Assembly (NCBI GenBank): GCA_016716065.1
Contig: JADJXA010000025.1
Coordinates: 292,863-356,862, forward strand
Direction: 5' to 3'
Length of the DNA stretch: 64,000 bases
Source: Candidatus Leptovillus gracilis
GTDB taxonomy: Bacteria; Chloroflexota; Anaerolineae; Promineifilales; Promineifilaceae
Made by a program: the position numbers and the translations under genes. How positions within the stretch are numbered: position 1 is the stretch's first letter; the number at the start of each line of letters is the position of its first letter. This document shows positions 1 to 64,000 of this stretch, one piece after another. The notes beneath the pieces were generated by a model. That model was not told the origin of the DNA. It saw nothing but the letters and a program-made list of their open reading frames with translations, and did not search any database.

Positions 1-1183
1 TCATAACCAGGTCTTCGAGTTGGCGGTTGATGCGCTTCTGCCGGCCCTTAGGCCGCTGCTGGTGCTGTCCCCCATAACTGTTGGGTAGCTGCCAGGCCAG
101 ATAGCTCTTACCTTGCTTGCCTTGTTCGCCGCGATAATCTCTTAACTCAAACAATGCCTGCCCTTGATGCCAGGCCCGTTCCTCCTTGTTCATCTCACTG
201 GCCGTTTCGCCTATGGCGAAGTTGGCCTGCGGACGCAACCTCAGCCGCGCTTCATAGGCCCGTTGACTCGACCGCCCTACTCCACTAAGGCCGGCCAATG
301 TGTCGCGAGCGATGGGCACCGCCTGTCCTTCAGGTGATCTCCCCTTTGTCGCGCCGCTTCCTGCTCGCACGCGGCCGCTATGGAAGGCCGCGTACAGATG
401 GGCGCGGAAGGCGCCAATGCCTTCCAGCAAAGCGTTTACCGGCAAGGCCACCGGTCGGCCACTCAAGCGTGCGACGCCCAACACATGGGCGACTCGCGCC
501 GTCGAATGCAGCCAGATGTGTGTTTTATCCCGTGTCCAAAACAGCCCCTCCCCATCTCGCAGCAGATTGCGCATTTGCCGTTTGCCACAGAGATATAGCT
601 CTGAGTTTCTGTTGGTGAGTTGTTGTCGGATAATGTCTACGCGAAATACACCCCGGCCTTCAGGGTCGAGATGATGCAGCATAAGCCAGAGCCGTCCCGG
701 CGCGCTCATCTCATGGCGCAGCATAGCCAGGCCGATGTCCGGATATAGTTTGACAGATGGGCAACACGGAAGTCTTTCCGGCGGTAGGCCACCAGACGCG
801 GCCTGGGGAGCGAAACGCGCACCAGGCGACACATCGTCCCCGGCTGGCGGTTGAGGCATCACGGGCATAACAGCCCGGCGGAGAACGGCCGCCAGAGGCT
901 CGCTCCCCCACCCCAGATGAGCCGGCAGGCTGGCGATGATCTGAGGCAAAGCGGCCGTTTCCGGGCATGGAACGGCCGCGGAGAAACCGCGCTCCCCATC
1001 GGCCGGAGACGCAGCAGCCAGGCGCACCACAGGCTCAGGGTTCGCCTGTGGTCGGGCCAGAGCAGACTGCTCTGCGAGCGCGCAAGCTGCCGGGCGCTGC
1101 GCCTGAGTTTGTGTCCGCAGCTGATACAGCCGACGATTGGCCGCCAGCAGTTCTGGCGACGCCGCGGTCATACAGTCGTCCAT
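1..1183 (-). CDS. Partial HTH-containing Rep-like/mobile-element protein; the 3' end runs off the window. Paralog of 17442..18935.
   Basis: Own minus-strand translation from ATG at 1183: MDDCMTAASPELLAANRRLYQL...LPAHLGWGSEPL...GRLWLMLHHLDPEGRG...AFRAHLYAAFHSGR...LAGLSGVGRSSQRAYEARL...WQLPNSYGG. It aligns block by block with the 497-aa ORF at 17442..18935. The frame is still open at position 1. Confidence 0.6.
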   Translation of the reverse strand, partial: MDDCMTAASPELLAANRRLYQLRTQTQAQRPAACALAEQSALARPQANPEPVVRLAAASPADGERGFSAAVPCPETAALPQIIASLPAHLGWGSEPLAAVLRRAVMPVMPQPPAGDDVSPGARFAPQAASGGLPPERLPCCPSVKLYPDIGLAMLRHEMSAPGRLWLMLHHLDPEGRGVFRVDIIRQQLTNRNSELYLCGKRQMRNLLRDGEGLFWTRDKTHIWLHSTARVAHVLGVARLSGRPVALPVNALLEGIGAFRAHLYAAFHSGRVRAGSGATKGRSPEGQAVPIARDTLAGLSGVGRSSQRAYEARLRLRPQANFAIGETASEMNKEERAWHQGQALFELRDYRGEQGKQGKSYLAWQLPNSYGGQHQQRPKGRQKRINRQLEDLVM

Positions 1184-1239
1184 GCGGCAGTCACGGGCCA
1201 ACCGATGCGGTCAATGGTTGTACACGCATGTGACAACTA

Positions 1240-1268
1240 TTGACACAGGGATCGGCCTGTGCTATTCT
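1240..1268 (+). promoter_or_regulatory. Sigma70-like promoter (TTGACA-17 nt-TATTCT with TGn extended -10)
   Basis: ttgaca at 1240-1245, a 17-nt spacer ending in tgc, then tattct at 1263-1268. Confidence 0.4.
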
Positions 1269-1274
1269 CCTAAA

Positions 1275-1439
1275 TGAAATTGTCCGCATAGGAGATACAG
1301 ACATATCTCCCCCCTCCCCAATGAAGGGGCTTCATAATCAGGTCAGGATGTTGACGCATCCAAAACCTTCAAAGTATGCGGTTAAGACAACAACTAAACT
1401 CTATGCAGAAGAAGCCAGTATTGCCGCACTGGCTTTTTT
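1275..1439 (+). ncRNA. Candidate sRNA bounded by a promoter and an intrinsic terminator, with a C-rich CCCCUCCCC segment
   Basis: Lies downstream of the 1240 promoter. Internal hairpin ggagata-N6-tatctcc. C-rich run at 1308-1320. Terminator agccagt-N8-actggct plus T6 at 1413-1439. The overlapping 82-aa ORF starts on the -35 TTG and runs through the terminator, so it is probably not coding. Confidence 0.35.
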
Positions 1440-1653
1440 GCATTTTTGGCAGACCAGGCTGCCAACCAGTACCAACCAAAAGATGTAGATTTTGATTAGC
1501 ACTGGTCCACAGCTAAGCCTCATCATTGAACCCCTGTCTTGTAAACGATATCCTCATGCCATACGCCTTTCTCTGGGCAGCTACCTGTCTGGGCAGACCG
1601 CCTGCCTTGGGCCTGCCTGTGCCTGAGCCAAGTTGTCTCCGGGCAAACCACCT

Positions 1654-1832
1654 TTGACTTTTTACTCCGTCTGTGCTAACTTAATAAGCGCAAGGGGCAA
1701 AAAGAACCCCTCCCTAATAAAAGGGTTTCGCACTGAAGGCGATGCCAACGCCCAATAGTCAGCGAAAGATGCAATTCAAAGACAGAAATCATTGAAGGCC
1801 AGGTAATGCCAATACCTGGCCTTCTTTATTTG
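1654..1832 (+). ncRNA. Second candidate sRNA unit (promoter plus transcript plus terminator) related to the 1275..1439 unit
   Basis: ttgact (1654-1659)-17 nt-tgc-taactt (1677-1682), the same ctgtgcta context as the first promoter. Shared motif aacccctccctaataaaagggtt (1705-1727). Terminator aaggccaggta-N7-tacctggcctt followed by a T-rich tail (1795-1832). Confidence 0.3.
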
Positions 1833-2009
1833 TTAACTGGGCTGCCACACCCAGGAATAACCACATGAGCGCCATGCAAGCCAAAGCGGCCCACAGACAT
1901 GTAGATGTTGAGTCCACTGACGATATAAGGAAATAAAGTGTGTAAGGTCTCGACCGCGAGGACCACCGCCATTCTCCTGTATACAATTGGCGGTGAAAGC
2001 TAGGGATAC

Positions 2010-2110
2010 TTGACCGGTAATGGGAAATCGGTCATAATCAGCTTTACACCGTCAGCCCCATCGGTAACAACGCTCCGGCAAAAGCTCAGTTACCAGGGGC
2101 TTTTTTTTTG
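2010..2110 (+). ncRNA. Very short promoter-to-terminator unit (about 65-nt candidate sRNA)
   Basis: ttgacc (2010-2015)-17 nt-cataat (2033-2038). Imperfect hairpin ccccatcggtaac...gttaccagggg followed by T9 (2101-2109). No ORF fits. Confidence 0.3.
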
Positions 2111-2151
2111 CTTGCTGCACAATTACAGCAAATGTTTTAAACCCTTCTGCA

Positions 2152-2541
2152 TTATACATAATCACCCTGTTTAGGCAAAGTACCATCTTGCCCTGCCCAC
2201 CCCAATTCTCTCTGTTTCGCCCTTGCCATGCCACCAGTATAAGTCGTCTGACGTTGCCCCGATACCTCGGTCTTTGACACCTGAACCGTTAGCTCATCCT
2301 GCACCACGACGACGCCAGTCTGGAGAAGCATAACCAAACATTCGCTGCGATTCTGCGCCCCGACAGCGCGATAAATCTCCTTCAAATATTTCTTTACCGC
2401 GTTTTCGCTCACATGCAGACGCTGCGCCAGGTCGCTGTTCGTAGCCGCGGGATTAGCAACCAGAACCTCTAACAGCTCCATTTGTCGCGGCGTTAGTTCG
2501 CACAACGGGTTATCGCATCGGTAGCAAAGCGCCAGGGGCAT
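2152..2541 (-). CDS. LuxR/FixJ-type HTH transcriptional regulator (no receiver domain)
   Basis: LTPRQMELLEVLVANPAATNSDLAQRLHVSENAVKKYLKEIYRAVGAQNRSE is a classic LuxR C-terminal HTH. The start codon abuts the stop of the upstream kinase gene. Confidence 0.8.
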   Translation of the reverse strand: MPLALCYRCDNPLCELTPRQMELLEVLVANPAATNSDLAQRLHVSENAVKKYLKEIYRAVGAQNRSECLVMLLQTGVVVVQDELTVQVSKTEVSGQRQTTYTGGMARAKQRELGWAGQDGTLPKQGDYV

Positions 2542-4983
2542 TTATTCGTACATACCTCCGAGCATGGCTTCATCTCCTGAAGCCCCGACGAATGTTTTAC
2601 GCGAGGGATCGGGAGGAAGGGGGCAGCGCAGCAGCACGTGGGTCCCCCGAGGGGTGTTTTCCATTACCTGCAAGTCTCCACCCACAGAATGCGCCCGTTC
2701 GTGCATCCCCACAATCCCCATACAACGCCGCCGAATAAGATCGTTGACGGACAGACCCGCTGCGGCCGTGCCCCGGCCGTCATCCACCACTTCCAACAAC
2801 AGCATTTCATCGTCCCATACCAGCGTGACAAATGCGGAGTTTGCTGCGGCGTGTTTGACAACGTTGTGCAGCGATTCGGTGATGATATGGCAGACAGGCA
2901 TTATCAGGTCTACCGGTACAACGCTCGCGTCTCCCGTCACTTCGACCGTGACGGGCAGCCCATAATCTTGACGAAACTGACGTACGACAGAATTTACCGC
3001 CATCGGCAATTCCTGCTCCAGCACGGGCGGATATAAACCCAGACAAATACCGCGCAGCGTATCCCCTGTCAACAGCAGTTCGTCTATGCCCCGCCCCAAA
3101 TCGGCCACAACTTGCTGCCTGTTCCAGTCACCGGGGGTAGTGCGAATCTTATCAAGCAGGTTGGTGATAAAAAACATGCGCTGCAAGGGATCGTCGTGAA
3201 TCTCCTGGGCAATCCGCTTCCGCTCCTGTTCTCGGACCAGCATAATTCGGCGCCCCAACCAGCGCGTCGCTTCAAAGAGGTAAATATTTTCGCTGGCGAC
3301 CGCGAGAATTCTGGCAACACGCGCCACAAACGTGACCTGCCCAAAATTGAAATAACCGTCTATATTGGGCCGCCCTAACGCCAACAGGCCCACCGCTTCT
3401 CCCCGAACCGTGATGGGGACTATCAACTCCGTCCAATCAAAAAGCGACAACAGTGGGTGGCTCTGGGGATGCAGCGCCGTTCGCACCAGCGGCGCCGTCA
3501 ATGTAGGCAAAATCAACTGCGCCTGGGCAATCAGGTCCATCGTCGTTTCACCGACTATCGGCCGCAGGTCCCCCTGCTCGTCTTTTAAGATCATCATGAC
3601 CCGGTTGCTGCCCAAGATGCGCGCCACAGAGGTGGCCACCTGCTCTATCGTCTCAAACTCCGGATGGTTGGACAGGTCCGTAGCAAATTCAACCAGGCGT
3701 TCTTGTTCGCCGGCAATACGGCCGTATAACAGCCGCTGCATACTCTGGCTCATCGGGCGATTGGCATACAGGGCAAAAAGCAGCGCAGGCACAAATACCA
3801 CGGTCGACTGGATGACGCCACCCCCAGCGGTTTCTAACCCCAGCCAATGTCGCCCCAGGTAAAGCGTCAAGGCATACAGGCAACCGATACCCATCGTCAA
3901 AACCAACAGGTGCAGGGCGCGGCTAAAAAAGAGGTCTAGTCCCAAAAAACCTTTACGGTATATCACAAACAGATACCCGACGGGGATGAAAATCATCAGG
4001 GCGATGGCGACAGGAAAGGATAGCAGCGTGACGTCGGCCAATGCTTTGGGAACGATTGTCAACAACATAGTGGGAAAAACGCCTAACAAAAAGAAAAACA
4101 GCAAAATCCACAACTGCTGGCGCAGATAGGACGCCGGCGGTAGGCGCAGGACACGCCAGAACAAAATAACCACACAGGTTATCAGGCTCGCCGCCATCGC
4201 CAGAAAGCTGAGATCATAAAGGCTGATGCCTACGATTTCCTCAAAGCTGGTCGGCTGGGGAAACAGAACCAACACTTCGTAAGCAGCCAGAGCCGCCAGG
4301 AGCGAGGCCAGTAGCAGCAGCACGCCCAGCGTTTGGCGCGCGCGCCCACTGAGCTGGTCTACACGCGGCAAAAAGCCCAAATAGACCCAACCCACAGCCA
4401 GGAAATAAATCATGACGTGGCCGGTCACCCAGGCGCCCGGCGTGCCGGACAGCGAGGCTTGAATGCCGATCAGCACCGACGCCGACAGCAAGAAAATATA
4501 CCCGGTATGCAACGCCTGCCGGTTTTCCCTTTGCACTAAAAACAGCATCAGGCTGCCAACCAACCAGCCAACCACCGCCAACAAAGAAGACGGCGCGAGA
4601 AACCAGACAAACCGTTCATCAAACGAGCCGGACACAGGCACAAGGAGAGAAAGCGTCTCACCGTCCCGTTGTACTAAAAATGTGTAGGCGTCCTGGTGCG
4701 GCAAGGGAAAAAAGGGGGACATGCGGCGTATCGCCTGGCCCTCAATGGCCACCACCACATCACCTACTTGCAGCGGTGACTCTGGGTGCGTGTGATGCGC
4801 ATTATGAATGACCGAACGGGAATCTGTGTACCAGATCATCAGTGGGGCGCCGGGCGGGTTACCCCACCAGATGTAGATCAGGCAGTAGCCCACAAACAAC
4901 AATGAAAGGGCGGCCGCAACCATACGCCCATGGTAGAGGCCGGTATTGATCTGTTTTGTCACGTCGGAACGCTTCATAACCAT
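2542..4983 (-). CDS. Membrane sensor histidine kinase, NarL-partner (HisKA_3) type, with a multi-TM N-terminus and a GAF-like domain
   Basis: Many hydrophobic segments in residues about 20-420. H-box ERKRIAQEIHDDPLQ. HATPase motifs HNVVKHA, EVVDDGRG and GMHERAHSVGGDL. Confidence 0.85.
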   Translation of the reverse strand: MVMKRSDVTKQINTGLYHGRMVAAALSLLFVGYCLIYIWWGNPPGAPLMIWYTDSRSVIHNAHHTHPESPLQVGDVVVAIEGQAIRRMSPFFPLPHQDAYTFLVQRDGETLSLLVPVSGSFDERFVWFLAPSSLLAVVGWLVGSLMLFLVQRENRQALHTGYIFLLSASVLIGIQASLSGTPGAWVTGHVMIYFLAVGWVYLGFLPRVDQLSGRARQTLGVLLLLASLLAALAAYEVLVLFPQPTSFEEIVGISLYDLSFLAMAASLITCVVILFWRVLRLPPASYLRQQLWILLFFFLLGVFPTMLLTIVPKALADVTLLSFPVAIALMIFIPVGYLFVIYRKGFLGLDLFFSRALHLLVLTMGIGCLYALTLYLGRHWLGLETAGGGVIQSTVVFVPALLFALYANRPMSQSMQRLLYGRIAGEQERLVEFATDLSNHPEFETIEQVATSVARILGSNRVMMILKDEQGDLRPIVGETTMDLIAQAQLILPTLTAPLVRTALHPQSHPLLSLFDWTELIVPITVRGEAVGLLALGRPNIDGYFNFGQVTFVARVARILAVASENIYLFEATRWLGRRIMLVREQERKRIAQEIHDDPLQRMFFITNLLDKIRTTPGDWNRQQVVADLGRGIDELLLTGDTLRGICLGLYPPVLEQELPMAVNSVVRQFRQDYGLPVTVEVTGDASVVPVDLIMPVCHIITESLHNVVKHAAANSAFVTLVWDDEMLLLEVVDDGRGTAAAGLSVNDLIRRRCMGIVGMHERAHSVGGDLQVMENTPRGTHVLLRCPLPPDPSRKTFVGASGDEAMLGGMYE

Positions 4984-5125
4984 CCTGTCTGCGGGCTATT
5001 GCCTCGCGCGCTTTTCGGGCTGTCACCGGGGATGGATACCATTGGCCTGCCAGCCCTTGATTGCCTCTACGGGTCCTCGCGCATCTGTTTTCTCAAGATT
5101 CGCCCCATCATAACTGAAGAAAGAC

Positions 5126-5153
5126 AAAAAAAACGGCACTAAGTGCCGTTTTT
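5126..5153 (-). terminator. Intrinsic (bidirectional) terminator downstream of the response-regulator gene
   Basis: aaaaaaaacggcac-taa-gtgccgttttt: a 7-bp GC-rich stem flanked by an A8 run and a T5 run. Confidence 0.6.
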
Positions 5154-5370
5154 GACCGGCTTAAAGTACTGTCTTCGCCCGTCCTAAAGTACTGCGTTGT
5201 ATCCGGCAGGGAATAAAAAATCTTTGCTTTTGCGCCCGACTTCTGGCAGCATCAGGGGATGAATCGGCATGTACCCGCCTGGCCAGGCAGGTCAGGCGGT
5301 TGGCGAGCAAGTCACGGACAGGTCGCGAGCAGGTCGTCGGTTGGCCCAGTATTCAATTGGCCGGTTCTCT

Positions 5371-6045
5371 CTACACGGGAGGAAACTGCTGCATCCGGGT
5401 GTAATAAGCCACCGCTTCAGCGGTGTTTTTGACCTCCAGCGTCCTGTACACATTCGTCAGGTGCCCTTTAAAAGCGCTCTCGGAAATGTGCAGCAGCGCC
5501 GCCAGTTCGGCATTCGGCTTATCCAGGTTTCGCATTTTGAGGAGCCATATTTCCTGCTGTCGCGCCGTCAACATGGCTACGCGGTCAGACCGGGGCGACT
5601 CAAACAGGATTTGCTGCACCGCCTTGGAGAAGAAGTTATGCCCGGCATGGACGGTTTTTATCGCTTCCGCCAACCGTAAAGATAAAATATCTCCCTTCAG
5701 CACATACCCCCTGGCGCCGCGTCGCATAATTTCCTGGACTTCTCCGGGGATGGCATATTGGGACAGGATAATGGCGCGCGTCTCTGGATACGCCTGGCTT
5801 AACCTGGCTATGGTATCCAGGAAGGGAAACGTGCCGCTGTCTCTGTCCCCGGCGTGCTGCGGCATACGCAAATCTAGCAGCACAATATCCGGGCGGTGCC
5901 GGGCCACCAGCGGCAGCACCTGCTCGCCGGCCATGCCCTCAGCGACGATCTTGATGTCGTCATGGTCGTCCAGGCGACTGCGAATAGCTTCGTGGATTAA
6001 AGCATGATCATCAACGACCAGGACGGTAATCGGCTTAACTTCCAT
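5371..6045 (-). CDS. NarL/FixJ-family response regulator (receiver plus LuxR HTH)
   Basis: ITVLVVDDH and DIVLLDLRMP receiver motifs. C-terminal LTARQQEIWLL...HISESAFKGHLTNVYRTLEV HTH. Start chosen at MEVKPITV, preceded by gaggtg; the ORF is open up to 6084. Confidence 0.85.
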   Translation of the reverse strand: MEVKPITVLVVDDHALIHEAIRSRLDDHDDIKIVAEGMAGEQVLPLVARHRPDIVLLDLRMPQHAGDRDSGTFPFLDTIARLSQAYPETRAIILSQYAIPGEVQEIMRRGARGYVLKGDILSLRLAEAIKTVHAGHNFFSKAVQQILFESPRSDRVAMLTARQQEIWLLKMRNLDKPNAELAALLHISESAFKGHLTNVYRTLEVKNTAEAVAYYTRMQQFPPV

Positions 6046-6720
6046 AAACACCTCGCTCTTTGTGTAGTTTGAGTTGGGTTTCAACCGCCGTCAGGCAAAA
6101 TACGACAGCGGTATAGACCGTATAAGGTGACAAATGAAGACGGCCGTGTCCCGCCGGGCAGCCCAAAAAGCCGATCGGAGATTGGGCGTTTAGGCGAACT
6201 ACTTAAACAATGATGGGGGATCCACAGCGGGAATCGTGTCATTTATCTCGCTTACAAGGAATCAGCGACGAAACAACAGCGCTGTTTGGGGATGGGTAGA
6301 CGAGCGGGTCAGGTAATCAACAAGCCGCCCGTATCAAGCGGTTGAACCCCGGCCGGTTTTGCCTGACGCCTGCGGTATCCAACGGGGGAAATTGTACAAA
6401 CCTGCCGGTTCTTGTCAAATCTTGCACCTGGCTTTCTGGTCTGTCACGCCGCCACAGCCCCACCGCTGTGGCCCGTACTGGCAATTTGGGCTTAACAGCC
6501 AATTAGAAAGTATGGGCATTAACCGCTTGCGTGCACGCACCAACACTGGATTCTTTATTAAAGTCCAGGGATCGCTCCTTGCTTTATGGCACACGCAAGC
6601 GATCAAAAATTAGCAATTACGGTTACGCACGGTTTTCGCGTAAGGTGGTGGCAAATGAATAGGGCGCAGGCTGGATGGCCTGATCCAAGTTGTGGCATGA
6701 GTCGCCGGGGGCGAACACGC

Positions 6721-8445
6721 TCAAGAAGTGCGCTGCTGCTGTGGTAGGCGTTTTCTTACGTGGTAGGCCAGCGGCGCGCCGACCATTCCCAGGACGATCA
6801 TGCTGGCCGAGCAGGGACCGGCGGCATTGACGGATGGTGTGGCCGGTCCCTTGGTGGGGGCGGCGTCGCTAACGGCCGTTTCCCCTCCCCCCGTCTCCTC
6901 TACCTCAGCCGTCGGCATGGTCGCCGCCGGCATGGCCGCGGCCGCCTCATCTACCCCCAGGCTGAGGTCATCCACCCAAATAACGCCGTTGCTCGTCGTG
7001 TCGGGGTGCGTGCTAAAACCAAAGGCCAGGCCGCTTACCCGATCAGCGTCGGTAAACGGCGCGCCGGCGTTCTCTTCCCAATCCACACGGTGGAAATCGG
7101 CCCAGCGCAGATGCACAGGAATCCAATTGTCCACACTGTCCGGCGGGGTTTCCAGAACATAGGCGTAAGTTTCGCGCGCCTCTTCCGGCCCGGCGTAAAG
7201 GTCTATGTTGACCAGAAGCCCGGCCGATGCCGCTTGCAGGCGAAAGCTGAGGCCGGCGGCGCTTTGCCACGCTGGCGCGGCGTCGAAGAAGTGGGCGCAG
7301 GTGGCCCAACTGTTGGCGGCCACGTCGAACTCAATCTGCATGACCTTGCCGCTGCCCGCCGGGTCGGCTGCCGGGGCGCAGGCGAAGCGGGTGAGAGTGG
7401 TTTCGTCCCAGAACGCTTCCCATCCCTGGTTTGTTTCAAAGTTATCCAGGAGTGTGGCGGGGAGAACGGCCGTTTCCACCACCTCCTCCTCTGTCACCGC
7501 CATCTCCGTTTCCGCTTCTACTTCTACGACCGGTTCCACCGTGGGCAGCGGTGATGCGGCCTCGCTTTGCCAACGATGGTAGAAGACGTTGAGCATGGGC
7601 ACAAATTCGGCCGTCGCTTTGCGGCTGCCTTCCACCGAGGGATGATCATCGTCGGAGGGGTAATACAGCGTATCCTGGCTGCCCGCCGCATGTTCGATGG
7701 TCCCACTCACCACCTGATGATGCGCGTCAGGGTCGGTGAGGATGTTGTAGAAATCAAACACGGCTACGTTGTTGTACGGGTAGTCATTTTCGCGCAGCCA
7801 ATCGTTGACCAGCCATTGGTTAAATGCTCGCGCATTTTCCGGAATGGATGGCGCCGACAGGGGCGGCGCGGTGATGACGACGAACAGCTTGTCCGGGCGC
7901 GTGGCGAAGTATTGCAAAATCTCGTTGTACACCCATTTGGCGTTGCCGACGGTGAAATCGTAGCCTGGCGTGGGCGCGTCATCGGGGCTGCCGTAGAGGT
8001 CGGAATTGGGGAAGCAAGATTTGAACAACACAATCTGGTTCTCGCCGCCAGGATCGGCAAAGGTGCGCGTGTAATTGGCGTGCTGCTCGCTTTCGCTCAA
8101 CAGCGCCGCCATGTAACGCGGCGTCGCGGCGCTGCGAAACCATTCCGGCCAGTTGGGGATGTCGGTGCGGTCGCCGATGCTATCCGGCCCCCAGCCGTAG
8201 TTGGTGTCGCTGACGAAGTAGTTGTTTTGCGCCAGCGCCAGCCCCAGGTCGCCGTAGCCATCGGTGAGCCAGTTTTCGCCGGTGGAATGGTGGATGAAGA
8301 CGAGTTTGACGGGTGATGCCGGCGGCGCGGGATTGTCGGCCAGAGGTTGTACGGCTTCCGTGATGAGCGCGCCTGTCTTATCTACTGTGCCGATGATTAG
8401 AAGCGCCACTACGGCTAATATCCCCAACAGAAGGTTGTTTCTCAT
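6721..8445 (-). CDS. Secreted/anchored protein of unknown function, with an N-terminal signal anchor, a possible C-terminal carbohydrate-binding-like domain and a C-terminal TM helix
   Basis: MRNNLLLGILAVVALLIIG signal anchor preceded by aaggaag. An Ala/Glu-rich linker. C-terminal hydrophobic SMIVLGMVGAPLAY followed by basic residues. Function not recognised. Confidence 0.6.
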   Translation of the reverse strand: MRNNLLLGILAVVALLIIGTVDKTGALITEAVQPLADNPAPPASPVKLVFIHHSTGENWLTDGYGDLGLALAQNNYFVSDTNYGWGPDSIGDRTDIPNWPEWFRSAATPRYMAALLSESEQHANYTRTFADPGGENQIVLFKSCFPNSDLYGSPDDAPTPGYDFTVGNAKWVYNEILQYFATRPDKLFVVITAPPLSAPSIPENARAFNQWLVNDWLRENDYPYNNVAVFDFYNILTDPDAHHQVVSGTIEHAAGSQDTLYYPSDDDHPSVEGSRKATAEFVPMLNVFYHRWQSEAASPLPTVEPVVEVEAETEMAVTEEEVVETAVLPATLLDNFETNQGWEAFWDETTLTRFACAPAADPAGSGKVMQIEFDVAANSWATCAHFFDAAPAWQSAAGLSFRLQAASAGLLVNIDLYAGPEEARETYAYVLETPPDSVDNWIPVHLRWADFHRVDWEENAGAPFTDADRVSGLAFGFSTHPDTTSNGVIWVDDLSLGVDEAAAAMPAATMPTAEVEETGGGETAVSDAAPTKGPATPSVNAAGPCSASMIVLGMVGAPLAYHVRKRLPQQQRTS

Positions 8446-8813
8446 AACTTCCTTGCCGGGTAGAGCGGGGAAGCCCACCCCACCGCTAAATGACCAGCCA
8501 AAAACCAGTTTGTCATGACCGCTTGAGTCGCCCAAATTGCGCAAAGTGAGCCAGGCCCTGACGTGTAAGATGCCAGCGTGAAACACACTGAGGGTAAGGT
8601 ACACCAAGGGAAACGGCCGTGTCACGTGTCAAAAGTCACAACCGGCGGGGTTTCCATAGAGTAAGCCAACTATCCACAGGAGCGTTCCAGAAGAATATCC
8701 CCCCAGACCTCAGGAATAGCGGCCCCGTTTTGCGCCCCTGCTTCGGCCAAACTCCAATCCCTACTTATTGGACGCTTTTTGGACGCCCCATCCATACAAT
8801 GCCGGAAAGAGCT

Positions 8814-9026
8814 ATGGATGAAACGACGACTCTTTCCCAGTTTCTTTTTATCGTACGCATCTGGCTTGTCGAAGAAGGGCGCGACGGGGCCTGGCGTGGT
8901 TCGGTGGAGCAGGTTCCTGCGGGGCAAACGCTCTACTTCACCTCGCTGGGTGACCTGGATGACTTTATCGCCTGGCGTCTGTCGGCGGCAGCCATTACCC
9001 CAACAAAAGGAAGGCATTACCCATGA
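8814..9026 (+). CDS. Small hypothetical protein (70 aa)
   Basis: MDETTTLSQFLFIVRIWLVEEGRDGAWRGSVEQVPAGQTLYFTSLGDLDDFIAWRL has protein-like composition. Its stop overlaps the start of the next gene (ATGA). Confidence 0.4.
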   Translation: MDETTTLSQFLFIVRIWLVEEGRDGAWRGSVEQVPAGQTLYFTSLGDLDDFIAWRLSAAAITPTKGRHYP

Positions 9027-11458
9027 AAAAACGTTGGCTTGTTCTCTTTACTTTGGTTTTGCTGATTGCCGCGGCTTTTACCGTGCAGGCTCAGAGCGAT
9101 GAGCAGCCAGCCGCCCTGGCGACGCCTCTAGGGCCGCAGTTCACCTATCAGGGGCAGCTCAAGGATGAAATGGACGCGCCCATCAACGACACCTGTGACC
9201 TGACGTTTGGCCTGTGGGATGCGGCCAGTGGTGGTGCGCAGGTTGGTTCGGACAGTGTGGTGAGCGGGGTGGCGGTGGCGGAGGGGTATTTTACGGCCGT
9301 TCTCAACACCACCGGTCAGTTTGGCAGCAGCGCCTTCAACGGCGAAGCCCGCTGGCTGGAAACGGCCGTGCGCTGCCCGACCGGCGGCGGCGAATACACC
9401 GCGCTTTCGCCCCGGCAGCCGTTGGACGCCGCGCCGCTTGCCAATTACGCGCTCCGTGCGCCCTGGAACGGGGTGGCCGGCATACCTACCGGCTTCGCCG
9501 ACGGCGTGGACAACGATACCACCTACACCGCCGGGACCGGCTTAACCCTGACCGGCGCTCAGTTCAGCGCCGACCTGAGTCTGATACAGCAGCGCGTGGC
9601 CGGTGTTTGTGGCGCGGGCTTCGCCATTCGCCAGGTAAACGGGGATGGCAGCGTGACGTGTGAACCCGTCACCGGCGGCGGCGCGCATACCCATTGGGGC
9701 GAAAGCTGGAGTGGCAGCGGGACCGGCCTCACCCTTTCCGGCGGCAGCGTTGGCCTTTCGGGCAGCGGCAGCACGGCCGGGGTGTCGGGCACCACCAGCG
9801 TGTCCAATAGTGCGGGCGTGAGCGGCAGCAACAGCGCCACAAGCGGTACTGGCGCAGGCGTATCCGGTCAGTCGGCGGCGACAGATGGGCGAGGGGTAAC
9901 GGGCAGCAATACGGCCGTTACCGGGCAGAACTACGGCGTCTACGGCACGGCCGCCTCTACATCCGGGCGCGGCGTCACCGGTCATGCTACGGCAACCACC
10001 GGCGGCGCTATTGGCGTCACGGGGCAATCTGATTCAACGTCTGGGCGCGGCGTTTACGGCTATGCCTCGGCCGCCAGCGGCACGACCTCTGGCGTCTATG
10101 GGCAGGTTGCTTCCACCGATGGCTGGGCGGGTTACTTCCATACCACCGTCGGCAATGGCCTCTACATCAATGCGCCGGCCGGTAAAGTTGGCCTTAACGT
10201 CGCGGGCGGCGGCTCGGCTCTGGTGAACGGCAACGCCATCTGGCACGCGGGCAACGACGGCGCGGCCTCCGGCCTGGACGCCGATACGCTGGATGGGCAG
10301 CACGCCAGCAGCTTCGCCGCCACAAGCCACAACCATTGGGGCGCAAATTGGAGTGGAACAGGAACTGGCATATCGCTTAGTGGCAGCGGAACCGGCATCT
10401 ACGCCACCGTTTCTTCAGAGATGGGGGTTGGGTTTTATGGAGTTGCCAGCTCATCTACCGGCACTGGCATTGGCGTTCTGGGCCGGACAGCTTCGACGGG
10501 CGGCTATGGCGTGTGGGGAGATGCGAACGCTACCAGCGGCGAAGCCTATGGCGTTTATGGAACGACTGACTCACCGGATGGCGCCGGGCTATATGGCTCG
10601 AATAGCTCCCCATCTGGGAATGGGATTGGCGTGTATGGCATAACTGCATCGGCAAATGAAGGCGCTGGCGTTTATGGCGAAACGGGATCATCGATTGGTT
10701 ATGGGGTTTATGGTCACAATACGGCCACGCAAGCACAAGCCTACGGCGTATATGGCCGATCCGAGTCGGTGTATGGGATTGGTGTACAGGGGAATGCTAA
10801 CTACATAGGCGCAGAGGGTCTCGCCGCTCGGTTTGGCGTGATTGGGTACGGATACGCAGACAATGGGATTGGCGTGCGCGGATCCGGGGGTCAAATTGGC
10901 GTGGAGGGATACAGTTCTGATGGGATTGGCGTGGAGGGATACAGTAGTGATGGGGTTGCCCTGGCTGCTACTGGCACTGGCGTCATCAGCTCCACCGCTG
11001 ACACGGCCATCTACCTCAGCCCCTTTACCGCCACGCGCCGCGACGCTTTCACCGATCTGACCTTCACCCCGCTGGATAACGGCGGCGTGCGCGTGAAAAA
11101 GGTGGGCGCAGCCACCGGGGAGCGGTTGGTGGTCTTGCCGATCTCTGCTGCCGGCATGGTCTTCGGAACACCCGTGTACGTCAAATCGCTGGAGATTTGC
11201 TACAAAACCAGCGCGGTCGCCGGTTACATCACCGGAACTGGTATGTACAAAGGGAATGGCGAAAGTTATGCCACCTATCTGAGCAACGGCACAGATTACA
11301 ACAGCACCACCCGGACATGCTATACGATCAACGCGGCGACCCGCGCCGTGATTGATAATTCGAGCTACGTGCAGTTACACCTTTACTTCAACAACACCAC
11401 CGAACCCGAAATTACCATTTTCACGGTCAAACTAACTTTGAGCGAGTTGCCCGAATAA
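9023..11458 (+). CDS. Secreted glycine-rich repeat protein, tail-fibre/surface-fibre-like
   Basis: Signal peptide MKKRWLVLFTLVLLIAAAFTVQAQS. N-terminal FTYQGQLKD...DLTFGLWDAASGGAQVG motif. Two internal blocks H(T/N)HWG(E/A)(S/N)WSG(S/T)GTG(L/I)(T/S)LSG, each followed by dozens of G-x-GV(Y/T)G repeats. Confidence 0.75.
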   Translation: MKKRWLVLFTLVLLIAAAFTVQAQSDEQPAALATPLGPQFTYQGQLKDEMDAPINDTCDLTFGLWDAASGGAQVGSDSVVSGVAVAEGYFTAVLNTTGQFGSSAFNGEARWLETAVRCPTGGGEYTALSPRQPLDAAPLANYALRAPWNGVAGIPTGFADGVDNDTTYTAGTGLTLTGAQFSADLSLIQQRVAGVCGAGFAIRQVNGDGSVTCEPVTGGGAHTHWGESWSGSGTGLTLSGGSVGLSGSGSTAGVSGTTSVSNSAGVSGSNSATSGTGAGVSGQSAATDGRGVTGSNTAVTGQNYGVYGTAASTSGRGVTGHATATTGGAIGVTGQSDSTSGRGVYGYASAASGTTSGVYGQVASTDGWAGYFHTTVGNGLYINAPAGKVGLNVAGGGSALVNGNAIWHAGNDGAASGLDADTLDGQHASSFAATSHNHWGANWSGTGTGISLSGSGTGIYATVSSEMGVGFYGVASSSTGTGIGVLGRTASTGGYGVWGDANATSGEAYGVYGTTDSPDGAGLYGSNSSPSGNGIGVYGITASANEGAGVYGETGSSIGYGVYGHNTATQAQAYGVYGRSESVYGIGVQGNANYIGAEGLAARFGVIGYGYADNGIGVRGSGGQIGVEGYSSDGIGVEGYSSDGVALAATGTGVISSTADTAIYLSPFTATRRDAFTDLTFTPLDNGGVRVKKVGAATGERLVVLPISAAGMVFGTPVYVKSLEICYKTSAVAGYITGTGMYKGNGESYATYLSNGTDYNSTTRTCYTINAATRAVIDNSSYVQLHLYFNNTTEPEITIFTVKLTLSELPE

Positions 11459-11558
11459 GGGCAGGACTAACAGGCTGGTGAAATGCTCTGTTAACAAAAA
11501 TATTCTCACCGAAAGGGGACAAGCATGAAGAAGCTCATTATTTTAGGAATGGAAGTTA

Positions 11559-11760
11559 AATAACTTACGCATTTAGATCGGACCAATCTCAGAAGATTGG
11601 TCCAATCTAAAGATACTGCTGGCGAATTCAAAACCGGTCAAAAAACAGGTGATGAAACAACCAGATTTTGATCGTTTTTAACCTTGAAACAACTCATGTT
11701 TCTGGTTTTTGGAGCGATAAGACAATTCGCCAGCAGTATCATCTAAATGCGTAAGTTATT
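11559..11760. mobile_element. MITE-like element or large structured hairpin with about 37-nt terminal inverted repeats
   Basis: The left arm is aataacttacgcatttagat[...]gatactgctggcgaatt (11559-11627). The right arm is aattcgccagcagtatcatctaaatgcgtaagttatt (11724-11760). The left arm carries an extra nested hairpin ggaccaatct-caga-agattggtcc. There is no ORF inside. Confidence 0.45.
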
Positions 11761-12239
11761 CAATTCTCGTTCCTAAGGCACCAGGCGGCTTAAAGCGCCT
11801 GGCGTCACGGCCGTCTCTTAAGCTGTGTCTACGCCTGAACTGCCTGGAATCGTTCGGCAGGTGGCGATTGGCCTGCCTCTCCACAAGCTCTCCGGCCTGC
11901 TCTGCATTCCGGGAAGCTCGTCCGGTCTATGCGAAGAGATTTTCGCCAAGCCCCCATTACTGCTATTCGGCTACCGGGATTTGCCGCTTGACCAGCGTGT
12001 TAACATCACCAACGGCTAACGGCCGCCATTGACCTGCCGTCGCGGCTTTGCGCTTCCTCGGAATTGGGTGCGCCGTCGTCAGGATACGCGAAGGGCTGGA
12101 GCGCACCATCCGGTCGCCGGATGAAACTGGCGACACGCTCTTGAGATACAGCCGTCGCAGGTATCCGGCGCGCAGCGTGTGGCTGCGGCCACCTTACTGC
12201 CGCCGCGCCAGTGCCAACCTGGAGGCAAAACCGATGGAG

Positions 12240-12527
12240 TCAGGGAATTCGCGTCACCCCATCTGGCGGGGTGACGGGGATGAGGCGATTGTTGCCGTCC
12301 AGTTGAATATGCTCCTGCTGAAGCAAGATGTCTACCAGATAATCCACATCCTTACGGCGCTGGGAGGCGAAACGGCCGTATTCGGCAAAGCTGGTATCCT
12401 GCCAGGACCTGGCTCCGACCAACATCTTGGCCAGGCCGCTGCGGGTGAACTGGCCGGGATAGCGGCGGACGACATCCAGGATAGTCTGCTGCCAGGGCGA
12501 GAGTTGGTCTACGGGAAAATGGGGCAT
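12240..12527 (-). CDS. Small RQC-like winged-helix DNA-binding protein
   Basis: LSPWQQTILDVVRRYPGQFTRSGLAKMLVGARSWQ...YGRFASQRRKDVDYLVDILLQQEHIQLD resembles RecQ-C-terminal-type wHTH stand-alone proteins. Family assignment is from memory. Confidence 0.55.
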   Translation of the reverse strand: MPHFPVDQLSPWQQTILDVVRRYPGQFTRSGLAKMLVGARSWQDTSFAEYGRFASQRRKDVDYLVDILLQQEHIQLDGNNRLIPVTPPDGVTRIP

Positions 12528-12667
12528 ACAGGGCTTGTCTTACTTTTTATGAGGAATGCTGCCCAACCACGGGCTAAGGCGCTAAAAAGGGCAAAACGGC
12601 CGTTTACCGGGCCGCCCTGCCCCAGGACTTAAATCGTCTCCAACGTTACTGCGACCACTCTCCGCTT

Positions 12668-13480
12668 CTAAAAAGGCAAATCATCGCCAGTAGCGCCGGT
12701 GATACGCCGATACCACTCTGTCAGCCACCCCATGGCGCGCTCGAACTTGTTGGCCGGCAGCAACTTATAGCTGGTGATACCAAATTCGCGATACAGTTGG
12801 CCATAGATCGCCGGGTATTCATTCTTTTTCGTGCGTTTTTCGATCTCGAAAGCGATGGCTTTGACGGCCTGACTGATCTGCATCGCCTGATCCGGGGTGA
12901 TATTGCGGCCGGGATCGCCCAGGGTGGATTCCAGTTCTTCAAGACGCTGCTCGTGAGCGGCAAGCTGTGTGGTATGCGTACTCAACTGCGCTTCCAGCAC
13001 AAGCTGCTGCCGGGCCATTCGCATGATGGCTTCCGCAATCTTGTAGGCTTGGGCCGCCGGCGTGTCGCTGGCTAACAAATCATCAAAACTGGGATCGGCC
13101 GTTAACCGACCGGCGACAAAGGCTTCGGCCAGGACGTCGTAACATTCACGCTGATACCGGACAACACGCTCGCGCAGTTCCGGCTTCACTCGACTGGCGC
13201 TAATGCCAAATAGCCAACCGGGAATAAACTTCAGCGGCAGACAAAGCATCTCTCTGGCTTGCTGTGTAAGCGTAACACTTACAGAGGTCATTTCCTCCGA
13301 CAGCACCGGGTCGCGGATAATGCGTTCACGCTGCCCGGCCAGCGCCACGCCCAGGTTATCACAGATAGGCCTGATCGGGACGTAAATGTCACCATCAACC
13401 AGGCGTACAGCCATGATAATATCCTCGTAAAACGCAACTTCTTTTTGCTCAACGGGAACAAGTGATTTTGATTCGCTCAT
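12668..13480 (-). CDS. Phage antirepressor-like protein (P22 Ant N-terminal domain type)
   Basis: VAFYEDIIMAVRLVDGDIYVPIRPICDNLGVALAGQRERI...LPLKFIPGWLFGISASRVKPELRERVVRYQRECYDVLAEAF matches the antirepressor N-terminal pattern. The C-terminus is coiled-coil. Confidence 0.7.
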   Translation of the reverse strand: MSESKSLVPVEQKEVAFYEDIIMAVRLVDGDIYVPIRPICDNLGVALAGQRERIIRDPVLSEEMTSVSVTLTQQAREMLCLPLKFIPGWLFGISASRVKPELRERVVRYQRECYDVLAEAFVAGRLTADPSFDDLLASDTPAAQAYKIAEAIMRMARQQLVLEAQLSTHTTQLAAHEQRLEELESTLGDPGRNITPDQAMQISQAVKAIAFEIEKRTKKNEYPAIYGQLYREFGITSYKLLPANKFERAMGWLTEWYRRITGATGDDLPF

Positions 13481-13541
13481 AGGTTCACCCGCCTCGCGTA
13501 TTGACCTGACTGCAATACGCTAATTTTTTATCTGTTTTTAT

Positions 13542-13931
13542 TTACTGGCTGGTCCAGTGGCTTTTTTTCGCCTCGCCGCGCACGTCGACCACTTCAATTT
13601 CCGGCTTGACGCCGTTGTCAAGCGCCGCCAGACCATAATCGATGAGCCAACGAAACAACTCGGCCTGACTGACGCCCAACTCTTTGGCTTTGCGCCTGAT
13701 GTACTGCAACTGCGCCGGCGGCACAAGGATTTGTTTGCGCATGTATTGCCCCGCCATTGTTTTGTCACCGGTGGCGACGGCAATGTCTCTGGCATTCACC
13801 GCCAAATCTTCAGTAAACGATTTACTGCGCGCGCGGGCCGATTGGGATTGCGCGGCTTTTGACGGGGAGACCGCCTGATCATCCAGGCTGTCAACCAGTT
13901 TGTCCGGATCGGTAAAGCTTTTCCTAGCCAT
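13542..13931 (-). CDS. Ribbon-helix-helix centromere-binding partition protein (ParG/CopG-like ParB analogue)
   Basis: Start MARKSF overlaps the parA stop (ATGGCTAG). The C-terminal ILVPPAQLQYIRRKAKELGVSQAELFRWLIDYGL has an RHH pattern. Its position immediately downstream of ParA supports the call. Confidence 0.6.
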   Translation of the reverse strand: MARKSFTDPDKLVDSLDDQAVSPSKAAQSQSARARSKSFTEDLAVNARDIAVATGDKTMAGQYMRKQILVPPAQLQYIRRKAKELGVSQAELFRWLIDYGLAALDNGVKPEIEVVDVRGEAKKSHWTSQ

Positions 13932-14811
13932 GATACACTCTCTCCACCAGGTCCTGATAGGCTTCGGCCGGAGCCGACCCTGGCGCGTATTCAAACACAG
14001 TCAAGCCACCCACGGCCGGCCCTTCCTTGATGTAAACGCTTTCGGGAATAGGCGTCGCCACCCGGCTGTCGCCATACCGACTACGCAGCATCTCCAAAGT
14101 TTGTTCGGCTAAGACCTGACGCGGGCGCATCATTGTCGGGACGACGTAGGAAATTTTAACCTTCAAATCATGTTCCTTAATCATACGGACAATGTCATCG
14201 GTATGCTGCTGGGCGCCAATGGCGCTGAGGCGATCCACCTTTACCGGGACGACCACCTCATTGGCAAATTCGTAGACCGCCCTTTTTAATGCGTCCAGAT
14301 TAGGCGGACAGTCCACGACGATGAACTCAAAATTGTGCGCGATCCGCCGCAGCCTATCGGACAATATTGTATCCAGTTGTCGCGCCGGCGCGAGCTTCTT
14401 TCGCCCTTGACTGAGCGTAGCCTGGTAAGAAGAGATGGAATCAATAGCGGCGATGTTGTCTACAGCAAAGTTCAGTTCGCGGGTCGCCGGGGATAAAAAA
14501 AGATTAGGCCGCGGCAAGTTGTCCGGCGAGCGATCCAGGCTCACCACAAATTCGCGTGCATGACAATTTTCATCATTGAAGAGATTGCTCAAACAGGCCC
14601 CTTCCGGGTTTTTTGCGGCATCAAAGATACGCTCGCGCACGCCGAAGAAATCGGCCTGATTCCCCTGACTGTCCAGATCCACTATCAATACCCTGCCGGC
14701 TTTTTCACCGTTGACCATCAACTTGCGCGACAAGCCATAAGCCAGATTCCCGGCCGTAGTCGTTTTGGCGACCCCGCCTTTGTTGTTGGCAACAGCTATA
14801 ATCCGTGTCAT
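13924..14811 (-). CDS. parA: ParA/Soj-family partition ATPase
   Basis: Deviant Walker A IIAVANNKGGVAKTTT and Walker A' VLIVDLDSQGN. Length 295 aa. Confidence 0.9.
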   Translation of the reverse strand: MTRIIAVANNKGGVAKTTTAGNLAYGLSRKLMVNGEKAGRVLIVDLDSQGNQADFFGVRERIFDAAKNPEGACLSNLFNDENCHAREFVVSLDRSPDNLPRPNLFLSPATRELNFAVDNIAAIDSISSYQATLSQGRKKLAPARQLDTILSDRLRRIAHNFEFIVVDCPPNLDALKRAVYEFANEVVVPVKVDRLSAIGAQQHTDDIVRMIKEHDLKVKISYVVPTMMRPRQVLAEQTLEMLRSRYGDSRVATPIPESVYIKEGPAVGGLTVFEYAPGSAPAEAYQDLVERVYHG

Positions 14812-14832
14812 GTTAAAGCTCCTTTGTGATAA

Positions 14833-14896
14833 TTGAAGTCAATTGACTTCATGGTAACTTCATGATGAAGTCAATAGTAGTTCACATGACTTCAAT
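14833..14896. promoter_or_regulatory. parS-like operator/centromere repeats upstream of parA
   Basis: Perfect 18-bp palindrome tgaagtcaattgacttca (14834-14851), plus further half-sites tgaagtcaat (14866-14875) and catgacttcaat (14885-14896), all within 90 bp of the parA start. Confidence 0.55.
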
Positions 14897-15351
14897 TTGC
14901 AAGTGATTGACTAATTTGGTTTTGCGGCCGGAAAATTTTGGCGAACTTTTGCTTAGAACGGCTTGTAGCGCGCGATACGAAGAATCCAAAAAAAGATGAC
15001 ACCCCCTCGGACGCAGCACATTTCGGGAAAGATGGGAACAAAAGGAGCGGGGTGGGGGAACACAGATGGCCAATAATCGCCGCGGCAGGCCGCCACTTCG
15101 TCCGTCTGCCGTAGGACAAGAACGCGCTTGTTCGTCAACCCGAACGCTGCCCGGCATCAGGGGGGAGCAGCAGAAAGTTGGGAACAAAGTGAAACGGGAC
15201 TTCGCATAGGACTGCTGTAGTTAAACACCAACTGCATCGAGGAAAATGGGGGCTGTGGTCAGAGACGGACAATGATCACCGGCAGGCTATCACCACCGGC
15301 ATCGTCAACCAGTGGAACAATAGCCGACGCATGGTTACAATCAAGGGTAGG

Positions 15352-15603
15352 ATGAACAACCTGACTCCCACCCTCCACGACAACGCCCTGGCCTGGGCCA
15401 AAGCCTATTATCAGACCGACAAGGTCGTCGTCGCCATTATCCAGGAAGAAGGCGACGAACCCGACCGCTACCTGGCCCTCATCGCCGCCGCCAATCAGAC
15501 CGGCTGGCAAGCGGCCGAAGTGTGGCTGGAAGACGGGGCCGTGGTGACGATCAACGACCTGGGGGAGGGGATACCGCCTGATGGTGCGACCTGGCCCTGG
15601 TGA
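15352..15603 (+). CDS. Small hypothetical protein
   Basis: MNNLTPTLHDNALAWAKAYYQTDKVVVAIIQEEGDEPDRYLALIAAANQTGWQAAEVWLEDGAVV has protein-like composition. RBS-like aagggtagg lies upstream. The ORF is open from 15331. Confidence 0.45.
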   Translation: MNNLTPTLHDNALAWAKAYYQTDKVVVAIIQEEGDEPDRYLALIAAANQTGWQAAEVWLEDGAVVTINDLGEGIPPDGATWPW

Positions 15604-15987
15604 AGGGTGTGCTACAGGGTGGGGGAGAGGTAGCAAGTGATTCCTGGGCTACAGCCAGCGACTTGCCATCATCCAAATTCCACAAACAGCCTGTCCCGGT
15701 TGGACCCCTCTCACCACATTCCCCATCCCAGCCCTGAGCCTCACCTCTGCGGCTAGAAGCTGCCATACAGGGCGGGGAACATTTCTCTTTGGGGCCTCAG
15801 GCCCCTGTTTGCAGCCGCCACAAGCTGCCTTCCAGGTCGAATTCAAAGCTGACCACGGCAGCGCGGTCGCGCTTGCCACAATGGGCCGTGCGAAAGGCCC
15901 AATAGAGATTGGCAAAGGTGTGGATGGGCAGGTAGAGGTTTTTGCATGTTTTCATCAAACTGTAGGACGATTTGATGCCAAGTAAAA

Positions 15988-16045
15988 GTAGCTGCGCTAT
16001 CCTTACCGCACTTATGCAAACGAGGTATACGGATAGCGCGGCTAC
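15988..16045 (-). terminator. Stem-loop downstream of the FGE-domain gene
   Basis: gtagctgcgctatcc (15988-16002) and ggatagcgcggctac (16031-16045) form a 15-bp stem with one mismatch. On the minus strand it is followed by ttttactt. Confidence 0.4.
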
Positions 16046-16145
16046 AGAATTTGAAGTGCTGGGGGAGAACCCCCAAGCAATGCCCGGCATTGCCGACCCC
16101 ACGCAGAAGAAGATCAGAAAAACCAGAAACCAGTAGAACAGAAAT

Positions 16146-17057
16146 TCATTCTCCTGAGGACGACGCGCACCGGAACCCGAGGAAATCGAACTGGACCGGG
16201 GGAGTGCCGCCGTCCCGGTTCGAGGTGGTGAGGTAGTACCAATTGCCGGACCAACCGCCCCCGCGCGGTACCTTGAACGTACCCATTTGCGGCCCCAGCG
16301 GGTTGCTATAGGGTGAACTACTATAATAAGTGCGGCCATACCAGTCATTAACCCATTCCCAAACATTGCCGGCCATGTCCAGCGCCCCATACTGGCTGGC
16401 CCCGGCCGGGTAGCTGCCAACGGCGCTGGTATCGCCCACGCAGTCGCTGCCTGTGGGGTTGTTATAACTGTTAGCCAGGGTGCAGTTCGGGTCGCCATCC
16501 CCCCAGGGATAGGCGCGAATCGTCGTGCCTCGCGCCGCCTTCTCCCACTCCGCTTCGGTGGGCAGCCGTTTGCCCGCCCAGGCACAGTAAGCCTGCGCCT
16601 GGTACCAGTTCACCCGAATCACCGGGTAATCGGCATAGGTAGGGTTGTCGTAGTAAGAGGGGCGTGTGTAGGAGGAATTGTCAGCGGGCGGCATACACGC
16701 CCCGGCAGTCACGCATGGCGCGTATTCGGCGTTGGTCACCTCCGTCGTGTCTATGTAGTAGGCGTCCAGGTACACCGCGTGCAGCGGCAGTTCATGTGAC
16801 GGGCAGTTGCTATACATCCCGTTGTGGTCGGGGTGGCAGCCCATCTGGAACTCCCCGGCCGGTACGTAGACCATCTCAGCAAGGAGCCGGATATTTATGA
16901 TAACCGGCAGAAAGAGATCGTTATTTGTCGTCGGATCTCTTTGTGTGTCGCTGGTAGATGACCCTGGCACTGCTCCAGAGAGAGGCAGTATTGGCAAGAG
17001 AATAGAGGTGAGTGAAAACAGAGTGATAAACGAGTAAATGTGAGAAAAACGCTTCAT
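16146..17057 (-). CDS. Secreted formylglycine-generating-enzyme (SUMF1/FGE-sulfatase) domain protein
   Basis: [24 protein letters not shown] signal. [64 protein letters not shown] and RGGGWS are FGE-family motifs. Confidence 0.85.
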
Positions 17058-17441
17058 GGCTATTCCTCCAGTTCTCGAAAGGGAGATGGCGGGTGGCAAA
17101 ACGCGCCAATAAGACAACAGTATACCATGAAACGAACCGGTTTAAGCAGCTACTTTGTGAAGACAAGAACAAAGCGCAGGCGCTGTCAACGCACAGATAT
17201 AAGGCGTTGGGGATGCTGCAGCAATCAGCGATCACCATGCACCAAGACACTCATCGCCTCATTTTGTCTGTCGTATTAACCCATTCCAACTCCACTTTTG
17301 CGCCAGCCTGACCTGTGGAATAGCCCAACGGCCGTATCCCCATCCACCAGCCATCTGCCCCTGGCCATCCTTCACCAATAGCAAAGCAATCCCTCTCCCC
17401 TTTAAACGGCGGTCAACCAGATCCCCTCTCGCGCCAGCCTC

Positions 17442-18935
17442 CTACACGTCCTGCCCCGGCAGCGGATACCAGACCCACCCGCCGCAGCAGCGACACCGCC
17501 CGCGCCAGTAGCGCATACCGCCTTCCTGCCGCAGCGCCCGCGCCACGGCCGTTCCCCCGGCATAATACCGACGTGGCGGCTTGCCCTCCGAACGGCCGTT
17601 CCCCGCATCCCCTTGTCGTCGCAGGTCTACCGCCCGGCGGCCTTGCCGCCCGTATTGTCGTCTATTGGGTCGCCGGCCCATCCGCCGGTGGGGGCCGACG
17701 TAGCTGTTGGGCAGCTGCCGCGCCTGGTAACGCGCTCCCGGACGGCCGTGCCGCCCGGCCACGTCGTGGAAGGCAAAAGCGCCACGCCCATACTGCCAGG
17801 CCATCTCCTCCTCGCCCGCGTCGGTGAGCGGCGCGCCGAGGGCGAAGTTGGCCTGGCTGCGCACCCCGGCCTGCGCCTCGTAACGCTGCTGCGTCCGCCG
17901 GCTCACCCCGCTGAGTTCGACCAGCGCCGCCCGGCTAATGGGCGGACCAGGAGGTCTGCCAGGTGGGCTGGAAAACGCACCAGTCGCGCCGGACGCTCGC
18001 GGGCCATGTCCCGACAGAACATCGGTGTCACCACCCGTTCGCGCCGAGTGGAAGCTGGCGTAGAAGTGGGCCTTGACCACGCTCAGGCTGGCCAGCAGGT
18101 CGGCCAGCGGCAGGGCCACCCGCCGCTCGCCCAACTGTTCCACGCCCAGCGCCGCCGCCACCCGCTCCGGCCGGTAGAGCCAGATACGGCCGTCTTCCCC
18201 CGTCACCCACTGCCAGAACAGCCCATCCCCCCGCGCCAGCAGCAGCCGCAAGTAGCGCTCGTGGTAGAGGCAGAGTGGGGAAGCGGGGTCGGTCAGGTGG
18301 GCGACGGCCGTTTGTTTGTTTATCCACCCCCGTCCGGCCGCGTCCAGATGGCGCAGCAGCAGCCACAACCGCCCCTCGGCCGCCCGCTCTTCCCGCAAGA
18401 ACGCCAGGACCAGAGCGGGAAGAAGAATGATTGCGGATTGCGGATTTCGGATTTCGGATTGGGGAGTGTCGAGTGCGGTGGGAGGATTGGGGAATGTGGC
18501 GTGGGGGTCTCTGCCTGCGGGCATAGCTCCGGCCGCCACCGCCTCTCCCTCGTTGACAATTGGCAGTTGGCTATCGGCAATTGACCATTGCCGCAGGTGC
18601 GCGGTAACGGCCGTGCTTTCCCAGCCCAGATGTGGCGGTAGGTTTTCGACAATAGCCGGCAAGGCGCTCTCTGGCGCAAAATCGGCCGTTGGCGACTGCG
18701 GGTCGGCAAAGCCGGTGCGTGACTCACCCGTCAGCCGCACGGCCGTTGCCGGCAATTCTGGATGCCTTTCCACCGCCGTCGCGTTCGCCTCCCCGACGCG
18801 CCCCAGTATCCGGCGCAGCGCCAGCAGACGTTTGTTGGCCGCCATCAGGTCGGGAGAAGGGGAGGGGGAGACGTTTCGCATAGGACTACAGAGCGAAAGG
18901 CCGAAAGTCAGGTGTGGCTGACGGCTGACGGCCAC
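17442..18935 (-). CDS. HTH-containing Rep-like protein of the mobile module (function inferred from context)
   Basis: 497-aa ORF. The start may be the internal MRNVSPSP at 18881. Contains GRLWLLLRHLDAAGRGW and an HTH-like ISRAALVELSGVSRRTQQRYEAQAG, with an Arg-rich C-terminus. It lies directly beside the iteron arrays and has a paralog at 1..1183. Confidence 0.6.
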   Translation of the reverse strand: MAVSRQPHLTFGLSLCSPMRNVSPSPSPDLMAANKRLLALRRILGRVGEANATAVERHPELPATAVRLTGESRTGFADPQSPTADFAPESALPAIVENLPPHLGWESTAVTAHLRQWSIADSQLPIVNEGEAVAAGAMPAGRDPHATFPNPPTALDTPQSEIRNPQSAIILLPALVLAFLREERAAEGRLWLLLRHLDAAGRGWINKQTAVAHLTDPASPLCLYHERYLRLLLARGDGLFWQWVTGEDGRIWLYRPERVAAALGVEQLGERRVALPLADLLASLSVVKAHFYASFHSARTGGDTDVLSGHGPRASGATGAFSSPPGRPPGPPISRAALVELSGVSRRTQQRYEAQAGVRSQANFALGAPLTDAGEEEMAWQYGRGAFAFHDVAGRHGRPGARYQARQLPNSYVGPHRRMGRRPNRRQYGRQGRRAVDLRRQGDAGNGRSEGKPPRRYYAGGTAVARALRQEGGMRYWRGRCRCCGGWVWYPLPGQDV

Positions 18936-18950
18936 ACAAAGCCGCCGCTC

Positions 18951-19229
18951 TCACCGCCACCGCTCCCTGTCGCCGGGAGGAAACAGCAGCCAGGCTAGTA
19001 AGGCAAACAGGAGAACCGCGCCCCAGGTGTTGACAAAAAAGCCAGCCACAATCTCGGCCACTTGGTCGCTGGGCGTCGGTTCAGTGTCCGACGGCACGGC
19101 CGTTGGGGGAGCTGGTTCCGCCTGCTCAATGGACACGGCCGCGTCGCCGTGTTCGCTGGCGGCGATGTAAACGTCGCCGCAGCCGGCGAGCGCCACAAGC
19201 AGGACCAACGTTAAGAGAAGTCGAATCAT
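18951..19229 (-). CDS. Small lipoprotein/membrane protein
   Basis: MIRLLLTLVLLVALAGCGD lipobox and a C-terminal TM helix FFVNTWGAVLLFALLAWLLF. The ORF is open up to 19295, and an alternative ATG at 19280 has a gggagga RBS. Confidence 0.5.
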   Translation of the reverse strand: MIRLLLTLVLLVALAGCGDVYIAASEHGDAAVSIEQAEPAPPTAVPSDTEPTPSDQVAEIVAGFFVNTWGAVLLFALLAWLLFPPGDRERWR

Positions 19230-19288
19230 GGTGTACCTCCAGGAACAGCGAAGCTGGTTTAACAAATGGGCGGGACTCATCGGGTATC

Positions 19289-19485
19289 CTCCCAAAAGTG
19301 ATTTACGACTACGACAACAAAAGAAAAAAGGCCGGTTTACGACAGGTTGTCGTAAGTTGTCGTAACTGTCGTAAATTACGACCAGAGGTCGTAAGTGGTA
19401 AATTCACGACAAACCACGACAGTTAGGACAGAGTTACGACAACTACGACAGAGTTACGACAACTTACGACAGGGGCAAAAACGGC
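19289..19485. repeat. Iteron block copy 1 (dense TTACGACA/TGTCGTAA motifs)
   Basis: More than 12 copies of (T)TACGAC(A/C) in both orientations, for example tttacgacaggttgtcgtaagttgtcgtaactgtcgtaaattacgacc. Nearly identical to 19667..19850. Confidence 0.8.
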
Positions 19486-19666
19486 GGTTTGACAGACTTC
19501 CAGACGGCCGTTTCCCCTCGTTATCAGCAACGAACCGTACCAGTTAGCCGCCGTCCTAACGGCCGTGCGGCAGGTGGGGGACGGTATTGGCTGGACAGCG
19601 CCGGACGCGCAGAACGGGCGAAGGTGGACGTGGTTTAGCGAATAGTTGAGATTCATCGGATGTCCG

Positions 19667-19850
19667 CCCAAAAGACGATCTACGACTACGACAACACAAG
19701 AAAAAGGCCGATTTACGACAGGTTGTCGTAACTGTCGTAAGTTGTCGTAAATTACGACCAGGAGTCGTAGGGGGTAAATCACGACAATTACGACAACTAC
19801 GACAACTACGACAGAGTTACGACAACTTACGACAGGGGCAAAACGGCCGT
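19667..19850. repeat. Iteron block copy 2
   Basis: A direct repeat of 19289..19485 with a few substitutions and indels and the same order of TTACGACA motifs. Confidence 0.8.
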
Positions 19851-19861
19851 CTGGAAGCTGG

Positions 19862-20150
19862 TCACACGGCCGTTTCCCCTACCTGAGAAACGGCCGTCTC
19901 TGCTATTGATTGGTAAAGAACTGCACCGGTCGACGCTGGCGTACACGGCCGTTTGCGCTGCTGGTCAAACGGGCGTTTCCCCTGCCTGAGACACGGCCGT
20001 CTCTGCTATTGATTGCTAAAGAACTGCGCCGATTGGCGCTGACGCACACGGCCGTTTGCGCTGTTGGTCAAACGGCCGTTTCCCCTACCTGAGAAACGGC
20101 CGTCTCCCCGTCTCCTTGTCTCCTTGTCTCCCCGTCTCCCCATCTCCCCC
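19862..20150. repeat. About 102-bp tandem repeat (about 2.4 copies) followed by a (GTCTCCNN)x6 simple repeat
   Basis: Units start at 19862, 19965 and 20067. Each carries three ACGGCCGT-type palindrome positions (one is degenerate, acgggcgt, at 19970) and ctctgctattgattg(g/c)taaagaactgc. Then cgtctccccgtctccttgtctccttgtctccccgtctcccc (20101-20141). Confidence 0.8.
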
Positions 20151-22196
20151 TCACTCCAACACCTCCCGCACAAACCACCCCGCCGCCTCATCCCCCTGTT
20201 CCGCCAGCCAGCGGATGGCCGCCTCCGCGTCGCGGATAGAACGGCCCGGCGGGTTCACCCGGTCGCCCAGTTCCCCTTTGGCCTCGCTCAGGGCGCGGCC
20301 GGCGGCGGTGACGTTGCGGAACTGGGGGATTTGCCCTTGGAGAAGGCGGGCGTCCTGCTCGATGCGCAGCAGCCCATCGGTGAGTGACGGGTCAGCGTGG
20401 GCGGCGGGCAGCAGGTCGGCGATTTCCCACTGGCCCTCGATGACGGCCGGCGGCTGGAGCAGCGGCGGCAGAGTGGACTGCCGCACCTGCGGCGCGCGGG
20501 TCTGGACAAACTGCCGGATGTCGGCCGAGGAGGGGAAGAAGCTGACGCAGCGGTGGATTTCGCCGCCGAGATTGGCGAGGTACTGGCCGGTCGGCAAGCC
20601 CACGCTGCCCTGCGGGTAGCCGTCGCGGCTGCTGACGCCCAGGAACTTGCGGCTGCCGTCGGCGATGCGCATCCGAAAGGCGATAGCCAGACATTGGCGG
20701 CGCAGGGCCATGCCGTAGTCGCCGAGCAGCGCTCCGGTCGGGTCGGTGAGGGAGAGGAGCAGGTGGATGCCGTGTTTGCGGTTCTTGGAGGCAATCCGGT
20801 TGGCGGCGTACCAGAGGCGGTAGACGCGGTGGTCTATCTCCTCGATGGCCGTGCGTTTCTCGGCTTGCGAAGCGTACTGCCGCGAGGCGCGGATGGCCTG
20901 CTTCACCTCGTCGGCGGCCAGGATAACGGCCAGGAACTCGTCTACGGCGATGAGCAGTTCACCGCTCTCGCCGGCTTCCGCTGGCAGGTCGCGCCAGGTG
21001 TTGGCGTTCCAGGCGGCCAGGACGTGGTCGCGGCGGAGGGATTCGCGCACCGTCGCATCGAGGAAGTCGGCCAGCGGGGCGATGAGGTCACGCTCCTCCG
21101 CCGGGGGGAAGAAGGTGATGTTGGGGATGGCGACCAGGTCGGCGAAGTCGCTGCCCGCGCCGTTGACGACGATGACGTTGGCCCCGGCCGCCCACAGGCC
21201 GAGCATGGTGGGCATCAGGCCGCTGCGCGTCTTGCCGCTGCCACTGGTCCCAGCGACCAGGATGTGGGGTTCCTGGTTGCGGTCAATGAGCAAGGGGCGG
21301 CGCGGGCCGCTGATGATGGCCCCCAGGGGCAGCTGGCTGACATGCTGCCAGCGGATGAAGGTGTCCCAGCGGGCGGACGATACGTCGGTGAAGTGGCCGT
21401 CGGCGATGTCGTTGTCGGCAGCGTTGGGCACGGCCGTCTGGTCGAGGATGGTGGCGCGGGCGGGCAGAAGCTGCCAGCCGTTGGGGCCTTTGAGCATCGG
21501 CAGTTGGTTGGGCGTGACGGCCATCTGGTAGAGCGGCGGCCGGCGGGCGTCCATGAAGCGGGTGAAGAGCAGGCTGCCCGCCCCTGCCAACAGCAGCAGG
21601 GTGATTGCGCCGAGCAGGTAGGGCAGGGCATTGTTCCAGAAGCGGCGCATGTCGTTTTCCAGTTGCAGCCGTTCTAGTTCGCGGGCTTGCGCGGTGGCGC
21701 GGGCGGCCGCTTCCTGGGCGACCAGCGCCGCGTTGTGCTGCACGTCGAGCGATTCGCGGTAAAGGGCAATGGCCGTGGCCGTGCCGCTGACCTGGTTGGC
21801 AACGGCCGTGGCCGTGGCCATGCCGGCCAGTTCCAGGTCGCGCTGGCGCACGTCCTGGGCGTCACGGGTGACGAGCATCGCCCCCATCGTGGCGTTGGCG
21901 ATTTCTTGCGCCTGGGTGGTGGCCGCCTGCGCCTGCCGCGTGCCCGACAGGCTGGCATCAAACGCCTGGACGGTGGCGGCCTGCAAGGTGGCCGCCGAGT
22001 CACTGACCATGCGCGCGCCTGCCGTGCCGTAGGCGGCGGGGTTGGCGACGCTGCCGGTGGGCGGTGGCGTGGCGCAGGCGGTGAAGAAGATGAGGCACGC
22101 AGAGAAGCAGAGGAGCAGAGGAACGGAGGCGCGGAAGAGAAATCCTCGGCTTCTCCGTTCCTCCGCTTCTCGGTGTTGATTCCGGGTTGTTACCAT
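20151..22196 (-). CDS. FtsK/SpoIIIE-family DNA translocase (TraB-like), membrane-anchored
   Basis: Walker A ILVAGTSGSGKT and Walker B LLIAVDEF. N-terminal lipoprotein-like signal, an Ala/Gln coiled region and a TM helix LPYLLGAITLLLLAGAGSLLF. Confidence 0.85.
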   Translation of the reverse strand: MVTTRNQHREAEERRSRGFLFRASVPLLLCFSACLIFFTACATPPPTGSVANPAAYGTAGARMVSDSAATLQAATVQAFDASLSGTRQAQAATTQAQEIANATMGAMLVTRDAQDVRQRDLELAGMATATAVANQVSGTATAIALYRESLDVQHNAALVAQEAAARATAQARELERLQLENDMRRFWNNALPYLLGAITLLLLAGAGSLLFTRFMDARRPPLYQMAVTPNQLPMLKGPNGWQLLPARATILDQTAVPNAADNDIADGHFTDVSSARWDTFIRWQHVSQLPLGAIISGPRRPLLIDRNQEPHILVAGTSGSGKTRSGLMPTMLGLWAAGANVIVVNGAGSDFADLVAIPNITFFPPAEERDLIAPLADFLDATVRESLRRDHVLAAWNANTWRDLPAEAGESGELLIAVDEFLAVILAADEVKQAIRASRQYASQAEKRTAIEEIDHRVYRLWYAANRIASKNRKHGIHLLLSLTDPTGALLGDYGMALRRQCLAIAFRMRIADGSRKFLGVSSRDGYPQGSVGLPTGQYLANLGGEIHRCVSFFPSSADIRQFVQTRAPQVRQSTLPPLLQPPAVIEGQWEIADLLPAAHADPSLTDGLLRIEQDARLLQGQIPQFRNVTAAGRALSEAKGELGDRVNPPGRSIRDAEAAIRWLAEQGDEAAGWFVREVLE

Positions 22197-22645
22197 TCGG
22201 TGTCCTCGGGGGATGATGGGGGTTGGTTGGGTGGTGGCAGCTGCGGCGGGCCGTAGCCGTAGCCGGGTGGCAGGATGATGGGATTGTTCGGTGGATGGTT
22301 AGCGGGGTGGGGGGCGCGACGGCCGTTTCCACCCCCGCGCCGTTTGACCTGCCGGAGCAGGCTGTTGGCCTGTTTGAGGAAGGGCGTCCCGACCACCATG
22401 CCGAAAAGCAGGACGATGACAATGAGAAAGAGGATGAAGGGCCAGACGGGGCGCGACGGCCGTTCTAGCTCGCGCAGTTGTTGCAGTTCGTCGAGGGTGT
22501 CGGTGTGGCGCAGTTCGCCGATGAGGGCGGGCGCTTGTTCGACAACGGCTGGCCCGGTTTCGCGTACGGCCGTGGACAGGGCCAGGAAGGCCAGGGCGCA
22601 GGCCAGAAGGGCGACGGCGAGGAGGAGGGAAAGGAGTTTGTTCAT
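22190..22645 (-). CDS. Membrane protein with a Pro-rich C-terminus
   Basis: Signal/TM MNKLLSLLLAVALLACALAFLAL, a second TM helix WPFILFLIVIVLLFGMVV, and a PPGYGYGPPQLPPPNQPP tail. Overlaps the ftsK-like start by 7 nt. Confidence 0.6.
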   Translation of the reverse strand: MNKLLSLLLAVALLACALAFLALSTAVRETGPAVVEQAPALIGELRHTDTLDELQQLRELERPSRPVWPFILFLIVIVLLFGMVVGTPFLKQANSLLRQVKRRGGGNGRRAPHPANHPPNNPIILPPGYGYGPPQLPPPNQPPSSPEDTEW

Positions 22646-22789
22646 GATAAGGTAAGTGGGTGTGGGGGTGAACGATTATTCGTGTAGTACGGCTGAATGA
22701 GACTGGCTACCTGTCACCTGGACGGGCAGAACGTAGCCACCAGAGCGCCTTCTTTCTTCACTCCGCACTCCGCACTCCACACTCCGTAC

Positions 22790-23101
22790 TCAAATGGTTG
22801 GTCGTTGGTAATGGCGGTGGGGGCGGTGGTAAGCGCCGGCGGGCATAACGGTCGTTGCCAGACCATAGCTGACCAGCTTGAGCAGCACCCAGGCGACGTA
22901 GACTTCATCCACGCCAACGCCGCCTTCGGGGTGGTCGAGCTGGTATTCAGCGTAGGCTTCGAGGATTTCGGCCAGGGAGAGGGGCGTCTCCGGGCACAGG
23001 ACGGCGGCGATGTCTGCGCCGTGTTCCCGCCAGAAGGTGAAGGCTTCGGGGGCGAGGGGGCGGAAAGCGCCGTCGTTGTGGGTTGTGCGTAAGAATTTCA
23101 T
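22790..23101 (-). CDS. Hypothetical protein
   Basis: MKFLRTTHNDGAFRPLAPEAFTFWREHGADIAAVL..., with a GGAGGT RBS 8 nt upstream of the ATG at 23101. The ORF is open up to 23188. Confidence 0.55.
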   Translation of the reverse strand: MKFLRTTHNDGAFRPLAPEAFTFWREHGADIAAVLCPETPLSLAEILEAYAEYQLDHPEGGVGVDEVYVAWVLLKLVSYGLATTVMPAGAYHRPHRHYQRPTI

Positions 23102-23237
23102 GGGTCTTACCTCCGATTTGGTTTGCTGATTGACAGAAACCGGATACCCGGTGGTGAAGCCGGGCATCCGTGAACCGAATAGCCCCACTAACAGAAACGG
23201 CCGTTTCCCAACCCATGAAGGTGGAAAACGGCCGTTT

Positions 23238-23324
23238 GAATTGTGAATTGTGAATTGGCAATTGTGAATTGTGAAGTGGGGGGAACCCGTTCACAATTCA
23301 GACTTCACCATTCACCATTCACAA
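23238..23324. repeat. Inverted pair of heptamer tandem arrays (GAATTGT)n / (TTCACAA)n
   Basis: The first array is gaattgt gaattgt gaattgg caattgt gaattgt gaagtgg. A short spacer gggaacccg follows. The second array is ttcacaa ttcagac ttcacca ttcacca ttcacaa. Confidence 0.8.
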
Positions 23325-23562
23325 CTAAAAAAGCCGCTCCTGTTAAGGAACGGCTTCGCGCTGTCAGTGGCAATACCCAGACAATTCCGAAATCCGCAAT
23401 CGGAAATCCGAAATCGTTTGTGGTATTATCAACGCCAGCCCTCGGCCTGTTGTCGCAGGACTTGGGTTAGACGGCGGCGCGGTACTCGTAATACTGCGCC
23501 GTCGTTGCGTTTTAGACTATTTGGTTAGTCAAATTATATTCCTAATTAGGCACATATGTCAA

Positions 23563-23784
23563 TCACTCGTGATTTCCTATATCGGCACGGTATGCGCCTT
23601 TTTGCTCGCGTGTACGAATGTATTCCTCAACATCAGCGGGAGTTGTAACCCAACTACGCCCAATACGAATAGCCCGCAGCCGCCCTTTTTTAGCCAACGC
23701 ACTGAAATAGCGCCGACTAAATCCATACAAGTCAGCTGCTTCAGTCATAGAAATCTGGCGAGTTTTGTCGTCGGTGTCGTTCAC
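23563..23784 (-). CDS. Excisionase-family/MerR-like HTH DNA-binding protein
   Basis: ISMTEAADLYGFSRRYFSALAKKGRLRAIRIGRSWVTTPADVEEYIRTRE fits the HTH_17/Xis pattern. Confidence 0.7.
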   Translation of the reverse strand: MNDTDDKTRQISMTEAADLYGFSRRYFSALAKKGRLRAIRIGRSWVTTPADVEEYIRTREQKGAYRADIGNHE

Positions 23785-23799
23785 GATTCACAATGTGCT

Positions 23800-24102
23800 T
23801 TATACAATCAACGGCTGATGGCGGCTTCCAACGCGAGCCTCCTTCATGGAAAGGGCTAATTGGCGGTGGCGCTGAATAGTGGCGTCAATCGCCGCTTTGT
23901 GGTCGTAGTAATAAGCCAGCGCTGCATATACCTGTGATAATGACAATTCTAAATCAGCCGCTATCTCTTCTGGCTCTTGCCCGCCTACTACCTTGGCCGT
24001 GGCAATTGTGGCAATCTCGATGGTTGTGCCGGCGACACAAGGACGACCGTTGCGCACGCGCGGATTTGTGCTAATCAGATTAATACTTTGCACCGTTTCC
24101 AT
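23800..24102 (-). CDS. DUF433-domain (antitoxin-like) protein
   Basis: NPRVRNGRPCVAGTTIEIATIATAKVVGGQEPEEIAADLELSLSQVYAALAYYYDHKAAID is the typical DUF433 core. The ORF is open up to 24129. Confidence 0.7.
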   Translation of the reverse strand: METVQSINLISTNPRVRNGRPCVAGTTIEIATIATAKVVGGQEPEEIAADLELSLSQVYAALAYYYDHKAAIDATIQRHRQLALSMKEARVGSRHQPLIV

Positions 24103-24241
24103 AAGGGATACCCTCCTTGCCTTTGGCAAGGTTTCGCGTCTCTTACCAATTTACTCTCCATTATAATGGAAAAGGGTGGGGGAGGGGAAACGGCCGTTTA
24201 CCCCATATCTCGACCGCTCTGGTAGGGAAATCAGACCAGTT

Positions 24242-24478
24242 TTATCGTCGGTGTTCATCAAATTCGCTATCGAGTGCGGTGAAAGCTGTTAGTTCCAGGT
24301 CGGATTCGTAATCGCTCAACAAGGCCCGGGCAGCGGCGTCCAGATGGTGGGTTTGTTGTGTTTCGACGGACGCCAGCTTCGCCTCCAAAAACTCCACAAA
24401 GTTCAGCACTTCCTGTTTTTGGGAATAGGGTAGTCGGCGTAATCTGGTCAAAACGGCCGTTTCTATCATCATTTCCAT
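24242..24478 (-). CDS. Small DUF2281-like antitoxin-type protein
   Basis: LTRLRRLPYSQKQEVLNFVEFLEAKL resembles DUF2281-type antitoxins. Family assignment is tentative. Confidence 0.5.
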   Translation of the reverse strand: MEMMIETAVLTRLRRLPYSQKQEVLNFVEFLEAKLASVETQQTHHLDAAARALLSDYESDLELTAFTALDSEFDEHRR

Positions 24479-24662
24479 CGTTCTTGCCCCACTTGTAGAA
24501 CCATCTACGCTTCAATCTTGCTCCATTATAATGGAAAAGGGCAGTGGAGGGGAAACGGCCGTTTCTCTGCCTTCCCGTTTATTATCTGGTACGGCCGTTC
24601 ACCTTATGTTATCCTTACGCTACCGGTAACAAACCAGTCTAGAACCATCATGGAGAGGCCAC

Positions 24663-26165
24663 ATGGCACAATCTGGCAACAACAGCAATGGCTTCGAGCA
24701 AACCCTTTGGGCAACCGCTGACAAGCTGCGCGGCCACCTCGACGCCGCCGAGTACAAGCACGTTGTCCTCGGTCTGATTTTCCTCAAATACATCTCCGAC
24801 GCCTTCCACGTCCTTTATGATGATCTGGCCGCCCGCGCTGAAACCGACTACACCGATCCCGAATACCGCGATGAATACACCGCCGAAAATGTCTTTTGGG
24901 TTCCGCAAGAGGCACGCTGGCCCGCGTTGCAAGCGCAGGCCAAAAGCCCAGAGATTGGGCTGCGCATTGATGAGGCGATGGCGGCCATCGAGCGGGAAAA
25001 CCCGCGCCTGAAAGGGACGCTGCCCCAGGATTACGCCCGCCCGGAATTGGATAAACGCCGCCTGGGTGAACTGATTGACCTGATCAGCACCATCGCCATG
25101 CGCTCCGGCGATGTGTTGGGGCAGGTGTATGAGTATTTCCTCGGCCAGTTTGCCAGCGCCGAGGGTAAGAAGGGGGGCGAGTTCTATACCCCGGCCTCCA
25201 TCGTCAAGCTGTTGGTGGCGATGCTGGAACCGTATCGGGGGCGCGTCTATGACCCTTGTTGCGGGTCTGGCGGCATGTTTGTGCAGTCGAAGCGATTTGT
25301 CGCGGCGCATGGTGGGCGCGTGGGCGACATTTCCGTTTACGGGCAGGAGTCGAACCCTACCACCTGGAAGCTCTGCCGCATGAATCTGGCGATTCACCAT
25401 ATTGACAGCAATCTCGGCCCCCATCACGCCGACACCTTTCACCATGATCTGCACCCCGACCTGAAAGCGGATTTCATCCTCGCCAATCCTCCTTTCAACA
25501 TCAGCGATTGGGGCGGCAACTTGCTGGCGGAGGATAAGCGCTGGCAGTATGGCGCGCCGCCGACGGGCAATGCCAACTATGCCTGGTTGCAGCATATGAT
25601 TCACCATCTCGCGCCGAACGGCCGTGCCGGAATCGTCCTGGCGAATGGCTCTATGTCTTCGCAGCAGAGCGGGGAGGGGGAGATTCGGCGTAAGCTGGCG
25701 CAGGCGGATTTGGTGGAGTGCATGGTGGCGCTGCCACCGCAGTTGTTCTACAACACGCAAATTCCCGCCTGCCTCTGGTTTTTGGCGCGGCGCAAAGCAG
25801 CCGGGCGGCAGGGGCAAACGCTGTTCATTGATGCGCGGGAGTTGGGGCAGATGGTAGATCGCACCCGCCGCGAACTGAGCGACGACGACATTGACCGCAT
25901 TGCCGCCACTTTCCACGCCTGGCGCAACAACGAAGATGGTTATGAGGATGAACCCGGCTTTTGCAAAAGCGCGATGCTGGCGGAGATTGCCGCCCATGAC
26001 TTTGTGCTGACACCCGGCCGTTACGTGGGCGCGGCTGATGTGGCGGATGATGGGGAGCCGTTCGAGGAGAAGGTAGAGCGGTTAAGTTTGCTCTTGAAAA
26101 AACAGTTCAGCGAATCTTATCGATTGCAAGAAACGATTTTAGAATCTTTAAACGAGTTGTTATGA
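24663..26165 (+). CDS. hsdM: Type I restriction-modification system methyltransferase subunit
   Basis: N-terminal HsdM_N pattern ([14 protein letters not shown]...[17 protein letters not shown]), SAM motif [11 protein letters not shown] and catalytic LANPPFN. Confidence 0.95.
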
Positions 26166-27451
26166 ATCCGGAAAGCCCTGTTGAGTGGATTTACCGTCCT
26201 TTAAGAGAATGCGGTCAGTGGCTCTCAGGCGGTACTCCAAGCAAGTCCAATGAAAACTATTGGGGCGGCGAAATTCCATGGATAAGTGCGAAAAGTATGC
26301 ATGACTTTTTTGTTCATGACTCCAAAGAGCATGTTACTGAGGAAGGGAGTAAAAATGGGACACGACTAGTGCCGAGAGACACCATACTTTTTGTGGTTCG
26401 TGGGATGAGCCTCGCACAAGAATTCCGAATTGGTATTACACAAAGGCCAGTTACATTTAACCAAGATTTGAAGGCGATCATTCCGACAAAAGATATTCTC
26501 CCGATGTTTCTTGCTTACGTCCTAAAAAGTAACATCCCTAAAGTAATGGCGTTAGTCGATGAAGCAAGTCATGGAACGAGACGGCTAACTACTGATGCTA
26601 TATCTCAATTATATGTCCCTATACCTTCCCTATCTGAACAAGAACGTATTATCAGTACAATTCGCGTCTTCGATGACAAAATAGAACTAAACCGGCAAAT
26701 GAACGCCACGCTGGAAGAGATGGCCCGCGCCCTGTTCAAGTCCTGGTTTGTGGACTTCGACCCGGTGCGCCGCAACCAGGCCGGGCAGCCCAGCCAGCCC
26801 TATGACCATTTGTTTCCGGGGAGATTGGTGGTGGGGGAAAACGGCCGTGAGCTGCCAGAAGGCTGGCAAATTAAACCACTTGACGAAATAGCCAGCTATC
26901 AAAACGGCCTTGCCTTGCAAAAGTATCCACCAGAAGGGGAGGAATACCTGCCAGTTATTAAAATTCGGGAATTGCGTCAGGGATTTGTAGACGACAATAG
27001 CAACCAAGCCTCACCCCATATTACAGAATCGTGTGTTTTGTACGATGGGGATGTTGTTTTTTCCTGGTCAGGCAGTTTATTGGTTGATTTATGGTGCGGC
27101 GGCAAAGGCGCACTGAATCAGCATCTTTTCAAAGTTACATCAGAGCATTATCCCAAGTGGTTTTATTATTACTGGACAGAACACCACCTGGATGAATTTC
27201 AGCGAATTGCAGCCGGTAAAGCAACAACAATGGGGCATATTCAAAGGAAACACCTGTCATCAGCAGAAACGGCCGTGCCGCCCACTGATTTACTACTTGA
27301 CACCATGACCCAGATAATGGAACCGATCGTTGAGCAAATGATTACAAACCGCATTGAATCCCGCACCCTCGCCGACCTGCGCGACACCCTTCTCCCCCGC
27401 CTCATGTCCGGCCAACTCCGCGTTCCTGTCCATAATATTTCAAGTGGATAA
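26162..27451 (+). CDS. hsdS: Type I R-M specificity subunit
   Basis: Two target-recognition domains separated by the conserved [45 protein letters not shown], with a C-terminal [21 protein letters not shown]. The ATGA start overlaps the hsdM stop. Confidence 0.9.
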
Positions 27452-27471
27452 GATTCTCTAATCCTTCAACT

Positions 27472-28629
27472 ATGATTAAAAACATGCGACGGCAAAAAAG
27501 AGCCTTATTAAAAGAATTAATGGCAGACAAATTCAATGAAGAAGAATTGAAAAGTCTGGTCTTTGACCTTGACATTAAGTGGGGAGAGCTATCGGGCGAT
27601 ACACTTTCGAATAAGGCTGAATCCCTGATAGCCTATGTTGAAAATCGCAGCCGTTTGCAAGAACTCATTGCTGAACTTAAAAAACGTCGCCCCAACATAG
27701 CTTGGCCCTCCGTTGAAGAAAAGAAGCTACCATTTGATAAAGAGCTTATCGGACAATACCCCCTCCCGATAATTGGTGTGTTGATCCTGTTGTTGACTAG
27801 TTTGGTAATTCTATCGCTGCCGACTCCTAGAAATGCCCTCATCGCTATTATTGCACCATCTCCAACGCCTACAATCACTTCCACGCCATCCGTTACCCCT
27901 GCACTAACGCCTAGCGCCACAGCAACACCTACGTTAACTCCAACGCGCGCTGTTACCGTTTATCTGGTCAACACAGATAGTGGCCCGACACTATCTTTAG
28001 AACCATTTGGGATTGGTCTATTCGAACTCATCTATGATGAAACGTACGAAATGGGCGTCCCCGTCCAGGTGCAGCTAAACATCAGACCTGAAGGGATAGA
28101 AGTCAATGCATCACAAGTATTTGTGTCCTTAAACATTGAAACAGATCTGGAGACTGGTAGTCAAAAACTGGTCAAGGAAGAACTGGAATCAACCCCGTCC
28201 CCTGATTTAATCGATGAAGTTCCACTGTACCCTGTCATGCTCGCTGATTTAAGCAGCCTGTCTGATGTCTCAATTACGCCCTCTGAACCCGAACAAAAAA
28301 TAATTTTAGCCGGTCAAATTACCACATGGCGCTGGCAAGTTAAACCACTTGTGGAACATATTCATATGCTGGAGTTAACCATTTCCATCCCTGTAAACTT
28401 ATCTGAAAATGATGACACAGAAGCTATCATCTATCCGCTCAAAAATATTACTTTCCCAATAGTTCCCGCGCCAATGGTAACCCCATCAGAGGCGGCAGAA
28501 GGAGACTCGAGTTATACATTTTTGGTTTTGGTTTTAAGTACTCTTTTTTTCCTGGTTGGTTTACTAGTTATGGTAATTAGGAAGCAGCAATTAGAAAAAA
28601 GGGGAATCATGCCACCTCCACGTGATTAA
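27472..28629 (+). CDS. Two-TM membrane protein with an N-terminal helical adaptor-like (EAD/death-like) domain, inserted in the R-M operon
   Basis: N-terminus FNEEELKSLVFDLDIKWGELSGDTLSNKAESLIAYVENRSRLQELIAELKKRRP. TM helix PLPIIGVLILLLTSLVILSL. Thr/Pro linker PSPTPTITSTPSVTPALTPSATATPTLTPT. About 200 aa predicted outside, then a C-terminal TM helix FLVLVLSTLFFLVGLLVMVI. Low GC. Confidence 0.6.
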   Translation: MIKNMRRQKRALLKELMADKFNEEELKSLVFDLDIKWGELSGDTLSNKAESLIAYVENRSRLQELIAELKKRRPNIAWPSVEEKKLPFDKELIGQYPLPIIGVLILLLTSLVILSLPTPRNALIAIIAPSPTPTITSTPSVTPALTPSATATPTLTPTRAVTVYLVNTDSGPTLSLEPFGIGLFELIYDETYEMGVPVQVQLNIRPEGIEVNASQVFVSLNIETDLETGSQKLVKEELESTPSPDLIDEVPLYPVMLADLSSLSDVSITPSEPEQKIILAGQITTWRWQVKPLVEHIHMLELTISIPVNLSENDDTEAIIYPLKNITFPIVPAPMVTPSEAAEGDSSYTFLVLVLSTLFFLVGLLVMVIRKQQLEKRGIMPPPRD

Positions 28630-28635
28630 TCTATA

Positions 28636-28734
28636 GCCGAACTCGCTACTCTGGAATGGCTACAAACCATTGGCTACTCCACTATCTTTGGTCCAGACAT
28701 CGCCCCAGCAAACCTGCCGGCAACGCCATCATAG
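28636..28734 (+). pseudogene. Orphan 5' fragment of an hsdR gene
   Basis: It translates to AELATLEWLQTIGYSTIFGPDIAPANLPATPS*. The intact HsdR N-terminus 400 bp downstream reads [30 protein letters not shown]. Confidence 0.7.
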
Positions 28735-28776
28735 ATGGTTGCTTTTCGAGCCTGCAAACCTTTACAATGAAACCGT

Positions 28777-28860
28777 ATGAGAATCTATCTGGGCACCTGT
28801 AGCATACAACGCCCTCTGGACAGCAAAAACCGGGTGCGCATGACAAATCTGCGCGTGAAA
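28777..28860 (+). pseudogene. Remnant of a PIN-domain toxin gene
   Basis: MRIYLGTCSIQRPLDSKNRVRM matches the conserved N-terminus of a PIN family (M-x-IYLDTCS-x-QRPLD). It then diverges and stops after about 40 codons. Confidence 0.45.
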
Positions 28861-28898
28861 GTCGTTTCACCCGTTACCCTGATTGAGGAATTAGAAGC

Positions 28899-29123
28899 AT
28901 GATTTTAGACACCAAACCCCTGACCCAAATTACGCAAGAAGCCGTGCAAATTCTCTATCGAGAACTGGGCGTGGTCAACTCTGTGCGTTTTCTCAACCAG
29001 TTCACCACCGGTTATGGCGACTATACGGCCGAACGCGACCAGCTATTCGCCCACCTAACCCTGGATGACATCTTAACCCAAATCAAAGCCGAACGCACCG
29101 CCGCCGAGGATGACCAATCTTAA
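28899..29123 (+). CDS. Small antitoxin-like protein (74 aa)
   Basis: [40 protein letters not shown] is a small family I recall as common in cyanobacteria/Chloroflexi next to PIN genes. Overlaps the hsdR start by 14 nt. Confidence 0.55.
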
Positions 29124-32100
29124 CGAAGCCACTGCCGAACTTGCCGCCCTGGAATGGTTAGCCGAAATCGGCTACGCCACAGTCTTCGGCCCAAACATCG
29201 CCCCCGGCGAACCCGCCGCCGAGCGCAGCAGCTATCAGCAAGTCATTCTGCGCGCACGACTTCGCGCCGCCCTGGCCCGCATCAACCCCCATATTCCCAC
29301 CACCGCCCTGGACGACGCCATCCGCCAGGTAGAACGCAGCGACAACCCCCACCTCGTCAGCAGCAACCACGCCTGCCACCGCCTGCTCATCGAAGGCGTA
29401 GACGTAAGTTATTCCCACAACGGCAAAATCAAATACGACAAAGTCTGGCTGCTGGACTATGACAACGCGGCGAATAATGAGTGGACGGCCGTTAACCAGT
29501 TCACCGTCCACGACGTCAACCCCATCAGCCACGCCAAAACCAACCGCCGCCCCGACATCGTCCTCTTCATCAACGGCCTGCCCCTGGCTATCATCGAGCT
29601 AAAAAACCCCACCGACGAAGAGGCCACGCTGGAAAAAGCGTTCAACCAACTGCAAACCTACAAAGCCGACATTCCCAGTCTGCTGCGTTTTAACGAAGGG
29701 CTGGTCATCAGCGATGGCACCTATGCCCGCCTGGGCACGCTCACCGCGGGCTGGGAATGGTTCAAACAGTGGCGCACCATTGACGGCGATACCCTGGCCC
29801 TGGCGACGCAGCCAGAACTGGAAGTGCTGCTCAAAGGAGCGTTTGCCCCCCACCGCTTCCTCGACCGGCTGCGCTACTTCACCGTCTTTGAGGTGGATGG
29901 GCCGCATATTGCCAAGAAAACGGCCGCTTACCACCAATATCACGCCGTCAACAAAGCCATCACCCAAAGCGTCCGCGCCGCCGCGCAAGATGGCGACCAG
30001 AAAGTGGGCATCGTCTGGCACACCCAGGGCAGCGGCAAAAGCCTGACTATGCTCTTCTACGCCGGCAAAGTCATCCAGCAGGCCGCCCTCGCCAATCCCA
30101 CCCTCGTCGTCCTCACCGACCGCAACGACCTGGATGACCAGCTATTCGGCACCTTCGCCAGCGGTCAGGAACTGCTGCGGCAGACGCCCATCCAGGCCGA
30201 TAGCCGCGAGCATCTACAAGAACTGCTGCAAGTCTCCTCCGGCGGCGTTATCTTCACCACCATTCAGAAATTCCGCCCCGAAGGGCGCAACAACGCTTAT
30301 CCCCAGCTTTCCTTCCGGCGCAACATCATCTTCATCGCCGATGAAGCCCACCGCAGCCAGTACGGCTTCGAGGCGCGGCTGGTAAAGGCCAGAGAGCAGG
30401 CCGCCGCTTACCTGGCCTACGGCTTCGCCAAATACGTGCGCGATGCTCTGCCCCACGCCTCCTTCATCGGCTTCACCGGTACGCCCATCGAATCCGACGA
30501 CATCAGCACGCCGCAGGTTTTCGGCGATTACATAGACGTGTACGACATCCAACGCGCCGTCGCCGACAAGGCCACTGTGCCCATCTACTACGAAGCGCGG
30601 CTGGCAAAACTGCGGCTGCGCGAAGAAGTGCGTCCCATCCTCGACCCCGAATTCGAGGAAATCACCGAGGGTGAGGAAGAAGAAGCCCGCGAAAAGCTGA
30701 AAAGCAAATGGTCGGCGCTGGAAGCGATGGTGGGCACGGAAGAACGGCTAACGCAGGTAGCAGCCGACATCGTGGCCCATTTTGCTCAGCGCCAGGCAGC
30801 CATGCTTAACGTCGGCATCAGCGGCGGCAAAGGCATGATCGTCGGCATGAGCCGTCGCATCTGCGTAGACCTGTACAATCACATTATCCAACTGCGCCCC
30901 GACTGGCACAACGACCATGACGACGCGGGCGTGGTGAAGGTGGTGATGACCGGTTCGGCCAGCGACCCAGCCGGCTACCAGCCCCACATCCGCAACAAAC
31001 CACGCCGCAAGGCGTTGGCCGAGCGCTTCAAGGACCCGGCCGACCCCCTGAAGCTGGTCATCGTGCGCGACATGTGGCTGACAGGCTTCGACGCGCCGCC
31101 GCTGCACACCATGTACCTGGACAAGCCGATGCGCGGCCATGGGCTGATGCAGGCCATCGCCCGCGTCAACCGCGTCTACAAGGAGAAGCCGGGTGGCCTC
31201 ATCGTAGACTACCTGGGTATTGCCACCGACCTGAAAGAGGCGATGGCGAGTTACACCCTGCGCGAAGAAGCGCCGGTTTATGAATTGGGGGAAGACGGCC
31301 GTCCTGCCTCACCCATCGAGCAGGCCGCGGCCTTCATGGAAAGCCAGGTAGAGGTGGTGCGCCAGTTCTTCCACCGGTTTGACACGTCGCCATTCTTTCA
31401 CGGCTTACCCGCCCAGCGACTCGCCATCATTCCCCTGGCGATGGAGCATGTGTTGGGGCAGGAGGAGGGCAAGAAGCGGTTTATGACGGCCGTGACCCGC
31501 CTCTCCAGCGCCTTTGCTCTGGCGATGCCCCATGACAAAGCGGTTGCCATCCGCGACGAAGTGGCCTTTTACCAGGCGGTGCGCGCCGGCTTTGCCAAGC
31601 TCTCCCCGTCGGGGAGTAAATCGCAATTTGAAATAGACGCCGCCATTCAGCAGTTGGTCTCCCAGGCGGTGGCCGCGCCGCAGGTGATCAACATCTTCGA
31701 CGCCGCTGGGCTGAAAACGCCGGACATCTCCATCCTCTCCGGCCAATTCCTGGCCGAAATACAGCAGATGCCGCACAAAAACCTGGCCCTGGAGATGCTG
31801 CGCAAGCTGCTCAACGACGAAATCCGGGCGCGCATGGGCAAGAACGTGGTGCAGGCCCGCTCCTTTGAGGCGCTGCTGACGGACACGCTGCGCCGTTACC
31901 AAAACCGCGCCATTGATACGGCCGAAGTCATCACGGAACTAATCGCCATCGCCCAGGAAATGCAGGCGGCCCAACAACGCGGTGAGAAGCTGGGCCTGAG
32001 CGAGGAGGAACTGGCCTTCTACGACGCCCTGGCCGACAATGCCAGCGCCGTGGCAGTGATGGGTAATGAGCAGTTGGCCTTCATCGCTCACGAGTTGATT

Positions 32101-32283
32101 AAGATGCTGCGCCAGACGGTGACGGTGGACTGGACGGTGAAGCAGAGCGCCCGCGCCAAAATCCGGGTGATGGTGAAGCGCATTTTGAAGAAGTATGGCT
32201 ATCCGCCAGACATGCAGGAAAAGGCGACGGACACGGTACTGGAACAGGCTGAACGAATTGCGGCGGATTGGACGGCCGTGTGA
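29110..32283 (+). CDS. hsdR: Type I restriction enzyme R subunit (endonuclease/helicase)
   Basis: Motif [13 protein letters not shown], motif [14 protein letters not shown], motif [10 protein letters not shown] and motif [10 protein letters not shown]. 1057 aa. Confidence 0.95.
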
Positions 32284-32430
32284 ACTTAACGAAAAGCGAC
32301 CTGGCGCGGGAATTGGCGTTGAAGCGCCAACGACACGGGCGGCCGGCGGCGTTGGAGGAGAGGGTGGTGGGGAACGGCCGAATTTACACAACTAACCTTT
32401 ATCTACAAAGCGATCACTAGAAACATATTC

Positions 32431-33444
32431 ATGAAAACCATCACTCTGTACCAAATAGTCTCCGAGATTAACTTGCGAGCAAAGTCTCACCCAATAGGAA
32501 CGCTTCAAGAGATTCGCAAAGAGTTGAAGCAGCTAAAACGGTTGCCAACCTTTAACATATTCACTCCTTCAACTACGCACGAAAGTTGGGCATTTCATCA
32601 CGGGGGACGGAAGGAATTACAATTCAATGTGGGTATTGAAACGATAGATACTGTTCCCTATCTCAGATATGGTGTTGCCTTCTCTTTTGAAACCAGCCAG
32701 ACACTACCCGATATCAGCCTTCTTCTGCCGAAGGTCAGGTTATTCAACGAATTTATCCTACAGAATCCAGAACAATATGCCGACATGCGTATGTGGCACT
32801 ATTACAGTTATCAAAGCGATGACTACATGCCTTCTCCAATCCCGCATGAAAACATCACCGAAGGAATGTTTTATTTTCTCGGCAAACGTCAACCCTGCGA
32901 GCAGATAGATTACGAGCTTCTTCTGGATGATCTAGACCGCCTGCTGCCTTTGTACAGATACGTTGAGGGCAATGGGAATTTACAACTTGTTACTGCCGTC
33001 AAGGTATCACCCTTCAGGTTTTCGCCAGGATTTACGGCTAAAGCACCATCCGCCAATGCTTCTCTCGCTCAAAAAGAACTGGATATCAACCTCCGCCATA
33101 ATGTGCTACAAGCGGCCCTTTATAAGCAGTTGGTCAAAGAATATGGGAAAGAAAATGTGCGCACCGAGCTACCAAGCGGCATTGGCACCAGCATTGACGT
33201 TGTGGTCAAAGATGGAGACGAATTCTACTTCTATGAGATAAAAACGGCTCATTCACCACGCGCTTGTTTACGTCAGGCCATGGGGCAGTTATTGGAGTAT
33301 GGTTTTTGGCCTGGAACACAAGAAGCTGCTCGACTGATAATTGTCGGTGAAACGGCCCTGGATCAGGAAGGGCTAACATACCTGAATACGCTGAGACAGC
33401 GTTTCTCTTTACCCCTGGAATATAGACAGATCGTGGTTGATTGA
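32431..33444 (+). CDS. Hypothetical protein with a C-terminal PD-(D/E)xK nuclease-like motif
   Basis: SIDVVVKDGDEFYFYEIKTAHSPRACLRQAMGQLLEY gives a D...E-x-K core followed by Q/helix. The N-terminal 230 aa are unrecognised. Low GC. Confidence 0.55.
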   Translation: MKTITLYQIVSEINLRAKSHPIGTLQEIRKELKQLKRLPTFNIFTPSTTHESWAFHHGGRKELQFNVGIETIDTVPYLRYGVAFSFETSQTLPDISLLLPKVRLFNEFILQNPEQYADMRMWHYYSYQSDDYMPSPIPHENITEGMFYFLGKRQPCEQIDYELLLDDLDRLLPLYRYVEGNGNLQLVTAVKVSPFRFSPGFTAKAPSANASLAQKELDINLRHNVLQAALYKQLVKEYGKENVRTELPSGIGTSIDVVVKDGDEFYFYEIKTAHSPRACLRQAMGQLLEYGFWPGTQEAARLIIVGETALDQEGLTYLNTLRQRFSLPLEYRQIVVD

Positions 33445-33566
33445 GTCGGACTCCTGGCAAGCCGTTTCTCAGCGTTTCACCATACGGTACTATTATCATC
33501 CCTACGCACAGTGTGATACTATATTCGGGGTTTGTTCGCTACTGCGAACAAACGGGGAATAACATC

Positions 33567-34331
33567 GTGACCATCGCATCAGAGAAGAAGCGCTGCCTCA
33601 TTTTAAGTTGCTCACGCGCCAAACATGGTGCGCCTGAGCTATTACCGGCCGTGCAGCGGTACACCGGCCCCATGTACCAGGTTTTGCGCCGCTACCTGCG
33701 TGAGAAACCAGAAGAAGCAGCAACCCTCATCATCTACATTCTATCAGCCCGCCATGGGCTGATTGACAGCCAGACGCCCATTCTCCCTTATGACCAAAAA
33801 ATGACGCCAGCAAGAGCTGCTGAACTGCACACGGCCGTTTTGCACAAGGTTGAGCAAGAAATCGCGCCGGTCGGTTACGCGGAGATATTTTTGGCGATGG
33901 GACAAACATATCTGCTGGCACTCGATGGACTTGACAATGTGTTGGGCGTTGACACGAAAGTGATAACGGCGCGCAGTTCCGCCGGGACGAAGTTAACCGA
34001 GCTACGGAACTGGCTCTGGGAAATCAGCCCCACTATTCCTCGGGTTGAGGAACAGGTGGTTATGCCGAATGTAGGGCGGGTAACGGCCGTTTTACGCGGT
34101 CGCACCCTTTCCCTGACAACAGCCGAAGCAGAGGAACACTTGAGTTCCAGCCTGTTCACAGCGCCAGATTCGGCCCGCCAGGTGCGTGGTTGGTATGTAG
34201 TCATCGGTGGCGAAAAGGCTAGCCCGAAGTGGGCGGCGCACCACCTTTTTGATGTGCCAGTGAGTGATTTTTCCGCTGATGAAGCGCGGCGGGTGCTGCG
34301 GAAGTTAGGGTTAAATTGTTATCGAACGTGA
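33567..34331 (+). CDS. Hypothetical protein, DUF6884-like N-terminal domain (tentative)
   Basis: CLILSCSRAKH...LPAVQRYTGPMYQVLRRY...IYILSARHGLIDSQTPILPYDQKMT. There is no ATG before residue 43 of the ORF. The start is either TTG at 33441 or GTG at 33567 (chosen; ggggaa lies upstream). Confidence 0.5.
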   Translation: MTIASEKKRCLILSCSRAKHGAPELLPAVQRYTGPMYQVLRRYLREKPEEAATLIIYILSARHGLIDSQTPILPYDQKMTPARAAELHTAVLHKVEQEIAPVGYAEIFLAMGQTYLLALDGLDNVLGVDTKVITARSSAGTKLTELRNWLWEISPTIPRVEEQVVMPNVGRVTAVLRGRTLSLTTAEAEEHLSSSLFTAPDSARQVRGWYVVIGGEKASPKWAAHHLFDVPVSDFSADEARRVLRKLGLNCYRT

Positions 34332-34359
34332 GTTTTTGCGTAGGATATTGGGAGTGGAG

Positions 34360-34390
34360 AAACGGCCGTCTGAATTAGACGGCCGTTTTT
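34360..34390 (+). terminator. Intrinsic terminator built from two copies of the ACGGCCGT palindrome
   Basis: aaacggccgtct-gaatt-agacggccgttt followed by tt: a 12-bp perfect stem 29 nt after the upstream stop codon. Confidence 0.65.
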
Positions 34391-34433
34391 GTTCCTAATA
34401 TAGAACATAATCATTCCAGACGAGGATAGGGCA

Positions 34434-34679
34434 ATGTCTACAGCCAAGAATCTCGAGAATTTGGGCGCCAAACTCAAAGCAATTCGCAAACACTTGGGCT
34501 ATAGCCAGGAAGATATGGCAACCGCTGTGGGTAAAACGGGTAAGTCCCGCCGGTCACGGGTGCATGAGTGGGAGAAAGGGCTGCGGGAGCCAGAACTTTC
34601 ATGTTTATCTGCCTATGCCCGGCTGGCGGGGATCTCCGCCGACGATCTGCTTGATGACAGTGTGGAACTTCGTTTGTGA
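34434..34679 (+). CDS. XRE-family HTH transcriptional regulator
   Basis: LGAKLKAIRKHLGYSQEDMATAVGKTGKSRRSRVHEWEKGLREPELSCLSAYARLAGISADDLL is the Cro/C1 HTH pattern. Confidence 0.8.
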   Translation: MSTAKNLENLGAKLKAIRKHLGYSQEDMATAVGKTGKSRRSRVHEWEKGLREPELSCLSAYARLAGISADDLLDDSVELRL

Positions 34680-34725
34680 CAGCCATCCCCGACGCCCAGA
34701 ACTAAAAAATAACAAACGTGAACCT

Positions 34726-35979
34726 ATGCAATTCTATCTACCGAACTTTGAAGACCTTGTTGATCCGGAATACGATTTTGAGAAGGATGACTATTCACCA
34801 AAACGGAAACGAAACGGCCGTTTCCAGCACGACCAATATGCCCATGAATTTTTCACAGAACCAATCTTTGACGGAATGCTCGTTTCCAAAACAGTTGTGA
34901 CGCCCTCTGTAGAACAGCGCATACAAACGAGTGGGAATGTCCACCGCTTTTTCCGTTTGGCAGAACAAGTTCCGGTAATGGGTGACTGTGGCGCATTCTC
35001 CTATTGGGATAAAGAAGAGCCACCGTATACCGTAGCCGAAATCCTCGATTACTATGAAGTGATGGGCTTTACCTATGGTGTAGCCCTGGACCATCTCATC
35101 TTTCCCACCATGTCCGAAGCAGAAAGAGATCGCCGCCTAAAAATCACTCTTGATAATGCGCAGGAGTTTCTGAGGAAACGCAACGACTATGACTACAAAG
35201 TCATCCCTGTGGGGATTGCGCAGGGGTGGGATGCCGATTCGCGTGCAGGTAGTATCCGGCAGTTATTAGATATCGGCTATAGCCATCTGGCTATCGGTGG
35301 CATGGCACGCAGCAAAGACCAGGAAATCATCCAAACGTTGCAAGCAATCCATCCCATTCTGCAAGAAAACCAGTGCGTACAAATGTTACACCTGTTCGGG
35401 GTTGCTCGACTATCACTGATTTCGGATTTCATTCGCTATGGAGTCACAAGCGCTGACAGCGCCTCGCCCATGCGCCGGGCGTTTCTTGGTACAAGCCAGG
35501 ACAACTACTGGACAGTAGGCGAAGAACGTTATGCAGCCATTCGAGTTCCAGAGGTAAAGGAAGGAGGGGCCAGAAAGCGCGGCGTAGACTCCACCGGTGA
35601 AGTTGCAGCCAAAAATGGCATGACAGTAATCAAAATGAAGGAAATGGAGCAGGAAGCATTGCGCCTGTTGCGTGACTATGATGCCGGAATTGCGGAGTTA
35701 GAGGAGACATTAACGGCCGTTCTTGCCTATGACCAGCTTCATGGCGACAAAAGGAAACATGAAGCAGCCTACCGGCGCACACTTGCCGACAAAGCATGGC
35801 AGAAGTGTAACTGCTCCATTTGTAAGAAATGGGGAATCGAAGTCATTATCTTTCGCGGCAACAATCGAAATAGACGTCGTGGATTTCATAATGCCTATGT
35901 CTTTTACCAACAATTTCAAGGGCGTGTAAAAAGCGAGAGTTCCAATGCAGGAGCTACACAGTTGAAGTCTATTCCCTGA
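34726..35979 (+). CDS. dpdA: DpdA-type DNA-guanine transglycosylase (TGT superfamily, long bacterial form)
   Basis: N-terminus MQFYLPNFEDLVDPEYDFEKDDYSP...RFQHDQYAHEFF...FDGMLVSK and GDCGAFSY match my memory of bacterial DpdA. Also HLFGVARL, DSASPMRRA and the TGT-type zinc motif CNCSICKKWG...FHN. The ORF is open from 34564, but that stretch overlaps the XRE gene. Confidence 0.75.
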   Translation: MQFYLPNFEDLVDPEYDFEKDDYSPKRKRNGRFQHDQYAHEFFTEPIFDGMLVSKTVVTPSVEQRIQTSGNVHRFFRLAEQVPVMGDCGAFSYWDKEEPPYTVAEILDYYEVMGFTYGVALDHLIFPTMSEAERDRRLKITLDNAQEFLRKRNDYDYKVIPVGIAQGWDADSRAGSIRQLLDIGYSHLAIGGMARSKDQEIIQTLQAIHPILQENQCVQMLHLFGVARLSLISDFIRYGVTSADSASPMRRAFLGTSQDNYWTVGEERYAAIRVPEVKEGGARKRGVDSTGEVAAKNGMTVIKMKEMEQEALRLLRDYDAGIAELEETLTAVLAYDQLHGDKRKHEAAYRRTLADKAWQKCNCSICKKWGIEVIIFRGNNRNRRRGFHNAYVFYQQFQGRVKSESSNAGATQLKSIP

Positions 35980-36104
35980 ATGAGTCACATCTATTACGAA
36001 CTACTGACTTTGACCAACTGTGAAATTGCCAATTGAATAAAACGAATCTCTCAAACGAGACACCCTTTCTGAAACACCATTAATAGCATTTTCGGGGCAA
36101 TGTA

Positions 36105-39100
36105 TTGATGCTTCATCTTAAAGAGTTGCGCACACGAATGTTTATAAAAGGAATCCCCATTGATGGGATGCCACCTGATATTGCTGTAGAGATTCTTGAT
36201 CTTCAATGGCAAAGCCCTGACGAATTAGTGGTAACGTGTCAGGATCCGAGGAAGCGTCTTTATAAAGTCATCCTCACTTCATCTGACAAGTGCCAACTCC
36301 AATGTACCAATGTTTTTTCCCTCCCATGGAAACTGTTACCTCAAAGCCCTGGTCAAGAAGAAATGAGAGTTTTAACAAAAGCCGAAAAAGGCCGTCTGAA
36401 TCAGTCTCTCTTTAGAGCTGGCTTTGTGCATAAGTGGGACAAGGACGGTGGCTACTCGGATTGGACACACACAAGCACAACCTACCGCATTTTCCATGCG
36501 AACTCCCATCAGTCCTTTATCGTGCTTTTAGAGCCAGAAGCAACAACTTCCGCTCAACAAAAGCCACAAACTGCATTACATCACGACATCGGTGATTTGC
36601 CGAAACTAACACCCCCTGAGCAAAAATCACCACCAACAACAACCGCTGATTTTGCCTCCCATCCAACACCTCATCCCTATCTTGCACCAGGCATGTATGT
36701 CCGCATCCCCTTTGACCTTGTGGAATCACCTGGCGAATACCGCGATTATCGCATTGGGCAGTTGGTAGACATCAATAGTGTCGCAAACTCTGCTCGCATA
36801 AAGTTACAAACCTATTCACCTGGACAGCCGGTTGCACAAGAAATTGCCGAGCGAGATATTGCACACATCCATCGTTGTCATATCTTGCCAGAAACATTGT
36901 TCATTCATGCGGAAACTAAGCAAACAGGGCAAGTTCTCCTACCGTGTCTAACAGAGTGGGAAGAAGGAAAACTATGCGACTATTACGTGGAGATAACTGG
37001 TCAAATAAAACGCCTATCAGAAGAGAAGATTTTGGTGGCTTCGCACCGGCAATCCCCTCACCCCCTCGAACAACTTAAACGATATGAACTTCACCATCCC
37101 AGATGGAAGACTGAACGAGATCAACTTATCGAAAGTTATGCCGAACTGCACGCAGCAACCTATGGACTAGAAGATTTGGTTGGTTCTCGGATCATGCTTT
37201 TACCTCATCAAGCCGAAGTTGTTGCAACTGTTCTAAGCGATGAAACTTGCCGCTATATCTTGGCCGACGAGGTTGGTTTAGGGAAAACCATCGAAACTTG
37301 TGTCATTATTAAAGGACTGTCGCGCCGTCATCCGGGATTGAAGACGCTCATTGTGGCGCCAGCGTCTCTAGTAGAACAGTGGCACTTTGAACTGAACAAT
37401 AAGTTCTGGCTCGATTTTGTCCGGGATGACCAACTGAATTTATTGCATCTACCGAAAGACTGCCCAGGCATTATCGTCAGCACAGAGAAACTTTCTAATG
37501 ATGGGCAACTGACTCTCTGGCTATCAATGCAGGAGTGGGGTCTACTGATTGTTGATGAAGCACACCACCTCCATAAACGGCCGTCTCTCTACGAGCGTAT
37601 CTACCAACTTAGCAGCGATGCCGAACGTGCCCTTATCCTATCAGCTACCCCCATTCAACGTCGGGGGGATGAATATCTGGCATTGCTCAAGCTGATGTAC
37701 CCAGAGCGTTACAGCGCGCTAACGCACACCCAATTTAGTCATATTTTGCAAGCCCAACAAACCCTTCGGCAAACAATTGCGTATCTGGCTCAAGCCTTAA
37801 CACCTGATGACTTTGATTTGGCTGAATTCCTTAAAGAGATGGAATTGATAACTGACAAGCTAAAAGAAGATGAGGTCTTACAACAGCTTGTTACGCAAGC
37901 CGCAGCGCAAACTTGCCTGGATGCTCAACTAAAAAGTGCCAAAGAAGCAATTAGTTACGTGAGCGAAAACTACCGGATCGAGAGTCGCATGATCCGTAAT
38001 CGACGGGTCAATTTGAATATCGAATTGCCTAAAAGAGATGTGGATACCAGCTTCAGTTATTTGCCTGAAGCAACGGAAGTCGAATTGCTAAACCAGTTAC
38101 ATGATTATATTGACTTCATGTTAACAGAACTCAAGGGCGAGACAAAAAAAAGTCTGGGGCTGGAATACTGTCGTGTCTTATTGCACAAAGCCTTTAGCAG
38201 CCCCCACAGTTTAGAAAGTCTTCTGAAAGAACGACAAAAGATCCTCCATTCGCCTCAAAAAACTTTGACCAACGCGGTAAGTAACAGCTTGTTAACATTA
38301 GCCCCACCCCGTCAAGAAGCAAAACGCATACAAACTTTGTTGACGGTCGTTCCCGTTCTGGCAGGAGAAAGTGACTGGGTAAATAATCTACTGTGGCTCT
38401 GCGGAAACTGGCGCGAGCAAACAGACACCATCTTAGAGTCTTATATTACTGGCAGGAGCAGTGCTAATTCAGGCCATCGATTAGTCCGGGTGTTACGGGC
38501 CATACAAAATCAACTACAAAAGCACCCCGCGTCCAAAATTGTAGTTTTTTCTGCCTGGACCGAAACCTTGTTAGCATTGTTACCCCATCTGACCAAACAC
38601 TTGAGAGCAAGACGCGGGCGCGTCGCACAGTTTCACTGCCAGATACCATCTGAAGATCTGCAAGAACAGGCTGACTTGTTCCAATCGCAGGACGATTATC
38701 ACATTCTTTTATGTGATGAGTTGGGGGGAGAGGGACGAAATTTCCAGATAGCTGATGTTATTGTCCATATAGACATCCCTTGGACGCCAGCACAGTTAGA
38801 GCAAAGAATTGGCCGTGTAGATCGTTTGGGCAGAACTGGAAAGGTGGTTTCCATTGTGTCTTATGCCCACGAACAAATCGAACAGGACTTATTCCGTATC
38901 TGGGAGGACGGGTTTAACCTCTTCACACATTCTATGAGCGGGCTTGAAATTGCTCTGGAAAGCGTCTTGGACGATCTACTATCTGCTATGGAACATAACT
39001 CGCGTGACAGCCTTATAAACCTGTTGCCAGCAATGCTAGCCAAAGCAAAAGAATTACGGAAAGCAGTTGAGGAGGAACGGTATTTTGAAGAGAACGCCAT

Positions 39101-40130
39101 CAACCATCGCCAACGGGATGAGTTCCAGAAATTAAGTGAAAAATATCGTGATGGTTCAAAACTCGGCCGCTCATTCACCAGTTGGGCATCAATGGCGGGG
39201 TTGGAAAACTCATATAATCGCCTAAAAGATACCGTGATGTTCTTTCCTAAAAAATTCAACCAAAAAAGCATGGTCAATGCCAAGTTTGTTACCCCGCCCA
39301 ATATGGAAGAGGCACTTCGCCGCTCTGGACGAACGCATAATCTAGTAATCACCGGGACTTTCAATCGAGATGTTGCTGTACAACGAGAAGACCTGGTCTT
39401 TTTTGCCCCAGGCAATGACCCATGGACAGATGGGATTGTCAGGAATGCGCTTGAGGCAGATCGGGGCCGTAGCTGTGCTATTTTGCGCAAAACTGACTTA
39501 CTTGCTACCCCCTGGCAAGGAGTGGAACTTCTATATCAGATACAGGTGAATCCTCGACCACTGTACAAAGCCGGTCACTCACCCATCCATTTGTTTCAAG
39601 CTCAGGGGTATCTTTTCCTCCCTACTTATCGTGTGCTGGTTTCTGTTGACGGAGACGTTATTACTCGTTCGCATCCTGCTTGGGAAGCAATTACTACGTA
39701 TTCATTCAGCTCAAGTTATGGGGACATACATCTGGGTAAACGAAGTGGCCCACGCAGGATCGTTTTATTGAAAGAAGCTTTTCCTCCAGATATTTGGGAA
39801 GATGTGCTGGTAAGAGCTGTGAGTGCGGCAAACACAAAGCTCATGGAGGAATTCGACTTCACACTAGAAGTTGCTGAAGAGGCCGCAGAAGATTTTGAAC
39901 GCAAACTGCTAGGCTTACGCGCCTCTCGCTATTGGTTTAATCAAATCTATGGCCCGGAAACGATACCTGGCGCCATAGATTTAGAGGCGCACCAGCAAAT
40001 TGCTAACGGATTAATTGAAGGAATTCGCCATCCACTAATTCAGCTAGAATCCGCTTGCTTTTGGTGGCTATGTCCTACACAAGATTATGAATCATTACTT
40101 CAACGCACTACAAGAATTGCTGCTAGCTGA
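36105..40130 (+). CDS. dpdE: SNF2-family helicase (DpdE-like)
   Basis: LLPHQAEVV...LADEVGLGKTIE (motif I), LLIVDEAHHL (motif II), LILSATPIQ (motif III), CDELGGEGRNFQ and QLEQRIGRVDRLGR (motifs V/VI). The N-terminal 350 aa are unassigned. The symbol is by position and size analogy to the Salmonella Montevideo dpd cluster. Confidence 0.7.
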   Translation: MMLHLKELRTRMFIKGIPIDGMPPDIAVEILDLQWQSPDELVVTCQDPRKRLYKVILTSSDKCQLQCTNVFSLPWKLLPQSPGQEEMRVLTKAEKGRLNQSLFRAGFVHKWDKDGGYSDWTHTSTTYRIFHANSHQSFIVLLEPEATTSAQQKPQTALHHDIGDLPKLTPPEQKSPPTTTADFASHPTPHPYLAPGMYVRIPFDLVESPGEYRDYRIGQLVDINSVANSARIKLQTYSPGQPVAQEIAERDIAHIHRCHILPETLFIHAETKQTGQVLLPCLTEWEEGKLCDYYVEITGQIKRLSEEKILVASHRQSPHPLEQLKRYELHHPRWKTERDQLIESYAELHAATYGLEDLVGSRIMLLPHQAEVVATVLSDETCRYILADEVGLGKTIETCVIIKGLSRRHPGLKTLIVAPASLVEQWHFELNNKFWLDFVRDDQLNLLHLPKDCPGIIVSTEKLSNDGQLTLWLSMQEWGLLIVDEAHHLHKRPSLYERIYQLSSDAERALILSATPIQRRGDEYLALLKLMYPERYSALTHTQFSHILQAQQTLRQTIAYLAQALTPDDFDLAEFLKEMELITDKLKEDEVLQQLVTQAAAQTCLDAQLKSAKEAISYVSENYRIESRMIRNRRVNLNIELPKRDVDTSFSYLPEATEVELLNQLHDYIDFMLTELKGETKKSLGLEYCRVLLHKAFSSPHSLESLLKERQKILHSPQKTLTNAVSNSLLTLAPPRQEAKRIQTLLTVVPVLAGESDWVNNLLWLCGNWREQTDTILESYITGRSSANSGHRLVRVLRAIQNQLQKHPASKIVVFSAWTETLLALLPHLTKHLRARRGRVAQFHCQIPSEDLQEQADLFQSQDDYHILLCDELGGEGRNFQIADVIVHIDIPWTPAQLEQRIGRVDRLGRTGKVVSIVSYAHEQIEQDLFRIWEDGFNLFTHSMSGLEIALESVLDDLLSAMEHNSRDSLINLLPAMLAKAKELRKAVEEERYFEENAINHRQRDEFQKLSEKYRDGSKLGRSFTSWASMAGLENSYNRLKDTVMFFPKKFNQKSMVNAKFVTPPNMEEALRRSGRTHNLVITGTFNRDVAVQREDLVFFAPGNDPWTDGIVRNALEADRGRSCAILRKTDLLATPWQGVELLYQIQVNPRPLYKAGHSPIHLFQAQGYLFLPTYRVLVSVDGDVITRSHPAWEAITTYSFSSSYGDIHLGKRSGPRRIVLLKEAFPPDIWEDVLVRAVSAANTKLMEEFDFTLEVAEEAAEDFERKLLGLRASRYWFNQIYGPETIPGAIDLEAHQQIANGLIEGIRHPLIQLESACFWWLCPTQDYESLLQRTTRIAAS

Positions 40131-42708
40131 AAGCCCACAATTTGCAAACTTTCAGCACAATCTTAGAAATAAGCAGCAGAAGTTAATTGGAATTGAACTG
40201 GCACAGAGCCATGTGTTATTGCGTGCATCCTCGGTTTACCAGGCGTTCATTGAAAATCAAGCGGGTACAGGAGATTTAGGCGTTCTCCTGCGCCAGGTAA
40301 TGCGCGTTTTTCATGAAGAGATGATCCTTAATAAACCAACATGGAAATCATTAGAAAAACACCAGCATCAAATGGGCTTGCGTCTTGTAGACGAAGATAA
40401 CGGACGAGTTCGATTACGGGCTTTGCCTTGGGAATCTGCCTGGCTAAACGACACGAATAATATTGACCAGCTTGAAAACCGCAGACCTGATATATCAGTA
40501 CCCGGTGATGGTCTGCTTTATGCTTTGTCGAATGGCAAGTTTTGTACATATCAATCAGAAGCCCAGAAAACGGCCGTTGTCACTTCTCTTTTCGCCCCTC
40601 CTGGTTCGACAACCCTAATCACCCTGCCCACTGGCGGCGGCAAGAGCATGTGCATCTTACTGCCTGCCTGGTTTGAATCTAGCGGCGGCCGACGCGCCGG
40701 GGGGACTACGCTGGTCATCGTCCCGACTGTGGCCCTGGCTTATGACCAACAAGACAATGTGCGCCCTTACTTTAACCCGGCGAATGATGCCTATAAACCG
40801 TACAGCCTTACCAGTGATACCACAAAAGAAACCCGCGCAATTATTTACAAAGGGATCAGCGAAGGTACGATCCCCATTTTATACACTTCGCCAGAAGCGC
40901 TTTTGTTAAACCCGGTTCTATATCACACCTGTTTGCAGGCGGCCGCTAACGGCCATTTACGAAGGTTTGTCATAGATGAAGCGCACTTGGTTGATTCTTG
41001 GGGGGCCAGTTTCCGCACCGAGTTCCAACTATTAGGGGCCTATAAGCGCAAACTATTAGAAGCCTCTCAGGGACAATTACGCACATTTTTACTCTCGGCC
41101 ACCGTTTCGTACCAGAGCGAAAAAACGTTGGCGGAATTTTTCGCGCCAGACTCCAGTTTATCTTCGGTGTTAGCCAATCAGTTACGGCCTGAGCCTGGCT
41201 ACTGGTTTCATCACACCCGACACTTTCCGCTACAACGGGATCGCGTAATAGAAGCGCTTTACCATCTACCTAGACCAGCCATTCTCTATGTCACTAAACC
41301 CAGCCACGCTCAACATTGGGTGCGCATGTTGCGCGAGCAGGGCTTCAAGCGAGTTGTGGATTTTACGGGACAAACAGCGGGCGAAGAACGTCAGCACATT
41401 CTAGCCCGTTGGAATCGTGACGAAATTGACATACTTGTGGGCACATCCGCCTTTGGTTTGGGCGTAGATAAAGGGGATGTGCGCACCATCATTCATGCGA
41501 CGTTACCGGAGAATATTGATCGATATTACCAAGAAGTGGGGCGGGGGGGACGAGATGGATGTAGCAGTATCAGCCTTCTGATTAGTAAAGATGATGATTT
41601 TGATTTGGCTTTCAGTATGACCACCAAATCGCGTATCACCATTGAGAAAGCCTGGTTACGCTGGCAGGGCATGTGGCAAAGCTCTTTGCCATTTGGGCAA
41701 ACTACCGATATGCGCCTGATTAACCTCAATGCCAGACCTACTTACAATCAGGAGATGCGCGAAAGCGAGGCCAATCGTTATTGGAATGAGCATATCTTAC
41801 TATTCATGCAAAGAGCCGGTGTCCTTTCCATTGAAGATACACGCCCCAATGAAACAGCGCCAGAGCCCGATGACCAGAAACAGGAATCTTATCAGGACAA
41901 TTTTTGGGTGCTGGTACGCATCAGAAATGACCAGATTGTAAACGACGAAGTTGCGTTTGAACGCCTCATGGATGAGCAACGCGACTTAGAAAAAGAGTCC
42001 ATTACCCAAAACTTGAATGCGCTGAGACAAGTGGTTGAGACACAAGCCCCAATGCAGGCTTACCATTGTTTGGGGCATGATTTTGCTGGTTTGTATCCGT
42101 ACACGGCCGTTGCCTGTGGCGGTTGTTCATACTGCCGACAAAACAAACAGGAACCATACGCACAGACCTTACGCGCCGAGGTTGAACCAGGTGATTGGCC
42201 TGCTTCCCCGGTTCGACTCGACGCCAATTTACAGCGGCAACTAGGCGAGCGGCAAAGTCTGATTGTCGCTTGGGATACGGAAAATTTGGCCGCTTTTGCC
42301 CCTGATTTGATAGCCTCGCTGGTTGAAGCGGGCATGGAGCAAATCGTTTTACCCGACAATCTCTTGGATGACCCAATTTGGGCGCAGAATCTGGTCAAAA
42401 AGTTGGCGCGTCATAAAGATAAACGGCAGCGGCTGGTAGGCGCTCGGTCAGTCGAACGGCACGGACTTTTCCCGCTGGCAACAGCCGTTTTTTACCCCCG
42501 ACAAGACAAACTTATTGACGCGCTTTATCGTGCGCTCCAAACAGAATTCCAATCATATTTGGGAATTACGCCCCTCATTCATGTGGTGCATCAATCGGCA
42601 TGGCTGGCGCGGGAAAACGGCCGTTTTCTGGAGCGGGTAAACGGCCTGCAATTAACACCGGATGCCCTCAAAAAGATGCTGGTCAAATCCCAAACATCAC
42701 TCTATTAA
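40087..42708 (+). CDS. dpdF: RecQ-like DEAD/DEAH helicase (DpdF-like)
   Basis: TLPTGGGKSMC (motif I), FVIDEAHLV (motif II), LLSATV, VGTSAFGLGVDKGDVRTIIH and YYQEVGRGGRDG. Overlaps the previous gene by 44 nt. Confidence 0.7.
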   Translation: MNHYFNALQELLLAESPQFANFQHNLRNKQQKLIGIELAQSHVLLRASSVYQAFIENQAGTGDLGVLLRQVMRVFHEEMILNKPTWKSLEKHQHQMGLRLVDEDNGRVRLRALPWESAWLNDTNNIDQLENRRPDISVPGDGLLYALSNGKFCTYQSEAQKTAVVTSLFAPPGSTTLITLPTGGGKSMCILLPAWFESSGGRRAGGTTLVIVPTVALAYDQQDNVRPYFNPANDAYKPYSLTSDTTKETRAIIYKGISEGTIPILYTSPEALLLNPVLYHTCLQAAANGHLRRFVIDEAHLVDSWGASFRTEFQLLGAYKRKLLEASQGQLRTFLLSATVSYQSEKTLAEFFAPDSSLSSVLANQLRPEPGYWFHHTRHFPLQRDRVIEALYHLPRPAILYVTKPSHAQHWVRMLREQGFKRVVDFTGQTAGEERQHILARWNRDEIDILVGTSAFGLGVDKGDVRTIIHATLPENIDRYYQEVGRGGRDGCSSISLLISKDDDFDLAFSMTTKSRITIEKAWLRWQGMWQSSLPFGQTTDMRLINLNARPTYNQEMRESEANRYWNEHILLFMQRAGVLSIEDTRPNETAPEPDDQKQESYQDNFWVLVRIRNDQIVNDEVAFERLMDEQRDLEKESITQNLNALRQVVETQAPMQAYHCLGHDFAGLYPYTAVACGGCSYCRQNKQEPYAQTLRAEVEPGDWPASPVRLDANLQRQLGERQSLIVAWDTENLAAFAPDLIASLVEAGMEQIVLPDNLLDDPIWAQNLVKKLARHKDKRQRLVGARSVERHGLFPLATAVFYPRQDKLIDALYRALQTEFQSYLGITPLIHVVHQSAWLARENGRFLERVNGLQLTPDALKKMLVKSQTSLY

Positions 42709-42715
42709 AAAGCCT

Positions 42716-43597
42716 ATGGAAATCATTAACAACAACCAAGTTACTCCCCATCGCTTACACGCTCTGGCGCGTCTAGTATCTCGATTGCGAACGCCAAGTC
42801 GAGATGACTTTTTGGAGATGTTGCAGCCTCCTGATTTGGTGAACAGTCAAGAAGCAAGTAAAGCTGTTTATAACGCCGCCACAAATTTCCGGGTCATTGT
42901 GGAAGATGAAAACGGCCGTGTCTCCCTCCACCCCGACATTGGCAAACGCAAAAACATTGAATCAACAGATGGTTTTCGCACCTTCATGCAAAAGCGACTC
43001 ACAGGCATTGCCGATGAGAATGCCGACAACTACCTAATCAATTTCGTAACAGCCTGGTACGCGGTGCAAAACGAACGCATCTTTCAGTACCGGAAAAAGG
43101 ATGAGATTTCGCAAAACTTTAACAGAGACATGGACCCTCGCGGTGAAGAAGAGCTACTAGAGGAAGGGCGTCTATTCAACTCCACAAAATTAATCGGCTG
43201 GCTCACGTGGGCATCATTCTTGGGCTGGGGTTGGACCATGACAATCGGTGGCAAAGAGTTGCTGATGCCCGACGCCCATAAGCGGCTCATCCCTGTCCTG
43301 CCATTATTACTGCCAGATTCCAAAGAAACGCCTTTCAGCCAATTCGCCGAACGATTAGCTGATAGTTGCCCAGAACTGGACGGCGGTAGTTTGTTTGAAA
43401 AATGTTGGCAATCCAGTCGCGGCGCCGAACTGAGAGGTAATCAATTAAGCCTTATGCTGTCCACCGGTCTGAGATCGCTCCATGATAACGGCAAAATCCG
43501 GTTAATTCATTACGCCGACAGCGCAGACGAATGGCAACTTTACCCGGCGCAAGCTCACCCACTTCAGCGCGTGACGCACATCCAACGGAGGGCTTAA
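42716..43597 (+). CDS. dpdG: Hypothetical protein in the DpdG position
   Basis: No motif recognised. Start MEIINNNQ lies 8 nt after the dpdF stop. The symbol rests only on gene order and size. Confidence 0.45.
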   Translation: MEIINNNQVTPHRLHALARLVSRLRTPSRDDFLEMLQPPDLVNSQEASKAVYNAATNFRVIVEDENGRVSLHPDIGKRKNIESTDGFRTFMQKRLTGIADENADNYLINFVTAWYAVQNERIFQYRKKDEISQNFNRDMDPRGEEELLEEGRLFNSTKLIGWLTWASFLGWGWTMTIGGKELLMPDAHKRLIPVLPLLLPDSKETPFSQFAERLADSCPELDGGSLFEKCWQSSRGAELRGNQLSLMLSTGLRSLHDNGKIRLIHYADSADEWQLYPAQAHPLQRVTHIQRRA

Positions 43598-43601
43598 GGC
43601 A

Positions 43602-46600
43602 ATGAGTACATCTCCATTTACTCGCTACGTTTGCTGGGACAAACAGCCTCTCAACAAAGTCATCAACACAGAAGCTGTTTCTATAGACAGAGCTATTTTC
43701 TTAGCCACCCATACCCCCTTTAACAACATCACTTATCTCAAATCGCCAAGGCAGATCAAAGATACCAGTGAAACGCAACTACTGGAAGAACTTCTCCACA
43801 GAAGCGATAATGACGAACACACCTTTGTCGTCATGCAAGGTATACAGGGTACAGGCAAATCCCACCTTATTCGTTGGCTAAAAGAACGCTATGCTGCCGA
43901 AAGTCAGGAAAGGCATCTTAACGATGTGGTTTTACTCATCGAGCGGGCCAACAGCAGCTTACGACAAACCCTGTCACAAATTGTTCGGTCGCGTCTTTTT
44001 GATGCTGAACGCTTTGCTAACCAGATCAAAAAATTGGAAAGCGCTACTCAACAGCTATCCGACGAGTCCCTGTCCGATACTATCCTCCATTATTTGGAGG
44101 TTGCCACAAGGGAAGTAGACGTTCCCGCGCCGCGCCGCATCGCAGGTAAAGTGGGCGAATTCTTACGAAATGGCTTCATTCGTCAGCACTTGAAGCAGAA
44201 AGGGGCTGCAATTGAACGTGTTAGACTATTTCTTTCTGGAAAAGGAGACACCATTGGCTTGTCCGAGCATGAATTCCCCAAGTTCAATGCTACAGACTTC
44301 GACTTCCCTCCTGATGTTAAACGCAAAATTCTTATTGAAGGCGGACACCGCGATGCAAGAGATTTGGCAGAAACGCTTTCTCTCAAACCTGGCAAACAAC
44401 AAGAGTTGGCTGATTATCTAAACCAGCTACTACCTTTTGCGATTGAGCGCACAACAGCCTTATCGGCCAATGATCTCAAACAGATGTTTTATGACCTGCG
44501 CCGCGAATTAAAACAGCAGGGCAAAAACTTAGTCTTATTTATCGAAGATATTTCCGTTTTCACTGGACTTGACGCTGGATTGGTAGATGTATTAGTCACC
44601 CAGCACACAGGGGAAGGAGGGCGCGATTATTGCCGACTAACATCTGTGGTGGGCATTACCGATGCCTATTTCAAAGATAGTTTCCCCGGTAATATCAAAG
44701 ATCGCGTCACCCACCACCTGACACTTAACATCGGTGATGGAGAAAAAGAATCTCTTTTGCTTAAGAGTCAGGAAGCAGTAGCAGATATTGCATCTCGTTA
44801 TCTGAATGCGCTACGTTTGTACCCGCACCAAATTGAAGAATGGGTCAAGTTAGGAGCAAGACCGTCAGAATTGCCGAATGCTTGCCAATCCTGTGCGCAT
44901 CGTCCTATCTGTCATGCCGCCTTCGGAGCCAGGCCATTAAGTTCCGTCCATGATGAAGGTTCGGAAGCGGGCCTTTATCCATTTAACAAGCAATCACTTT
45001 GGACATTGTATCAACGGCTAGACACAACTAAAGTAGCCAAAACACCGCGCACCTTCCTGGGCAGTATTCTGGAATATATTCTGCAAAGCCATGGCGCAAA
45101 AGTAAAAGAGGGCCAATTCCCTCCCCCGGCTCGTGAATTGTCCAATGCAGTTAGGCCACCAACATTAACACAAGATGCCCAACGCCGTATGATTACCAGG
45201 CAAACTCCGTCAACGGCCGTTGCTGACCGCATTGAGTCACTTATCTTGTTTTGGGGAGATCGGACAATTAACCGCAGCGCGGAAAGTGGAGAAACGGCCG
45301 TAGGAAACCTAAGCGAACCCGTATTCCGCGCTTTTGACTTGCCTTTCATTGAGGGTGATGTTATCGCCAATCCACCCCATAGATTCCCCACGCCCATACA
45401 ACCTAAAACTGTTAGCACACCCACCGTTCAAATCGGAGCGATCCATCCCGCCACAGTAACGTCAGTTGAACCGAAACCCATTGCTATAGAACAATCTCCG
45501 GTTGACCCCATCATCCAAGATATTCAAGAATGGCGTCGGGGGAGTGAGCTGGTTCGCTACAGCGACTTATCTAAGTGGTTGGCGAACTTCGTCAAAGAGT
45601 TCATTGATTGGGAGGCGCATAACGTCTCGCCAACCTTGGTTGACACTAAAGTAACTGGTGGGCGCTTTGTCATTGAAGGGCAGAAAGGACGCGCCCAAGG
45701 CGACTATCTGGTTTTTAAGCGAAGCGATGATCTCGCCTTTGTGCTACAAGCCTTAACCGATCTAAATCAACGGGCTAACGTTTTAAGTGCGACTGAAATT
45801 GGGGGACATCTTATCACGCTGAGTAATTGGATGGAGAAGGAAGAGGCGCGGATTGTAGAGTTTGTGCAACGGCCGTTGGCTAATTTAGAATCGCCTCGCT
45901 CGCTATTGGAACTATTAGTCCACACCAACCTGTTCATCTCCTGCCTGGGTGAAGAGTTCGCCACCAGCAAGGACAGCCCGCGCGATCTTTATCTGCGCCT
46001 GATGAAAAGTTCCGCCAGGCGAAATTCCTGGCAAACAGTGATGAACAAATCACCCTATCCCCGCTCAAAAGAGTGGCGCGATCTTATGCGTGGTTTACAG
46101 ACCGTTGAAGCTGATTGTCGCGGGCAGTTGGAGATATTGGTCAATCGGCCTCAAGGCGGCAGTCGCTACATCACATTCATAGACGCCGCCAGCGTTCTAG
46201 ACATTATCTCGGACATTAAAAAAGAGGGTTGGGATATTCCTCAGCTAGACCTACAAGAAGTTGCCAAAGTTAATAACAAAGTCTGGCAACCAGTTGCTAC
46301 TGCCTATAACAAGTTACAGTCAAGTTTCGCCCCAACCGCTCTGGCCGAGACGCAACATATCCAGACCGTTTCCGGCAAATTGCTAGATTTCCTCGCCGGG
46401 GCAACTCCGGCTGACGTATTCCAGGCTATCGAAAATCTATTCCAAAGTTTCCGTGATAACGCGATTTCTATTTCGTTATCACGCTTTTCCGTGAATGAGG
46501 CGCTTACACCGGGCAAGCTGACCAATCGGTTAAAAAGCCTACAGGCGATTCTTGATAGCGAAAACATCGAAGCTCTCATTCTCTCCCTCTCTGGTGCGGG

Positions 46601-46814
46601 CGAGTTATTACAAGAAAGCGCCGCCTACGTTGATTACTTTGAGCGATTCGTAAAAGTTGCCCGTGAAGAGGAGACAAAATTAGGAGGCCATGTTGCTAGT
46701 TTGGAGAGGGAAAGTCAGGGAGACGACCTGTATCAGCAAATGCTGGATCAATACGATAAGCTAAATCAATTGCTTACCTCTACAACTCAAACTGAGGGGG
46801 AAACGAGGCCATGA
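43602..46814 (+). CDS. dpdH: Large P-loop NTPase in the DpdH position
   Basis: Walker A MQGIQGTGKSHLIRWL, Walker B-like NLVLFIEDISVF and a Cys cluster CQSCAHRPICH. GGAGGG RBS. The symbol rests on order and size only. Confidence 0.5.
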   Translation: MSTSPFTRYVCWDKQPLNKVINTEAVSIDRAIFLATHTPFNNITYLKSPRQIKDTSETQLLEELLHRSDNDEHTFVVMQGIQGTGKSHLIRWLKERYAAESQERHLNDVVLLIERANSSLRQTLSQIVRSRLFDAERFANQIKKLESATQQLSDESLSDTILHYLEVATREVDVPAPRRIAGKVGEFLRNGFIRQHLKQKGAAIERVRLFLSGKGDTIGLSEHEFPKFNATDFDFPPDVKRKILIEGGHRDARDLAETLSLKPGKQQELADYLNQLLPFAIERTTALSANDLKQMFYDLRRELKQQGKNLVLFIEDISVFTGLDAGLVDVLVTQHTGEGGRDYCRLTSVVGITDAYFKDSFPGNIKDRVTHHLTLNIGDGEKESLLLKSQEAVADIASRYLNALRLYPHQIEEWVKLGARPSELPNACQSCAHRPICHAAFGARPLSSVHDEGSEAGLYPFNKQSLWTLYQRLDTTKVAKTPRTFLGSILEYILQSHGAKVKEGQFPPPARELSNAVRPPTLTQDAQRRMITRQTPSTAVADRIESLILFWGDRTINRSAESGETAVGNLSEPVFRAFDLPFIEGDVIANPPHRFPTPIQPKTVSTPTVQIGAIHPATVTSVEPKPIAIEQSPVDPIIQDIQEWRRGSELVRYSDLSKWLANFVKEFIDWEAHNVSPTLVDTKVTGGRFVIEGQKGRAQGDYLVFKRSDDLAFVLQALTDLNQRANVLSATEIGGHLITLSNWMEKEEARIVEFVQRPLANLESPRSLLELLVHTNLFISCLGEEFATSKDSPRDLYLRLMKSSARRNSWQTVMNKSPYPRSKEWRDLMRGLQTVEADCRGQLEILVNRPQGGSRYITFIDAASVLDIISDIKKEGWDIPQLDLQEVAKVNNKVWQPVATAYNKLQSSFAPTALAETQHIQTVSGKLLDFLAGATPADVFQAIENLFQSFRDNAISISLSRFSVNEALTPGKLTNRLKSLQAILDSENIEALILSLSGAGELLQESAAYVDYFERFVKVAREEETKLGGHVASLERESQGDDLYQQMLDQYDKLNQLLTSTTQTEGETRP

Positions 46815-47500
46815 TAATTACCCTTACCGATAATATTCAAACCCAAATCAATCGCCGGAAAGAACTAGAACAACGCCGCGATAACAGGAAGGATATTGAC
46901 GCCTCGTATCAAAGGCTCACAGAAATTAGTAAACTACTGCAAGAAACCTTAGCCAGCTTTCACCTCATCCAATCTCGGCTTACGAATGACCAGATAACTG
47001 AATCTATAAGGCAATTGCAGAACATCCAAAATAAGCTCAAAGAGTCCTACGAAAAGTTTGCTATTGAATATCGCCAAGTTCAAAAACTTATCGCAGTAGA
47101 AAAACTGGTGCAAGAGCTACAGGGTTTTCTTACCCGCGCTTGGGCGAGCTATGTCATGGCGCAAACACAGCCTCATTTCAATCTGCTGAATTTAGTTGAG
47201 AAACTACCAGAGGTGACTGTACAAGGCAGCCTAATTGCTCCTATACGGCAAAGACTTGAATCAGCATCGAGCCAATTACCGCGGAGAGAATTCCACCTTG
47301 CCCAATTCGATGCAGATCTGCAAGCGTTACAAAACAGTCTCGCAGACTTAAGCGGCTTGAGCGCAGAAGTCACCGAATTTTTGCGCCGAATACAAAAAGG
47401 TACCGCTACCATTACCGACCTTACAGATGAAGTGTTAGCCTGGTGCCGAGAAAATGAGCGCGCCAGGGCGTTTAAGATAAGTTTTGGGCAAGCCAAGTAA
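46811..47500 (+). CDS. dpdI: Coiled-coil protein in the DpdI position
   Basis: Heptad-rich, Gln/Leu/Glu-rich sequence. An ATGA overlap with the upstream gene and a TAATG overlap with the downstream gene. Confidence 0.45.
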   Translation: MIITLTDNIQTQINRRKELEQRRDNRKDIDASYQRLTEISKLLQETLASFHLIQSRLTNDQITESIRQLQNIQNKLKESYEKFAIEYRQVQKLIAVEKLVQELQGFLTRAWASYVMAQTQPHFNLLNLVEKLPEVTVQGSLIAPIRQRLESASSQLPRREFHLAQFDADLQALQNSLADLSGLSAEVTEFLRRIQKGTATITDLTDEVLAWCRENERARAFKISFGQAK

Positions 47501-50500
47501 TGAACCACTCCGATTTCAACCACCTCTGTAATGAAGTTCTCTCGCTGATTGAGTTGGAAGAGACCAAACTGCTTGGTTGGGGCTTTGTCAACATTCGCGT
47601 GGATTTACGCCGCGACTTGTTGGATATGTTGAGCAAGTTGCCGGCAACGGCCGTTGCCCTATGGAACAAAGCGCAACAAACCAACTATACCGAGCAAGAC
47701 ATTATCGAGAACCTAATCGAACGGCGTCTGTTATTTGAAGTGCCAGACGGCTACCGTAGCCGCTTTGCCGAAACGGTGCGCCTCCTATTTTTGCTCAGAC
47801 AACGCTTTTCTAACGATGATTGGCAAGTGGCGCCGCACTTGGTCAGCGATTTCAAGCTAAAACTGCAACCGCGCCGCTATCCCCGACGCAATATCACCCT
47901 TGAACAGCTTAGGGAGGCGCTAAAACCTCTTCGCCCCTCCCAATTATTCGAGGATAGCATTGCGACCTTGTTGCAAGGAACATCCACACAGTCTTTACAA
48001 CTATCACAATTTCAGCTTGACGCAATCATTCAGCAAATCCGCAACTTGCAAGCAAATAATGATCAAGCATTGGTAATTGGGGCAGGCACAGGAGCCGGTA
48101 AAACCAAAGCATTTTATCTGCCCGCTTTGGCTTATATCGCTGAAAACATTCAATCAGACTATGCTACAACACAAGTGCTGGCTCTCTATCCCCGAACGGA
48201 ACTGCTCAAAGACCAGTTGGCAGAAGCTTTTTCCGAAGCGCGTAAGCTCGATAGTTTGTTGAGCAAAGCCGGTAAGCGACAAATTAGCCTTGGCGCTTAT
48301 TATGGCGACACACCCTCAAGAGCCGCTGATTTCTCCAGCCCACACAAGCCGAATGGCTGGAAGCAGGCAGATGATTTACGAGGCTGGATTTGCCCTTATT
48401 TCACCTGCCCTAACGAGTTATGCAATCATGCAGAGATGATTTGGCTTCAACAAGACATAGATCGTGAAGCAGTGGCTAACAGGTCGAATACATTCGGTGA
48501 ACACACGCGCTTGCAATGTCGTAAAGAATGCGGCTTTGAAACAGATGCCGGTCAGCTTATGCTAACCCGCGAGCAGATGATAAAACACCCACCTGACATC
48601 TTGTTTACCACCACGGAGATGCTCAATCGTCGCTTGAGTCGTGTCGCGGAACATAGCCTGTTTGGAGTCAACGCCAACAATCCGCCGCGCCTCGTTTTAT
48701 TAGATGAAATTCATACCTATGAGGGGATTAGCGGCGCTCAAGTTGCCTACCTGCTACGTCGCTGGCGGCAGGCAAGAGGTACTCACGGGCCTCAGCGCAG
48801 TCTTTGTTTGGTCGGCTTATCGGCAACTTTGACGCAGGCGGAAACATTTTTTGCCAAATTGGTTGGACTGCCAGCAAGGAGTGTGCAATATATTGAGCCG
48901 CATGAAAACGACCTCATTACGGAGGGAATGGAGTACAACATTGTTTTGCGAGGTGATCCGGTCTCTGGCACAAGTTTGCTGTCAACATCGGTGCAAACGG
49001 CAATGCTCTTAGGTCGCGCATTGGACAATGGAGATAACCCTGTTTCGCAAGGGGCGTTTGGCTCTAAAACATTTGCTTTCACGGATAAGCTGGATGTCAT
49101 CAACCGCTGGTATTACATTCAGTATGACGCAGAATACAACAAGAGATTGAGCCGTTGGCGCAAATTGCCCGAACCGCCTGACAATCAAAGAAGAGAGAGA
49201 ATGGATTTAGGTCAGATATGGCCCATGTCGGAGCGAATCGGGCATGATCTAGAGGTTGCGCTTCGTCTGGGCAGGACAACTTCCCAAGATCGGGGTTTCA
49301 ACACGGATGCGGAGCTAGTGATTGCGACAAGTACCTTGGAGGTGGGTTTTAATGATCCAAACGTCGGCGCGGTAATCCAACACAAAGCGCCACGTAGTAT
49401 GGCTTCTTTTTTACAGCGGAAGGGGCGCGCTGGTCGTCAACGCGGGATGCGTCCGTGGCTGGCGTTGGTGGTTTCCGCTTACGGCCGTGATCGCTGGGCA
49501 TTTCAACACGCAGAAGAGGTCTTTGATCCCCGTTTAGCAACCATCCATCTGCCATTGGAAAATTACTACGTGCAAAAAATACAGGCGGCATTTGCTCTGT
49601 TAGACTGGTTGGCGCTTGTGTTGAAAAAACAAGGGTTTGACGCCGACGTGTGGAAGTCACTAAGCAGCGCCCCCTACAGCAGCTCCAGTTGGTTCAGCGG
49701 TCAGCGAAAGGCAATGGCAGCTATCCTGCGCGATTTGCTAAACGGCAAACGGTTGGAGGAATTCACCGCCTATTTAACGCAGGCTTTGGTACTGCAACAT
49801 GATGAAACGGCCGTTACCTCCATCCTCTGGGGCGAACCACGATCTCTCCTTTATCACGTCATCCCCACCATCTTGCGCCAGCTAGAGACAGATTGGCAAG
49901 CCATCAACAGGGGCAACCCTCAAAAGTGGGCCGACAACATTGCCGCCATGCCCTTACCCGCTTTTGTGCCATCAGCTCTTTTTAACGATCTGAATGTTCC
50001 AGAAGTACAAATCTTCGTTCCCACAGAGCGGTGGCAGAGTGATGAAACACGGGAAGAAATGTTGGGATTAGCTCAATCGCTTATAGAATTCGCGCCTGGT
50101 CGAGCGAATAAGCGCTTTGCTCTCACCCATCACGCCGATCTTGCTCACTGGTTGCAGATACCTGATCCTGCTCCCGATGCGCCTCATAATCTCAACATTC
50201 ATGCCCTCAAAGCAGAATTTGATCCAGTTCCATCATCAATCACGGTCTCCGATACGTCATACCTCGTCTATCGCCCGCGAGCGTATCATCTGAATGCTGT
50301 ACCGGACGATGTGCGGACGACCAGCTATAGCCAGTTGCAATGGCTGTCTCATTTTCAACCGCGATCAATCTCCACCAATGCCAACCAGTCAGCTTTGGCC
50401 GCCCAACGTCAGGCTCTTGCCGTTTTCTCGTCTAACTCCCAGTGGCAGCGCTTTTTTTACAAAGTTGAGTCATTCACACAATCCAGTGGCGAGTGGGTTG

Positions 50501-52095
50501 AAGTTGCCCGTTTAGCGGTAGGGGTTCAGGTAGATACGCGCTATAAAAACGGCTCTTCATCTCGTTACACGCTCCAGTTTAGCAATGGTCAGGGAATGCT
50601 TGCAGCAATTGGATTTAGCGTGGCCGCTGACGCGCTTAAATTCAGCTTTTACCCACTAGATGTTTCCGCGTTATTCGCGCATCCACGTTGGCCCACCCTC
50701 TACCAAAATCTATCGCCTCACTATTTTCTACACCTGTTACAACAGGATCAGCGGGTAAGTAACCTGAGTAGTTTTGAGATTGAGTGGCTATGGCAGATTG
50801 AACTATCTATGCTAACGACCGTTGCCATCTCCCGCTCCTGTTCTTTACCTGAAGCCGCGCAAGAAGTGCAAGAGAATCGCCACGCTCTAGCCAATCATGC
50901 CCTTAATATCATCTTTCAAAGTCAGGCTATAGACGAAATAGGCGATTCCATCATGACCGGCAAATTGCATAAGCAATTGCTGGATCATCAAGTAAATCCT
51001 GACGTTCAGGCCGCTTTATCCGCTGCGGCGACGGCGCTGTGGCACCCCAACCAACAGGATTTAGCAGAATGGCTGTCTGGCTGTTATGCCTCTTCATTGG
51101 GCGCAGTTTTGTTTACGGCCGTTATCCAACTATTGCCCGATATTGAACCAAACGACCTCCATATGGACATCGCCGGCGGTTGCATCTGGATTTCCGAAGC
51201 TATCACCGGCGGCGTTGGACTAATCTCTAAAATCGTTACCGCAATTACGCAACATCCACGCCAGTTTGAGTTACAGCTATTAGACACCCTCGCCCATTGT
51301 CGCCGGAGCCAGCTTGCCCAGCAATTACGCGCAGTTGTCCAGCTTATACAAGAACAAAACCCCGAATTAGAAGCTGTTTTCGCGCAAGTTCGCCAAGAAA
51401 GCGACCTGTCCAGTCTGACAAACGCACAAAAGAGATTAACGCATATCTTGGAAGCGCATGGCATTCCGCCCACACGCCAACTTTTTGTCGCCCTGAATAA
51501 TAAAATCCTACGGGCGAATTCCGATGCAGATACCGACAAACTGATCGCTGATCTGGCGCATCATTGGGAGGCTGAAGAGAATCGCTTGGGAATTGCCATA
51601 GACTTGCGTGTGATCGCTGTGGCCGGTTATCAAATTCCCACAATACAGGAGCAAGTCAAGAAAGTGCTCAACCGGATTGGCGGCGGTCAGCCCGTTCAAG
51701 ATGAGACCCAAGTTTTCAATTTGCTCCAATCATTGCTCTGGCTAAATTGTGTAGATAGTTGCCCCGATTGCATCCAGACATGGAACCCGTATCAACCCCA
51801 AATACGGCCGTCGCGTGATCTGCTCACGCTTTTACTGGCGCCATATGGGCAGACCATCCTATACGGTGACGCCTACTGGGAGAGCCAACTACAAAAAGCA
51901 TTGGTAGCAGAGTATCAGGCCGAACTCCTTTGTGAACAGGCAGAGTTAGCCGAATGTAAAATTGCTCTGTTGCACGCCTTGACGCAGCCCATTGATATAG
52001 GCTTTCAAAGTTTTTACCCTGTTATCGAAAGTATTAGACAAGATAAACAGCAATGGCGATTCCATCTAATCATCCGCGAATTGGTGGGAGAATAA
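47500..52095 (+). CDS. dpdJ: Large DEAD/DEAH-box helicase with a C-terminal DUF1998/MZB-like Cys motif (DpdJ-like; DrmA/B-like)
   Basis: IGAGTGAGKTKAF (motif I), LVLLDEIHTYEG (motif II), GLSATL, ATSTLEVGFNDPNVGAVIQH and QRKGRAGR (motif VI). C-terminal NCVDSCPDC. Confidence 0.7.
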   Translation: MNHSDFNHLCNEVLSLIELEETKLLGWGFVNIRVDLRRDLLDMLSKLPATAVALWNKAQQTNYTEQDIIENLIERRLLFEVPDGYRSRFAETVRLLFLLRQRFSNDDWQVAPHLVSDFKLKLQPRRYPRRNITLEQLREALKPLRPSQLFEDSIATLLQGTSTQSLQLSQFQLDAIIQQIRNLQANNDQALVIGAGTGAGKTKAFYLPALAYIAENIQSDYATTQVLALYPRTELLKDQLAEAFSEARKLDSLLSKAGKRQISLGAYYGDTPSRAADFSSPHKPNGWKQADDLRGWICPYFTCPNELCNHAEMIWLQQDIDREAVANRSNTFGEHTRLQCRKECGFETDAGQLMLTREQMIKHPPDILFTTTEMLNRRLSRVAEHSLFGVNANNPPRLVLLDEIHTYEGISGAQVAYLLRRWRQARGTHGPQRSLCLVGLSATLTQAETFFAKLVGLPARSVQYIEPHENDLITEGMEYNIVLRGDPVSGTSLLSTSVQTAMLLGRALDNGDNPVSQGAFGSKTFAFTDKLDVINRWYYIQYDAEYNKRLSRWRKLPEPPDNQRRERMDLGQIWPMSERIGHDLEVALRLGRTTSQDRGFNTDAELVIATSTLEVGFNDPNVGAVIQHKAPRSMASFLQRKGRAGRQRGMRPWLALVVSAYGRDRWAFQHAEEVFDPRLATIHLPLENYYVQKIQAAFALLDWLALVLKKQGFDADVWKSLSSAPYSSSSWFSGQRKAMAAILRDLLNGKRLEEFTAYLTQALVLQHDETAVTSILWGEPRSLLYHVIPTILRQLETDWQAINRGNPQKWADNIAAMPLPAFVPSALFNDLNVPEVQIFVPTERWQSDETREEMLGLAQSLIEFAPGRANKRFALTHHADLAHWLQIPDPAPDAPHNLNIHALKAEFDPVPSSITVSDTSYLVYRPRAYHLNAVPDDVRTTSYSQLQWLSHFQPRSISTNANQSALAAQRQALAVFSSNSQWQRFFYKVESFTQSSGEWVEVARLAVGVQVDTRYKNGSSSRYTLQFSNGQGMLAAIGFSVAADALKFSFYPLDVSALFAHPRWPTLYQNLSPHYFLHLLQQDQRVSNLSSFEIEWLWQIELSMLTTVAISRSCSLPEAAQEVQENRHALANHALNIIFQSQAIDEIGDSIMTGKLHKQLLDHQVNPDVQAALSAAATALWHPNQQDLAEWLSGCYASSLGAVLFTAVIQLLPDIEPNDLHMDIAGGCIWISEAITGGVGLISKIVTAITQHPRQFELQLLDTLAHCRRSQLAQQLRAVVQLIQEQNPELEAVFAQVRQESDLSSLTNAQKRLTHILEAHGIPPTRQLFVALNNKILRANSDADTDKLIADLAHHWEAEENRLGIAIDLRVIAVAGYQIPTIQEQVKKVLNRIGGGQPVQDETQVFNLLQSLLWLNCVDSCPDCIQTWNPYQPQIRPSRDLLTLLLAPYGQTILYGDAYWESQLQKALVAEYQAELLCEQAELAECKIALLHALTQPIDIGFQSFYPVIESIRQDKQQWRFHLIIRELVGE

Positions 52096-52099
52096 ATCA

Positions 52100-52609
52100 A
52101 TGTCTAATCGCATGATCAAATCAGCCACCCGCAAAAATTCTTTACAGCTAACCGATTGCCTCAGCTCACTGTTTATGCTGGAATTGGCGCTGCCCAGCCA
52201 ACAGTTTTATTTGTTCTCGCCATGGATAAGTGATGTCGCTCTAGTAGATAACCGCTTTGGCCAAGTCAGGTCAATTGTCCCTAACCTTGAAGAGCGTCAA
52301 TTACCCCTCTCTACGCTGCTAAACGCAATGGCTTCGCGGGGAACGGCCGTTTACATTGTTTGCCGCCCCTCTTACGAGCGAACAGAAACGTTTTTGCGAA
52401 AATTATTGGTAGATATTCAGGTCAGGCAGGTGGAAACTCTGCACGAAAAAGGATTAATCACCGATCATTTTTATCTGCGCGGCTCCATGAACTTCACCTA
52501 TTCAGGTATTCACATCAACGATGAACATATCGAGCTAACCACAGACACAGAACAGGTTGCTCGCGCCTTGTTGGAAGCGCGACACCGATGGGAAACTCTT
52601 GGAAAATGA
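52100..52609 (+). CDS. dpdK: Phospholipase-D-family (HKD) nuclease (DpdK-like)
   Basis: HKD motif LHEKGLITDHFYLRGSMNF (HxKxxxxD...GSxN) in a 169-aa protein. Confidence 0.75.
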   Translation: MSNRMIKSATRKNSLQLTDCLSSLFMLELALPSQQFYLFSPWISDVALVDNRFGQVRSIVPNLEERQLPLSTLLNAMASRGTAVYIVCRPSYERTETFLRKLLVDIQVRQVETLHEKGLITDHFYLRGSMNFTYSGIHINDEHIELTTDTEQVARALLEARHRWETLGK

Positions 52610-54351
52610 CCACTGTAACCTTTGCCAACCCTGATCAATACGCCTTTGCTCAGGAGTTTGTCCGTCCTCTTGTTAATCAGGGCATTCGCGCCATGGGCGA
52701 TCCTCATCAGCTAACGCTGACCACAGATCACGCCGCCGTTAACCTGCTGTTTCAGCGTCTGGCGAAAACAAATGCCGCCATATTGCCTTACTTGGGAAAT
52801 CGTTCGGATCAATGGTTGCTAGTTGGGCAAGACCGTCGCGCCCTGGATGAAATGTTGGCGCGTGTGACCGCCTTTGTCATTCCTTCTTACGCTGAATTTG
52901 GCGATGGGGCACGCTTTGCCGAACTTTCTCTCTTTGACCCGCAAAAGAACATACTGAACCAATTGGGAGCGCAACTGTACAATCTTGGTTACTACAAGTG
53001 GGAGTCGTCCCCGAGGTACCGCGAAACAATTCTTGCCCGGCTATCACTGTGGCTCAAGTTGGAAGAAATCGAACCGTCCCTTGAACTGCCTCCTCAGTAT
53101 GGGTACCGGGACCTGTATCAACTATTTACGCAAGCATTGAGTGTTAAAAACTGGCCGACGGCCGCAAATGTTTTGTCTGAGATGCGCCGGCTCAATCTGA
53201 CAACCGCCGAAAACCTGCAATTCTTGCATGTTCAATGGTTAGCTGAACAACAAAGATGGCAAGACATTTGGGATGATCCAGATTTTGCAATGCTCGCCAG
53301 GTTAAGAATGCCCCGCGATGTACGGTCGGCCATGTTGACCACTTTCCATCATGTGAACCTGCTGGCTTTAGAACGAGCGGGGCAATGGGAAACGGCCGTT
53401 GCCATCTTCCAAGAGATGCAAGGGCGTTTAGGTACATTACTGGTAGGACGATTTGGCGTTGCGCAAGCTCCCGTTCTGCGCGTTTTTGGTTATCAGGCAC
53501 TACTCAACAACGATGCCACCACATTAGAAAGTCTCCTAGCTGAGGCTTCAGATTTAGAGACGATTCACTGCCTCAACCAGTTAAAAAGCCGGCTGACCCC
53601 ATCAGACGCCAAAACGAAAGTTCTCACTCAAGACCCCTTACAACAAGCCATCCTGGCTTTAAAAGCAAATGATTACGACACCGTTATTCAAGCAATAAAA
53701 GCTATTGACGACATAACCGCCCGGGTTTTGTTGGCTATTGAAATCGCCTATCACAGCCGTGATGATCTGCTAATACAAGAAGCATGGACTATTTACCAGA
53801 GCCTTTCCCCAGAGCAGAAACAAGCGCTCATGGTCAACGGCCGTTATGTGGGTATTTACCTCGATTTCTTGCGGGAAAGTAGTACCGATCAACCAAAATC
53901 CATATGGGCCACAGAAGTAAAGAAAGCACGGGACGCCGCCTGGGATGGCGTGTGTGAAGTTGAATATTATCTGAGGCGTTTGGTTGAAGACCGGTATGCC
54001 AAGAAATTTGGAGATGTCTGGGAGTCTCGCGTTAACCCTGAATTACGCGAGAGATGGGCAGGCACACAAACTAAAGACGAAAAAACCTTCGCCCGCTATG
54101 GAATGCGAAAATCTTCACTGTTGGACTACACTTACATGGGTGATTTGGTCGGGTTAATCAACAATCAGTGGCCACTCTTTGAAGATATTTTGGGCGCAGG
54201 CAAGGCAGCCAAACAAGAGTTTACACGGGTGACAGAAGCGGTAATTCGTGTCCGAAACCCTCTGGCGCACAACAGGGATGTGCCTCTCAATGAATTACGC
54301 CGGGCTGATGTTTACTGTGCTGATTTGCTAATGCTTCTCAGGGGGCCATGA
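52606..54351 (+). CDS. Helical-repeat protein with a C-terminal Swt1-like HEPN domain
   Basis: The C-terminus carries YYLRRLVEDRY...MGDLVGLINNQW...EAVIRVRNPLAHNRDVPLNEL. The RNPLAH segment is the Rx4H HEPN motif. ATGA overlap with the dpdK stop. The ORF is open from 52588. Confidence 0.65.
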   Translation: MTTVTFANPDQYAFAQEFVRPLVNQGIRAMGDPHQLTLTTDHAAVNLLFQRLAKTNAAILPYLGNRSDQWLLVGQDRRALDEMLARVTAFVIPSYAEFGDGARFAELSLFDPQKNILNQLGAQLYNLGYYKWESSPRYRETILARLSLWLKLEEIEPSLELPPQYGYRDLYQLFTQALSVKNWPTAANVLSEMRRLNLTTAENLQFLHVQWLAEQQRWQDIWDDPDFAMLARLRMPRDVRSAMLTTFHHVNLLALERAGQWETAVAIFQEMQGRLGTLLVGRFGVAQAPVLRVFGYQALLNNDATTLESLLAEASDLETIHCLNQLKSRLTPSDAKTKVLTQDPLQQAILALKANDYDTVIQAIKAIDDITARVLLAIEIAYHSRDDLLIQEAWTIYQSLSPEQKQALMVNGRYVGIYLDFLRESSTDQPKSIWATEVKKARDAAWDGVCEVEYYLRRLVEDRYAKKFGDVWESRVNPELRERWAGTQTKDEKTFARYGMRKSSLLDYTYMGDLVGLINNQWPLFEDILGAGKAAKQEFTRVTEAVIRVRNPLAHNRDVPLNELRRADVYCADLLMLLRGP

Positions 54352-54386
54352 TTTCCTATTTGGGCAAAATCTTAAATAATAGTCGT

Positions 54387-54581
54387 CTACTCAAACGGCC
54401 GTACCATCTCAATCTCATACACTTCCGCTAAAGAAACGTCTATCTCATCCAGTGCCTTCTGAACATCGCGTGTTATCAACGCCACTGTATCGGGCGCCAA
54501 TGTCACGTCAACTTCCTGCCCCTCCATTAACTCAAGCACGACGTGCAAAACCTTGTCTGGATTTGTATCAGCCTGTTTCAT
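54387..54581 (-). CDS. Small acidic protein (64 aa)
   Basis: Acidic sequence. ATGA overlap with the stop of the 852-aa ATPase gene indicates translational coupling. Confidence 0.45.
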   Translation of the reverse strand: MKQADTNPDKVLHVVLELMEGQEVDVTLAPDTVALITRDVQKALDEIDVSLAEVYEIEMVRPFE

Positions 54582-56935
54582 GTTTCTCGCTCCTTGTAAG
54601 ATCCTTCTTCTGTTTCAACCAGATGCAGACGTAAGGCGGTGTACACATCAGGCACTAACATCCGTATCTCTTCCTGTACTTCAGGAGACACTTCCGTCAA
54701 AGCCACGCTCTCACCACGTCGCCAGGCATCAACCACCCGACTTGTGCGATCTGATAAGGTTGTAGACCCCGCCTGTTCACATTGCTCGATATAACGCTGG
54801 ACCTGGCTCAATACGTTGGCTAACGGCCGTCCCTCCAGCAAATAATCCTTGTCTATTTCTGACACATCCATCTGGGCCAATCTGGAAAACCACGTCTCAT
54901 AAGGTACGTCTTTCAACAATTGCCCAATGAGAACACTATCGTAAAACCCCTGACGCAACTCGAAAAAATCATCGAACAGAAACTGAAATGCCTGCCAGCT
55001 CCTGTCACTGATTTGTTCATGCCGCCACCGATAACGCTGATGCGTGTCATTGACCCAACACCAGAAATCAGCAGGAAAACCTGGTAAACGGTAGGCTCCT
55101 TCGCCTTTGACAACCAGGGCAAATGTTTGCAATACTAACGCCAGCAGCTCCACCTTCATACCCAACTGAGTCTCAAGATCAAGCCTTACACGTTGGCGAT
55201 AGTTGTCTGCTGTCATTTGCAAAGAGACAAGCTCTTTGGCCGTCGCCAATTGTTCTTGTAACTTTTTCGTTTCACTGCCGGTCGCTGTTCCGTACCGGCA
55301 TAAGTCGAAAGCTATCATGCCAATATCGCGCGTTAGCGCGATGCCATCCTGTGCTTCATCTACTCCTTCCAGATAAATGGGCAGGCGCACATCCAGATAC
55401 GTTTTGCGCCAGCGTAGCGCGCCACGCGGCTTGGCTACATGCTCCCGATATATCCAGTCAATGGGCTGCACAGTGCGCAGCCAACGTGCCGCACCCTGAC
55501 GCAAGGACCGCAGCATCTGCCGGTTGACCGACTTGCCCAGAAGCCAGTCTCTAACAACCATCTGGCTTTCGTCCTCAATGATCAGGCTGCTCGTTGCTTC
55601 GCGGGGCTGGTAAAAACGAATGAGAGGCTCAACGGGAATTGCCCTTTGTTCTGCGGTAATGGCGAAGGCCAGCAGCAGAGTTCCCGGCAGAGCAATCAGA
55701 TTATCACTGTCTGGCTCCAACAAAGGTCCGTAAAACTCGCACAAACGCGCCAGACGACTGTCTTCCACTCTGGCGATATATTCCGGCCGAGCGAAATCTA
55801 CCAGCACATCCAACGGGTCTTCACCCGTGGTAGTGCGCCGCAATATCTCGTGCAGATACCGAACAAAATACCGTACTTTCCCTTTACCCGCAGGCAAAGC
55901 GCGGTAAATGCGCACCAGCGCTTCCCGCGTGAATGGGAAATAGGGCAGGCCCGGTACAGTGTTGTCATTCATCTCTGTCAGATAGCGAGATGCAAACTCA
56001 TCACAGTTTGCTTCGGTTAAGACGTAAGACTCCTTGCCCGTTTCATCTGACAACCACATTTTCCCGACACGGTCATCTATCGTGTCCAGATGGCTGATGC
56101 GCTGCAACAATCCGCGGCCGCGCAAGCTATCTTCAAACGCGGCTGGCGTTAGCCCTAAAACAACGTCCCAGTTACCTGCTTCCAACGTCAGGAGGTAATC
56201 CAGTAGATCAGTGGCAAAGATATTAAGGGATTGCACCAAATCGTCCACCAGCAAAAGAGGCCGCTGTCCCTGTTCTGCCTGACAATGATACGAAATACGC
56301 TGCATCGTTTCAGCCAGCGATAGACCTTCCAGCAGATGGTCACGAAAAGCGGTGGTCAATTGATGACGGAACTGTTCGTAAGCTACCGGAACGGGCAGGG
56401 ATGTTTCTCGAAGAATAGCCGACCAGGTTTCCTGACCAATCAGCTCCACGCCCATAGACTCGTCTATATCTCCTGGTTCAAACGCCAGGATTCTGTCTAC
56501 GTGTGGTTGCAGCGCATTCAGCAAGCGGTAGAAAAGAGCGTTGATCAGGTCATCCGAATCGAGAAGGTTCTCCAGAGCGAACAAGAGAATCATTTTAGTG
56601 ACCGTGCGCGATTTCTGCCGAGCGGCACTCCAGCGCTGTGTCGTCGTTTCGTTGAGAAACTGATTGGGCAACAAAGTCAGGAAACGATTGACGATGCTAA
56701 GAACATCTAGCTCATGGCGCGAAATACGCACCATTACCTGGCCCCGCTGCGGTTCTTCCTGGAGGATGCGCGTCTCTAGCCATTTAATCAGCTCCGATTT
56801 TCCCGATCCCGGGGCGCCGTACAACACCCAGATGCGGTTGCCCAAACCATTCTGTTGCCCCAGAACACGCCGCAGTAACGCATCCTCTGTCAACATTTCG
56901 AGATGGCCGTTAGGCTGATAGCTGCGCATGGTCAT
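54578..56935 (-). CDS. Large P-loop NTPase (unknown family; Walker A context resembles the DpdH-position protein)
   Basis: Walker A IWVLYGAPGSGKSELIKWLE and Walker B RPLLLVDDLV, followed by a long helical C-terminus. The ORF is open up to 57136, but that would overlap the upstream gene by 118 nt. MTMRSYQ at 56935 is chosen; the start is uncertain. Confidence 0.6.
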   Translation of the reverse strand: MTMRSYQPNGHLEMLTEDALLRRVLGQQNGLGNRIWVLYGAPGSGKSELIKWLETRILQEEPQRGQVMVRISRHELDVLSIVNRFLTLLPNQFLNETTTQRWSAARQKSRTVTKMILLFALENLLDSDDLINALFYRLLNALQPHVDRILAFEPGDIDESMGVELIGQETWSAILRETSLPVPVAYEQFRHQLTTAFRDHLLEGLSLAETMQRISYHCQAEQGQRPLLLVDDLVQSLNIFATDLLDYLLTLEAGNWDVVLGLTPAAFEDSLRGRGLLQRISHLDTIDDRVGKMWLSDETGKESYVLTEANCDEFASRYLTEMNDNTVPGLPYFPFTREALVRIYRALPAGKGKVRYFVRYLHEILRRTTTGEDPLDVLVDFARPEYIARVEDSRLARLCEFYGPLLEPDSDNLIALPGTLLLAFAITAEQRAIPVEPLIRFYQPREATSSLIIEDESQMVVRDWLLGKSVNRQMLRSLRQGAARWLRTVQPIDWIYREHVAKPRGALRWRKTYLDVRLPIYLEGVDEAQDGIALTRDIGMIAFDLCRYGTATGSETKKLQEQLATAKELVSLQMTADNYRQRVRLDLETQLGMKVELLALVLQTFALVVKGEGAYRLPGFPADFWCWVNDTHQRYRWRHEQISDRSWQAFQFLFDDFFELRQGFYDSVLIGQLLKDVPYETWFSRLAQMDVSEIDKDYLLEGRPLANVLSQVQRYIEQCEQAGSTTLSDRTSRVVDAWRRGESVALTEVSPEVQEEIRMLVPDVYTALRLHLVETEEGSYKERET

Positions 56936-57018
56936 GGGATAGTGGGTGCGCAAAAAGAGATCGGCGCCCAATAAATACCGTTGGTCGGCAGTGGGCGCAA
57001 AGATAGATAGGTTACTAC

Positions 57019-57789
57019 TCAAGCCCCACCCCCGTTGCAAAGAAGATAACGTAACCGCTGTTCCGCGAAATAGGGCTTGTTGGGTGCATCCTGATAAGGG
57101 CGCATTAAGATGTTTCGCTGCTGATGTAAGTACCACAACGGCTGACCAACTGCGTGCGCCAGGTTGCCGGTTTGTGTCTGGTGGGGTAAATAGCCCGCCA
57201 GGTGCTCTTCCAAAAAGTCCTGGATAAACCCCTCGCGTCTATCCCACACGACGAGAATTTCTTGTAACAGGGTGGGGGAATAAACGCATTGAAACCCATC
57301 GCCGATGCGTCGCCCTATACCCAGGTAAGCCATTACTCGTTTCCAGGAACGGATTTTTTCCTGACTGAGACCGCCTAACTCAGCGACAGGTCGCAACTTG
57401 TTCGCCTCGGTGTGAACGTCACTCACGTACAGATGATTCGGTTTGATAAAAAGCTCTTGTAGCAGCAGCAAGTACAACGAATCTAATTCGTGGTTAGGCG
57501 TGATTTTTCGACTGGCAAGCGCCTGCAAACGAGCAATCACGGTTAACCGGAAGGAGGTTGTTGGCCTTTCCGGTTCCCCCAGACAAAACCCATCGCGGTC
57601 TTCGATCAGAAAAGCGGCGACGAGAAAGGAGAGAGCGTCGTCAATGCTTTGGGGTGAAACAGCTCGCTTGTCTTTATAGTCTGGAAGACAGGCCTGATAA
57701 ATCGCCTGGCGCGAGACCGGCTTCGTATTCTGAGCCACAAAGGTGTAGACGACTTCCAGTTCTGGACCGGATACAGGACGAAATAGCAT
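57019..57789 (-). CDS. Hypothetical protein with an N-terminal wHTH-like segment
   Basis: LEVVYTFVAQNTKPVSRQAIYQACL...SIDDALSFLVAAFLIE looks like a winged helix. It is the first gene of the minus-strand three-gene operon, divergent from the short TGT-like gene. Confidence 0.5.
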   Translation of the reverse strand: MLFRPVSGPELEVVYTFVAQNTKPVSRQAIYQACLPDYKDKRAVSPQSIDDALSFLVAAFLIEDRDGFCLGEPERPTTSFRLTVIARLQALASRKITPNHELDSLYLLLLQELFIKPNHLYVSDVHTEANKLRPVAELGGLSQEKIRSWKRVMAYLGIGRRIGDGFQCVYSPTLLQEILVVWDRREGFIQDFLEEHLAGYLPHQTQTGNLAHAVGQPLWYLHQQRNILMRPYQDAPNKPYFAEQRLRYLLCNGGGA

Positions 57790-57812
57790 GATCTCTCCAG
57801 GTTAGCGAACCA

Positions 57813-57841
57813 TTGACGCAGATCGCTACGTGTGCTAGTTT
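57813..57841 (+). promoter_or_regulatory. Sigma70-like promoter for the TGT-like/queC unit
   Basis: ttgacg (57813-57818)-17 nt ending in tgc-tagttt (57836-57841), 40 nt upstream of the ATG at 57884. Confidence 0.35.
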
Positions 57842-57883
57842 ACACAGTGGTTAACGTGTTCGCAATAAAGAACAAGATGTGAC

Positions 57884-58783
57884 ATGGACTTCTACGTAAG
57901 TTGGTATCCCGGAGATCCCCTTTATCCCGTCTACGATCCAGATTGCGCCTTACTGGTGAGTATTACGTCGGTGGCTCAAGACTGGACAATTGATCGTCTG
58001 GCAACGCTTCCGCGCCGACTGCTGATAGATAGCGGTGGTTACCGCTTTGCGATTGCCCCTGACGATGCTTTATCACCCAAGCAAGTGCTACAAAGGCAAC
58101 TGGCGCTGCTGAACGGGGCGACAATTCCGACGATCATCTGCGCTCGTGATTATCCCCTACTCGACAAATCTATCAGCCCCAATGAGCGGGATAAAAGTAT
58201 TACCCAAACAATAGCCTTTGCTTATGAGCTAAAGACTCTTATTAACCAGAATGGACTGGAACACCACGTTACACCGATGGCCGTTATCCAGGGCAATGAT
58301 GAGGATTCATTGGCTTACTGTGCCAGAGAGTTGCAGGCTATCGGCTTTCCCTTGTACGGGATAGGTTCACTGGCGGAGTTACGAAAGCACAACCTGATTA
58401 TGGAACGAGTGAAGGTTGTGGCCAACATCATTGGCCCGGAGAAGCTGCACATCTTTGGTATCGGCGCAGTGCAAACAGCGCAGACTTTCCAGAAAATGGG
58501 TATCCACTCCCTTGATTCTTCACGACCGGCTAAAGCCGCCGCTTACAATGAGGTTCTTTACAGTAATCCCTATCGTCGTTTTGGGATTTTGGAACCTCCG
58601 TCAATTCCGCTAAAAGGTCGCATTGCGCCGCATAAACGATTAAGCGCTCCTTTGCACTGCCACTGCCCCATATGCCAGGAAGATGCAACACGGATATTGG
58701 GTGTCGGCAAGCGTAGCCATATCCGCGACCGGGCCTTGCACAACTATTACCATCTCAAAAAGGCTTTTCTTAGCCAAAACTAA
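57884..58783 (+). CDS. Short TGT-superfamily transglycosylase (second, phage-like DpdA-type paralog)
   Basis: LLIDSGGYRF (catalytic DSGG motif), AVIQGN, YGIGSLA, HIFGIGAV, LDSSRPAKAA and the zinc motif CHCPICQ...HNYYH. 299 aa. Confidence 0.7.
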   Translation: MDFYVSWYPGDPLYPVYDPDCALLVSITSVAQDWTIDRLATLPRRLLIDSGGYRFAIAPDDALSPKQVLQRQLALLNGATIPTIICARDYPLLDKSISPNERDKSITQTIAFAYELKTLINQNGLEHHVTPMAVIQGNDEDSLAYCARELQAIGFPLYGIGSLAELRKHNLIMERVKVVANIIGPEKLHIFGIGAVQTAQTFQKMGIHSLDSSRPAKAAAYNEVLYSNPYRRFGILEPPSIPLKGRIAPHKRLSAPLHCHCPICQEDATRILGVGKRSHIRDRALHNYYHLKKAFLSQN

Positions 58784-59003
58784 GTCCCTGCCATTCGTCC
58801 ATCTCACTGTTACTGCTATAATCAGTTTCATGCCGGTGGCAGAAAAGGGTTACACGACCCGTACCCGGCTTACCAAAACTGCGGTATTTTGTGCCCCGTT
58901 TCCTTTCTACCGCAACAAAGTCTTGGCTTGTCACAATGCCTGCTGCTGCTCCGGCAGTTGTCACGCAGTGGCAAGCGTCAGCACGACAAGGAAGTGAACA
59001 AAT

Positions 59004-59672
59004 ATGATAGATTCAGTCGTCATTGTCAGTGGGGGAATGGACAGCGTGACCCTGCTGCACTATTTGATCAAAATAGAAAAGCGTAACCCGGCGGTAATCA
59101 CCTTTGGTTACGGACAAAAACATGACAAGGAAATTGAGTACGCCAGGGCACAGGCAACCGCGCTTGGTTGCGAGAACCATCTGGTGCTAGATTTAGCGCT
59201 GCTGCGTCCGCTCTTTGCCAACTCGGCATTGGTATCACTGGAAACGGCCGTGCCCAACATCCAGGATGTTCTTGGCGATCCACAGCCACCAACCTATGTC
59301 CCTAACCGCAACATGATTTTCCTGGCTCTTGCTGCTGCTTTCGCTGAAACGCAAGACGTCAGCGATATTTTTTATGGCGCACAACGCCACGATGTATACG
59401 GATATTGGGATACGACTCCTCAATTCCTGGAGCAATTGAACCAGGTTTATAAACTCAATCGCCGAACGCCGGTGACAATCCTTGCTCCTTTCGTTCAGTA
59501 TTCCAAAGCAGATATTTTGCGTCAGGGTCTCGAAATGGGTGTGGATTACGGCCTCACCTGGTCTTGTTACGAAGGGCGCGAGATGGCTTGCGGCCAATGT
59601 CCCACTTGCGCCGAAAGACTCAAAGCCTTTGAGGAAATGGGCCTGATGGACCCCTTGCCTTATGCAGTATGA
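59004..59672 (+). CDS. queC: 7-cyano-7-deazaguanine (preQ0) synthase
   Basis: VVIVSGGMDSVTLL (PP-loop SGGxDS), FGYGQKHDKEIEYA, YVPNRNMIFL and the C-terminal zinc motif CGQCPTCAERLKAF. Confidence 0.9.
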   Translation: MIDSVVIVSGGMDSVTLLHYLIKIEKRNPAVITFGYGQKHDKEIEYARAQATALGCENHLVLDLALLRPLFANSALVSLETAVPNIQDVLGDPQPPTYVPNRNMIFLALAAAFAETQDVSDIFYGAQRHDVYGYWDTTPQFLEQLNQVYKLNRRTPVTILAPFVQYSKADILRQGLEMGVDYGLTWSCYEGREMACGQCPTCAERLKAFEEMGLMDPLPYAV

Positions 59673-59796
59673 TGGCGCGCCTTTTGGCAAGAGTGTCCCG
59701 ATTGTGATGTGCTTGATGATTGCCTGACAGCAGCAGTGATCTGGACACTCTCAACTTAGCGAAGCAAACCGAAACATAATTCTGAAGGAGAAAGGT

Positions 59797-60309
59797 ATGA
59801 TTTACGTTGTCATGTATCTGGTGGCGATTGTTCTGGCGAATTTGACGGTGGCCGCTTTTGGCCCCAACATGGTCATCATCAATGCTTTTCTGTTCATCGG
59901 GTTGGATCTGACAGCGCGAGACCGGCTACATGATGCCTGGCGGGGCAATCGTTTATTCGTGAAGATGGCTGCTTTAATCGCCGTCGGATCCCTACTGTCC
60001 TGGGTACTCAATCGTAACGCAGGACAGATTGCGCTGGCTTCATTCGTTGCTTTTGCCGCCGCCGCTACGGTAGACGCTGTCGTCTATCATGTGTTGGGCA
60101 AATACCCTCGTTGGTTGCGTATCAATGGCAGTAATATTCCCAGCGCTCTGGTTGATTCGTTGGTCTTTCCTACTTTGGCGTTTGGCGCTTTTCTGCCGTC
60201 TATTGTTTTGGGCCAGTTCATTGCCAAGGTGCTTGGAGGATTTGTATGGTCTCTGGTTTTTCGGTGGACAGAGCAGCGGACAATGGCTAAAGCCAAACAG
60301 CCAAGTTAA
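59797..60309 (+). CDS. yhhQ: VUT/YhhQ-family queuosine-precursor transporter
   Basis: A multi-TM 170-aa protein. ANLTVAAFGP, INAFLFIGLDLTARDRLHD and SALVDSLVFPTLAF match the DUF165/YhhQ pattern. Confidence 0.7.
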   Translation: MIYVVMYLVAIVLANLTVAAFGPNMVIINAFLFIGLDLTARDRLHDAWRGNRLFVKMAALIAVGSLLSWVLNRNAGQIALASFVAFAAAATVDAVVYHVLGKYPRWLRINGSNIPSALVDSLVFPTLAFGAFLPSIVLGQFIAKVLGGFVWSLVFRWTEQRTMAKAKQPS

Positions 60310-60417
60310 TATAACCAACAGGGCTTGAGGGCTGCAATCCATCATCTGCCTGTTTTCCTATCGCCAACGATGAAATAGCGTATCCTGGTAAACGGCCGTT
60401 TGTCTTCAACTCCTTTA

Positions 60418-60861
60418 CTAAACCGCCGATTTTGACCCGATGTACATCATAATTTGCTGCATCAGTTCCACCCAGGAAACTCCATTCACCGTCACTTTTG
60501 AAATCGGCCATAGGAAACGCGGCGCCCAGTGACGCCGGGAATGGGTCGGGATGTCAATGATGATGTGCAAAGCCCAGGCTCCAAGCACGCGACGTGGCAA
60601 ACGGCCGTTTCGCCAATAGATAAACCAGGCCACCAGGACGAGCAAAGGCAGGCTATGGAAGACGTGATGCCCTCCTTCCATCCAGGTAGGCGGATCCGGC
60701 CATTCTTGAGTTTTTAATGCCAATCCTAACTGACCCCGCCTTATTACCCAGGCGGGATACGTCAGGTAGAACGGCGCGTCGGGCAAGACACCAGCCAGGA
60801 GTACAATTGGCTCTCGCCCAAAAACTTTTGCGGTAACTATAAGGTGAGTCAAGGGATCCAT
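60418..60861 (-). CDS. Membrane-bound metal-dependent hydrolase (DUF457/YdjM-like)
   Basis: N-terminal MDPLTHLIV, later HHVFHSL and HIIIDIPTH histidine clusters, and hydrophobic segments. Confidence 0.65.
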   Translation of the reverse strand: MDPLTHLIVTAKVFGREPIVLLAGVLPDAPFYLTYPAWVIRRGQLGLALKTQEWPDPPTWMEGGHHVFHSLPLLVLVAWFIYWRNGRLPRRVLGAWALHIIIDIPTHSRRHWAPRFLWPISKVTVNGVSWVELMQQIMMYIGSKSAV

Positions 60862-61116
60862 GACTGCCTTTTTCCATTTGTCTCGTTGTCGCCAAGCGGT
60901 ACGTCAGCGTCTGGTCGGGCCAAACAATCCGCCTGGTGTGCTTTCGTCCATAAACCGGGCGGAGTGAAGGTCGTTTCATTCTGCCCGGAAAAGGGCAACG
61001 GCCGTTTCCATCCTTTCATAGGTGTAACCATGGGCTCCCAATCCAAACAAAGTTGGTGGAACGTGCTACCGCGCGAGAAGAGGGCGGGCGCGTTTGCAGC
61101 AAACGACCCCTACCGG

Positions 61117-64000
61117 TCACCCGCCGGGAACACTGGTCAGTGGCCTTGATGAGATGGCCACCACCACCCGAAAACCGAGATAGGCGGCTCGGAGGTCTGG
61201 GTTAAGGTTGTAGCGGAAGGCCGCGCGCGCGAGGTCCGGGCCGCGGTGCCACGAACCGCCGCGCAACACGCGGGAGTCCCGGCTTTGGTCTACGCCATCC
61301 GCTTCCGGTTCGCCATATTTGTTCCGACACCATTCCCATACATTGCCGCTCAGGTCATATAGTTCCAACGCCTCATTTTTACCGGATGGATACAAGCCAA
61401 CGGCCGTTGGCTGCCCAATCCTCCCCTCGTCTATGTTCGCCCAGTCTGTGTTAAAGCGGCTGCCCCAGGGGTAAAAACGGCCGTCAGGATACCTTGCCGC
61501 CGCTTCCCACTCAAACTCATGCGGCAGACGAATGTCCATCTCTAGCTTATCGCTCAGCCAGCGGCAAAAGGCCACCGCCTGATACCAGCTTACCGTCTCG
61601 CGGGGATGATTGGCGTAAGGAAATTCGGGTTCAGAAAACTGTCGTTCGTCATCGGGCATACCATCCCACCACTTCGGTTCATCCCGGTCGGGCGCATCCA
61701 CAAAGCATTTAAACTGGGCGTTGGTGATGGGATAACGCGCCAAACAAATATCATGCGGGATGGTCACTTGCTGCTGTGTAAGGCTCACATAAGCCTCTTC
61801 GTCCCCTCCGATTGTGTAGCGCCCGGCTTCCAGCCAATTTCCCCAGGCAATGTCCGGTAGCTTTACCTCGCCGCGCTCCACCACGCCTACACCGGGGCGG
61901 GTATCTTCAAGCCAGCGCCCCAAGGCGTGGCCGGCTTGGGCCCGATGCGCTGGTTTCAGGCTGCTTTCGGCCACCAACGCCGCCTCCAGCCAAGCACGCC
62001 CGCCCGCTTCCACCAGCACAAAAGGATGTTCCACCTCCTTGCCACGCACAAAACGCATGAAGTTGGTTTCATGAATGGTCTGCGCCGCCAGAACAGCGCA
62101 AAACAACTGCCATTCGGACACATCCGACCGCGGCTGCCCGGCCGTCAGCCGCTCCACCAGCGATTTCACCCGGTAAGCGTCGGCGCGTGCCTGCCCCGCC
62201 GCCAGCAAGAAAATTTCCCGCCACCAGGCGGTATCACGCTGTAACCGCCTGTACAGCCCCTCCACCGGGTCATCTGGCAGCGACCAGACGTGGGCCGCCG
62301 CCAGATACTCCTGAAACGTGCGGTGAGGGAAGACGTAGGTGAAATGCTCTCTGGCTTGCAGCAGCCCAGATCGCTGTTGGATGTAGTCCGTCACTTCTTT
62401 GGCCCGGTCGTAGCTGCCCACCAAGGGCAGCAATCCCTCCCACAATTCGTCACGGCCAATGTCGGCGGCCTGTTCATCCCGGTTGCGCTGCCCTTCCTGC
62501 CGCTCGTGGGCGGCGAAGGCGATCGCTTCCAACACGCTGCGCACCTCTTCCCGCCGCAAATCCAGGCGGGCGATGATGCCGGGTTCCACCTGCCGCGAAC
62601 CATCCGGTCGCCGCACCAGTCGGTTTTCCCAATGGGAAAGGAGCAGATTGATGGCCCGGTCGTACAGGTCGGCGCGGTTTTCCGGCAGGTCTCCATATCG
62701 GCCATGTACTTGGGCCATCAGGGTGAGCAGCAGCGGGTATTGACCCAATTCGCGCAAATGGGGCTTCGCCAGCACCGCGTCGGCCAGCCGTTTCGCCTCT
62801 TGCGCCTGCTGCGGCAAGTCCCACTTCTGGCGCGGGCCGGTGACGCGATACCACGTTTCCGTAAACTGCCGGATTTGCCCCTCCTTGAACAAGGCCAGGT
62901 CAATCACCGGAAATTGTGCTTCTGGCAGCCGCCAGGCGTCGTCTTTTTTGTAGGCATACTCGCGGCAGGTCACGATGACCTTGCAGGTGTCCAGCGGCCC
63001 GGCGAAGTCGGCGATGGTTTGTTTGATCAGGCTGCGACGGCCGTCTACCACGCTCTCCGGCACTTCATCCAGGCCATCAAAGAAGATGACGCCACCATCC
63101 GCCAGCAGTTTTTCTTTGACAGAACTGTACGCCTCCCGGCAGCCCCAATCGGGGAAGAGCTTTTCTTCCAGGTAGCGCCAGACCAGCCCGGCTTTGGTGT
63201 CGGGCTGGTTGTCGCCTACAGTGTCGGCCAGCCAGGCGGCAAAGCGGCGCAGGACGATGCGCACCGGCAGCAGCGGCGTCTCCGGCCAATCCGGCAGAGC
63301 GGTGGGGCCACCGGCAAGGCGCTGCCGCGCCAGGGTGGTTGCCAGGTAGTTGACCAGGGTGCTTTTGCCGCCGCCGGGATAGCCGAGGATGACAACTCGT
63401 GGCAAAGCGCCGGTGACGGAAACGGCCGTGAGAGGCTGTGTCTCTTTTTCTTCTTTGGGGGAACGGCCGTGCGCTGTCTCGTCGGGGAATCTTCGCAGCG
63501 CCTCGGCCACCGTCTGGCCGGGCGCGCGCCGGATCACCTGCGTCCCCCACGCCGCGTACAGGGTGGTGAACACATCGGTCAGCCGCACCTCGCCGCCCTC
63601 GTCATCCAGGAAACGCTCATCCACTTCCGCCAGGTCCAGCCGGTTGCACTGGTCAATCAGGGTTTTCAGATAAGCCGTCTCCCAGGTCTGCTTTTCGGCG
63701 CGGCCGCCCCACTGAAACACGGTTTGCTGCTGGATGATCTGCGGCCCGCTGACCACATTTTCGGCCACGATCCGGCCGGCCTGGATGCCTACGTGTTGGC
63801 CGGGTGAGGCTTGCAGCGCTGCCACCATTTGCCGCATCAAGACCACCATCTGCTGCTGCAAAGCGGTTTGCGCCCAGCCTTGATGCACCTGGATGATGGG
63901 TTGCAGCGCGGTTTCAGCCGCGGCCGTTTCCAGAAAGGCGGCTTCAAAGGCGGCCACCGCTTCGGGGAAGCGCAGGCCGGGCAGCGTCTCCGGGTCGTAG
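61117..64000 (-). CDS. STAND NTPase: NACHT domain fused to a C-terminal FGE/SUMF1 domain. The N-terminus probably lies beyond the window.
   Basis: Walker A VVILGYPGGGKSTLVNYL and Walker B VIFFDGLDEV. The C-terminus carries YPITNAQFKCFVD, TVSWYQAVAFCRWL, RLPHEFEWEAAAR, GNVWEWCRNKY and LRGGSWH. The frame is open upstream of the GTG at 63957 to the window edge. Confidence 0.85.
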   Translation of the reverse strand, partial: YDPETLPGLRFPEAVAAFEAAFLETAAAETALQPIIQVHQGWAQTALQQQMVVLMRQMVAALQASPGQHVGIQAGRIVAENVVSGPQIIQQQTVFQWGGRAEKQTWETAYLKTLIDQCNRLDLAEVDERFLDDEGGEVRLTDVFTTLYAAWGTQVIRRAPGQTVAEALRRFPDETAHGRSPKEEKETQPLTAVSVTGALPRVVILGYPGGGKSTLVNYLATTLARQRLAGGPTALPDWPETPLLPVRIVLRRFAAWLADTVGDNQPDTKAGLVWRYLEEKLFPDWGCREAYSSVKEKLLADGGVIFFDGLDEVPESVVDGRRSLIKQTIADFAGPLDTCKVIVTCREYAYKKDDAWRLPEAQFPVIDLALFKEGQIRQFTETWYRVTGPRQKWDLPQQAQEAKRLADAVLAKPHLRELGQYPLLLTLMAQVHGRYGDLPENRADLYDRAINLLLSHWENRLVRRPDGSRQVEPGIIARLDLRREEVRSVLEAIAFAAHERQEGQRNRDEQAADIGRDELWEGLLPLVGSYDRAKEVTDYIQQRSGLLQAREHFTYVFPHRTFQEYLAAAHVWSLPDDPVEGLYRRLQRDTAWWREIFLLAAGQARADAYRVKSLVERLTAGQPRSDVSEWQLFCAVLAAQTIHETNFMRFVRGKEVEHPFVLVEAGGRAWLEAALVAESSLKPAHRAQAGHALGRWLEDTRPGVGVVERGEVKLPDIAWGNWLEAGRYTIGGDEEAYVSLTQQQVTIPHDICLARYPITNAQFKCFVDAPDRDEPKWWDGMPDDERQFSEPEFPYANHPRETVSWYQAVAFCRWLSDKLEMDIRLPHEFEWEAAARYPDGRFYPWGSRFNTDWANIDEGRIGQPTAVGLYPSGKNEALELYDLSGNVWEWCRNKYGEPEADGVDQSRDSRVLRGGSWHRGPDLARAAFRYNLNPDLRAAYLGFRVVVAISSRPLTSVPGG

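Follow-up and report, generated by a model that had tools for sequence, protein, structure and literature searches.

The 8-base palindrome ACGGCCGT appears to be a so far undescribed equivalent, in Chloroflexota, of cyanobacterial HIP1: throughout a clade of this phylum it recurs about once per kb, whether on chromosomes, phages or conjugative elements, its individual sites are conserved, and it alters the proteins in which it falls. Tentatively, we take it to be a HIP-type genomic signature word that members of this clade recognise as 'self'. Full-text literature searches returned no paper describing a ACGGCCGT element. The analysis rests in the first place on a 64-kb stretch of DNA (the window), a region that combines a conjugative element with a defence island (Table 1). 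Exact search finds 81 sites there (1.27/kb), within the range of 80-90 copies proposed by a first-pass annotation, and all 16 of the positions it gave as examples have a real site within 3 nt. The chance count is 1.16, with a largest value of 6 in 100 dinucleotide-preserving shuffles of the window. Counting both strands, 162 occurrences are observed, vs Markov expectations of 2.6 at order 0, 5.6 at order 3, 16.9 at order 4 and 62 at order 5. At order 3 (2.8 expected per strand), z reaches 65.9, vs 5.7 for the runner-up palindromic octamer, TGTTAACA, and the remaining top octamers are all overlaps of ACGGCCGT; the word is thus far more enriched than other octamers of its kind. Nor is it confined to the repeats of the window: 73 of the 81 sites lie outside the repeat array, which holds the other 8, and density is still 0.9/kb when the dense 17.3-24.65 kb stretch is left out. 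All three reading frames are used, as had been noticed: T-A-V is the reading at 35 sites, x-G-R at 19 and R-P at 7, and 20 sites are intergenic.

Table 1. Sites of ACGGCCGT, their arrangement and their regional density in the window (f0, f1 and f2, reading frames; L310 and L311, loci of relatives).
Feature	Position	Strand	Details
Site	3718..3725		f1 (x-G-R), histidine-kinase ORF; kept in L310
Site	6140..6147		intergenic; kept in L310
Site	6872..6879		f0 (E-T-A-V)
Site	7466..7473		f0 (E-T-A-V)
Site	8613..8620		f2 (R-P)
Site	9293..9300		f0 (T-A-V)
Site	9362..9369		f0 (E-T-A-V)
Site	9911..9918		f0 (T-A-V)
Site	11807..11814		intergenic
Site	12372..12379		f0 (E-T-A-V); ACGGCCAT in L310
Site	12596..12603		f2 (K-R-P); kept in L310
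Site	17328..17335		intergenic; kept in L310 and L311
7 sites, 497-aa ORF 17442-18935(-)	17545..18746		17545 f0, 17592 f1, 17742 f1, 18186 f1, 18304 f0, 18607 f0, 18739 f0; 3/5 alignable sites kept in L311
Site	19096..19103		f0 (T-A-V)
2 sites, ORF 19423-19782(-)	19504..19566		19504 f1, 19559 f0; ORF overlaps iteron field and may be spurious
Array of 8 sites	19843..20103		19843, 19866, 19890, 19945, 19993, 20048, 20072, 20096
2 sites, FtsK/SpoIIIE-like gene	21430..21809		21430 f0, 21802 f0
3 sites, ORF 22190-22645(-)	22319..22573		22319 f1, 22456 f2, 22566 f0
Site pair as hairpin AAACGGCCGTTT...AAACGGCCGTTT	23197..23235		intergenic; -25 kcal/mol
4 sites upstream of hsdM	24190..24598		24190 f0, 24453 f1, 24555 and 24591 intergenic
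7 sites, type I RM genes and neighbours	25618..32279		25618 f1, 26841 f1, 27269 f0, 29485 f0, 31295 f1, 31486 f0, 32272 f0
2 sites, DUF6884 gene	33831..34090		f0
Inverted site pair	34357..34392	+	3-nt loop; terminator-like, after gene ending at 34331
Dpd island, 19 sites	34814..54402		34814 f1, 35713 f0, 37577 f2, 40570 f0, 42103 f0, 42617 f1, 42912 f1, 45213 f0, 45294 f0, 45869 f2, 47647 f0, 49481 f1, 49807 f0, 51115 f0, 51804 f2, 52343 f0, 53392 f0, 53837 f1, 54395 intergenic
Site, DpdH-like gene	54823..54830		f2
4 sites	59244..61005		59244 f0 (QueC), 60392 intergenic, 60601 f1, 60998 intergenic
5 sites, NACHT/FGE-sulfatase-domain gene	61400..63470		61400 f0, 61477 f1, 63037 f1, 63422 f0, 63463 f1
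Density	1-12 kb		0.75/kb
Density, ParA core	12-17.3 kb		0.38/kb
Density, FtsK-like ICE core	17.3-24.65 kb		4.08/kb
Density, type I RM			1.13/kb
Density, Dpd island			0.88/kb
Density	57.2-64 kb		1.32/kb

The unit is the full 8-mer. CGGCCG is flanked by A..T in 81 of its 138 occurrences in the window, each of the other 15 flank pairs being met 1-7 times. Pooled loci, a sample that includes loci picked for containing a motif pair and some that are redundant, hold 1567 sites vs 24 expected from a motif-masked background. There, one-off variants at positions 1/8 reach 2-3.8 times the order-3 expectation, while those within the core stay at 0.3-1.5 times, so that the CGGCCG core is the part tolerating deviation least; CGGCCG alone is enriched 2.6-6x in some relatives. 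In spacers and in every frame, the 8-mer is weakly extended, still as a palindrome, to about 16 bp (GGAA-ACGGCCGT-TTCC), and past 4 nt on each side the flanks hold no information.

The only unbiased samples are the window and seven further loci, chosen solely for encoding DinG orthologues and thus blind to the motif. These come from genomes of the Ardenticatenia/Promineifilales type, including a 6.36-Mb Ca. Leptofilum contig. Together they span 148 kb with 206 sites (1.39/kb), vs 35 in 1.35 Mb (0.026/kb) of unrelated bacterial loci. ACGGCCGT is the sole outlier palindromic octamer in every clade locus, and chromosomal housekeeping loci of seven genomes hold it at about 1-1.7/kb. The carriers are filamentous Chloroflexota, with Ardenticatenaceae, Promineifilaceae and Ca. 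Leptofilum as named members. The window itself appears to belong to this clade, as suggested by its sharing of the word and by the relatives of its ParA, which are named Chloroflexota/Anaerolineales. The Dpd island had been described as apparently foreign, of low GC and yet bearing 18 copies between 34.7 and 54.4 kb. Copies are present, 19 in number, but an outsider origin is not required: its GC of 0.49 falls within the 0.47-0.55 of motif-rich clade genomes, and the island may stem from a relative already bearing the word, with no reshaping after import.

The word leaves a deep imprint on proteins. Within the motif-blind loci, T-A-V is encoded by ACG-GCC-GTN in 59 of 62 cases (8.2 expected) and N-G-R by AAC-GGC-CGT in 26 of 27 (1.3 expected). 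Relative both to amino-acid expectation and to permuted versions of each tripeptide, T-A-V is over-represented 5x and N-G-R 7x. ACGGCCGT overrides codon usage and inflates T-A-V, N-G-R and R-P peptides. Since codon choice is fixed to the word, selection acts on the DNA word rather than on protein, as the first-pass annotation had proposed. The comparison of orthologues that it had suggested concurs, individual sites being kept between genomes of 64-87% identity, synonymous positions included. At 75.5% identity, 11 of 12 sites are shared (background 0.143); at 87%, all 15 alignable sites are (P = 2e-6). All 9 sites at which the amino acids agree are also nucleotide-identical, vs 0.225 in controls (P = 1.5e-6). 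Three genomes have 5 of 14 site columns in common vs 0.015, and the element of the window shares 7 of 10 sites with its relatives vs 0.37. Identity is raised within the motif and 4 nt around it, a footprint of about 16 bp, and then falls to background.

HIP1 (GCGATCGC) and alternate HIPs are the closest parallel. They are likewise GC-rich palindromic octamers, tens-of-fold over-represented at about 1 per kb, lying in spacers and in all frames of genes, with a palindromic extension; orthologues keep their sites, and 'imprecise' or core-only variants occur in related lineages (PMC4390886, PMC5861425). Over-representation of HIP1 is 15-300x, and a cognate CGATCG methyltransferase is known (PMC4390886, PMC5861425). 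In both words single deviations fall preferentially on the two outermost positions, so that the 6-bp core (CGATCG in HIP1, CGGCCG in ACGGCCGT) can be spared least. The differences are the word itself, its presence in Chloroflexota rather than Cyanobacteria, a high density documented on ICE-like elements and phages, and the lack of an embedded GATC in ACGGCCGT, which implies that no Dam-type component is involved. A DNA-recognising system, specific to the clade and probably dimeric, would have the word as its recognition site; from the analogy with HIP1 and DmtC, this is most likely CGGCCG methylation plus a reader. DNA bearing the word would pass as 'own' and be preferred, in the manner of Chi or of uptake sequences, when DNA is recombined, repaired or exchanged; fresh copies would spread by molecular drive and be retained by selection, and a mobile element or phage would gain by mimicking or exaggerating the signature. 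In cyanobacteria, transformation and recombination become more efficient when HIP1 is methylated, and Chi-like behaviour was invoked in that study (bioRxiv 10.1101/2024.09.10.611283). If ACGGCCGT is a protein recognition site, a specific binder of GGAAACGGCCGTTTCC is to be expected. The analysis identified no cognate methyltransferase, reader or uptake receptor. The one C5-methyltransferase found in a motif-rich locus (L248) adjoins a PstI-family endonuclease; its family spans many phyla at 60-70% identity and is therefore not clade-specific.

Other words that mark 'self' share part of this behaviour. Chi, read by RecBCD/AddAB, is a short over-represented word marking DNA for the recombination/degradation machinery, which incoming replicons would benefit from carrying; Chi is, however, asymmetric, strand-skewed and enriched few-fold, whereas ACGGCCGT is palindromic, enriched about 30-65-fold and imprinted on proteins. 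The uptake sequences of Neisseria (DUS) and Pasteurellaceae (USS) resemble it in density (about 1 per kb), location inside genes, peptide imprint, fairly even spacing, inverted pairs as terminator stems, restriction to a family-level clade and dialect-like variants. They are asymmetric words of 9-12 nt, unlike this perfect palindrome, and accumulation driven by transformation does not predict a density on phages and conjugative elements at least equal to that of the chromosome. ICE-like loci carry 3-4 sites/kb and tailed-phage contigs with TerL and portal genes 1.5-2/kb; since phages do not depend on transformation, a strict uptake model fits poorly.

It is rather unlikely, if worth serious thought, that the word has no function and is a neutral by-product of biased repair or mutation, for example if a CGGCCG methyltransferase were coupled to mismatch or very-short-patch-type repair that keeps converting near-cognates to ACGGCCGT. 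Its CGGCCG core would suit such a process, as would its occurrence on all the replicon types of these cells, from chromosome to ICE-like element and phage, and a repair-driven origin was proposed for HIP1 by Elhai (PMC4390886). A strong site-restoring bias would likewise yield site conservation. Against this, the deamination-type neighbours ATGGCCGT and ACAGCCGT/ACGGCTGT stand at 0.7-0.9x and ACGACCGT at 1.5x, hence no clear depletion; sites are kept between genomes of 64-87% identity within a sharply bounded 16-bp footprint, non-synonymous changes are tolerated in many cases, and chromosomal spacing is more even than random (CV 0.71-0.86, 4/4 loci). Very-short-patch effects in E. coli are, moreover, small. 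Xu et al. also argued against neutral replenishment of HIP1 (PMC5861425).

The same even spacing, together with a palindromic footprint typical of a dimeric binder, would fit an abundant host protein organising or segregating the nucleoid, with the arrays of mobile elements hitch-hiking, a view we also consider improbable without dismissing it. A role in chromosome structure was proposed for HIP1 by Xu et al. (PMC5861425). Arrays of ACGGCCGT adjoin tra and par genes, with one next to a ParA-like gene (L262) and another 3' of the FtsK-like gene of the window; exact search of the region upstream of the window's own parA, however, returned no site, and no candidate protein was identified. The sites of known nucleoid systems (parS, matS, Noc and SlmA) number tens of copies, not thousands, and are not known to leave an imprint on the proteome.

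The array of the window is a 103-nt repeat present twice, with 24-nt sub-repeats and a decayed copy, ACGGGCGT, at about 19971. It follows the FtsK/SpoIIIE-like gene 20151-22196(-) immediately on the 3' side, and its 8 copies recall the TRS/clt loci of actinomycete conjugative plasmids, where an 8-bp word array follows such a gene; in Streptomyces plasmids clt sits directly 3' of the TraB gene. That ACGGCCGT is a recognition sequence of FtsK/SpoIIIE-like (TraB-type) translocases, amplified on chromosomes by conjugative drive, would also match the 4.1/kb of the ICE core and the FtsK/SpoIIIE-like genes carried by the densest IMG/VR loci. It is nevertheless very improbable. TRS and KOPS words are asymmetric, and TRS is essentially confined to clt, whereas ACGGCCGT is genome-wide and clade-wide, with tailed phages and housekeeping loci of seven genomes at 1.0-2.1/kb, below 4.1/kb yet far above expectation. 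A second iteron candidate, TTACGACA, rated better, lies beside the array, and L083 and similar related elements have no array downstream of their FtsK-like gene. More doubtful still is that ACGGCCGT is targeted by a modification or defence system of the window, Dpd 7-deazaguanine or type I RM: word and systems co-occur here and the centre of the word is G-rich, but it is found clade-wide in loci devoid of Dpd or RM islands, type I enzymes have bipartite asymmetric sites, and restriction targets are usually avoided rather than enriched. As for an artefact of MITE/REP copies, tandem repetition or peptide-motif selection, for which the 8 array sites and the prevalence of T-A-V might speak, it is refuted by the bare flanks, the scatter of sites over frames and spacers outside the array, and the fixed synonymous codons.

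The word had further been said to form terminator stems, and the inverted pair 34362/34379 makes a terminator-like structure, a 15-bp hairpin followed by TTTTT.

The 8-base palindrome ACGGCCGT, hereafter the word, occurs 81 times in the 64-kb window by exact search, when 100 dinucleotide-preserving shuffles of the same DNA gave a mean of 1.16 copies and a maximum of 6. Both strands together hold 162 copies, for expectations of 2.6 (order 0), 5.6 (order 3), 16.9 (order 4) and 62 (order 5), and the enrichment amounts to 62-fold in the Markov model of order 0, 66-fold in that of order 1 and 29-fold in that of order 3. The z score at order 3 is 65.9 against 5.7 for the runner-up palindromic octamer, and the remaining top octamers of the window are overlaps of the word, such as AACGGCCG and AAACGGCC. 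A repeat array beside the FtsK-like gene accounts for only 8 of the 81 sites, the density being about 0.9 per kb outside the densest stretch and 0.88 per kb in the Dpd island. The excess is therefore neither one that other palindromic octamers share at order 3 nor one confined to the repeats of the window, the two ways in which the first-pass annotation, which had singled out the word from the sequence alone, allowed that it could be wrong; the example coordinates listed there were all accurate, with an error of 3 nt at most.

The unit is the full octamer, since 81 of the 138 CGGCCG hexamers of the window have A...T flanks, when the other fifteen flank combinations are found 1–7 times each. 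The palindrome continues more weakly into the flanks: A is found at −1 in 57% and at −2 in 52%, and G at −3 to −5 in about 45–50%, so that the extended consensus reads GGAA-ACGGCCGT-TTCC. The same extension is found in a larger pool, in spacers as well as in the three reading frames taken separately, and it is therefore a property of a DNA element, not of a peptide. A pool of word-rich loci (857 kb, with loci picked for a pair of motifs and some redundant loci, unbiased sets agreeing qualitatively) holds 1567 sites against 24 expected from a background model in which the word was masked out, a 65-fold excess. There, variants differing once at the outer positions 1 or 8 (NCGGCCGT) total 590, or 2–3.8 times the order-3 expectation, against 58–91 per core position, or 0.3–1.5 times expectation. 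In three loci (L082 from jgi 3300076801, L100 and L169), CGGCCG reaches 2.6–6 times the count expected at order 2 and shows no preference for A..T flanks; this variant, present in relatives, is core-only or 'imprecise'. Close pairs of sites also form hairpins, one of them followed by a run of T past a gene end.

In the window, 35 sites are read in frame 0 (ACG GCC GTn, T-A-V), 19 in frame 1 (nAC GGC CGT, x-G-R) and 7 in frame 2 (CGG CCG, R-P), and 20 lie in spacers; coding sites in all frames and non-coding sites are thus occupied whatever peptide results, 75–92% of sites being in ORFs. In four of the loci chosen without regard to the word (see below), T-A-V is encoded by ACG-GCC-GTN in 59 of 62 instances (8.2 expected from codon usage) and N-G-R by AAC-GGC-CGT in 26 of 27 (1.3 expected). 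The tripeptides themselves stand 5 times (T-A-V, whose permutations count 8–25) and 7 times (N-G-R) above amino-acid expectation, and the picture is alike in the window and in the larger pool. As a result, the word overrides codon usage and alters protein sequences, an effect that uptake sequences are known to have. Codons fixed by the motif to this extent rule out selection on peptides as its source.

Pattern scans for pairs of nearby copies gave 98 stretches in IMG/VR and at least 120 in metagenomes. Among the matches listed, about half of the former and about 70% of the latter carry further copies at 0.5–4 per kb, and the GC content of the word-rich stretches ranges from 0.43 to 0.64. On the rich metagenome contigs the genes are of ordinary chromosomal kinds, coding for DinG, a UvrD/PcrA-like helicase, an ABC permease, a MalT-like regulator and a Ser/Thr kinase, and the closest named relatives of one such DinG (locus L225) belong to Ardenticatenaceae, Ca. 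Promineifilaceae and Ca. Leptofilum. Seven loci were then fetched solely for their DinG orthologues, the word being ignored: L303, on a 6.36-Mb Ca. Leptofilum contig (1.40 sites per kb), L304 from GCA_039028395.1 (1.54), L305 from Ardenticatenaceae GCA_020634565.1 (1.23), L306 on a 3.49-Mb contig (0.96), L307 on an ENA scaffold (1.73), L308 on an ENA contig (1.49) and L309 from GCA_003696605.1 (1.53). Their pooled 148 kb contain 206 sites (1.39 per kb), and in each of them ACGGCCGT is the sole outlier among palindromic octamers. Control loci, 80 unrelated bacterial stretches obtained by a ParA-alignment scan with generic Walker-A patterns (ParAs 25–32% identical, many phyla), hold 35 sites in 1.35 Mb, or 0.026 per kb, 50-fold below the DinG loci. 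The word is absent from two other Chloroflexota loci (L002, L080). Relatives are Chloroflexota of the Ardenticatenia/Promineifilales. The description is secure: a clade of Chloroflexota has in ACGGCCGT a highly iterated palindrome, kept up at the level of DNA.

Individual sites are retained between orthologous loci beyond the level of their surroundings.

Sites of the word shared between related loci, with the background conservation of 8-mers
Comparison	Nucleotide identity	Sites shared	Background	P
L303 vs L305, 12.5 kb syntenic	75.5%	11/12 and 11/15	0.143	
L303 vs L305, identical-amino-acid windows only		9/9 nucleotide-identical	0.225	1.5e-6
L225 vs L307	87%	15/15 alignable	0.36	2e-6
L303/L305/L309, three-way	64–76%	5/14 columns in all three	0.015	
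Window element vs L310 and L311 (relatives of the element)	85–87%	7/10	0.37	0.04

Within dinG, one site is common to all five orthologues and another to four; where a site is specific to one lineage, near-cognate words (GCGGCCGT or CTGGCCGT, for instance) stand in the relatives, so that sites are gained by point substitutions, non-synonymous ones included. In the window element, differences from relatives are single transitions or a transversion. Orthologue identity is raised at the word and 4 nt on either side only (0.875–0.91), returning to background from 5–10 nt outwards, and this footprint of about 16 bp is the extent of the extended palindrome. Spacing along chromosomes is more even than random (coefficient of variation 0.71–0.86 in four of four loci, in stretches of at most 23 kb per genome), with a single gap no longer than 50 nt where 6.9 would be expected.

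The word is also carried by mobile DNA. The densest IMG/VR loci, at 3–4 per kb among the matches listed, code for FtsK/SpoIIIE-like, ParA-like and lytic-transglycosylase proteins and belong to the same type of ICE-like element as the 12–24 kb core of the window, which itself reaches 4.1 per kb. Three bona fide tailed-phage contigs from IMG/VR (L105, L109, L120), with genes for the large terminase, portal and head protease, have 1.5–2 per kb, structural genes included. In a metagenome locus, L262, irregular AACGGCCGTTTGTGGG-type repeats lie upstream of a ParA-like gene; Tandem Repeats Finder found nothing in this irregular array, which may be a centromere-like array made of the word. Density falls along a series of element relatives, from L083 (ParA 89% identical, 8 sites in 12 kb) to L082 (79%, 6 sites in 20.9 kb) and L081 (76%, no site in 12.3 kb). 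Such dense phages and ICE-like elements suggest that any DNA in these cells gains from the word, or is converted to it.

Among known systems, the closest likeness is to the HIP-type elements, short GC-rich palindromes tens- to hundreds-fold over-represented genome-wide, present in coding sequence in all frames and in non-coding sequence independently of the peptide, with orthologous sites conserved beyond background and one-off deviations falling preferentially on the two terminal positions around a 6-bp core. ACGGCCGT displays each of these features. Deviations of HIP1 concentrate on the positions that GCGATCGC has beyond its CGATCG core, with 'imprecise' and derivative forms on record (PMC4390886); the one-off spectrum of the present word mirrors these outer-position deviations. 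HIP1 proper is GCGATCGC, with embedded GATC and CGATCG, DmtA/DmtC, a cyanobacterial host and a chromosomal periodicity of 10–90 kb; here both the word and the phylum differ. Uptake sequences (DUS/USS) share with it a density of about 1 per kb, presence in genes and spacers, a proteome imprint and inverted pairs acting as terminators, but they are asymmetric, 9–12 nt long and recognised in a single orientation by a receptor associated with pili, unlike this perfect palindrome with its symmetric extension. DNA that bears uptake sequences is also taken up preferentially; among the loci here, L305 has a ComEC gene, of a type widespread in general. Chi is asymmetric and co-oriented with replication, when a palindrome cannot be strand-skewed. 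REP and MITE units are longer, mostly intergenic and conserved in their flanks, and they are ruled out by the lack of information beyond 4–5 nt on each side of the word and by the share of sites in ORFs.

A HIP-type word is, as a feature of the class, accompanied by a cognate methyltransferase for its core wherever it is abundant. Regular-expression screens of all loci (about 1 Mb, scattered) found N4/N6 methyltransferases on mobile loci and a single C5 methyltransferase, on a motif-rich chromosomal contig (L248). The latter is HaeIII-like by sequence, its best solved relative being M.HaeIII, and its family is not clade-specific, with 60–70% identity in Chloroflexota, Cyanobacteria, Acidobacteriota and Betaproteobacteria. 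Within these loci no methyltransferase tied to the word, no reader and no receptor was identified.

How is such a word maintained? The conservation of single sites points either to selection or to a drive that restores them. A possible though less probable explanation is a repair bias that is purely neutral, leaving sites without function; very-short-patch repair would deplete the TG/CA derivatives of the word, and the one-off spectrum of the 857-kb pool displays no such depletion. The symmetric 16-bp footprint points to a dimeric sequence-specific protein as putative reader, for which the oligonucleotide GGAAACGGCCGTTTCC is a possible bait, and the privileged CGGCCG core, by analogy with the core-specific methyltransferase of HIP1, points to methylation. 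That the word is the site of a nucleoid or segregation protein is another possible, less probable account. The reading we favour, tentatively, is that of a 'self' signal, which might be read in recombination, repair or DNA exchange; it matches the report that methylated HIP1 acts in Synechococcus transformation (bioRxiv 10.1101/2024.09.10.611283), and HIP1 abundance has further been linked to DNA-uptake genes (preprint, bioRxiv 10.64898/2026.06.24.733823). A bolder and less probable reading is that of a second, independently evolved HIP-type system outside cyanobacteria: across the clade of filamentous Ardenticatenia/Promineifilales the word would tag DNA as 'self' for a dimeric protein, possibly in a manner dependent on CGGCCG methylation, and conjugative elements and phages would actively mimic and exaggerate it (up to 4 per kb, with arrays at tra/par loci) so that host machineries of recombination, degradation or segregation treat them as host DNA. 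Three further accounts are unlikely or refuted, namely a TraB-type clt word, a target of the Dpd or type I RM system, and an artefact of repeats or peptides. As to the first, the window does have an 8-bp repeat array beside a translocase gene, but TraB recognition sequences are essentially confined to the clt of their element, and a clt-only word is ruled out because of the chromosomal and phage densities, the related element L083 having no array.

In the HIP literature the phenomenon is cyanobacterial (PMC4390886, PMC5861425). HIP1 has stood as an unexplained oddity of that phylum for some 30 years. Searches of full-text literature, with most subscription journals outside their scope, returned only primer matches or HIP1 papers for ACGGCCGT, for iterated palindromes in Chloroflexota and for palindromic octamers, and no description either for CGGCCG with Chloroflexota or for Ca. 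Leptofilum; an earlier mention in print is possible. As far as these searches go, the finding stands as a HIP-type element whose core and phylum both differ from those of HIP1 and whose spread to conjugative elements and phages is documented. With the same syndrome in another phylum (hyperabundance, 6-bp core, site conservation, proteome imprint) the phenomenon becomes comparative: a protein family that cyanobacteria rich in HIP1 share with Chloroflexota rich in ACGGCCGT, and that their word-poor relatives lack, be it a methyltransferase, a reader, or a competence or recombination factor, would be a strong functional candidate. The word is also a simple marker by which contigs, plasmids and phages can be binned to this clade, abundant in wastewater and sediment. 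Should it act as methylated HIP1 does, constructs that carry it could help to render these so far genetically intractable filamentous bacteria transformable.

The window itself is a mobile and defence region. It codes for ParA, a P22-antirepressor-domain protein, an FtsK/SpoIIIE-like translocase and an FGE-sulfatase-domain protein, together with a type I RM system, a NACHT protein and a Dpd (7-deazaguanine) cluster with TGT-like and QueC genes. Relatives of its ParA, 75–95% identical, are found in metagenomes, the named ones in Chloroflexota/Anaerolineales MAGs; this ParA has no entry in the assembly index, and megablast of positions 12–24 kb against plasmids gave no match.

Coordinates of features in the window and in two other loci
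Feature	Position	Remarks
Extra segment, ~5.6 kb	window 6465–12105	ORFs 6721–8625, 8619–9026, 9023–11458
Longest word-free stretch (4.7 kb)	window 12604–17327	ParA / small protein / P22-antirepressor core; best conserved part vs relatives (70–87% nucleotide identity)
Extra segment, ~1.7 kb	window 15617–17326	FGE-sulfatase-domain gene 16146–17117
Dense stretch	window 17.3–24.65 kb	
TTACGACA(A/G) iterons, 8–9 nt	window 19337–19840	both orientations; 14 of 17 window copies; downstream of FtsK/SpoIIIE-like gene; overlaps ORF 19423–19782 (may be spurious)
Array of the word	window 19843–20103	3' of FtsK-like gene
Tandem repeat GTCTCC(C/T)(C/T), 8 nt	window 20102–20155	~6 copies, between array of the word and FtsK-like stop codon
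Hairpin pair of sites	window 34362/34379	15-bp stem, then TTTTT
Dpd-type cluster, large	window 34564–57136	DpdA-like TGT protein, DpdH-like protein; annotation only spot-checked
Second TGT-family gene, QueC, Vut_1 transporter gene	window 57884–60309	beside Dpd-type cluster; annotation only spot-checked
C5 methyltransferase	L248 (WBZL01000229.1) 10140–12248	adjoins BsuBI/PstI-family endonuclease
Irregular array	L262 (Ga0209607_1083462) 1–1434	18 copies of the word in 1.4 kb (11 per kb)

The two extra segments, absent from L310 and L311, are either insertions in the window or deletions in these relatives. The iterons form the second most over-represented word family of the window, and their field is likely to be the clt, the origin or the partition site of the element.

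Follow-up and report, generated by a model that had tools for sequence, protein, structure and literature searches.

A DpdB-less Dpd-family gene island with two transglycosylases in a Chloroflexota genome, probably a single mobile restriction–modification system

Dpd systems tag their own DNA with 7-deazaguanine bases, and untagged DNA is attacked. In the window analysed here (the whole 64-kb stretch of DNA, from a Chloroflexota genome), a first-pass annotation described a Dpd-type island at 34.4–60.3 kb in which no dpdB, dpdC or dpdD was recognized between dpdA and dpdE and a second, short transglycosylase (TGT) gene lay nearby. Do these genes form one system, and which canonical components does it lack? 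Judged from its genes, the locus appears to be a real anti-phage type, a rare form of the known Dpd class, and we consider it probable that positions 33567–60309 constitute a single mobile Dpd-family restriction–modification island of ~26.7 kb, without DpdB and with two transglycosylases.

A Dpd core in canonical order

All ORFs listed in the first-pass annotation were found with the size and order claimed. On the + strand, a TGT-like ORF (34564–35979) is followed by ORFs of 1341, 873, 311, 1070, 229, 1531, 169 (PLD) and 587 aa (HEPN); three convergent ORFs of 256, 852 and 64 aa lie on the − strand, and downstream of these are a 299-aa TGT, a 222-aa QueC and a 170-aa VUT/YhhQ protein. Profile HMMs assigned DpdA, DpdE, F, G, H, J and K and, with reservation, DpdI. 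The 5′ limit of the island was placed at 33567, upstream of the 34434 given previously, and 17 of the 17 island ORFs are intact.

The first transglycosylase, DpdA (34726–35979, +, 417 aa), is of the bacterial DNA-guanine type. Its start at 34726 corresponds to M55 of the long ORF, where both the HMM alignments and that to the solved S. Montevideo DpdA (PDB 7UI4; E = 5.2e-86) begin. The protein scored 435.9 bits against the NCBIfam equivalog NF041059 (cutoff 200) and 423.8 bits against the PADLOC DpdA model but remained below the tRNA-TGT cutoffs (30 bits versus 306–350). Residues D95, F99, D130 and D256 and the CxCxxC Zn site are conserved, with H181 replaced by Q as in most DpdAs, and the catalytic residues and Zn site are kept in all DpdB-less loci. 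Together with the PADLOC best matches to DpdE, F, G, H, J and K, these results bear out the Dpd-type assignment. Positions 34434–34679 (+) form a separate gene for an 81-aa XRE-family HTH regulator (Pfam HTH_3, E = 2.7e-9). This gene is retained between DpdC′ and DpdA in L001 (77% identity), L002 and L005, and is a candidate operon controller.

Directly 5′ of dpdA, in the position that DpdC occupies in E. coli, lies a gene for a 254-aa protein of the DUF6884/YaaA superfamily (DpdC′; 33567–34331, +), with a GTG start inside a 296-aa ORF (33441–34331) and 100% identity to the 254-aa protein P0001. DpdC has been equated with DUF6884 (PMC12235509), and DpdC′ matched Pfam DUF6884 with 43.7 bits (cutoff 30), YaaA/DUF328 weakly. 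It keeps the CxxxK and LSAxxG motifs, and its AF2 model (pLDDT 91.7) had YaaA 5CAJ as best PDB match (E = 1e-4). DUF6884–DpdA fusions occur in L035 and in four plasmids (Allocoleopsis, Paenibacillus, Picosynechococcus and Nostoc), and the protein P0036 is a QueC–DUF6884 fusion. No PADLOC DpdC model matched DpdC′, and hhalign with E. coli DpdC gave a weak alignment (E = 1e-3 over 45 columns). DpdC′ thus appears to be a divergent member of the DpdC/DUF6884 superfamily, so the view that dpdC is missing does not hold.

Downstream of dpdA, PADLOC best matches to DpdE, F, G, H, J and K follow in series, in line with the dpdE–K order recognized earlier. DpdE (36105–40130, +, 1341 aa; PADLOC E = 2.3e-92) is a SNF2/RapA-like helicase with SNF2-rel_dom, Helicase_C and RapA_C domains and a ~200-aa N-terminal extension. 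DpdF (40087–42708, +, 873 aa; 565.7 bits, E = 5.6e-170) is an SF2 DEAD-type helicase. DpdG (42662–43597, +, 311 aa) scored 78.4 bits against NCBIfam NF041064 (cutoff 80) and E = 1.2e-13 against the PADLOC model, and its orthologues in relatives bear PF28110 DpdG. DpdH (43602–46814, +, 1070 aa; 272.4 bits, E = 2.4e-81) is a P-loop, BrxC-like ATPase. The 229-aa coiled-coil protein that follows (46811–47500, +) can be called DpdI by positional orthology only, having matched NCBIfam DpdI with E = 0.007 and 16.4 bits (cutoff 150); its Paenibacillus counterpart reached E = 3e-7. Next come DpdJ (47500–52095, +, 1531 aa), a YprA-family helicase matching the PADLOC model over residues 8–1528 with 1344.6 bits, and the PLD/HKD nuclease DpdK (52100–52609, +, 169 aa; PADLOC E = 2e-47, Pfam PLDc_2).

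The gene closing the operon had been described as an extra HEPN gene, and dpdD as missing; both descriptions have to be revised, as this gene is itself a DpdD in the canonical last position. The protein, DpdD′ (52606–54351, +), starts at 52606 and has 581 aa, rather than the 587 of the earlier ORF. Residues 52–442 match NF041061 with 154.4 bits over model positions 27–403 of 704 (cutoff 300), PF28109 DpdD is on record for the exact protein (P0188), and residues 454–581 form a Swt1-like HEPN domain (HEPN_Swt1, 27.5 bits; PDC-M34B, E = 1.2e-14). Throughout the DpdD′ family the Rx4H motif reads RNPLAH without variation; it is missing from a 770-aa homologue (P0203), and E. coli DpdD showed no HEPN motif of this kind. 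From DpdG to DpdD, neighbouring genes are separated by 4 nt or overlap by 1 or 4 nt, in part as ATGA, consistent with the translational coupling proposed earlier. The resulting order, C′–HTH–A–E..K–D′, agrees in its C–A–E..K–D frame with the canonical E. coli island (GE3: dpdC-A-B-E-F-G-H-I-J-K-D).

The island also differs from its surroundings in composition. Its G+C content (0.491 over 33567–60309) is lower than that of the flanks (0.584 over 1–24600 and 0.605 over 60310–64000), as had been noted; flanks of a uniform 60–68% were not found, as the region at 26–29 kb is likewise G+C-poor (0.45–0.47) and the flanks are mosaic. Synteny over the complete 26.7-kb block extends to at least three further genomes or metagenome lineages (L001; L002 and L009; L005 and L010; L021; L022) at 50–91% amino-acid identity, with different flanks each time.

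A missing DpdB and a second transglycosylase module

Among the three components suspected missing, DpdB alone appears to be truly so. No DGQHR/ParB-like ORF was present in the window, its syntenic relatives or 46 metagenome loci: a local DGQHR HMM, which returned 267–624 bits for positive controls, gave a best E of 0.19 when run on the six-frame ORFs from the window and its relatives, and no match with E < 1 across 337 kb of metagenome loci. This bears out the reported absence of dpdB. DpdB could be encoded beyond the 64-kb window, but canonical islands have it adjoining dpdA. S. Montevideo DpdA needs DpdB for activity (PMC10164549), whereas phage DpdAs act independently of it (PMC10516641), and a TGT with another NTPase in DpdB's stead has been proposed (PMC12839542).

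The second transglycosylase, sTGT (57884–58783, +, 299 aa), is a compact DpdA-like protein without the DpdA-specific insertion Ins8. With 64.5 bits against the NCBIfam DpdA model it fell under the DpdA cutoff but over its tgt_general score of 38 bits. In two alignments of 40–43 homologues, D49, D89, Q136 and the Zn ligands vary little or not at all, and D211 is kept in at least 90%. The AF2 model (pLDDT 92) has the TGT fold (TM ~0.76), and the protein lacks a PUA or tRNA-binding domain. A phage relative of sTGT was looked for and none was found. JGI pipelines annotate sTGT homologues as tRNA-ribosyltransferase.

Divergent from sTGT lies G′ (57019–57789, −, 256 aa), a probable DpdG paralog (NCBIfam DpdG, E = 1e-3 over residues 11–67; hhalign, E = 8e-5 and probability 61% over the C-terminal 93 columns). 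Its family is rare (63 of 1.84 billion representatives), and G′ adjoins sTGT in every locus with enough upstream sequence. H′ (54578–57022, −), a P-loop NTPase of ~814 aa from a TTG at 57022 (the maximal ORF, of 852 aa, extends to 57136), is a DpdH paralog: the two families align with a probability of 98% (hhalign, E = 1.5e-13, 461 columns). Both Walker A (GxxGxGKS) and Walker B (hhhhDD) are unchanged across 18 H′ members, and H′ is invariably found beside G′ and sTGT. A small 64-aa ORF (54387–54581, −) overlapping the end of H′ by 4 nt is lineage-specific: it shares ~88% DNA identity with L021, where the neighbouring spacer is unconserved, there is no space for it in L009 and L010, and no protein matches were obtained. 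The short TGT behind a convergent operon is thus present as reported, although it is no stray oddity, since its convergent neighbours, paralogs of DpdG and DpdH, travel with it.

The trio recurs in Chloroflexota, in metagenomes (~19 loci), in L011 and L018, and in the Paenibacillus plasmid pART37, where sTGT is 33% identical and G′ and H′ match with E = 9e-19 and E = 3e-67, respectively. In L035-type loci, G′, H′ and a DpdC–DpdA fusion form one operon divergent from sTGT; in L027 and L053 a DUF6884 gene adjoins sTGT, and in cyanobacterial plasmids DEAD helicases rather than G′ and H′ flank it. DpdB and sTGT co-occur in none of the Dpd loci examined, a pattern drawn from ~20 phylogenetically non-independent loci; L003 has DpdA and DpdC′ with neither DpdB nor sTGT in the available 14 kb.

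Beyond sTGT are two precursor genes. QueC (59004–59672, +, 222 aa), the 7-cyano-7-deazaguanine (preQ0) synthase, scored 183.7 bits against TIGR00364 (cutoff 150.3; Pfam QueC, E = 3e-59). The VUT/YhhQ-family queuosine-precursor transporter (59797–60309, +, 170 aa) is a short form with 54 bits against Pfam Vut_1 (cutoff 27.2) and 31.8 bits, under the cutoff, against TIGR00697; it is not truncated, because L009 and L010 have 171-aa orthologues at the equivalent place. QueD and QueE are absent from the window, as had been stated, with tblastn of eight references yielding noise only (E > 0.1).

A proposed mechanism and its alternatives

The analysis shows the identity of the genes, that their synteny is kept, that DpdB is absent and that catalytic and Walker motifs are conserved, and it allows us to propose how the island might work. 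We suggest that VUT/YhhQ and QueC, by their family functions, supply preQ0, and that the host would need to provide FolE, QueD and QueE. DpdA would then, as its homologues do, put preQ0 in place of guanine in the DNA of the cell itself, and DpdC′ might turn dPreQ0 into dADG or a related amide, the end product being uncertain because DpdC′ is so divergent. In Salmonella the ATP-dependent helper of DpdA is DpdB. The gene distribution suggests, tentatively and at somewhat less than an even chance, that the sTGT–G′–H′ trio takes over this role; it could assist DpdA as a partner, or form a second transglycosylase unit, driven by ATP, for marking further sites. By homology, DpdE, F, G, H, I and J and the PLD nuclease DpdK would attack unmarked DNA, with the HEPN domain of DpdD′ as an added, predicted RNase arm and the XRE-type HTH gene between dpdC′ and dpdA as a putative controller. 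We regard this explanation as a whole as probable.

The module might instead belong to a different system altogether. The trio occurs without a long DpdA within the 7–10 kb available in L011 and L018 and may therefore be autonomous rather than a DpdA helper; in L011 it stands beside a 1951-aa YprA-like helicase with the same HEPN domain as DpdD′. Phage DpdAs are active without DpdB (PMC10516641), and the trio, QueC and VUT are transcribed separately from the Dpd operon. A helper-free, DpdB-less Dpd system and a self-contained sTGT–G′–H′ module with QueC and VUT could thus lie side by side, sharing only a preQ0 pool and a defence-island neighbourhood. We consider this unlikely: the trio accompanies Dpd restriction genes in the window type, in Paenibacillus (sTGT–G′–H′–DpdJ–DpdK–DpdD′) and in L035-type loci, where G′ and H′ even enter the operon of the DpdC–DpdA fusion; G′ and H′ are themselves paralogs of Dpd components; and zero co-occurrence of DpdB and sTGT is unexpected for unrelated neighbours. 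It is quite improbable that the sTGT module is the sole DNA marker, with the long DpdA turned to another task such as reading unmodified target sites on behalf of the restriction machinery. How Dpd systems sense the modification state of DNA is unknown (PMC10164549), and sTGT keeps all catalytic residues and adjoins QueC and VUT, but DpdA likewise retains every catalytic residue and its Zn site in all DpdB-less loci, pointing to continued catalysis, and is still linked or fused to a DpdC-like domain acting on its product.

Given that DpdA needs DpdB in S. Montevideo (PMC10164549) and that the island lacks QueD, QueE and apparently FolE, loss of dpdB could also have inactivated modification and left a decaying remnant of drifting genes or genes without a joint function. 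This is very improbable with all 17 ORFs intact, the gene set and order kept in several genomes at 50–91% amino-acid identity and the catalytic, Walker and HEPN motifs conserved; moreover, restriction active without modification would be lethal and hence not kept intact. Secondary PADLOC matches to DrmD, DrmA, DrmC and DruE and the tRNA-ribosyltransferase annotations of sTGT homologues would fit DISARM or Druantia genes next to TGTs for tRNA modification or queuosine salvage. That reading is barely credible. In the HMM comparison with DISARM and Druantia proposed earlier, Dpd models won by a large margin for every gene (DpdJ, 1344.6 versus 94 bits), and the block contains no methyltransferase; DpdA exceeds its equivalog cutoff and falls short of those for tRNA-TGTs, and sTGT, without a PUA or tRNA-binding domain, is linked to DpdG and DpdH paralogs, cyanobacterial plasmids aside. 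A single Dpd island thus remains our preferred reading.

Comparison with known systems

The architecture had been called variant or undescribed; it is indeed unusual, and we found no earlier description of a DpdB-less, two-transglycosylase Dpd subtype in the searchable literature. With the canonical dpdA–K systems of Salmonella Montevideo and E. coli (Thiaville 2016, Yuan 2018, Gedara 2023) it shares identical DpdA catalytic residues and the Ins8 region, the DpdE-F-G-H-I-J-K-D operon in equal order, a DpdC-family gene directly 5′ of dpdA, partial preQ0 genes with a YhhQ-type transporter inside the island, and mobility. Unlike them, it has no DpdB, an HTH gene between dpdC′ and dpdA, a DpdC′ missed by DpdC HMMs, a HEPN domain in place of the C-terminal part of DpdD, the DpdE N-terminal extension and the extra sTGT–G′–H′ trio. 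Unstudied Dpd-like loci on plasmids of Paenibacillus sp. 37 (pART37, NZ_CP043762), Picosynechococcus and Nostoc resemble the window in lacking DpdB and in carrying a second short TGT, QueC and VUT, with DpdAs 42–45% identical to that of the window; in these loci, however, DpdC is fused to DpdA, and none has the DpdD–HEPN fusion. In pART37 the short TGT is followed by G′ and H′ homologues, DpdJ, DpdK, a DpdD-like gene and then DpdE-F-G-H-I-J, giving two DpdJ copies, and a full queC/D/E set is present, whereas in the cyanobacterial plasmids the short TGT has DEAD helicases beside it and lacks G′ and H′.

The haloarchaeal Dpd/ARMADA hybrids termed BRIGADE (bioRxiv 10.1101/2025.09.15.676423) share 7-deazaguanine genes, DpdG, a DpdH/I-BrxC-like ATPase, a YprA-family helicase and a PLD nuclease, and in a Natronosalvus plasmid locus a long and a short TGT precede a ~300-aa gene and one for a BREX-type ATPase. 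BRIGADE has been reported in halophilic archaea only and has ARMADA-like YprA helicases, usually two, whereas the window has one canonical DpdJ (1344.6 bits) in a Chloroflexota genome. The likeness to DISARM pointed out earlier (SNF2 helicase, YprA-family helicase and PLD nuclease) is real but explained by the already published common ancestry of DpdJ and DrmA/B. Unlike DISARM, the window has no DrmMI or DrmMII methyltransferase, its helicase is not split into DrmA and DrmB, its predicted self-mark is a 7-deazaguanine rather than a methyl group, and its DISARM HMM scores are far under the Dpd scores. Finally, BREX-Related Capture (PMC12839542) combines a TGT with a STAND NTPase, without DpdB or DpdC, and its authors propose that the NTPase stands in for DpdB. 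That system is built around PglZ, HerA/FtsK, DUF6079 and GNAT, none of which (0 of 4) is present in the window, where the NTPase is instead a DpdH paralog and the full Dpd restriction operon is present.

Identity and layout of the Dpd island

Profile searches leave no doubt that the island at 33567–60309, with the array DpdC′–HTH–DpdA–DpdE–F–G–H–I–J–K–DpdD′ (+), H′ and G′ (−), and sTGT–QueC–VUT (+), is a Dpd island. DpdA scored 435.9 bits on NF041059 (the NCBIfam DpdA equivalog, cutoff 200) and aligned end to end with the sequence in the crystal structure of DpdA from S. Montevideo (7UI4; E = 5.2e-86, residues 2–402, including the insertion Ins8). It has the features of a bacterial-type DNA-guanine transglycosylase and keeps the catalytic Asp95 and Asp256, Phe99, Asp130 and the CxCxxC Zn site, all of which are important by mutagenesis or modelling (PMC10164549); His181 is replaced by Gln, the common state in non-enteric DpdAs. 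Both this protein and the short tRNA-guanine transglycosylase (TGT)-like protein (sTGT) reached only 25–31 bits on the tRNA-enzyme models TIGR00430 and TIGR00432 (cutoffs 307–350), so by score neither is a tRNA enzyme. A scan of the genome contigs with DpdA returned one locus only, single-sequence patterns being strict.

DpdE–K form a single operon in the same order as in E. coli, and the best PADLOC match of each gene is its namesake Dpd model (DpdE, E = 2e-92; DpdF, 565.7 bits; DpdH, 272 bits; DpdJ, 1344.6 bits at full length; DpdK, E = 2e-47; and also DpdG), with the exception of the 229-aa coiled-coil gene, which is assigned as DpdI on position alone. DpdG reached 78.4 bits against an NCBIfam cutoff of 80. 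Models for DISARM, BREX and Druantia were distant seconds to the Dpd models in PADLOC, which upholds the Dpd assignment of the first-pass annotation. Megablast of the 20-kb operon against plasmids gave no match.

All of the open reading frames (ORFs) in that annotation exist, with the sizes and order that it gave. Genes from DpdG through to the end of the operon are separated by 4-nt gaps or overlap by 1 or 4 nt, including ATGA, so the roughly 18-kb operon is indeed tightly packed and plausibly translationally coupled. The DpdA start was corrected to 34726, with a separate XRE-type HTH gene of 81 aa lying upstream at 34434–34679, and the start of the last operon gene was corrected to 52606. 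The island is lower in G+C (0.491) than its surroundings (0.584 at 1–24.6 kb and 0.605 at 60.3–64 kb), as had been noted, but the flanks are not uniformly at 60–68%: the neighbourhood is itself a mosaic, since 26–29 kb lies at 0.45–0.47. Neither queD nor queE has a homologue in the window, again as described. No preQ1 or other riboswitch was found upstream of queC or VUT, at gathering threshold across the whole window or at E ≤ 1 within 57.7–59.9 kb, and promoter and terminator scans of 54.3–59.1 kb gave results near shuffle expectation.

In the E. coli GE3 island the order is int–dpdC–dpdA–dpdB–dpdE–F–G–H–I–J–K–dpdD–queD, and the 283-aa ‘hypothetical’ protein encoded upstream of dpdA scored 471.7 bits on PADLOC DpdC; the normal placement is therefore DpdC upstream and DpdD last. 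DpdC, a DUF328/DUF6884 protein, converts dPreQ0 to dADG. It had been thought missing here, but a DUF6884 gene (DpdC′, 254 aa, 33567–34331) lies upstream of dpdA. Its product scored 43.7 bits on Pfam DUF6884 (cutoff 30), the family given for DpdC (PMC12235509), and contains the family motifs CxxxK and LSAxxG. The PDB entry that best matched an AF2 model (pLDDT 91.7) was E. coli YaaA/DUF328. Allocoleopsis, Paenibacillus, Picosynechococcus, Nostoc and one metagenomic lineage carry the DUF6884 domain fused to the DpdA N terminus, and the N terminus of the Allocoleopsis fusion matched PADLOC DpdC at E = 7e-9. Furthermore, a 474-aa protein from NCBI (P0036, on a 1.7-kb contig) is a natural fusion of QueC (PF06508) and DUF6884 with 41% identity to DpdC′; this domain architecture links the DUF6884 DpdC-like domain directly to preQ0/ADG chemistry. 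None of the PADLOC DpdC models matched DpdC′ itself, and hhalign against E. coli/enteric DpdC gave only E = 1e-3 over 45 columns. Because direct similarity to enteric DpdC is weak, we use the name DpdC-like, which places the protein in the DpdC/DUF6884 superfamily and does not imply functional equivalence to DpdC.

DpdD had likewise been reported as missing and the terminal gene as an extra HEPN gene, but the terminal gene probably encodes a variant DpdD (DpdD′). Residues 52–442 matched NF041061 with 154 bits (cutoff 300), a match limited to the N-terminal ~400 aa, and PF28109 (DpdD) is on record for the exact protein. The C-terminal 130 aa form a HEPN domain of Swt1 type, in which an RNPLAH (Rx4H) motif is invariant; this domain replaces the C-terminal part of DpdD. 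The motif is missing in one 770-aa homologue (P0203). No corresponding HEPN motif or match was found in canonical E. coli DpdD. DpdD′ clusters number 16.

DpdB and the sTGT–G′–H′ trio

DpdB, a DGQHR/ParB-like ATPase encoded adjacent to dpdA, is needed for DpdA activity in S. Montevideo. Its absence from the window, already suspected, was borne out: flanking ORFs had no PADLOC or NCBIfam match, tblastn of the 64-kb window gave nothing at E < 0.8, and a local five-sequence DpdB/DndB (DGQHR) HMM run against all six-frame window ORFs gave a best E of 0.23, with positive controls at 267–624 bits. DpdB is known to be absent from about 8% of dpdA genomes. Among the loci compared, DpdB occurs without sTGT in E. 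coli, Enterobacter, Methylobacterium, Allocoleopsis and Scytonema (by HMM) and in five alphaproteobacterial plasmids (by annotation), and sTGT occurs without DpdB in the window and its relatives, Paenibacillus, Picosynechococcus (a whole 38-kb plasmid), Nostoc and Natronosalvus. The DpdB HMM had no match at E < 1 in 46 metagenome loci with sTGT (337 kb). DpdB and sTGT were thus never together among the loci examined, a small sample of loci that are not phylogenetically independent. Cyanobacterial plasmids with closely similar DpdC–DpdA fusions carry a DGQHR gene in some cases and sTGT in others.

sTGT (299 aa, 57884–58783, +) scored 64.5 bits on the DpdA model, above any tRNA-TGT model, and has neither the DpdA-specific Ins8 nor a PUA or C-terminal domain. 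The protein is modelled as a compact TGT barrel (pLDDT 92; TM about 0.76 to Z. mobilis TGT). Alignments of 40–43 homologues show complete or almost complete conservation of the general acid/base D49, the base-binding D89, Q136 and the Zn ligands, and the nucleophile D211 is kept in at least 90%; given this conservation, sTGT should be catalytically active. Foldseek of the model against the PDB confirmed the generic TGT fold and nothing further, because Z. mobilis entries swamp the list. Capture of a phage DpdA (DpdA1–4) was rejected as an origin for sTGT, which had no PHROG match and no tblastn match in 50,697 phage records; the best BFVD matches were of generic TGT-fold similarity only (TM at most 0.71, 11–20% identity).

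The gene for sTGT had been described as a second, short TGT paralog behind a convergent three-gene operon; two of the convergent genes encode a DpdH paralog and a probable DpdG paralog that travel with it. The DpdH paralog, H′ (a maximal ORF of 852 aa), was recognised by hhalign (98%, E = 1.5e-13, 461 columns), and its Walker A and B motifs are invariant; G′ (256 aa), the probable counterpart of DpdG, matched at E = 8e-5 on its C-terminal part and 1e-3 on its N-terminal part and is from a family with 63 representatives among 1.84 billion proteins. On Paenibacillus pART37, sTGT, G′ and H′ are consecutive and are followed by DpdJ–DpdK–DpdD′ and then DpdE–F–G–H–I–J, and the trio is also found together in two further loci (L011 and L018). 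On metagenome contigs, G′ divergently adjoins sTGT in all ~19 loci where the contig covers 0.8 kb or more upstream of sTGT, and H′ follows G′ wherever the contig reaches far enough. Five loci from another lineage have G′, H′ and a DpdC–DpdA fusion as one operon, divergent from sTGT and convergent on DpdJ–K–D, and two short contigs have a DUF6884 gene directly beside sTGT. A haloarchaeal plasmid has an analogous layout, in which a long TGT is followed by a short one, a gene of roughly 300 aa and an ATPase of BREX type, and in cyanobacteria the short TGT is flanked by DEAD helicases.

In the window, a 64-aa ORF (54387–54581, −) is coupled to the end of H′; it has ~88% DNA identity in the related locus L021, and L009 and L010 have no room for it. 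In L011, a 1951-aa YprA-like helicase (747–6602; DEAD, Helicase_C and MZB/DUF1998) adjoins the H′, G′ and sTGT homologues, and no long DpdA lies within 10 kb. Here the trio may form the basis of a compact system that stands alone.

Relatives, flanks and an iterated palindrome

Judged by gene content and order, the Dpd block is a conserved unit. Going by the small numbers of DpdD′ clusters and G′ representatives, the subtype is rare. The full array is present in GCA_002754885.1 (L002 and L009) and in JGI metagenomes (L005 and L010), its left part in the Anaerolineae MAG L001 at 72–88% identity (all that was retrievable) and its right part in L021 and L022. Flanks differ between carriers, which have T4SS/TraG genes, a resolvase or a transposase. 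ParA and P22_AR_N/ORF6C antirepressor-like genes are common to the window (12668–14811) and L002 (5897–9650), and in L002 they directly precede DpdC′; the type I restriction–modification operon (24.6–32.3 kb) and a 337-aa gene are thus insertions specific to the window genome. This suggests a common integrative-element backbone in the window and L002, with the Dpd island as cargo.

The type I operon (24663–32283) comprises hsdM (24663–26165), hsdS (26162–27451) and hsdR (29110–32283), with a 385-aa gene carrying an EAD7 effector-associated domain (27472–28629) as an insertion between the latter two; G+C across hsdS and the EAD7 gene is 0.45–0.47, far below that of hsdR (0.60–0.63). Between hsdR and the Dpd island, the 337-aa ORF (32431–33444; G+C 0.456) appears to be a separate cargo gene. 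Its C terminus (…IDVVV…YEIKT…) resembles a PD-(D/E)xK nuclease motif, and a Cas4 match was at noise level. It was rejected as a DpdB substitute, as it has no family match and is missing from every syntenic relative. Directly downstream of the island, 61117–63957 (−) encodes a 946-aa NACHT/STAND NTPase–FGE-sulfatase-like fusion; in L017, a SIR2–STAND–FGE-sulfatase protein likewise comes after DpdD.

A different context is seen in L003 (221–13976), which has a DpdC′-like gene (40% identity) and an apparently frameshifted DpdA (57–64% identity) among genes for QueF, two nucleoside 2-deoxyribosyltransferase-like proteins, an HhH-GPD glycosylase, SDR, NERD, UvrD and PD-(D/E)xK proteins and a DpdJ-like helicase. 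Neither DpdB nor sTGT is encoded in the available 14 kb, and the locus may be another 7-deazaguanine DNA system, perhaps of preQ1 type.

A scan for repeats at the island boundaries gave no convincing direct or inverted repeats bounding the island and brought up the 8-bp palindrome ACGGCCGT, present in 81 copies in the 64-kb window, where dinucleotide shuffles lead one to expect 1.16 ± 1.13 and give no more than 6; the runner-up 8-mer palindrome has 7 copies. Its extended consensus is roughly GGAAACGGCCGTTTCC. Both coding and non-coding DNA contain sites (for example, 34083, 34362, 34379, 42617, 53392 and 60998), with a density of 0.94/kb within the Dpd island versus 1.5/kb outside. The palindrome is abundant (0.27–1.0/kb) only in the closest relatives (L001, L002, L005, L009, L010, L021 and L022) and was absent from all other loci fetched. 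It is similar in kind to HIP1, the cyanobacterial highly iterated palindrome, and a literature search found no paper on it, so this HIP1-like palindrome is apparently undescribed. A 103-bp tandem repeat at 19843–20106 (2.6 copies, 88% matches) contains three of the palindromes per unit, and ACGAC-rich short repeats lie at 19406–19472 and 19777–19834, just upstream of an FtsK/SpoIIIE-like gene (20151–22196, −).

Proposed function and relation to known systems

Dpd is among the few defence systems that mark self DNA with a hypermodified base. We infer that the island is a Dpd-type self-marking and restriction system, in which preQ0 would be supplied by VUT and QueC, inserted by DpdA and processed by DpdC′, and unmarked DNA would be restricted by DpdE–K. 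DpdD′ would contribute a HEPN effector (a predicted RNase), and the HTH gene would control expression. In the least certain step, the trio would either replace the ATP-dependent role of DpdB or act as a second ATP-driven marking unit. For an unrelated system that contains a TGT, it has been proposed that another NTPase takes the place of DpdB (PMC12839542), and a helicase-like role for the ATP requirement, discussed by Gedara et al. (PMC10164549), agrees with the DEAD helicases on either side of the cyanobacterial short TGT.

We raise, tentatively and as a possibility that is on balance doubtful, that the trio forms an ATP-driven machine for DNA transglycosylation that has so far gone unrecognised and that functionally takes the place of DpdB in at least four phyla. 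The proposed role of the trio has as its main rival an autonomous trio, for which L011 argues: there the trio has no long DpdA nearby and stands beside a YprA-like helicase whose C-terminal 160 aa share 48% identity with the DpdD′ HEPN domain. If the trio has nothing to do with DpdA function, the island is one more modular variant of a known system and no more. If the trio is such a machine, proteins of DpdG and DpdH type would, beyond their part in restriction, partner TGT-fold enzymes as loaders or site selectors, and two transglycosylases per island would write two marks or two sets of sites. A natural, conserved subtype that lacks DpdB and holds DpdA, DpdG and DpdH paralogs in a tight module gives experiments a direct way into DpdA's need for the ATPase DpdB and into what DpdG, H and I do. 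The cyanobacterial relatives, with DpdB or a short TGT beside the same DpdC–DpdA fusion, provide near-isogenic comparisons. The lead is mainly one for dissecting the roles of DpdB, DpdG and DpdH. It also exposes an annotation gap: detection rules that require dpdA plus dpdB, such as that of GATOR-GC (PMC12235509), and current DpdC and DpdD HMM cutoffs would miss or fragment the subtype.

YhhQ and partial sets of preQ0 genes are already known from dpd islands; for the sTGT–G′–H′ trio, its complementary distribution with DpdB and the DpdD–HEPN fusion, no description was found in the searchable literature. DISARM needs a DrmMI or DrmMII methyltransferase together with DrmA, DrmB (DUF1998) and DrmC. 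No methyltransferase is encoded in 33.5–60.3 kb, the only one in the window being the type I hsdM, so the island is not DISARM; Drm models also score far below Dpd models on its genes, and DpdJ has no Pfam DUF1998/MZB match. BRIGADE, a haloarchaeal system, has an ARMADA-like YprA helicase and usually two YprA homologues. Unlike BRIGADE, the island has one YprA-family gene, a full-length canonical DpdJ by model score, and its host belongs to Chloroflexota; with a single canonical DpdJ and a bacterial host, it is not BRIGADE. The island differs from the canonical Dpd system in lacking DpdB and in matching DpdC and DpdD only in part, and its DpdA and DpdE–K place it within the Dpd family, broadly defined.

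What the first reader, a model, noticed from the sequence alone, without database searches (positions are those of the whole stretch)
52606..54351. Swt1-like HEPN protein translationally coupled to the PLD nuclease at the end of the Dpd-like operon
The 581-aa ORF starts with an ATGA overlap on the dpdK-like stop and ends in a clear Rx4H HEPN signature (VIRVRNPLAHN) after a long helical-repeat region. I do not recall a HEPN RNase as part of the described dpdA-K set. Its coupling suggests that an RNA-targeting or abortive-infection arm was added to a DNA-modification-dependent restriction machine.
Basis: partly seen in the sequence, partly recalled or inferred. Interest (0 to 1): 0.7.

Follow-up and report, generated by a model that had tools for sequence, protein, structure and literature searches.

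The report
DpdD variant carrying a HEPN RNase domain
The gene is the Dpd defence system's own DpdD subunit, placed last in the operon, whose usual tail is replaced by a predicted HEPN RNA-cutting domain; this rare variant gives a first testable clue to what DpdD does.

Summary
ORF 52606..54351 (+, 581 aa) overlaps the dpdK stop by ATGA and ends in a HEPN domain with an invariant RNxLAH motif.

The ORF is not a ninth, added gene.
- Residues 1-~425 are the N-terminal module of DpdD (NCBIfam DpdD 5e-45; Pfam PF28109 DpdD). No other dpdD exists in the window.
- Canonical DpdD (about 750-800 aa) carries a different, DUF2325-like tail with no HEPN similarity (hhalign probability 0.3%).
- The K-then-D gene order with overlap also occurs with canonical DpdD, so the position is not new. 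The domain swap is.

The swap is conserved and selected.
- Six intact loci, down to about 33% identity, share the order F-G-H-I-J-K-D(HEPN). A seventh has an IS element splitting dpdK.
- The HEPN domain is the best-conserved part of the protein.
- One DpdD instead carries a Schlafen/AlbA_2 tail.
- In one related island the same HEPN type is fused to the YprA-like helicase, and dpdK and dpdD are absent.

Best reading: DpdD carries an exchangeable effector domain, here a metal-independent RNase gated by the Dpd helicase machinery. RNase activity and its trigger are inferred, not shown. This is a new variant of a known kind, of moderate interest.

The parts
52606..54351 (+). Whole gene: DpdD-HEPN, 581 aa plus stop
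   Evidence: ORF and translation. Fourteen full-length relatives at 54-100% identity, all with precomputed Pfam PF28109 (DpdD).
52606..52609 (+). ATGA start/stop overlap with dpdK
   Evidence: Sequence. Overlaps of 1-20 nt are kept in L001, L004, L088, L093, L095 and L097, and also in L087 and L096 where DpdD has a non-HEPN tail. Translational coupling itself is inferred.
52606..53880 (+). DpdD N-terminal module (aa 1-~425): alpha/beta domain (aa 1-135) followed by a helical-repeat region (aa 136-425)
   Evidence: NCBIfam DpdD 5.4e-45, aa 46-436 against model 27-403/704. PADLOC DpdD models down to 5e-14. BLASTP 37% identity to canonical DpdD P0016 over aa 4-421 only. AlphaFold2 secondary structure. 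Only weak TPR/PPR-like fold hits, E >= 0.03.
53881..53925 (+). Inter-domain linker (aa ~426-440)
   Evidence: pLDDT below 50 for aa 422-436. Lowest conservation in the protein, mean pairwise identity 0.21. Similarity to canonical DpdD ends here.
53926..54348 (+). Swt1-type HEPN domain (aa ~441-581)
   Evidence: Pfam HEPN_Swt1: 27.5 bits in the full protein, 31.6 bits for the domain alone, against a cut-off of 27.5; 32 of 32 related domains match, best 8.6e-11. PADLOC PDC-M34B 1.1e-14. AlphaFold2 domain model pLDDT 95.9, pTM 0.89, helix order as in HEPN.
53962..53976 (+). E453-x3-R457, the upstream acidic/basic HEPN motif (Ex3[KR])
   Evidence: Invariant in alignments A1, A2 and A3. The motif is described for HEPN in PMC3710099.
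54253..54270 (+). R550-N-P-L-A-H555, the Rx4H catalytic motif with polar N after R
   Evidence: R, N and H are invariant in all 58 domain copies from DpdD, YprA-like helicases, nSTAND NTPases and ~415-aa proteins. In the model the motif lies at the end of helix 3, as in known HEPN domains.
52100..52609 (+). dpdK, PLD/HKD nuclease, 169 aa
   Evidence: PADLOC DpdK 2e-47; Pfam PLDc_2. HxKx4D motif intact at aa 115-122.
33441..52095 (+). Rest of the Dpd operon: dpdC-like DUF6884 (33441..34331), dpdA (34564..35979), dpdE (36105..40130), dpdF (40087..42708), dpdG (42662..43597), dpdH (43602..46814), dpdI-like (46811..47500), dpdJ (47500..52095)
   Evidence: PADLOC, Pfam and NCBIfam scans. DUF6884 is named as the Pfam family typical of dpdC in PMC11888242. 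The DpdI assignment rests on position plus a faint NCBIfam hit (E = 0.007). No dpdB was detected.
54578..58783 (.). Conserved companion module: convergent DpdH-like AAA ATPase (54578..~57000, -), DpdG-like 256-aa protein (57019..57789, -), second TGT/DpdA-like protein (57884..58783, +)
   Evidence: Weak DpdH, DpdG and DpdA hits. Found next to every DpdD-HEPN gene examined and next to the helicase-HEPN fusion in L098 at 43-50% identity. Its role relative to the HEPN domain is unknown.

Best explanation
The gene encodes the Dpd system's DpdD subunit. Its N-terminal module (alpha/beta domain plus helical repeats, aa 1-~425) is retained. The usual ~340-aa DUF2325-like C-terminal region has been replaced by a Swt1-type HEPN domain.

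Proposed mechanism:
- The N-terminal module docks DpdD onto the Dpd restriction machinery (the DpdJ YprA-like helicase, the DpdK PLD nuclease and their partners).
- The C-terminus is an exchangeable output domain.
- In this clade the output is a metal-independent endoribonuclease. It becomes active when two HEPN domains pair. That pairing is gated by the helicase complex when it meets DNA lacking 7-deazaguanine marks, or when that complex is blocked.
- The result is RNA cleavage, with growth arrest or an abortive outcome, on top of or behind DpdK's DNA cleavage.

Shown here: identity as DpdD; the domain replacement; the intact HEPN catalytic signature; conserved operon position; purifying conservation.

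Inferred: RNase activity, dimer activation, the trigger, the RNA substrate, and contact with DpdJ/DpdK.
For: (1) DpdD identity. NCBIfam DpdD scores 5.4e-45, but only over model positions 27-403 of 704. Eleven PADLOC DpdD models hit. Pfam PF28109 is DpdD. It is the only DpdD in the window.

(2) Domain replacement.
- 105 canonical-type DpdD representatives (730-808 aa when full-length) match only profile positions 1-~425.
- Their C-terminal alignment shows no relation to HEPN: hhalign probability 0.3%.
- None of 47 canonical DpdDs hits HEPN in Pfam; 5 of 47 weakly hit DUF2325.

(3) HEPN signature.
- 32 of 32 related domains hit HEPN_Swt1, with secondary hits to Abi_2, RiboL-PSP and Csm6 HEPN families.
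- R-N-x3-H is invariant in 58 domains, and E453/R457 are invariant.
- The high-confidence model has four core helices, an insert between helices 2 and 3, and the motif at the end of helix 3. That matches the published description of HEPN (PMC3710099).
- The best geometric PDB neighbour is the HEPN protein AbiF, 8vz6_A, with TM 0.50.

(4) Selection. The HEPN domain is the most conserved region among DpdD-HEPN proteins: mean pairwise identity 0.46, against 0.33-0.39 for the N-terminal parts.

(5) Conserved context. The order F-G-H-I-J-K-D(HEPN) recurs in six intact loci, down to about 33% identity.

(6) Evidence for an exchangeable output slot. One DpdD in the same operon position carries a SLFN_AlbA_2 tail instead, at 6.5e-16. 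HEPN and Schlafen are the RNase types catalogued as backup effectors in BREX-related systems (PMC12839542).

(7) Rosetta-stone fusion. In L098 a HEPN domain 52% identical to this one is fused to the C-terminus of a 2010-aa YprA-like helicase. That helicase lies next to the same ATPase/257-aa/TGT module (43-50% identity), and no dpdK or dpdD is present.
Against: - No experiment of any kind exists on this protein or on DpdD.
- Foldseek found no statistically significant structural match for the HEPN model in the PDB or in BFVD. Profile searches of PDB sequences found nothing.
- The full-protein Pfam score sits exactly on the threshold.
- The function of canonical DpdD and of its DUF2325-like tail is unknown. 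The swap could therefore be regulator-for-effector rather than effector-for-effector.
- Some HEPN domains, including eukaryotic Swt1 itself, are non-catalytic binders.
- Crude NJ trees do not show a clean single origin for the HEPN-bearing DpdDs.
- No immunity or antitoxin partner was seen nearby: there were no Rfam hits in the window and no tandem repeats in 50-60 kb.
Confidence: 0.55

Rival explanations
1. The HEPN domain is the main effector of this Dpd subtype, not a backup. The helicase complex senses unmodified DNA, and the defence output is RNA cleavage. DpdK would be auxiliary or dispensable.
For: L098 has the helicase-HEPN fusion and no dpdK or dpdD in the sequenced stretch. In L092 an IS element (DDE_3 transposase) splits dpdK while DpdD-HEPN stays intact. 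The HEPN domain is the best-conserved part of the protein.
Against: The window's DpdK keeps an intact HKD motif, and dpdK is present in six of the seven DpdD-HEPN loci examined. L098 is a 13.8-kb contig cut upstream, so a nuclease could lie elsewhere. L092 may simply be a decaying locus, since its ATPase is also split.
Confidence: 0.2
2. The HEPN domain is non-catalytic. It serves as a dimerisation, RNA-binding or nucleotide-binding module that regulates or assembles the Dpd restriction complex, replacing whatever structural role the DUF2325-like tail plays.
For: HEPN domains with binding-only roles exist: eukaryotic Swt1 and the tails of nucleotidyltransferases (PMC3710099). The role of the canonical DpdD tail is unknown. 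No antitoxin-like partner was seen.
Against: The R, N and H of the motif and the upstream E-x3-R are invariant across 58 domains in four architectures. In the HEPN survey this pattern marks active RNases, and inactive lineages have lost it.
Confidence: 0.17
3. One reading: an independent HEPN accessory gene, a ninth component, was recruited next to an otherwise complete dpd gene set.
For: The gene lies at the operon's end and carries a domain that is mobile among defence proteins.
Against: Its first ~425 aa are DpdD and no other dpdD is present in the window. Canonical-tail and AlbA_2-tail DpdDs occupy the same position after dpdK.
Confidence: 0.03
4. The HEPN RNase acts on the host's own RNAs for regulation, for example on operon mRNA or on tRNAs that compete for preQ0/queuosine, rather than for defence output.
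For: The island carries queC, a Vut_1/YhhQ-type transporter gene and two TGT homologues, so the DNA and tRNA deazaguanine pathways share a precursor (PMC5699537).
Against: No direct evidence. The closest HEPN relatives sit in STAND NTPases, YprA helicases and PADLOC defence candidates, which points to effector use.
Confidence: 0.05

Closest known systems
Canonical DpdD (NCBIfam NF041061, Pfam PF28109) of the Dpd 7-deazaguanine restriction-modification system
   Same: Homologous N-terminal ~425 aa: 37% identity to P0016, with profile hits to more than 100 cluster representatives. Membership of a dpdA, E-K operon. In a whole branch of Dpd clusters, the same position after dpdK with an overlapping start.
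   Different: 581 aa instead of about 750-800 aa. The conserved C-terminal helical region plus DUF2325-like alpha/beta domain is absent and replaced by HEPN. The score is below the NCBIfam equivalog cut-off: 154.5 against 300. In the Salmonella-type island dpdD opens the restriction operon (PMC11888242); here it closes it.
HEPN-fused DUF499/HmaC ATPases of Type-1 BREX-related (Hma) systems, and the Abi2/Swt1 HEPN clade in R-M operons
   Same: A Swt1/Abi2-type HEPN with an intact Rx4H motif is fused to a non-nuclease core subunit of a helicase-containing, modification-dependent defence system. It has been proposed to act as a last-resort RNase effector (PMC3710099, PMC12839542).
   Different: The partner is an AAA+ ATPase and the fusion is N-terminal. 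The self-mark is m6A, not 7-deazaguanine. There is no homology outside the HEPN domain.
PrrC/RloC anticodon nucleases linked to type I R-M
   Same: The logic is the same: a HEPN RNase genetically coupled to a DNA restriction machine, thought to fire when restriction is challenged. This rests on established knowledge and PMC3710099.
   Different: PrrC and RloC carry an ABC-type NTPase N-terminal domain and belong to a different HEPN family. Here the N-terminus is the DpdD module, with no NTPase motifs detected.
PADLOC candidate PDC-M34B, and the ~415-aa, nSTAND-HEPN and YprA-helicase-HEPN proteins
   Same: These are the closest sequence relatives of the HEPN domain: PDC-M34B 1.1e-14, and P0089 at 52% identity over 150 aa. 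They share the same RNxLAH...NE signature.
   Different: Their N-terminal partners differ: unknown domains, STAND NTPases, or DEAD/MZB helicases. None has the DpdD module.
AbiF (PDB 8vz6), a HEPN toxin of a type III toxin-antitoxin system
   Same: It is the best geometric match to the domain model (TM 0.50, 149 columns). It belongs to the Abi2 family, the sister of Swt1-type HEPN.
   Different: The Foldseek E-value is 1.5, which is not significant. AbiF is regulated by a repeat ncRNA, and no such repeats or Rfam families are present here.

Membership tests
DpdD (NF041061 / PF28109) | Homology to the DpdD N-terminal module | tested here: met
   NCBIfam 5.4e-45 over model positions 27-403. Eleven PADLOC DpdD models hit. 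Precomputed PF28109. 37% identity to canonical P0016 over aa 4-421.
DpdD (NF041061 / PF28109) | Full-length equivalog match including the C-terminal half (model positions ~404-704) | tested here: not met
   154.5 bits against a cut-off of 300, and no alignment beyond model position 403. hhalign of the canonical C-terminus against this C-terminus gives probability 0.3%.
DpdD (NF041061 / PF28109) | Encoded in a dpd cluster with dpdA and the restriction genes dpdE-K | tested here: met
   dpdA, E, F, G, H, J and K were identified with strong PADLOC hits. A dpdI-like gene was assigned by position.
DpdD (NF041061 / PF28109) | Contribution to restriction of unmodified DNA | not testable with these tools
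   Only genetic data for Salmonella dpdD-K as a set are reported (PMC10164549).
HEPN superfamily, Swt1-like family (PF18731) | Profile match at or above the Pfam gathering score | tested here: met
   27.5 bits, equal to the cut-off, for the full protein. 31.6 bits for the domain alone. 32 of 32 related domains match, best 8.6e-11.
HEPN superfamily, Swt1-like family (PF18731) | Rx4-6H motif with a polar residue after R | tested here: met
   R550-N-P-L-A-H555. R, N and H are invariant in 58 domains. The criterion comes from PMC3710099.
HEPN superfamily, Swt1-like family (PF18731) | Upstream conserved acidic residue, typically Ex3[KR] | tested here: met
   E453 and R457 are invariant in A1, A2 and A3. 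In the model they lie in the first long helix, whereas the survey places the acidic residue in helix 2, so the helix assignment is uncertain.
HEPN superfamily, Swt1-like family (PF18731) | Four-helix up-down bundle, insert between helices 2 and 3, motif at the end of helix 3 | tested here: inconclusive
   Helix order and motif position in the pLDDT-95.9 model fit. No Foldseek match reached E <= 0.001, and the best geometric hit was AbiF with TM 0.50. Model coordinates could not be inspected.
HEPN superfamily, Swt1-like family (PF18731) | Metal-independent endoribonuclease activity | not testable with these tools
   Requires biochemistry.
PrrC/RloC-type R-M-linked anticodon nucleases | N-terminal ABC/NTPase regulatory domain | tested here: not met
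   No NTPase family hit in Pfam, NCBIfam or PADLOC for aa 1-440.
PrrC/RloC-type R-M-linked anticodon nucleases | Latency through binding to the restriction enzyme, and activation on its inhibition | not testable with these tools
   Only genetic linkage (overlapping genes, conserved synteny) was seen.
Type III toxin-antitoxin (AbiF-like) | Adjacent repeat-array ncRNA antitoxin | tested here: not met
   No tandem repeats in 50000-60000 and no Rfam family in the window. The upstream DNA is dpdK coding sequence.

The most novel reading that the evidence does not exclude
DpdD is the effector-carrying adaptor of the Dpd restriction machine. Its C-terminus is a plug-in output domain: DUF2325-like in most systems, HEPN here, and Schlafen/AlbA_2 in one lineage. 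In the HEPN clade, a system that discriminates self by a DNA base modification (7-deazaguanine) delivers its response by cutting RNA, giving an abortive or dormancy outcome. By extension, the uncharacterised DUF2325-like tail of canonical DpdD would also be an effector, answering the open question of what executes Dpd restriction.
Probability: 0.3. Interest if true: 0.7.

Novelty: new variant of a known kind. Interest (0 to 1): 0.45.

Why it matters
The restriction half of the Dpd system (dpdD-K) has no assigned mechanism. DpdD has been described only as a protein of unknown function and as a candidate restriction enzyme (PMC5699537, PMC10164549).

The new observations bear directly on that gap:
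- The DpdD C-terminus is interchangeable among a DUF2325-like domain, a catalytically intact HEPN domain and a Schlafen/AlbA_2 domain.
- The same HEPN type can instead be fused to the YprA-like helicase.

Together these give a concrete, testable model. DpdD would be an output subunit working with the helicase, and some Dpd systems would pair a DNA-modification check with an RNase. This extends to 7-deazaguanine systems the 'backup RNase effector' theme already described for type I R-M (PrrC/RloC) and for BREX-related systems. It also supplies two point mutations (R550, H555) for a clean experiment.

It does not reveal a new kind of system.

Tried and rejected
- Word-indexed homologue search with the HEPN domain alone returned a single 82-aa fragment. 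Repeating it with the broader alignment A3 returned the same 16 proteins. Both were uninformative.
- Sequence and profile searches of PDB chains with the HEPN domain or with canonical DpdD gave only chance hits, such as ubiquitin and release factor 2.
- Foldseek of the full-length model gave only weak TPR/PPR-like repeat matches, E >= 0.03. Foldseek of the high-confidence HEPN model found nothing at E <= 0.001 in the PDB or BFVD. So fold confirmation rests on helix topology and motif placement, not on a significant structural hit.
- The scan of GTDB species genomes found one genome only, an Anaerolineae MAG. The metagenome scan returned mostly nSTAND-HEPN proteins rather than more DpdD-HEPN loci.
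- The plasmid search gave one distant canonical-type DpdD.
- NJ trees of the N-terminal module and of the HEPN domain were too poorly resolved to count acquisition events.
- Promoter and terminator scans around the gene were at background level.
- An AbiF-like type III toxin-antitoxin arrangement was considered and rejected, because there are no repeats and no Rfam hit.
- The idea that canonical DpdD hides a divergent HEPN was considered and rejected.
- The two original Dpd papers (PMC4801273, PMC6207457) are not held in the library.
Full report
**1. The observation**

The + strand ORF 52606..54351 translates without interruption into 581 residues. Its ATG overlaps the TGA of the preceding 169-aa ORF (52100..52609) as ATGA.

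That upstream ORF is DpdK. PADLOC gives DpdK at 2e-47 and Pfam gives PLDc_2. Its HxKx4D motif is intact at residues 115-122.

An in-frame ATG lies 18 nt further upstream. All 580-586-aa relatives begin at the 52606-equivalent position, so that start is the supported one.

Pfam HEPN_Swt1 matches residues 455-575. The score is 27.5 bits for the whole protein, exactly the gathering score. For the isolated domain it is 31.6 bits.

**2. What the gene is**

PADLOC showed at once that the protein has two parts.
- Residues ~55-410 hit eleven DpdD models, the best at 5e-14.
- Residues 448-573 hit the defence candidate PDC-M34B at 1.1e-14.

NCBIfam's DpdD equivalog (NF041061) matches at 5.4e-45. The match covers only residues 46-436 against model positions 27-403 of 704, and the score (154.5) is below the 300-bit cut-off. 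The database's precomputed Pfam label for this protein and all close relatives is PF28109, which another tool output names DpdD.

The rest of the operon is a Dpd cluster:
- a DUF6884 protein at 33441, the Pfam family that PMC11888242 gives as typical of dpdC;
- dpdA at 34564, dpdE at 36105, dpdF at 40087, dpdG at 42662 and dpdH at 43602;
- a dpdI-like coiled-coil protein at 46811;
- dpdJ at 47500 and dpdK at 52100.

A six-frame scan with profiles of the two halves finds no other DpdD module and no other HEPN of this type in the 64 kb. So this ORF is the cluster's DpdD, not an additional ninth gene.

**3. Canonical DpdD has no HEPN**

A profile of 13 close relatives was run against 1.84 billion representative proteins. 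It found 1041 proteins at E <= 1e-3. The 164 proteins then in hand (the listed best 150 plus those from earlier searches) were classified with separate profiles of the two halves:
- 26 have both halves. Beyond the query's own cluster these include eight full-length 50%-identity clusters at 32-41% identity, plus fragments.
- 105 are canonical-type DpdD or fragments of it. Full-length members are 730-808 aa and match only profile positions 1-~425.
- 33 carry the HEPN half in other architectures.

An alignment of 69 canonical C-terminal regions shows a helical stretch followed by a conserved alpha/beta domain (...IxIFTLR..RNP..VTTCxxHALTYGI..YP..). Profile-profile comparison with the HEPN alignment gives probability 0.3%.

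Of 47 canonical DpdDs scanned in Pfam, none hits any HEPN family and five weakly hit DUF2325. A Paenibacillus plasmid DpdD-like protein is annotated as a DUF2325 protein.

BLASTP against the nearest canonical protein, P0016, aligns residues 4-421 at 37% identity and nothing after that. The AlphaFold2 model has a low-confidence linker at residues 422-436.

The event is therefore a replacement of a ~340-residue C-terminal region by a ~140-residue HEPN domain.

**4. Is the C-terminus really a HEPN, and is it likely active?**

All 32 diverse domain sequences hit HEPN_Swt1, the best at 8.6e-11. Subsets also hit the Abi_2, RiboL-PSP-HEPN, SAV2148 and Csm6 HEPN families.

The R, N and H of RNxLAH are invariant in 58 domain copies from four architectures. 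E453-x3-R457 is invariant as well. These are the features that the HEPN survey (PMC3710099) ties to RNase activity: Rx4-6H, a polar residue after R, and an upstream Ex3[KR].

A domain-only AlphaFold2 model is very confident, with pLDDT 95.9 and pTM 0.89. It has two long helices, a helical insert, a third helix ending in the motif, a loop and a fourth helix. That is the published HEPN layout.

Foldseek gave no significant PDB or BFVD match. The best geometric neighbour is AbiF (8vz6_A, TM 0.50), a HEPN protein of the sister Abi2 family.

My rating is as follows. HEPN membership is well supported by sequence and consistent in topology. It is not confirmed by a significant 3D match. RNase activity is inferred.

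**5. Is the arrangement conserved?**

Contigs carrying relatives at 83, 61, 54, 38, 37 and 33% identity show the same order:
- dpdF-G-H-I-J-K, then DpdD-HEPN, with a 1-20-nt overlap between the last two;
- a convergent ~800-860-aa AAA ATPase and a ~255-aa protein;
- then a ~300-aa TGT homologue with Vut_1 and/or QueC, where the contig extends that far.

In one locus an IS element (DDE_3 transposase) splits dpdK.

The K-then-D order with overlap is not specific to the HEPN form. It also occurs with canonical-tail P0016 (L087) and with P0132 (L096). So the position at the end of the operon is a trait of this branch of Dpd clusters.

Within DpdD-HEPN proteins the HEPN domain is the most conserved region. 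Its mean pairwise identity is 0.46, against 0.33 and 0.39 for the two N-terminal parts and 0.21 for the linker.

The variant is rare in genomes. One of 185,579 GTDB species representatives carries it, an Anaerolineae MAG. All other copies come from metagenomes.

**6. Two comparative findings that bear on mechanism**

First, P0132 is a DpdD in the same operon slot whose tail is a SLFN_AlbA_2 domain, at 6.5e-16. HEPN and Schlafen RNases are exactly the classes recently catalogued as backup suicide effectors in BREX and BREX-related systems (PMC12839542).

Second, the closest non-DpdD relative of this HEPN is the C-terminus of P0089, at 52% identity over 150 residues. P0089 is a 2010-aa DEAD/Helicase_C/MZB helicase, which is YprA-like. 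Its N-terminal motor region is 31% identical to DpdJ. It sits directly beside the same ATPase (43% identity), 257-aa protein (46%) and TGT (50%) module, with no dpdK or dpdD in between.

A domain fused to DpdD in one island and to the YprA-like helicase in a related island suggests that DpdD and the helicase act together. It also suggests that the HEPN is an output of that machine.

**7. Mechanism proposed**

DpdD's N-terminal module tethers an exchangeable C-terminal domain to the helicase/PLD restriction complex. In this clade the domain is a HEPN endoribonuclease that needs pairing of two HEPN domains. Pairing would be gated by the complex when it engages DNA lacking 7-deazaguanine, or when the complex is blocked. 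The result would be RNA cleavage and growth arrest behind or beside DpdK's DNA cleavage.

- Shown: sections 2 to 6.
- Inferred: RNase activity, dimer gating, the trigger, the substrate, and the DpdD-DpdJ contact.

Rivals:
- HEPN as the main effector, suggested by L098 and by L092 with its disrupted dpdK.
- A non-catalytic binding or assembly role, disfavoured by motif invariance.
- An independent accessory gene, which is contradicted.
- A housekeeping regulatory RNase, for which there is no evidence.

**8. Comparison with what is known**

HEPN domains embedded in R-M-like systems are a long-described theme. Examples are the Abi2/Swt1-type HEPN on DUF499 ATPases and PrrC/RloC with type I R-M (PMC3710099).

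DpdD itself is described only as a protein of unknown function and as a candidate restriction enzyme (PMC5699537, PMC10164549). Full-text searches found no paper connecting DpdD or Dpd restriction genes with HEPN.

The finding is thus a new variant of a known kind. It is a known subunit with a swapped, known effector domain, following a known design logic.

**9. Verdict**

- Interest is moderate (0.45).
- The value lies in giving DpdD a testable role and in pointing to RNase outputs in a DNA-base-modification defence system.

Noticed in passing
window 54578-58783 (ATPase 54578..~57000 -, 256-aa ORF 57019..57789 -, TGT-like 57884..58783 +): A second, partial Dpd-like set lies downstream: a DpdH-like AAA ATPase, a faintly DpdG-like 256-aa protein and a second TGT/DpdA homologue (29% identical to DpdA). 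It is conserved next to every DpdD-HEPN locus and next to the helicase-HEPN fusion in L098. It could be the ATP-dependent modification module that stands in for the missing DpdB.
   Followed up: partly
window 32431-33444 (+): This 337-aa ORF overlaps the dpdC-like gene start by 4 nt and has no family hit. Its C-terminus reads ...IDVVVKDGDEFYFYEIKT..., a PD-(D/E)xK-like nuclease motif. No dpdB was detected anywhere in the window.
   Followed up: no
L096 10001-12427 (protein P0132): A DpdD in the same post-dpdK position has a C-terminal Schlafen/AlbA_2 domain (Pfam 6.5e-16) instead of the DUF2325-like or HEPN tail. This is a third C-terminal type for DpdD.
   Followed up: partly
L098 2120-8152 (protein P0089): A 2010-aa YprA-like helicase (DEAD, Helicase_C, MZB) ends in a HEPN domain 52% identical to the window's. 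It lies beside homologues of the window's ATPase/256-aa/TGT module, with no dpdK or dpdD. A similar 1955-aa protein (P0117) also exists.
   Followed up: partly
L092 8303-9996: dpdK is split by an IS element (DDE_3 transposase plus an HTH protein) while the downstream DpdD-HEPN gene is intact. The neighbouring ATPase is also split into two ORFs, so this locus may be decaying.
   Followed up: partly
window 24663-32283: A type I R-M system (hsdM 24663, hsdS 26162, hsdR 29110) has a 385-aa protein with an Effector-associated domain 7 (EAD7, 4e-18) inserted between hsdS and hsdR at 27472-28629.
   Followed up: no
window 59004-60309: QueC (3e-59) and a Vut_1/YhhQ-type transporter follow the second TGT gene. 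The island therefore carries its own preQ0 supply genes.
   Followed up: no
window ~32000-60000 versus flanks: G+C is 46-52% across the Dpd island, against 56-63% in the flanking 22-32 kb and 60-64 kb. This is consistent with horizontal acquisition. The window as a whole looks like a defence island, with a NACHT/FGE-sulfatase protein at 61117-63957 (-).
   Followed up: no
L091 (Paenibacillus sp. 37 plasmid pART37, NZ_CP043762.1 370907-411971): Two Dpd-type restriction modules lie in tandem. The second ends with a DpdD-like protein annotated only as a 'DUF2325 domain-containing protein'. The 2016 review (PMC5699537) says DUF3225 matches a small part of DpdD, whereas the scans here find DUF2325. 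This may be a transposed number in the review.
   Followed up: partly
L022, L024, L026, L030, L032, L033, L042, L046, L050, L052, L057, L060, L064 (HEPN genes near locus position 10000 or as listed): The same HEPN subfamily is common as the C-terminal domain of ~500-aa nSTAND NTPases in metagenomes, and of a large class of ~415-aa proteins with an unknown N-terminus. One nSTAND protein (P0155) combines AlbA_2 and HEPN.
   Followed up: partly
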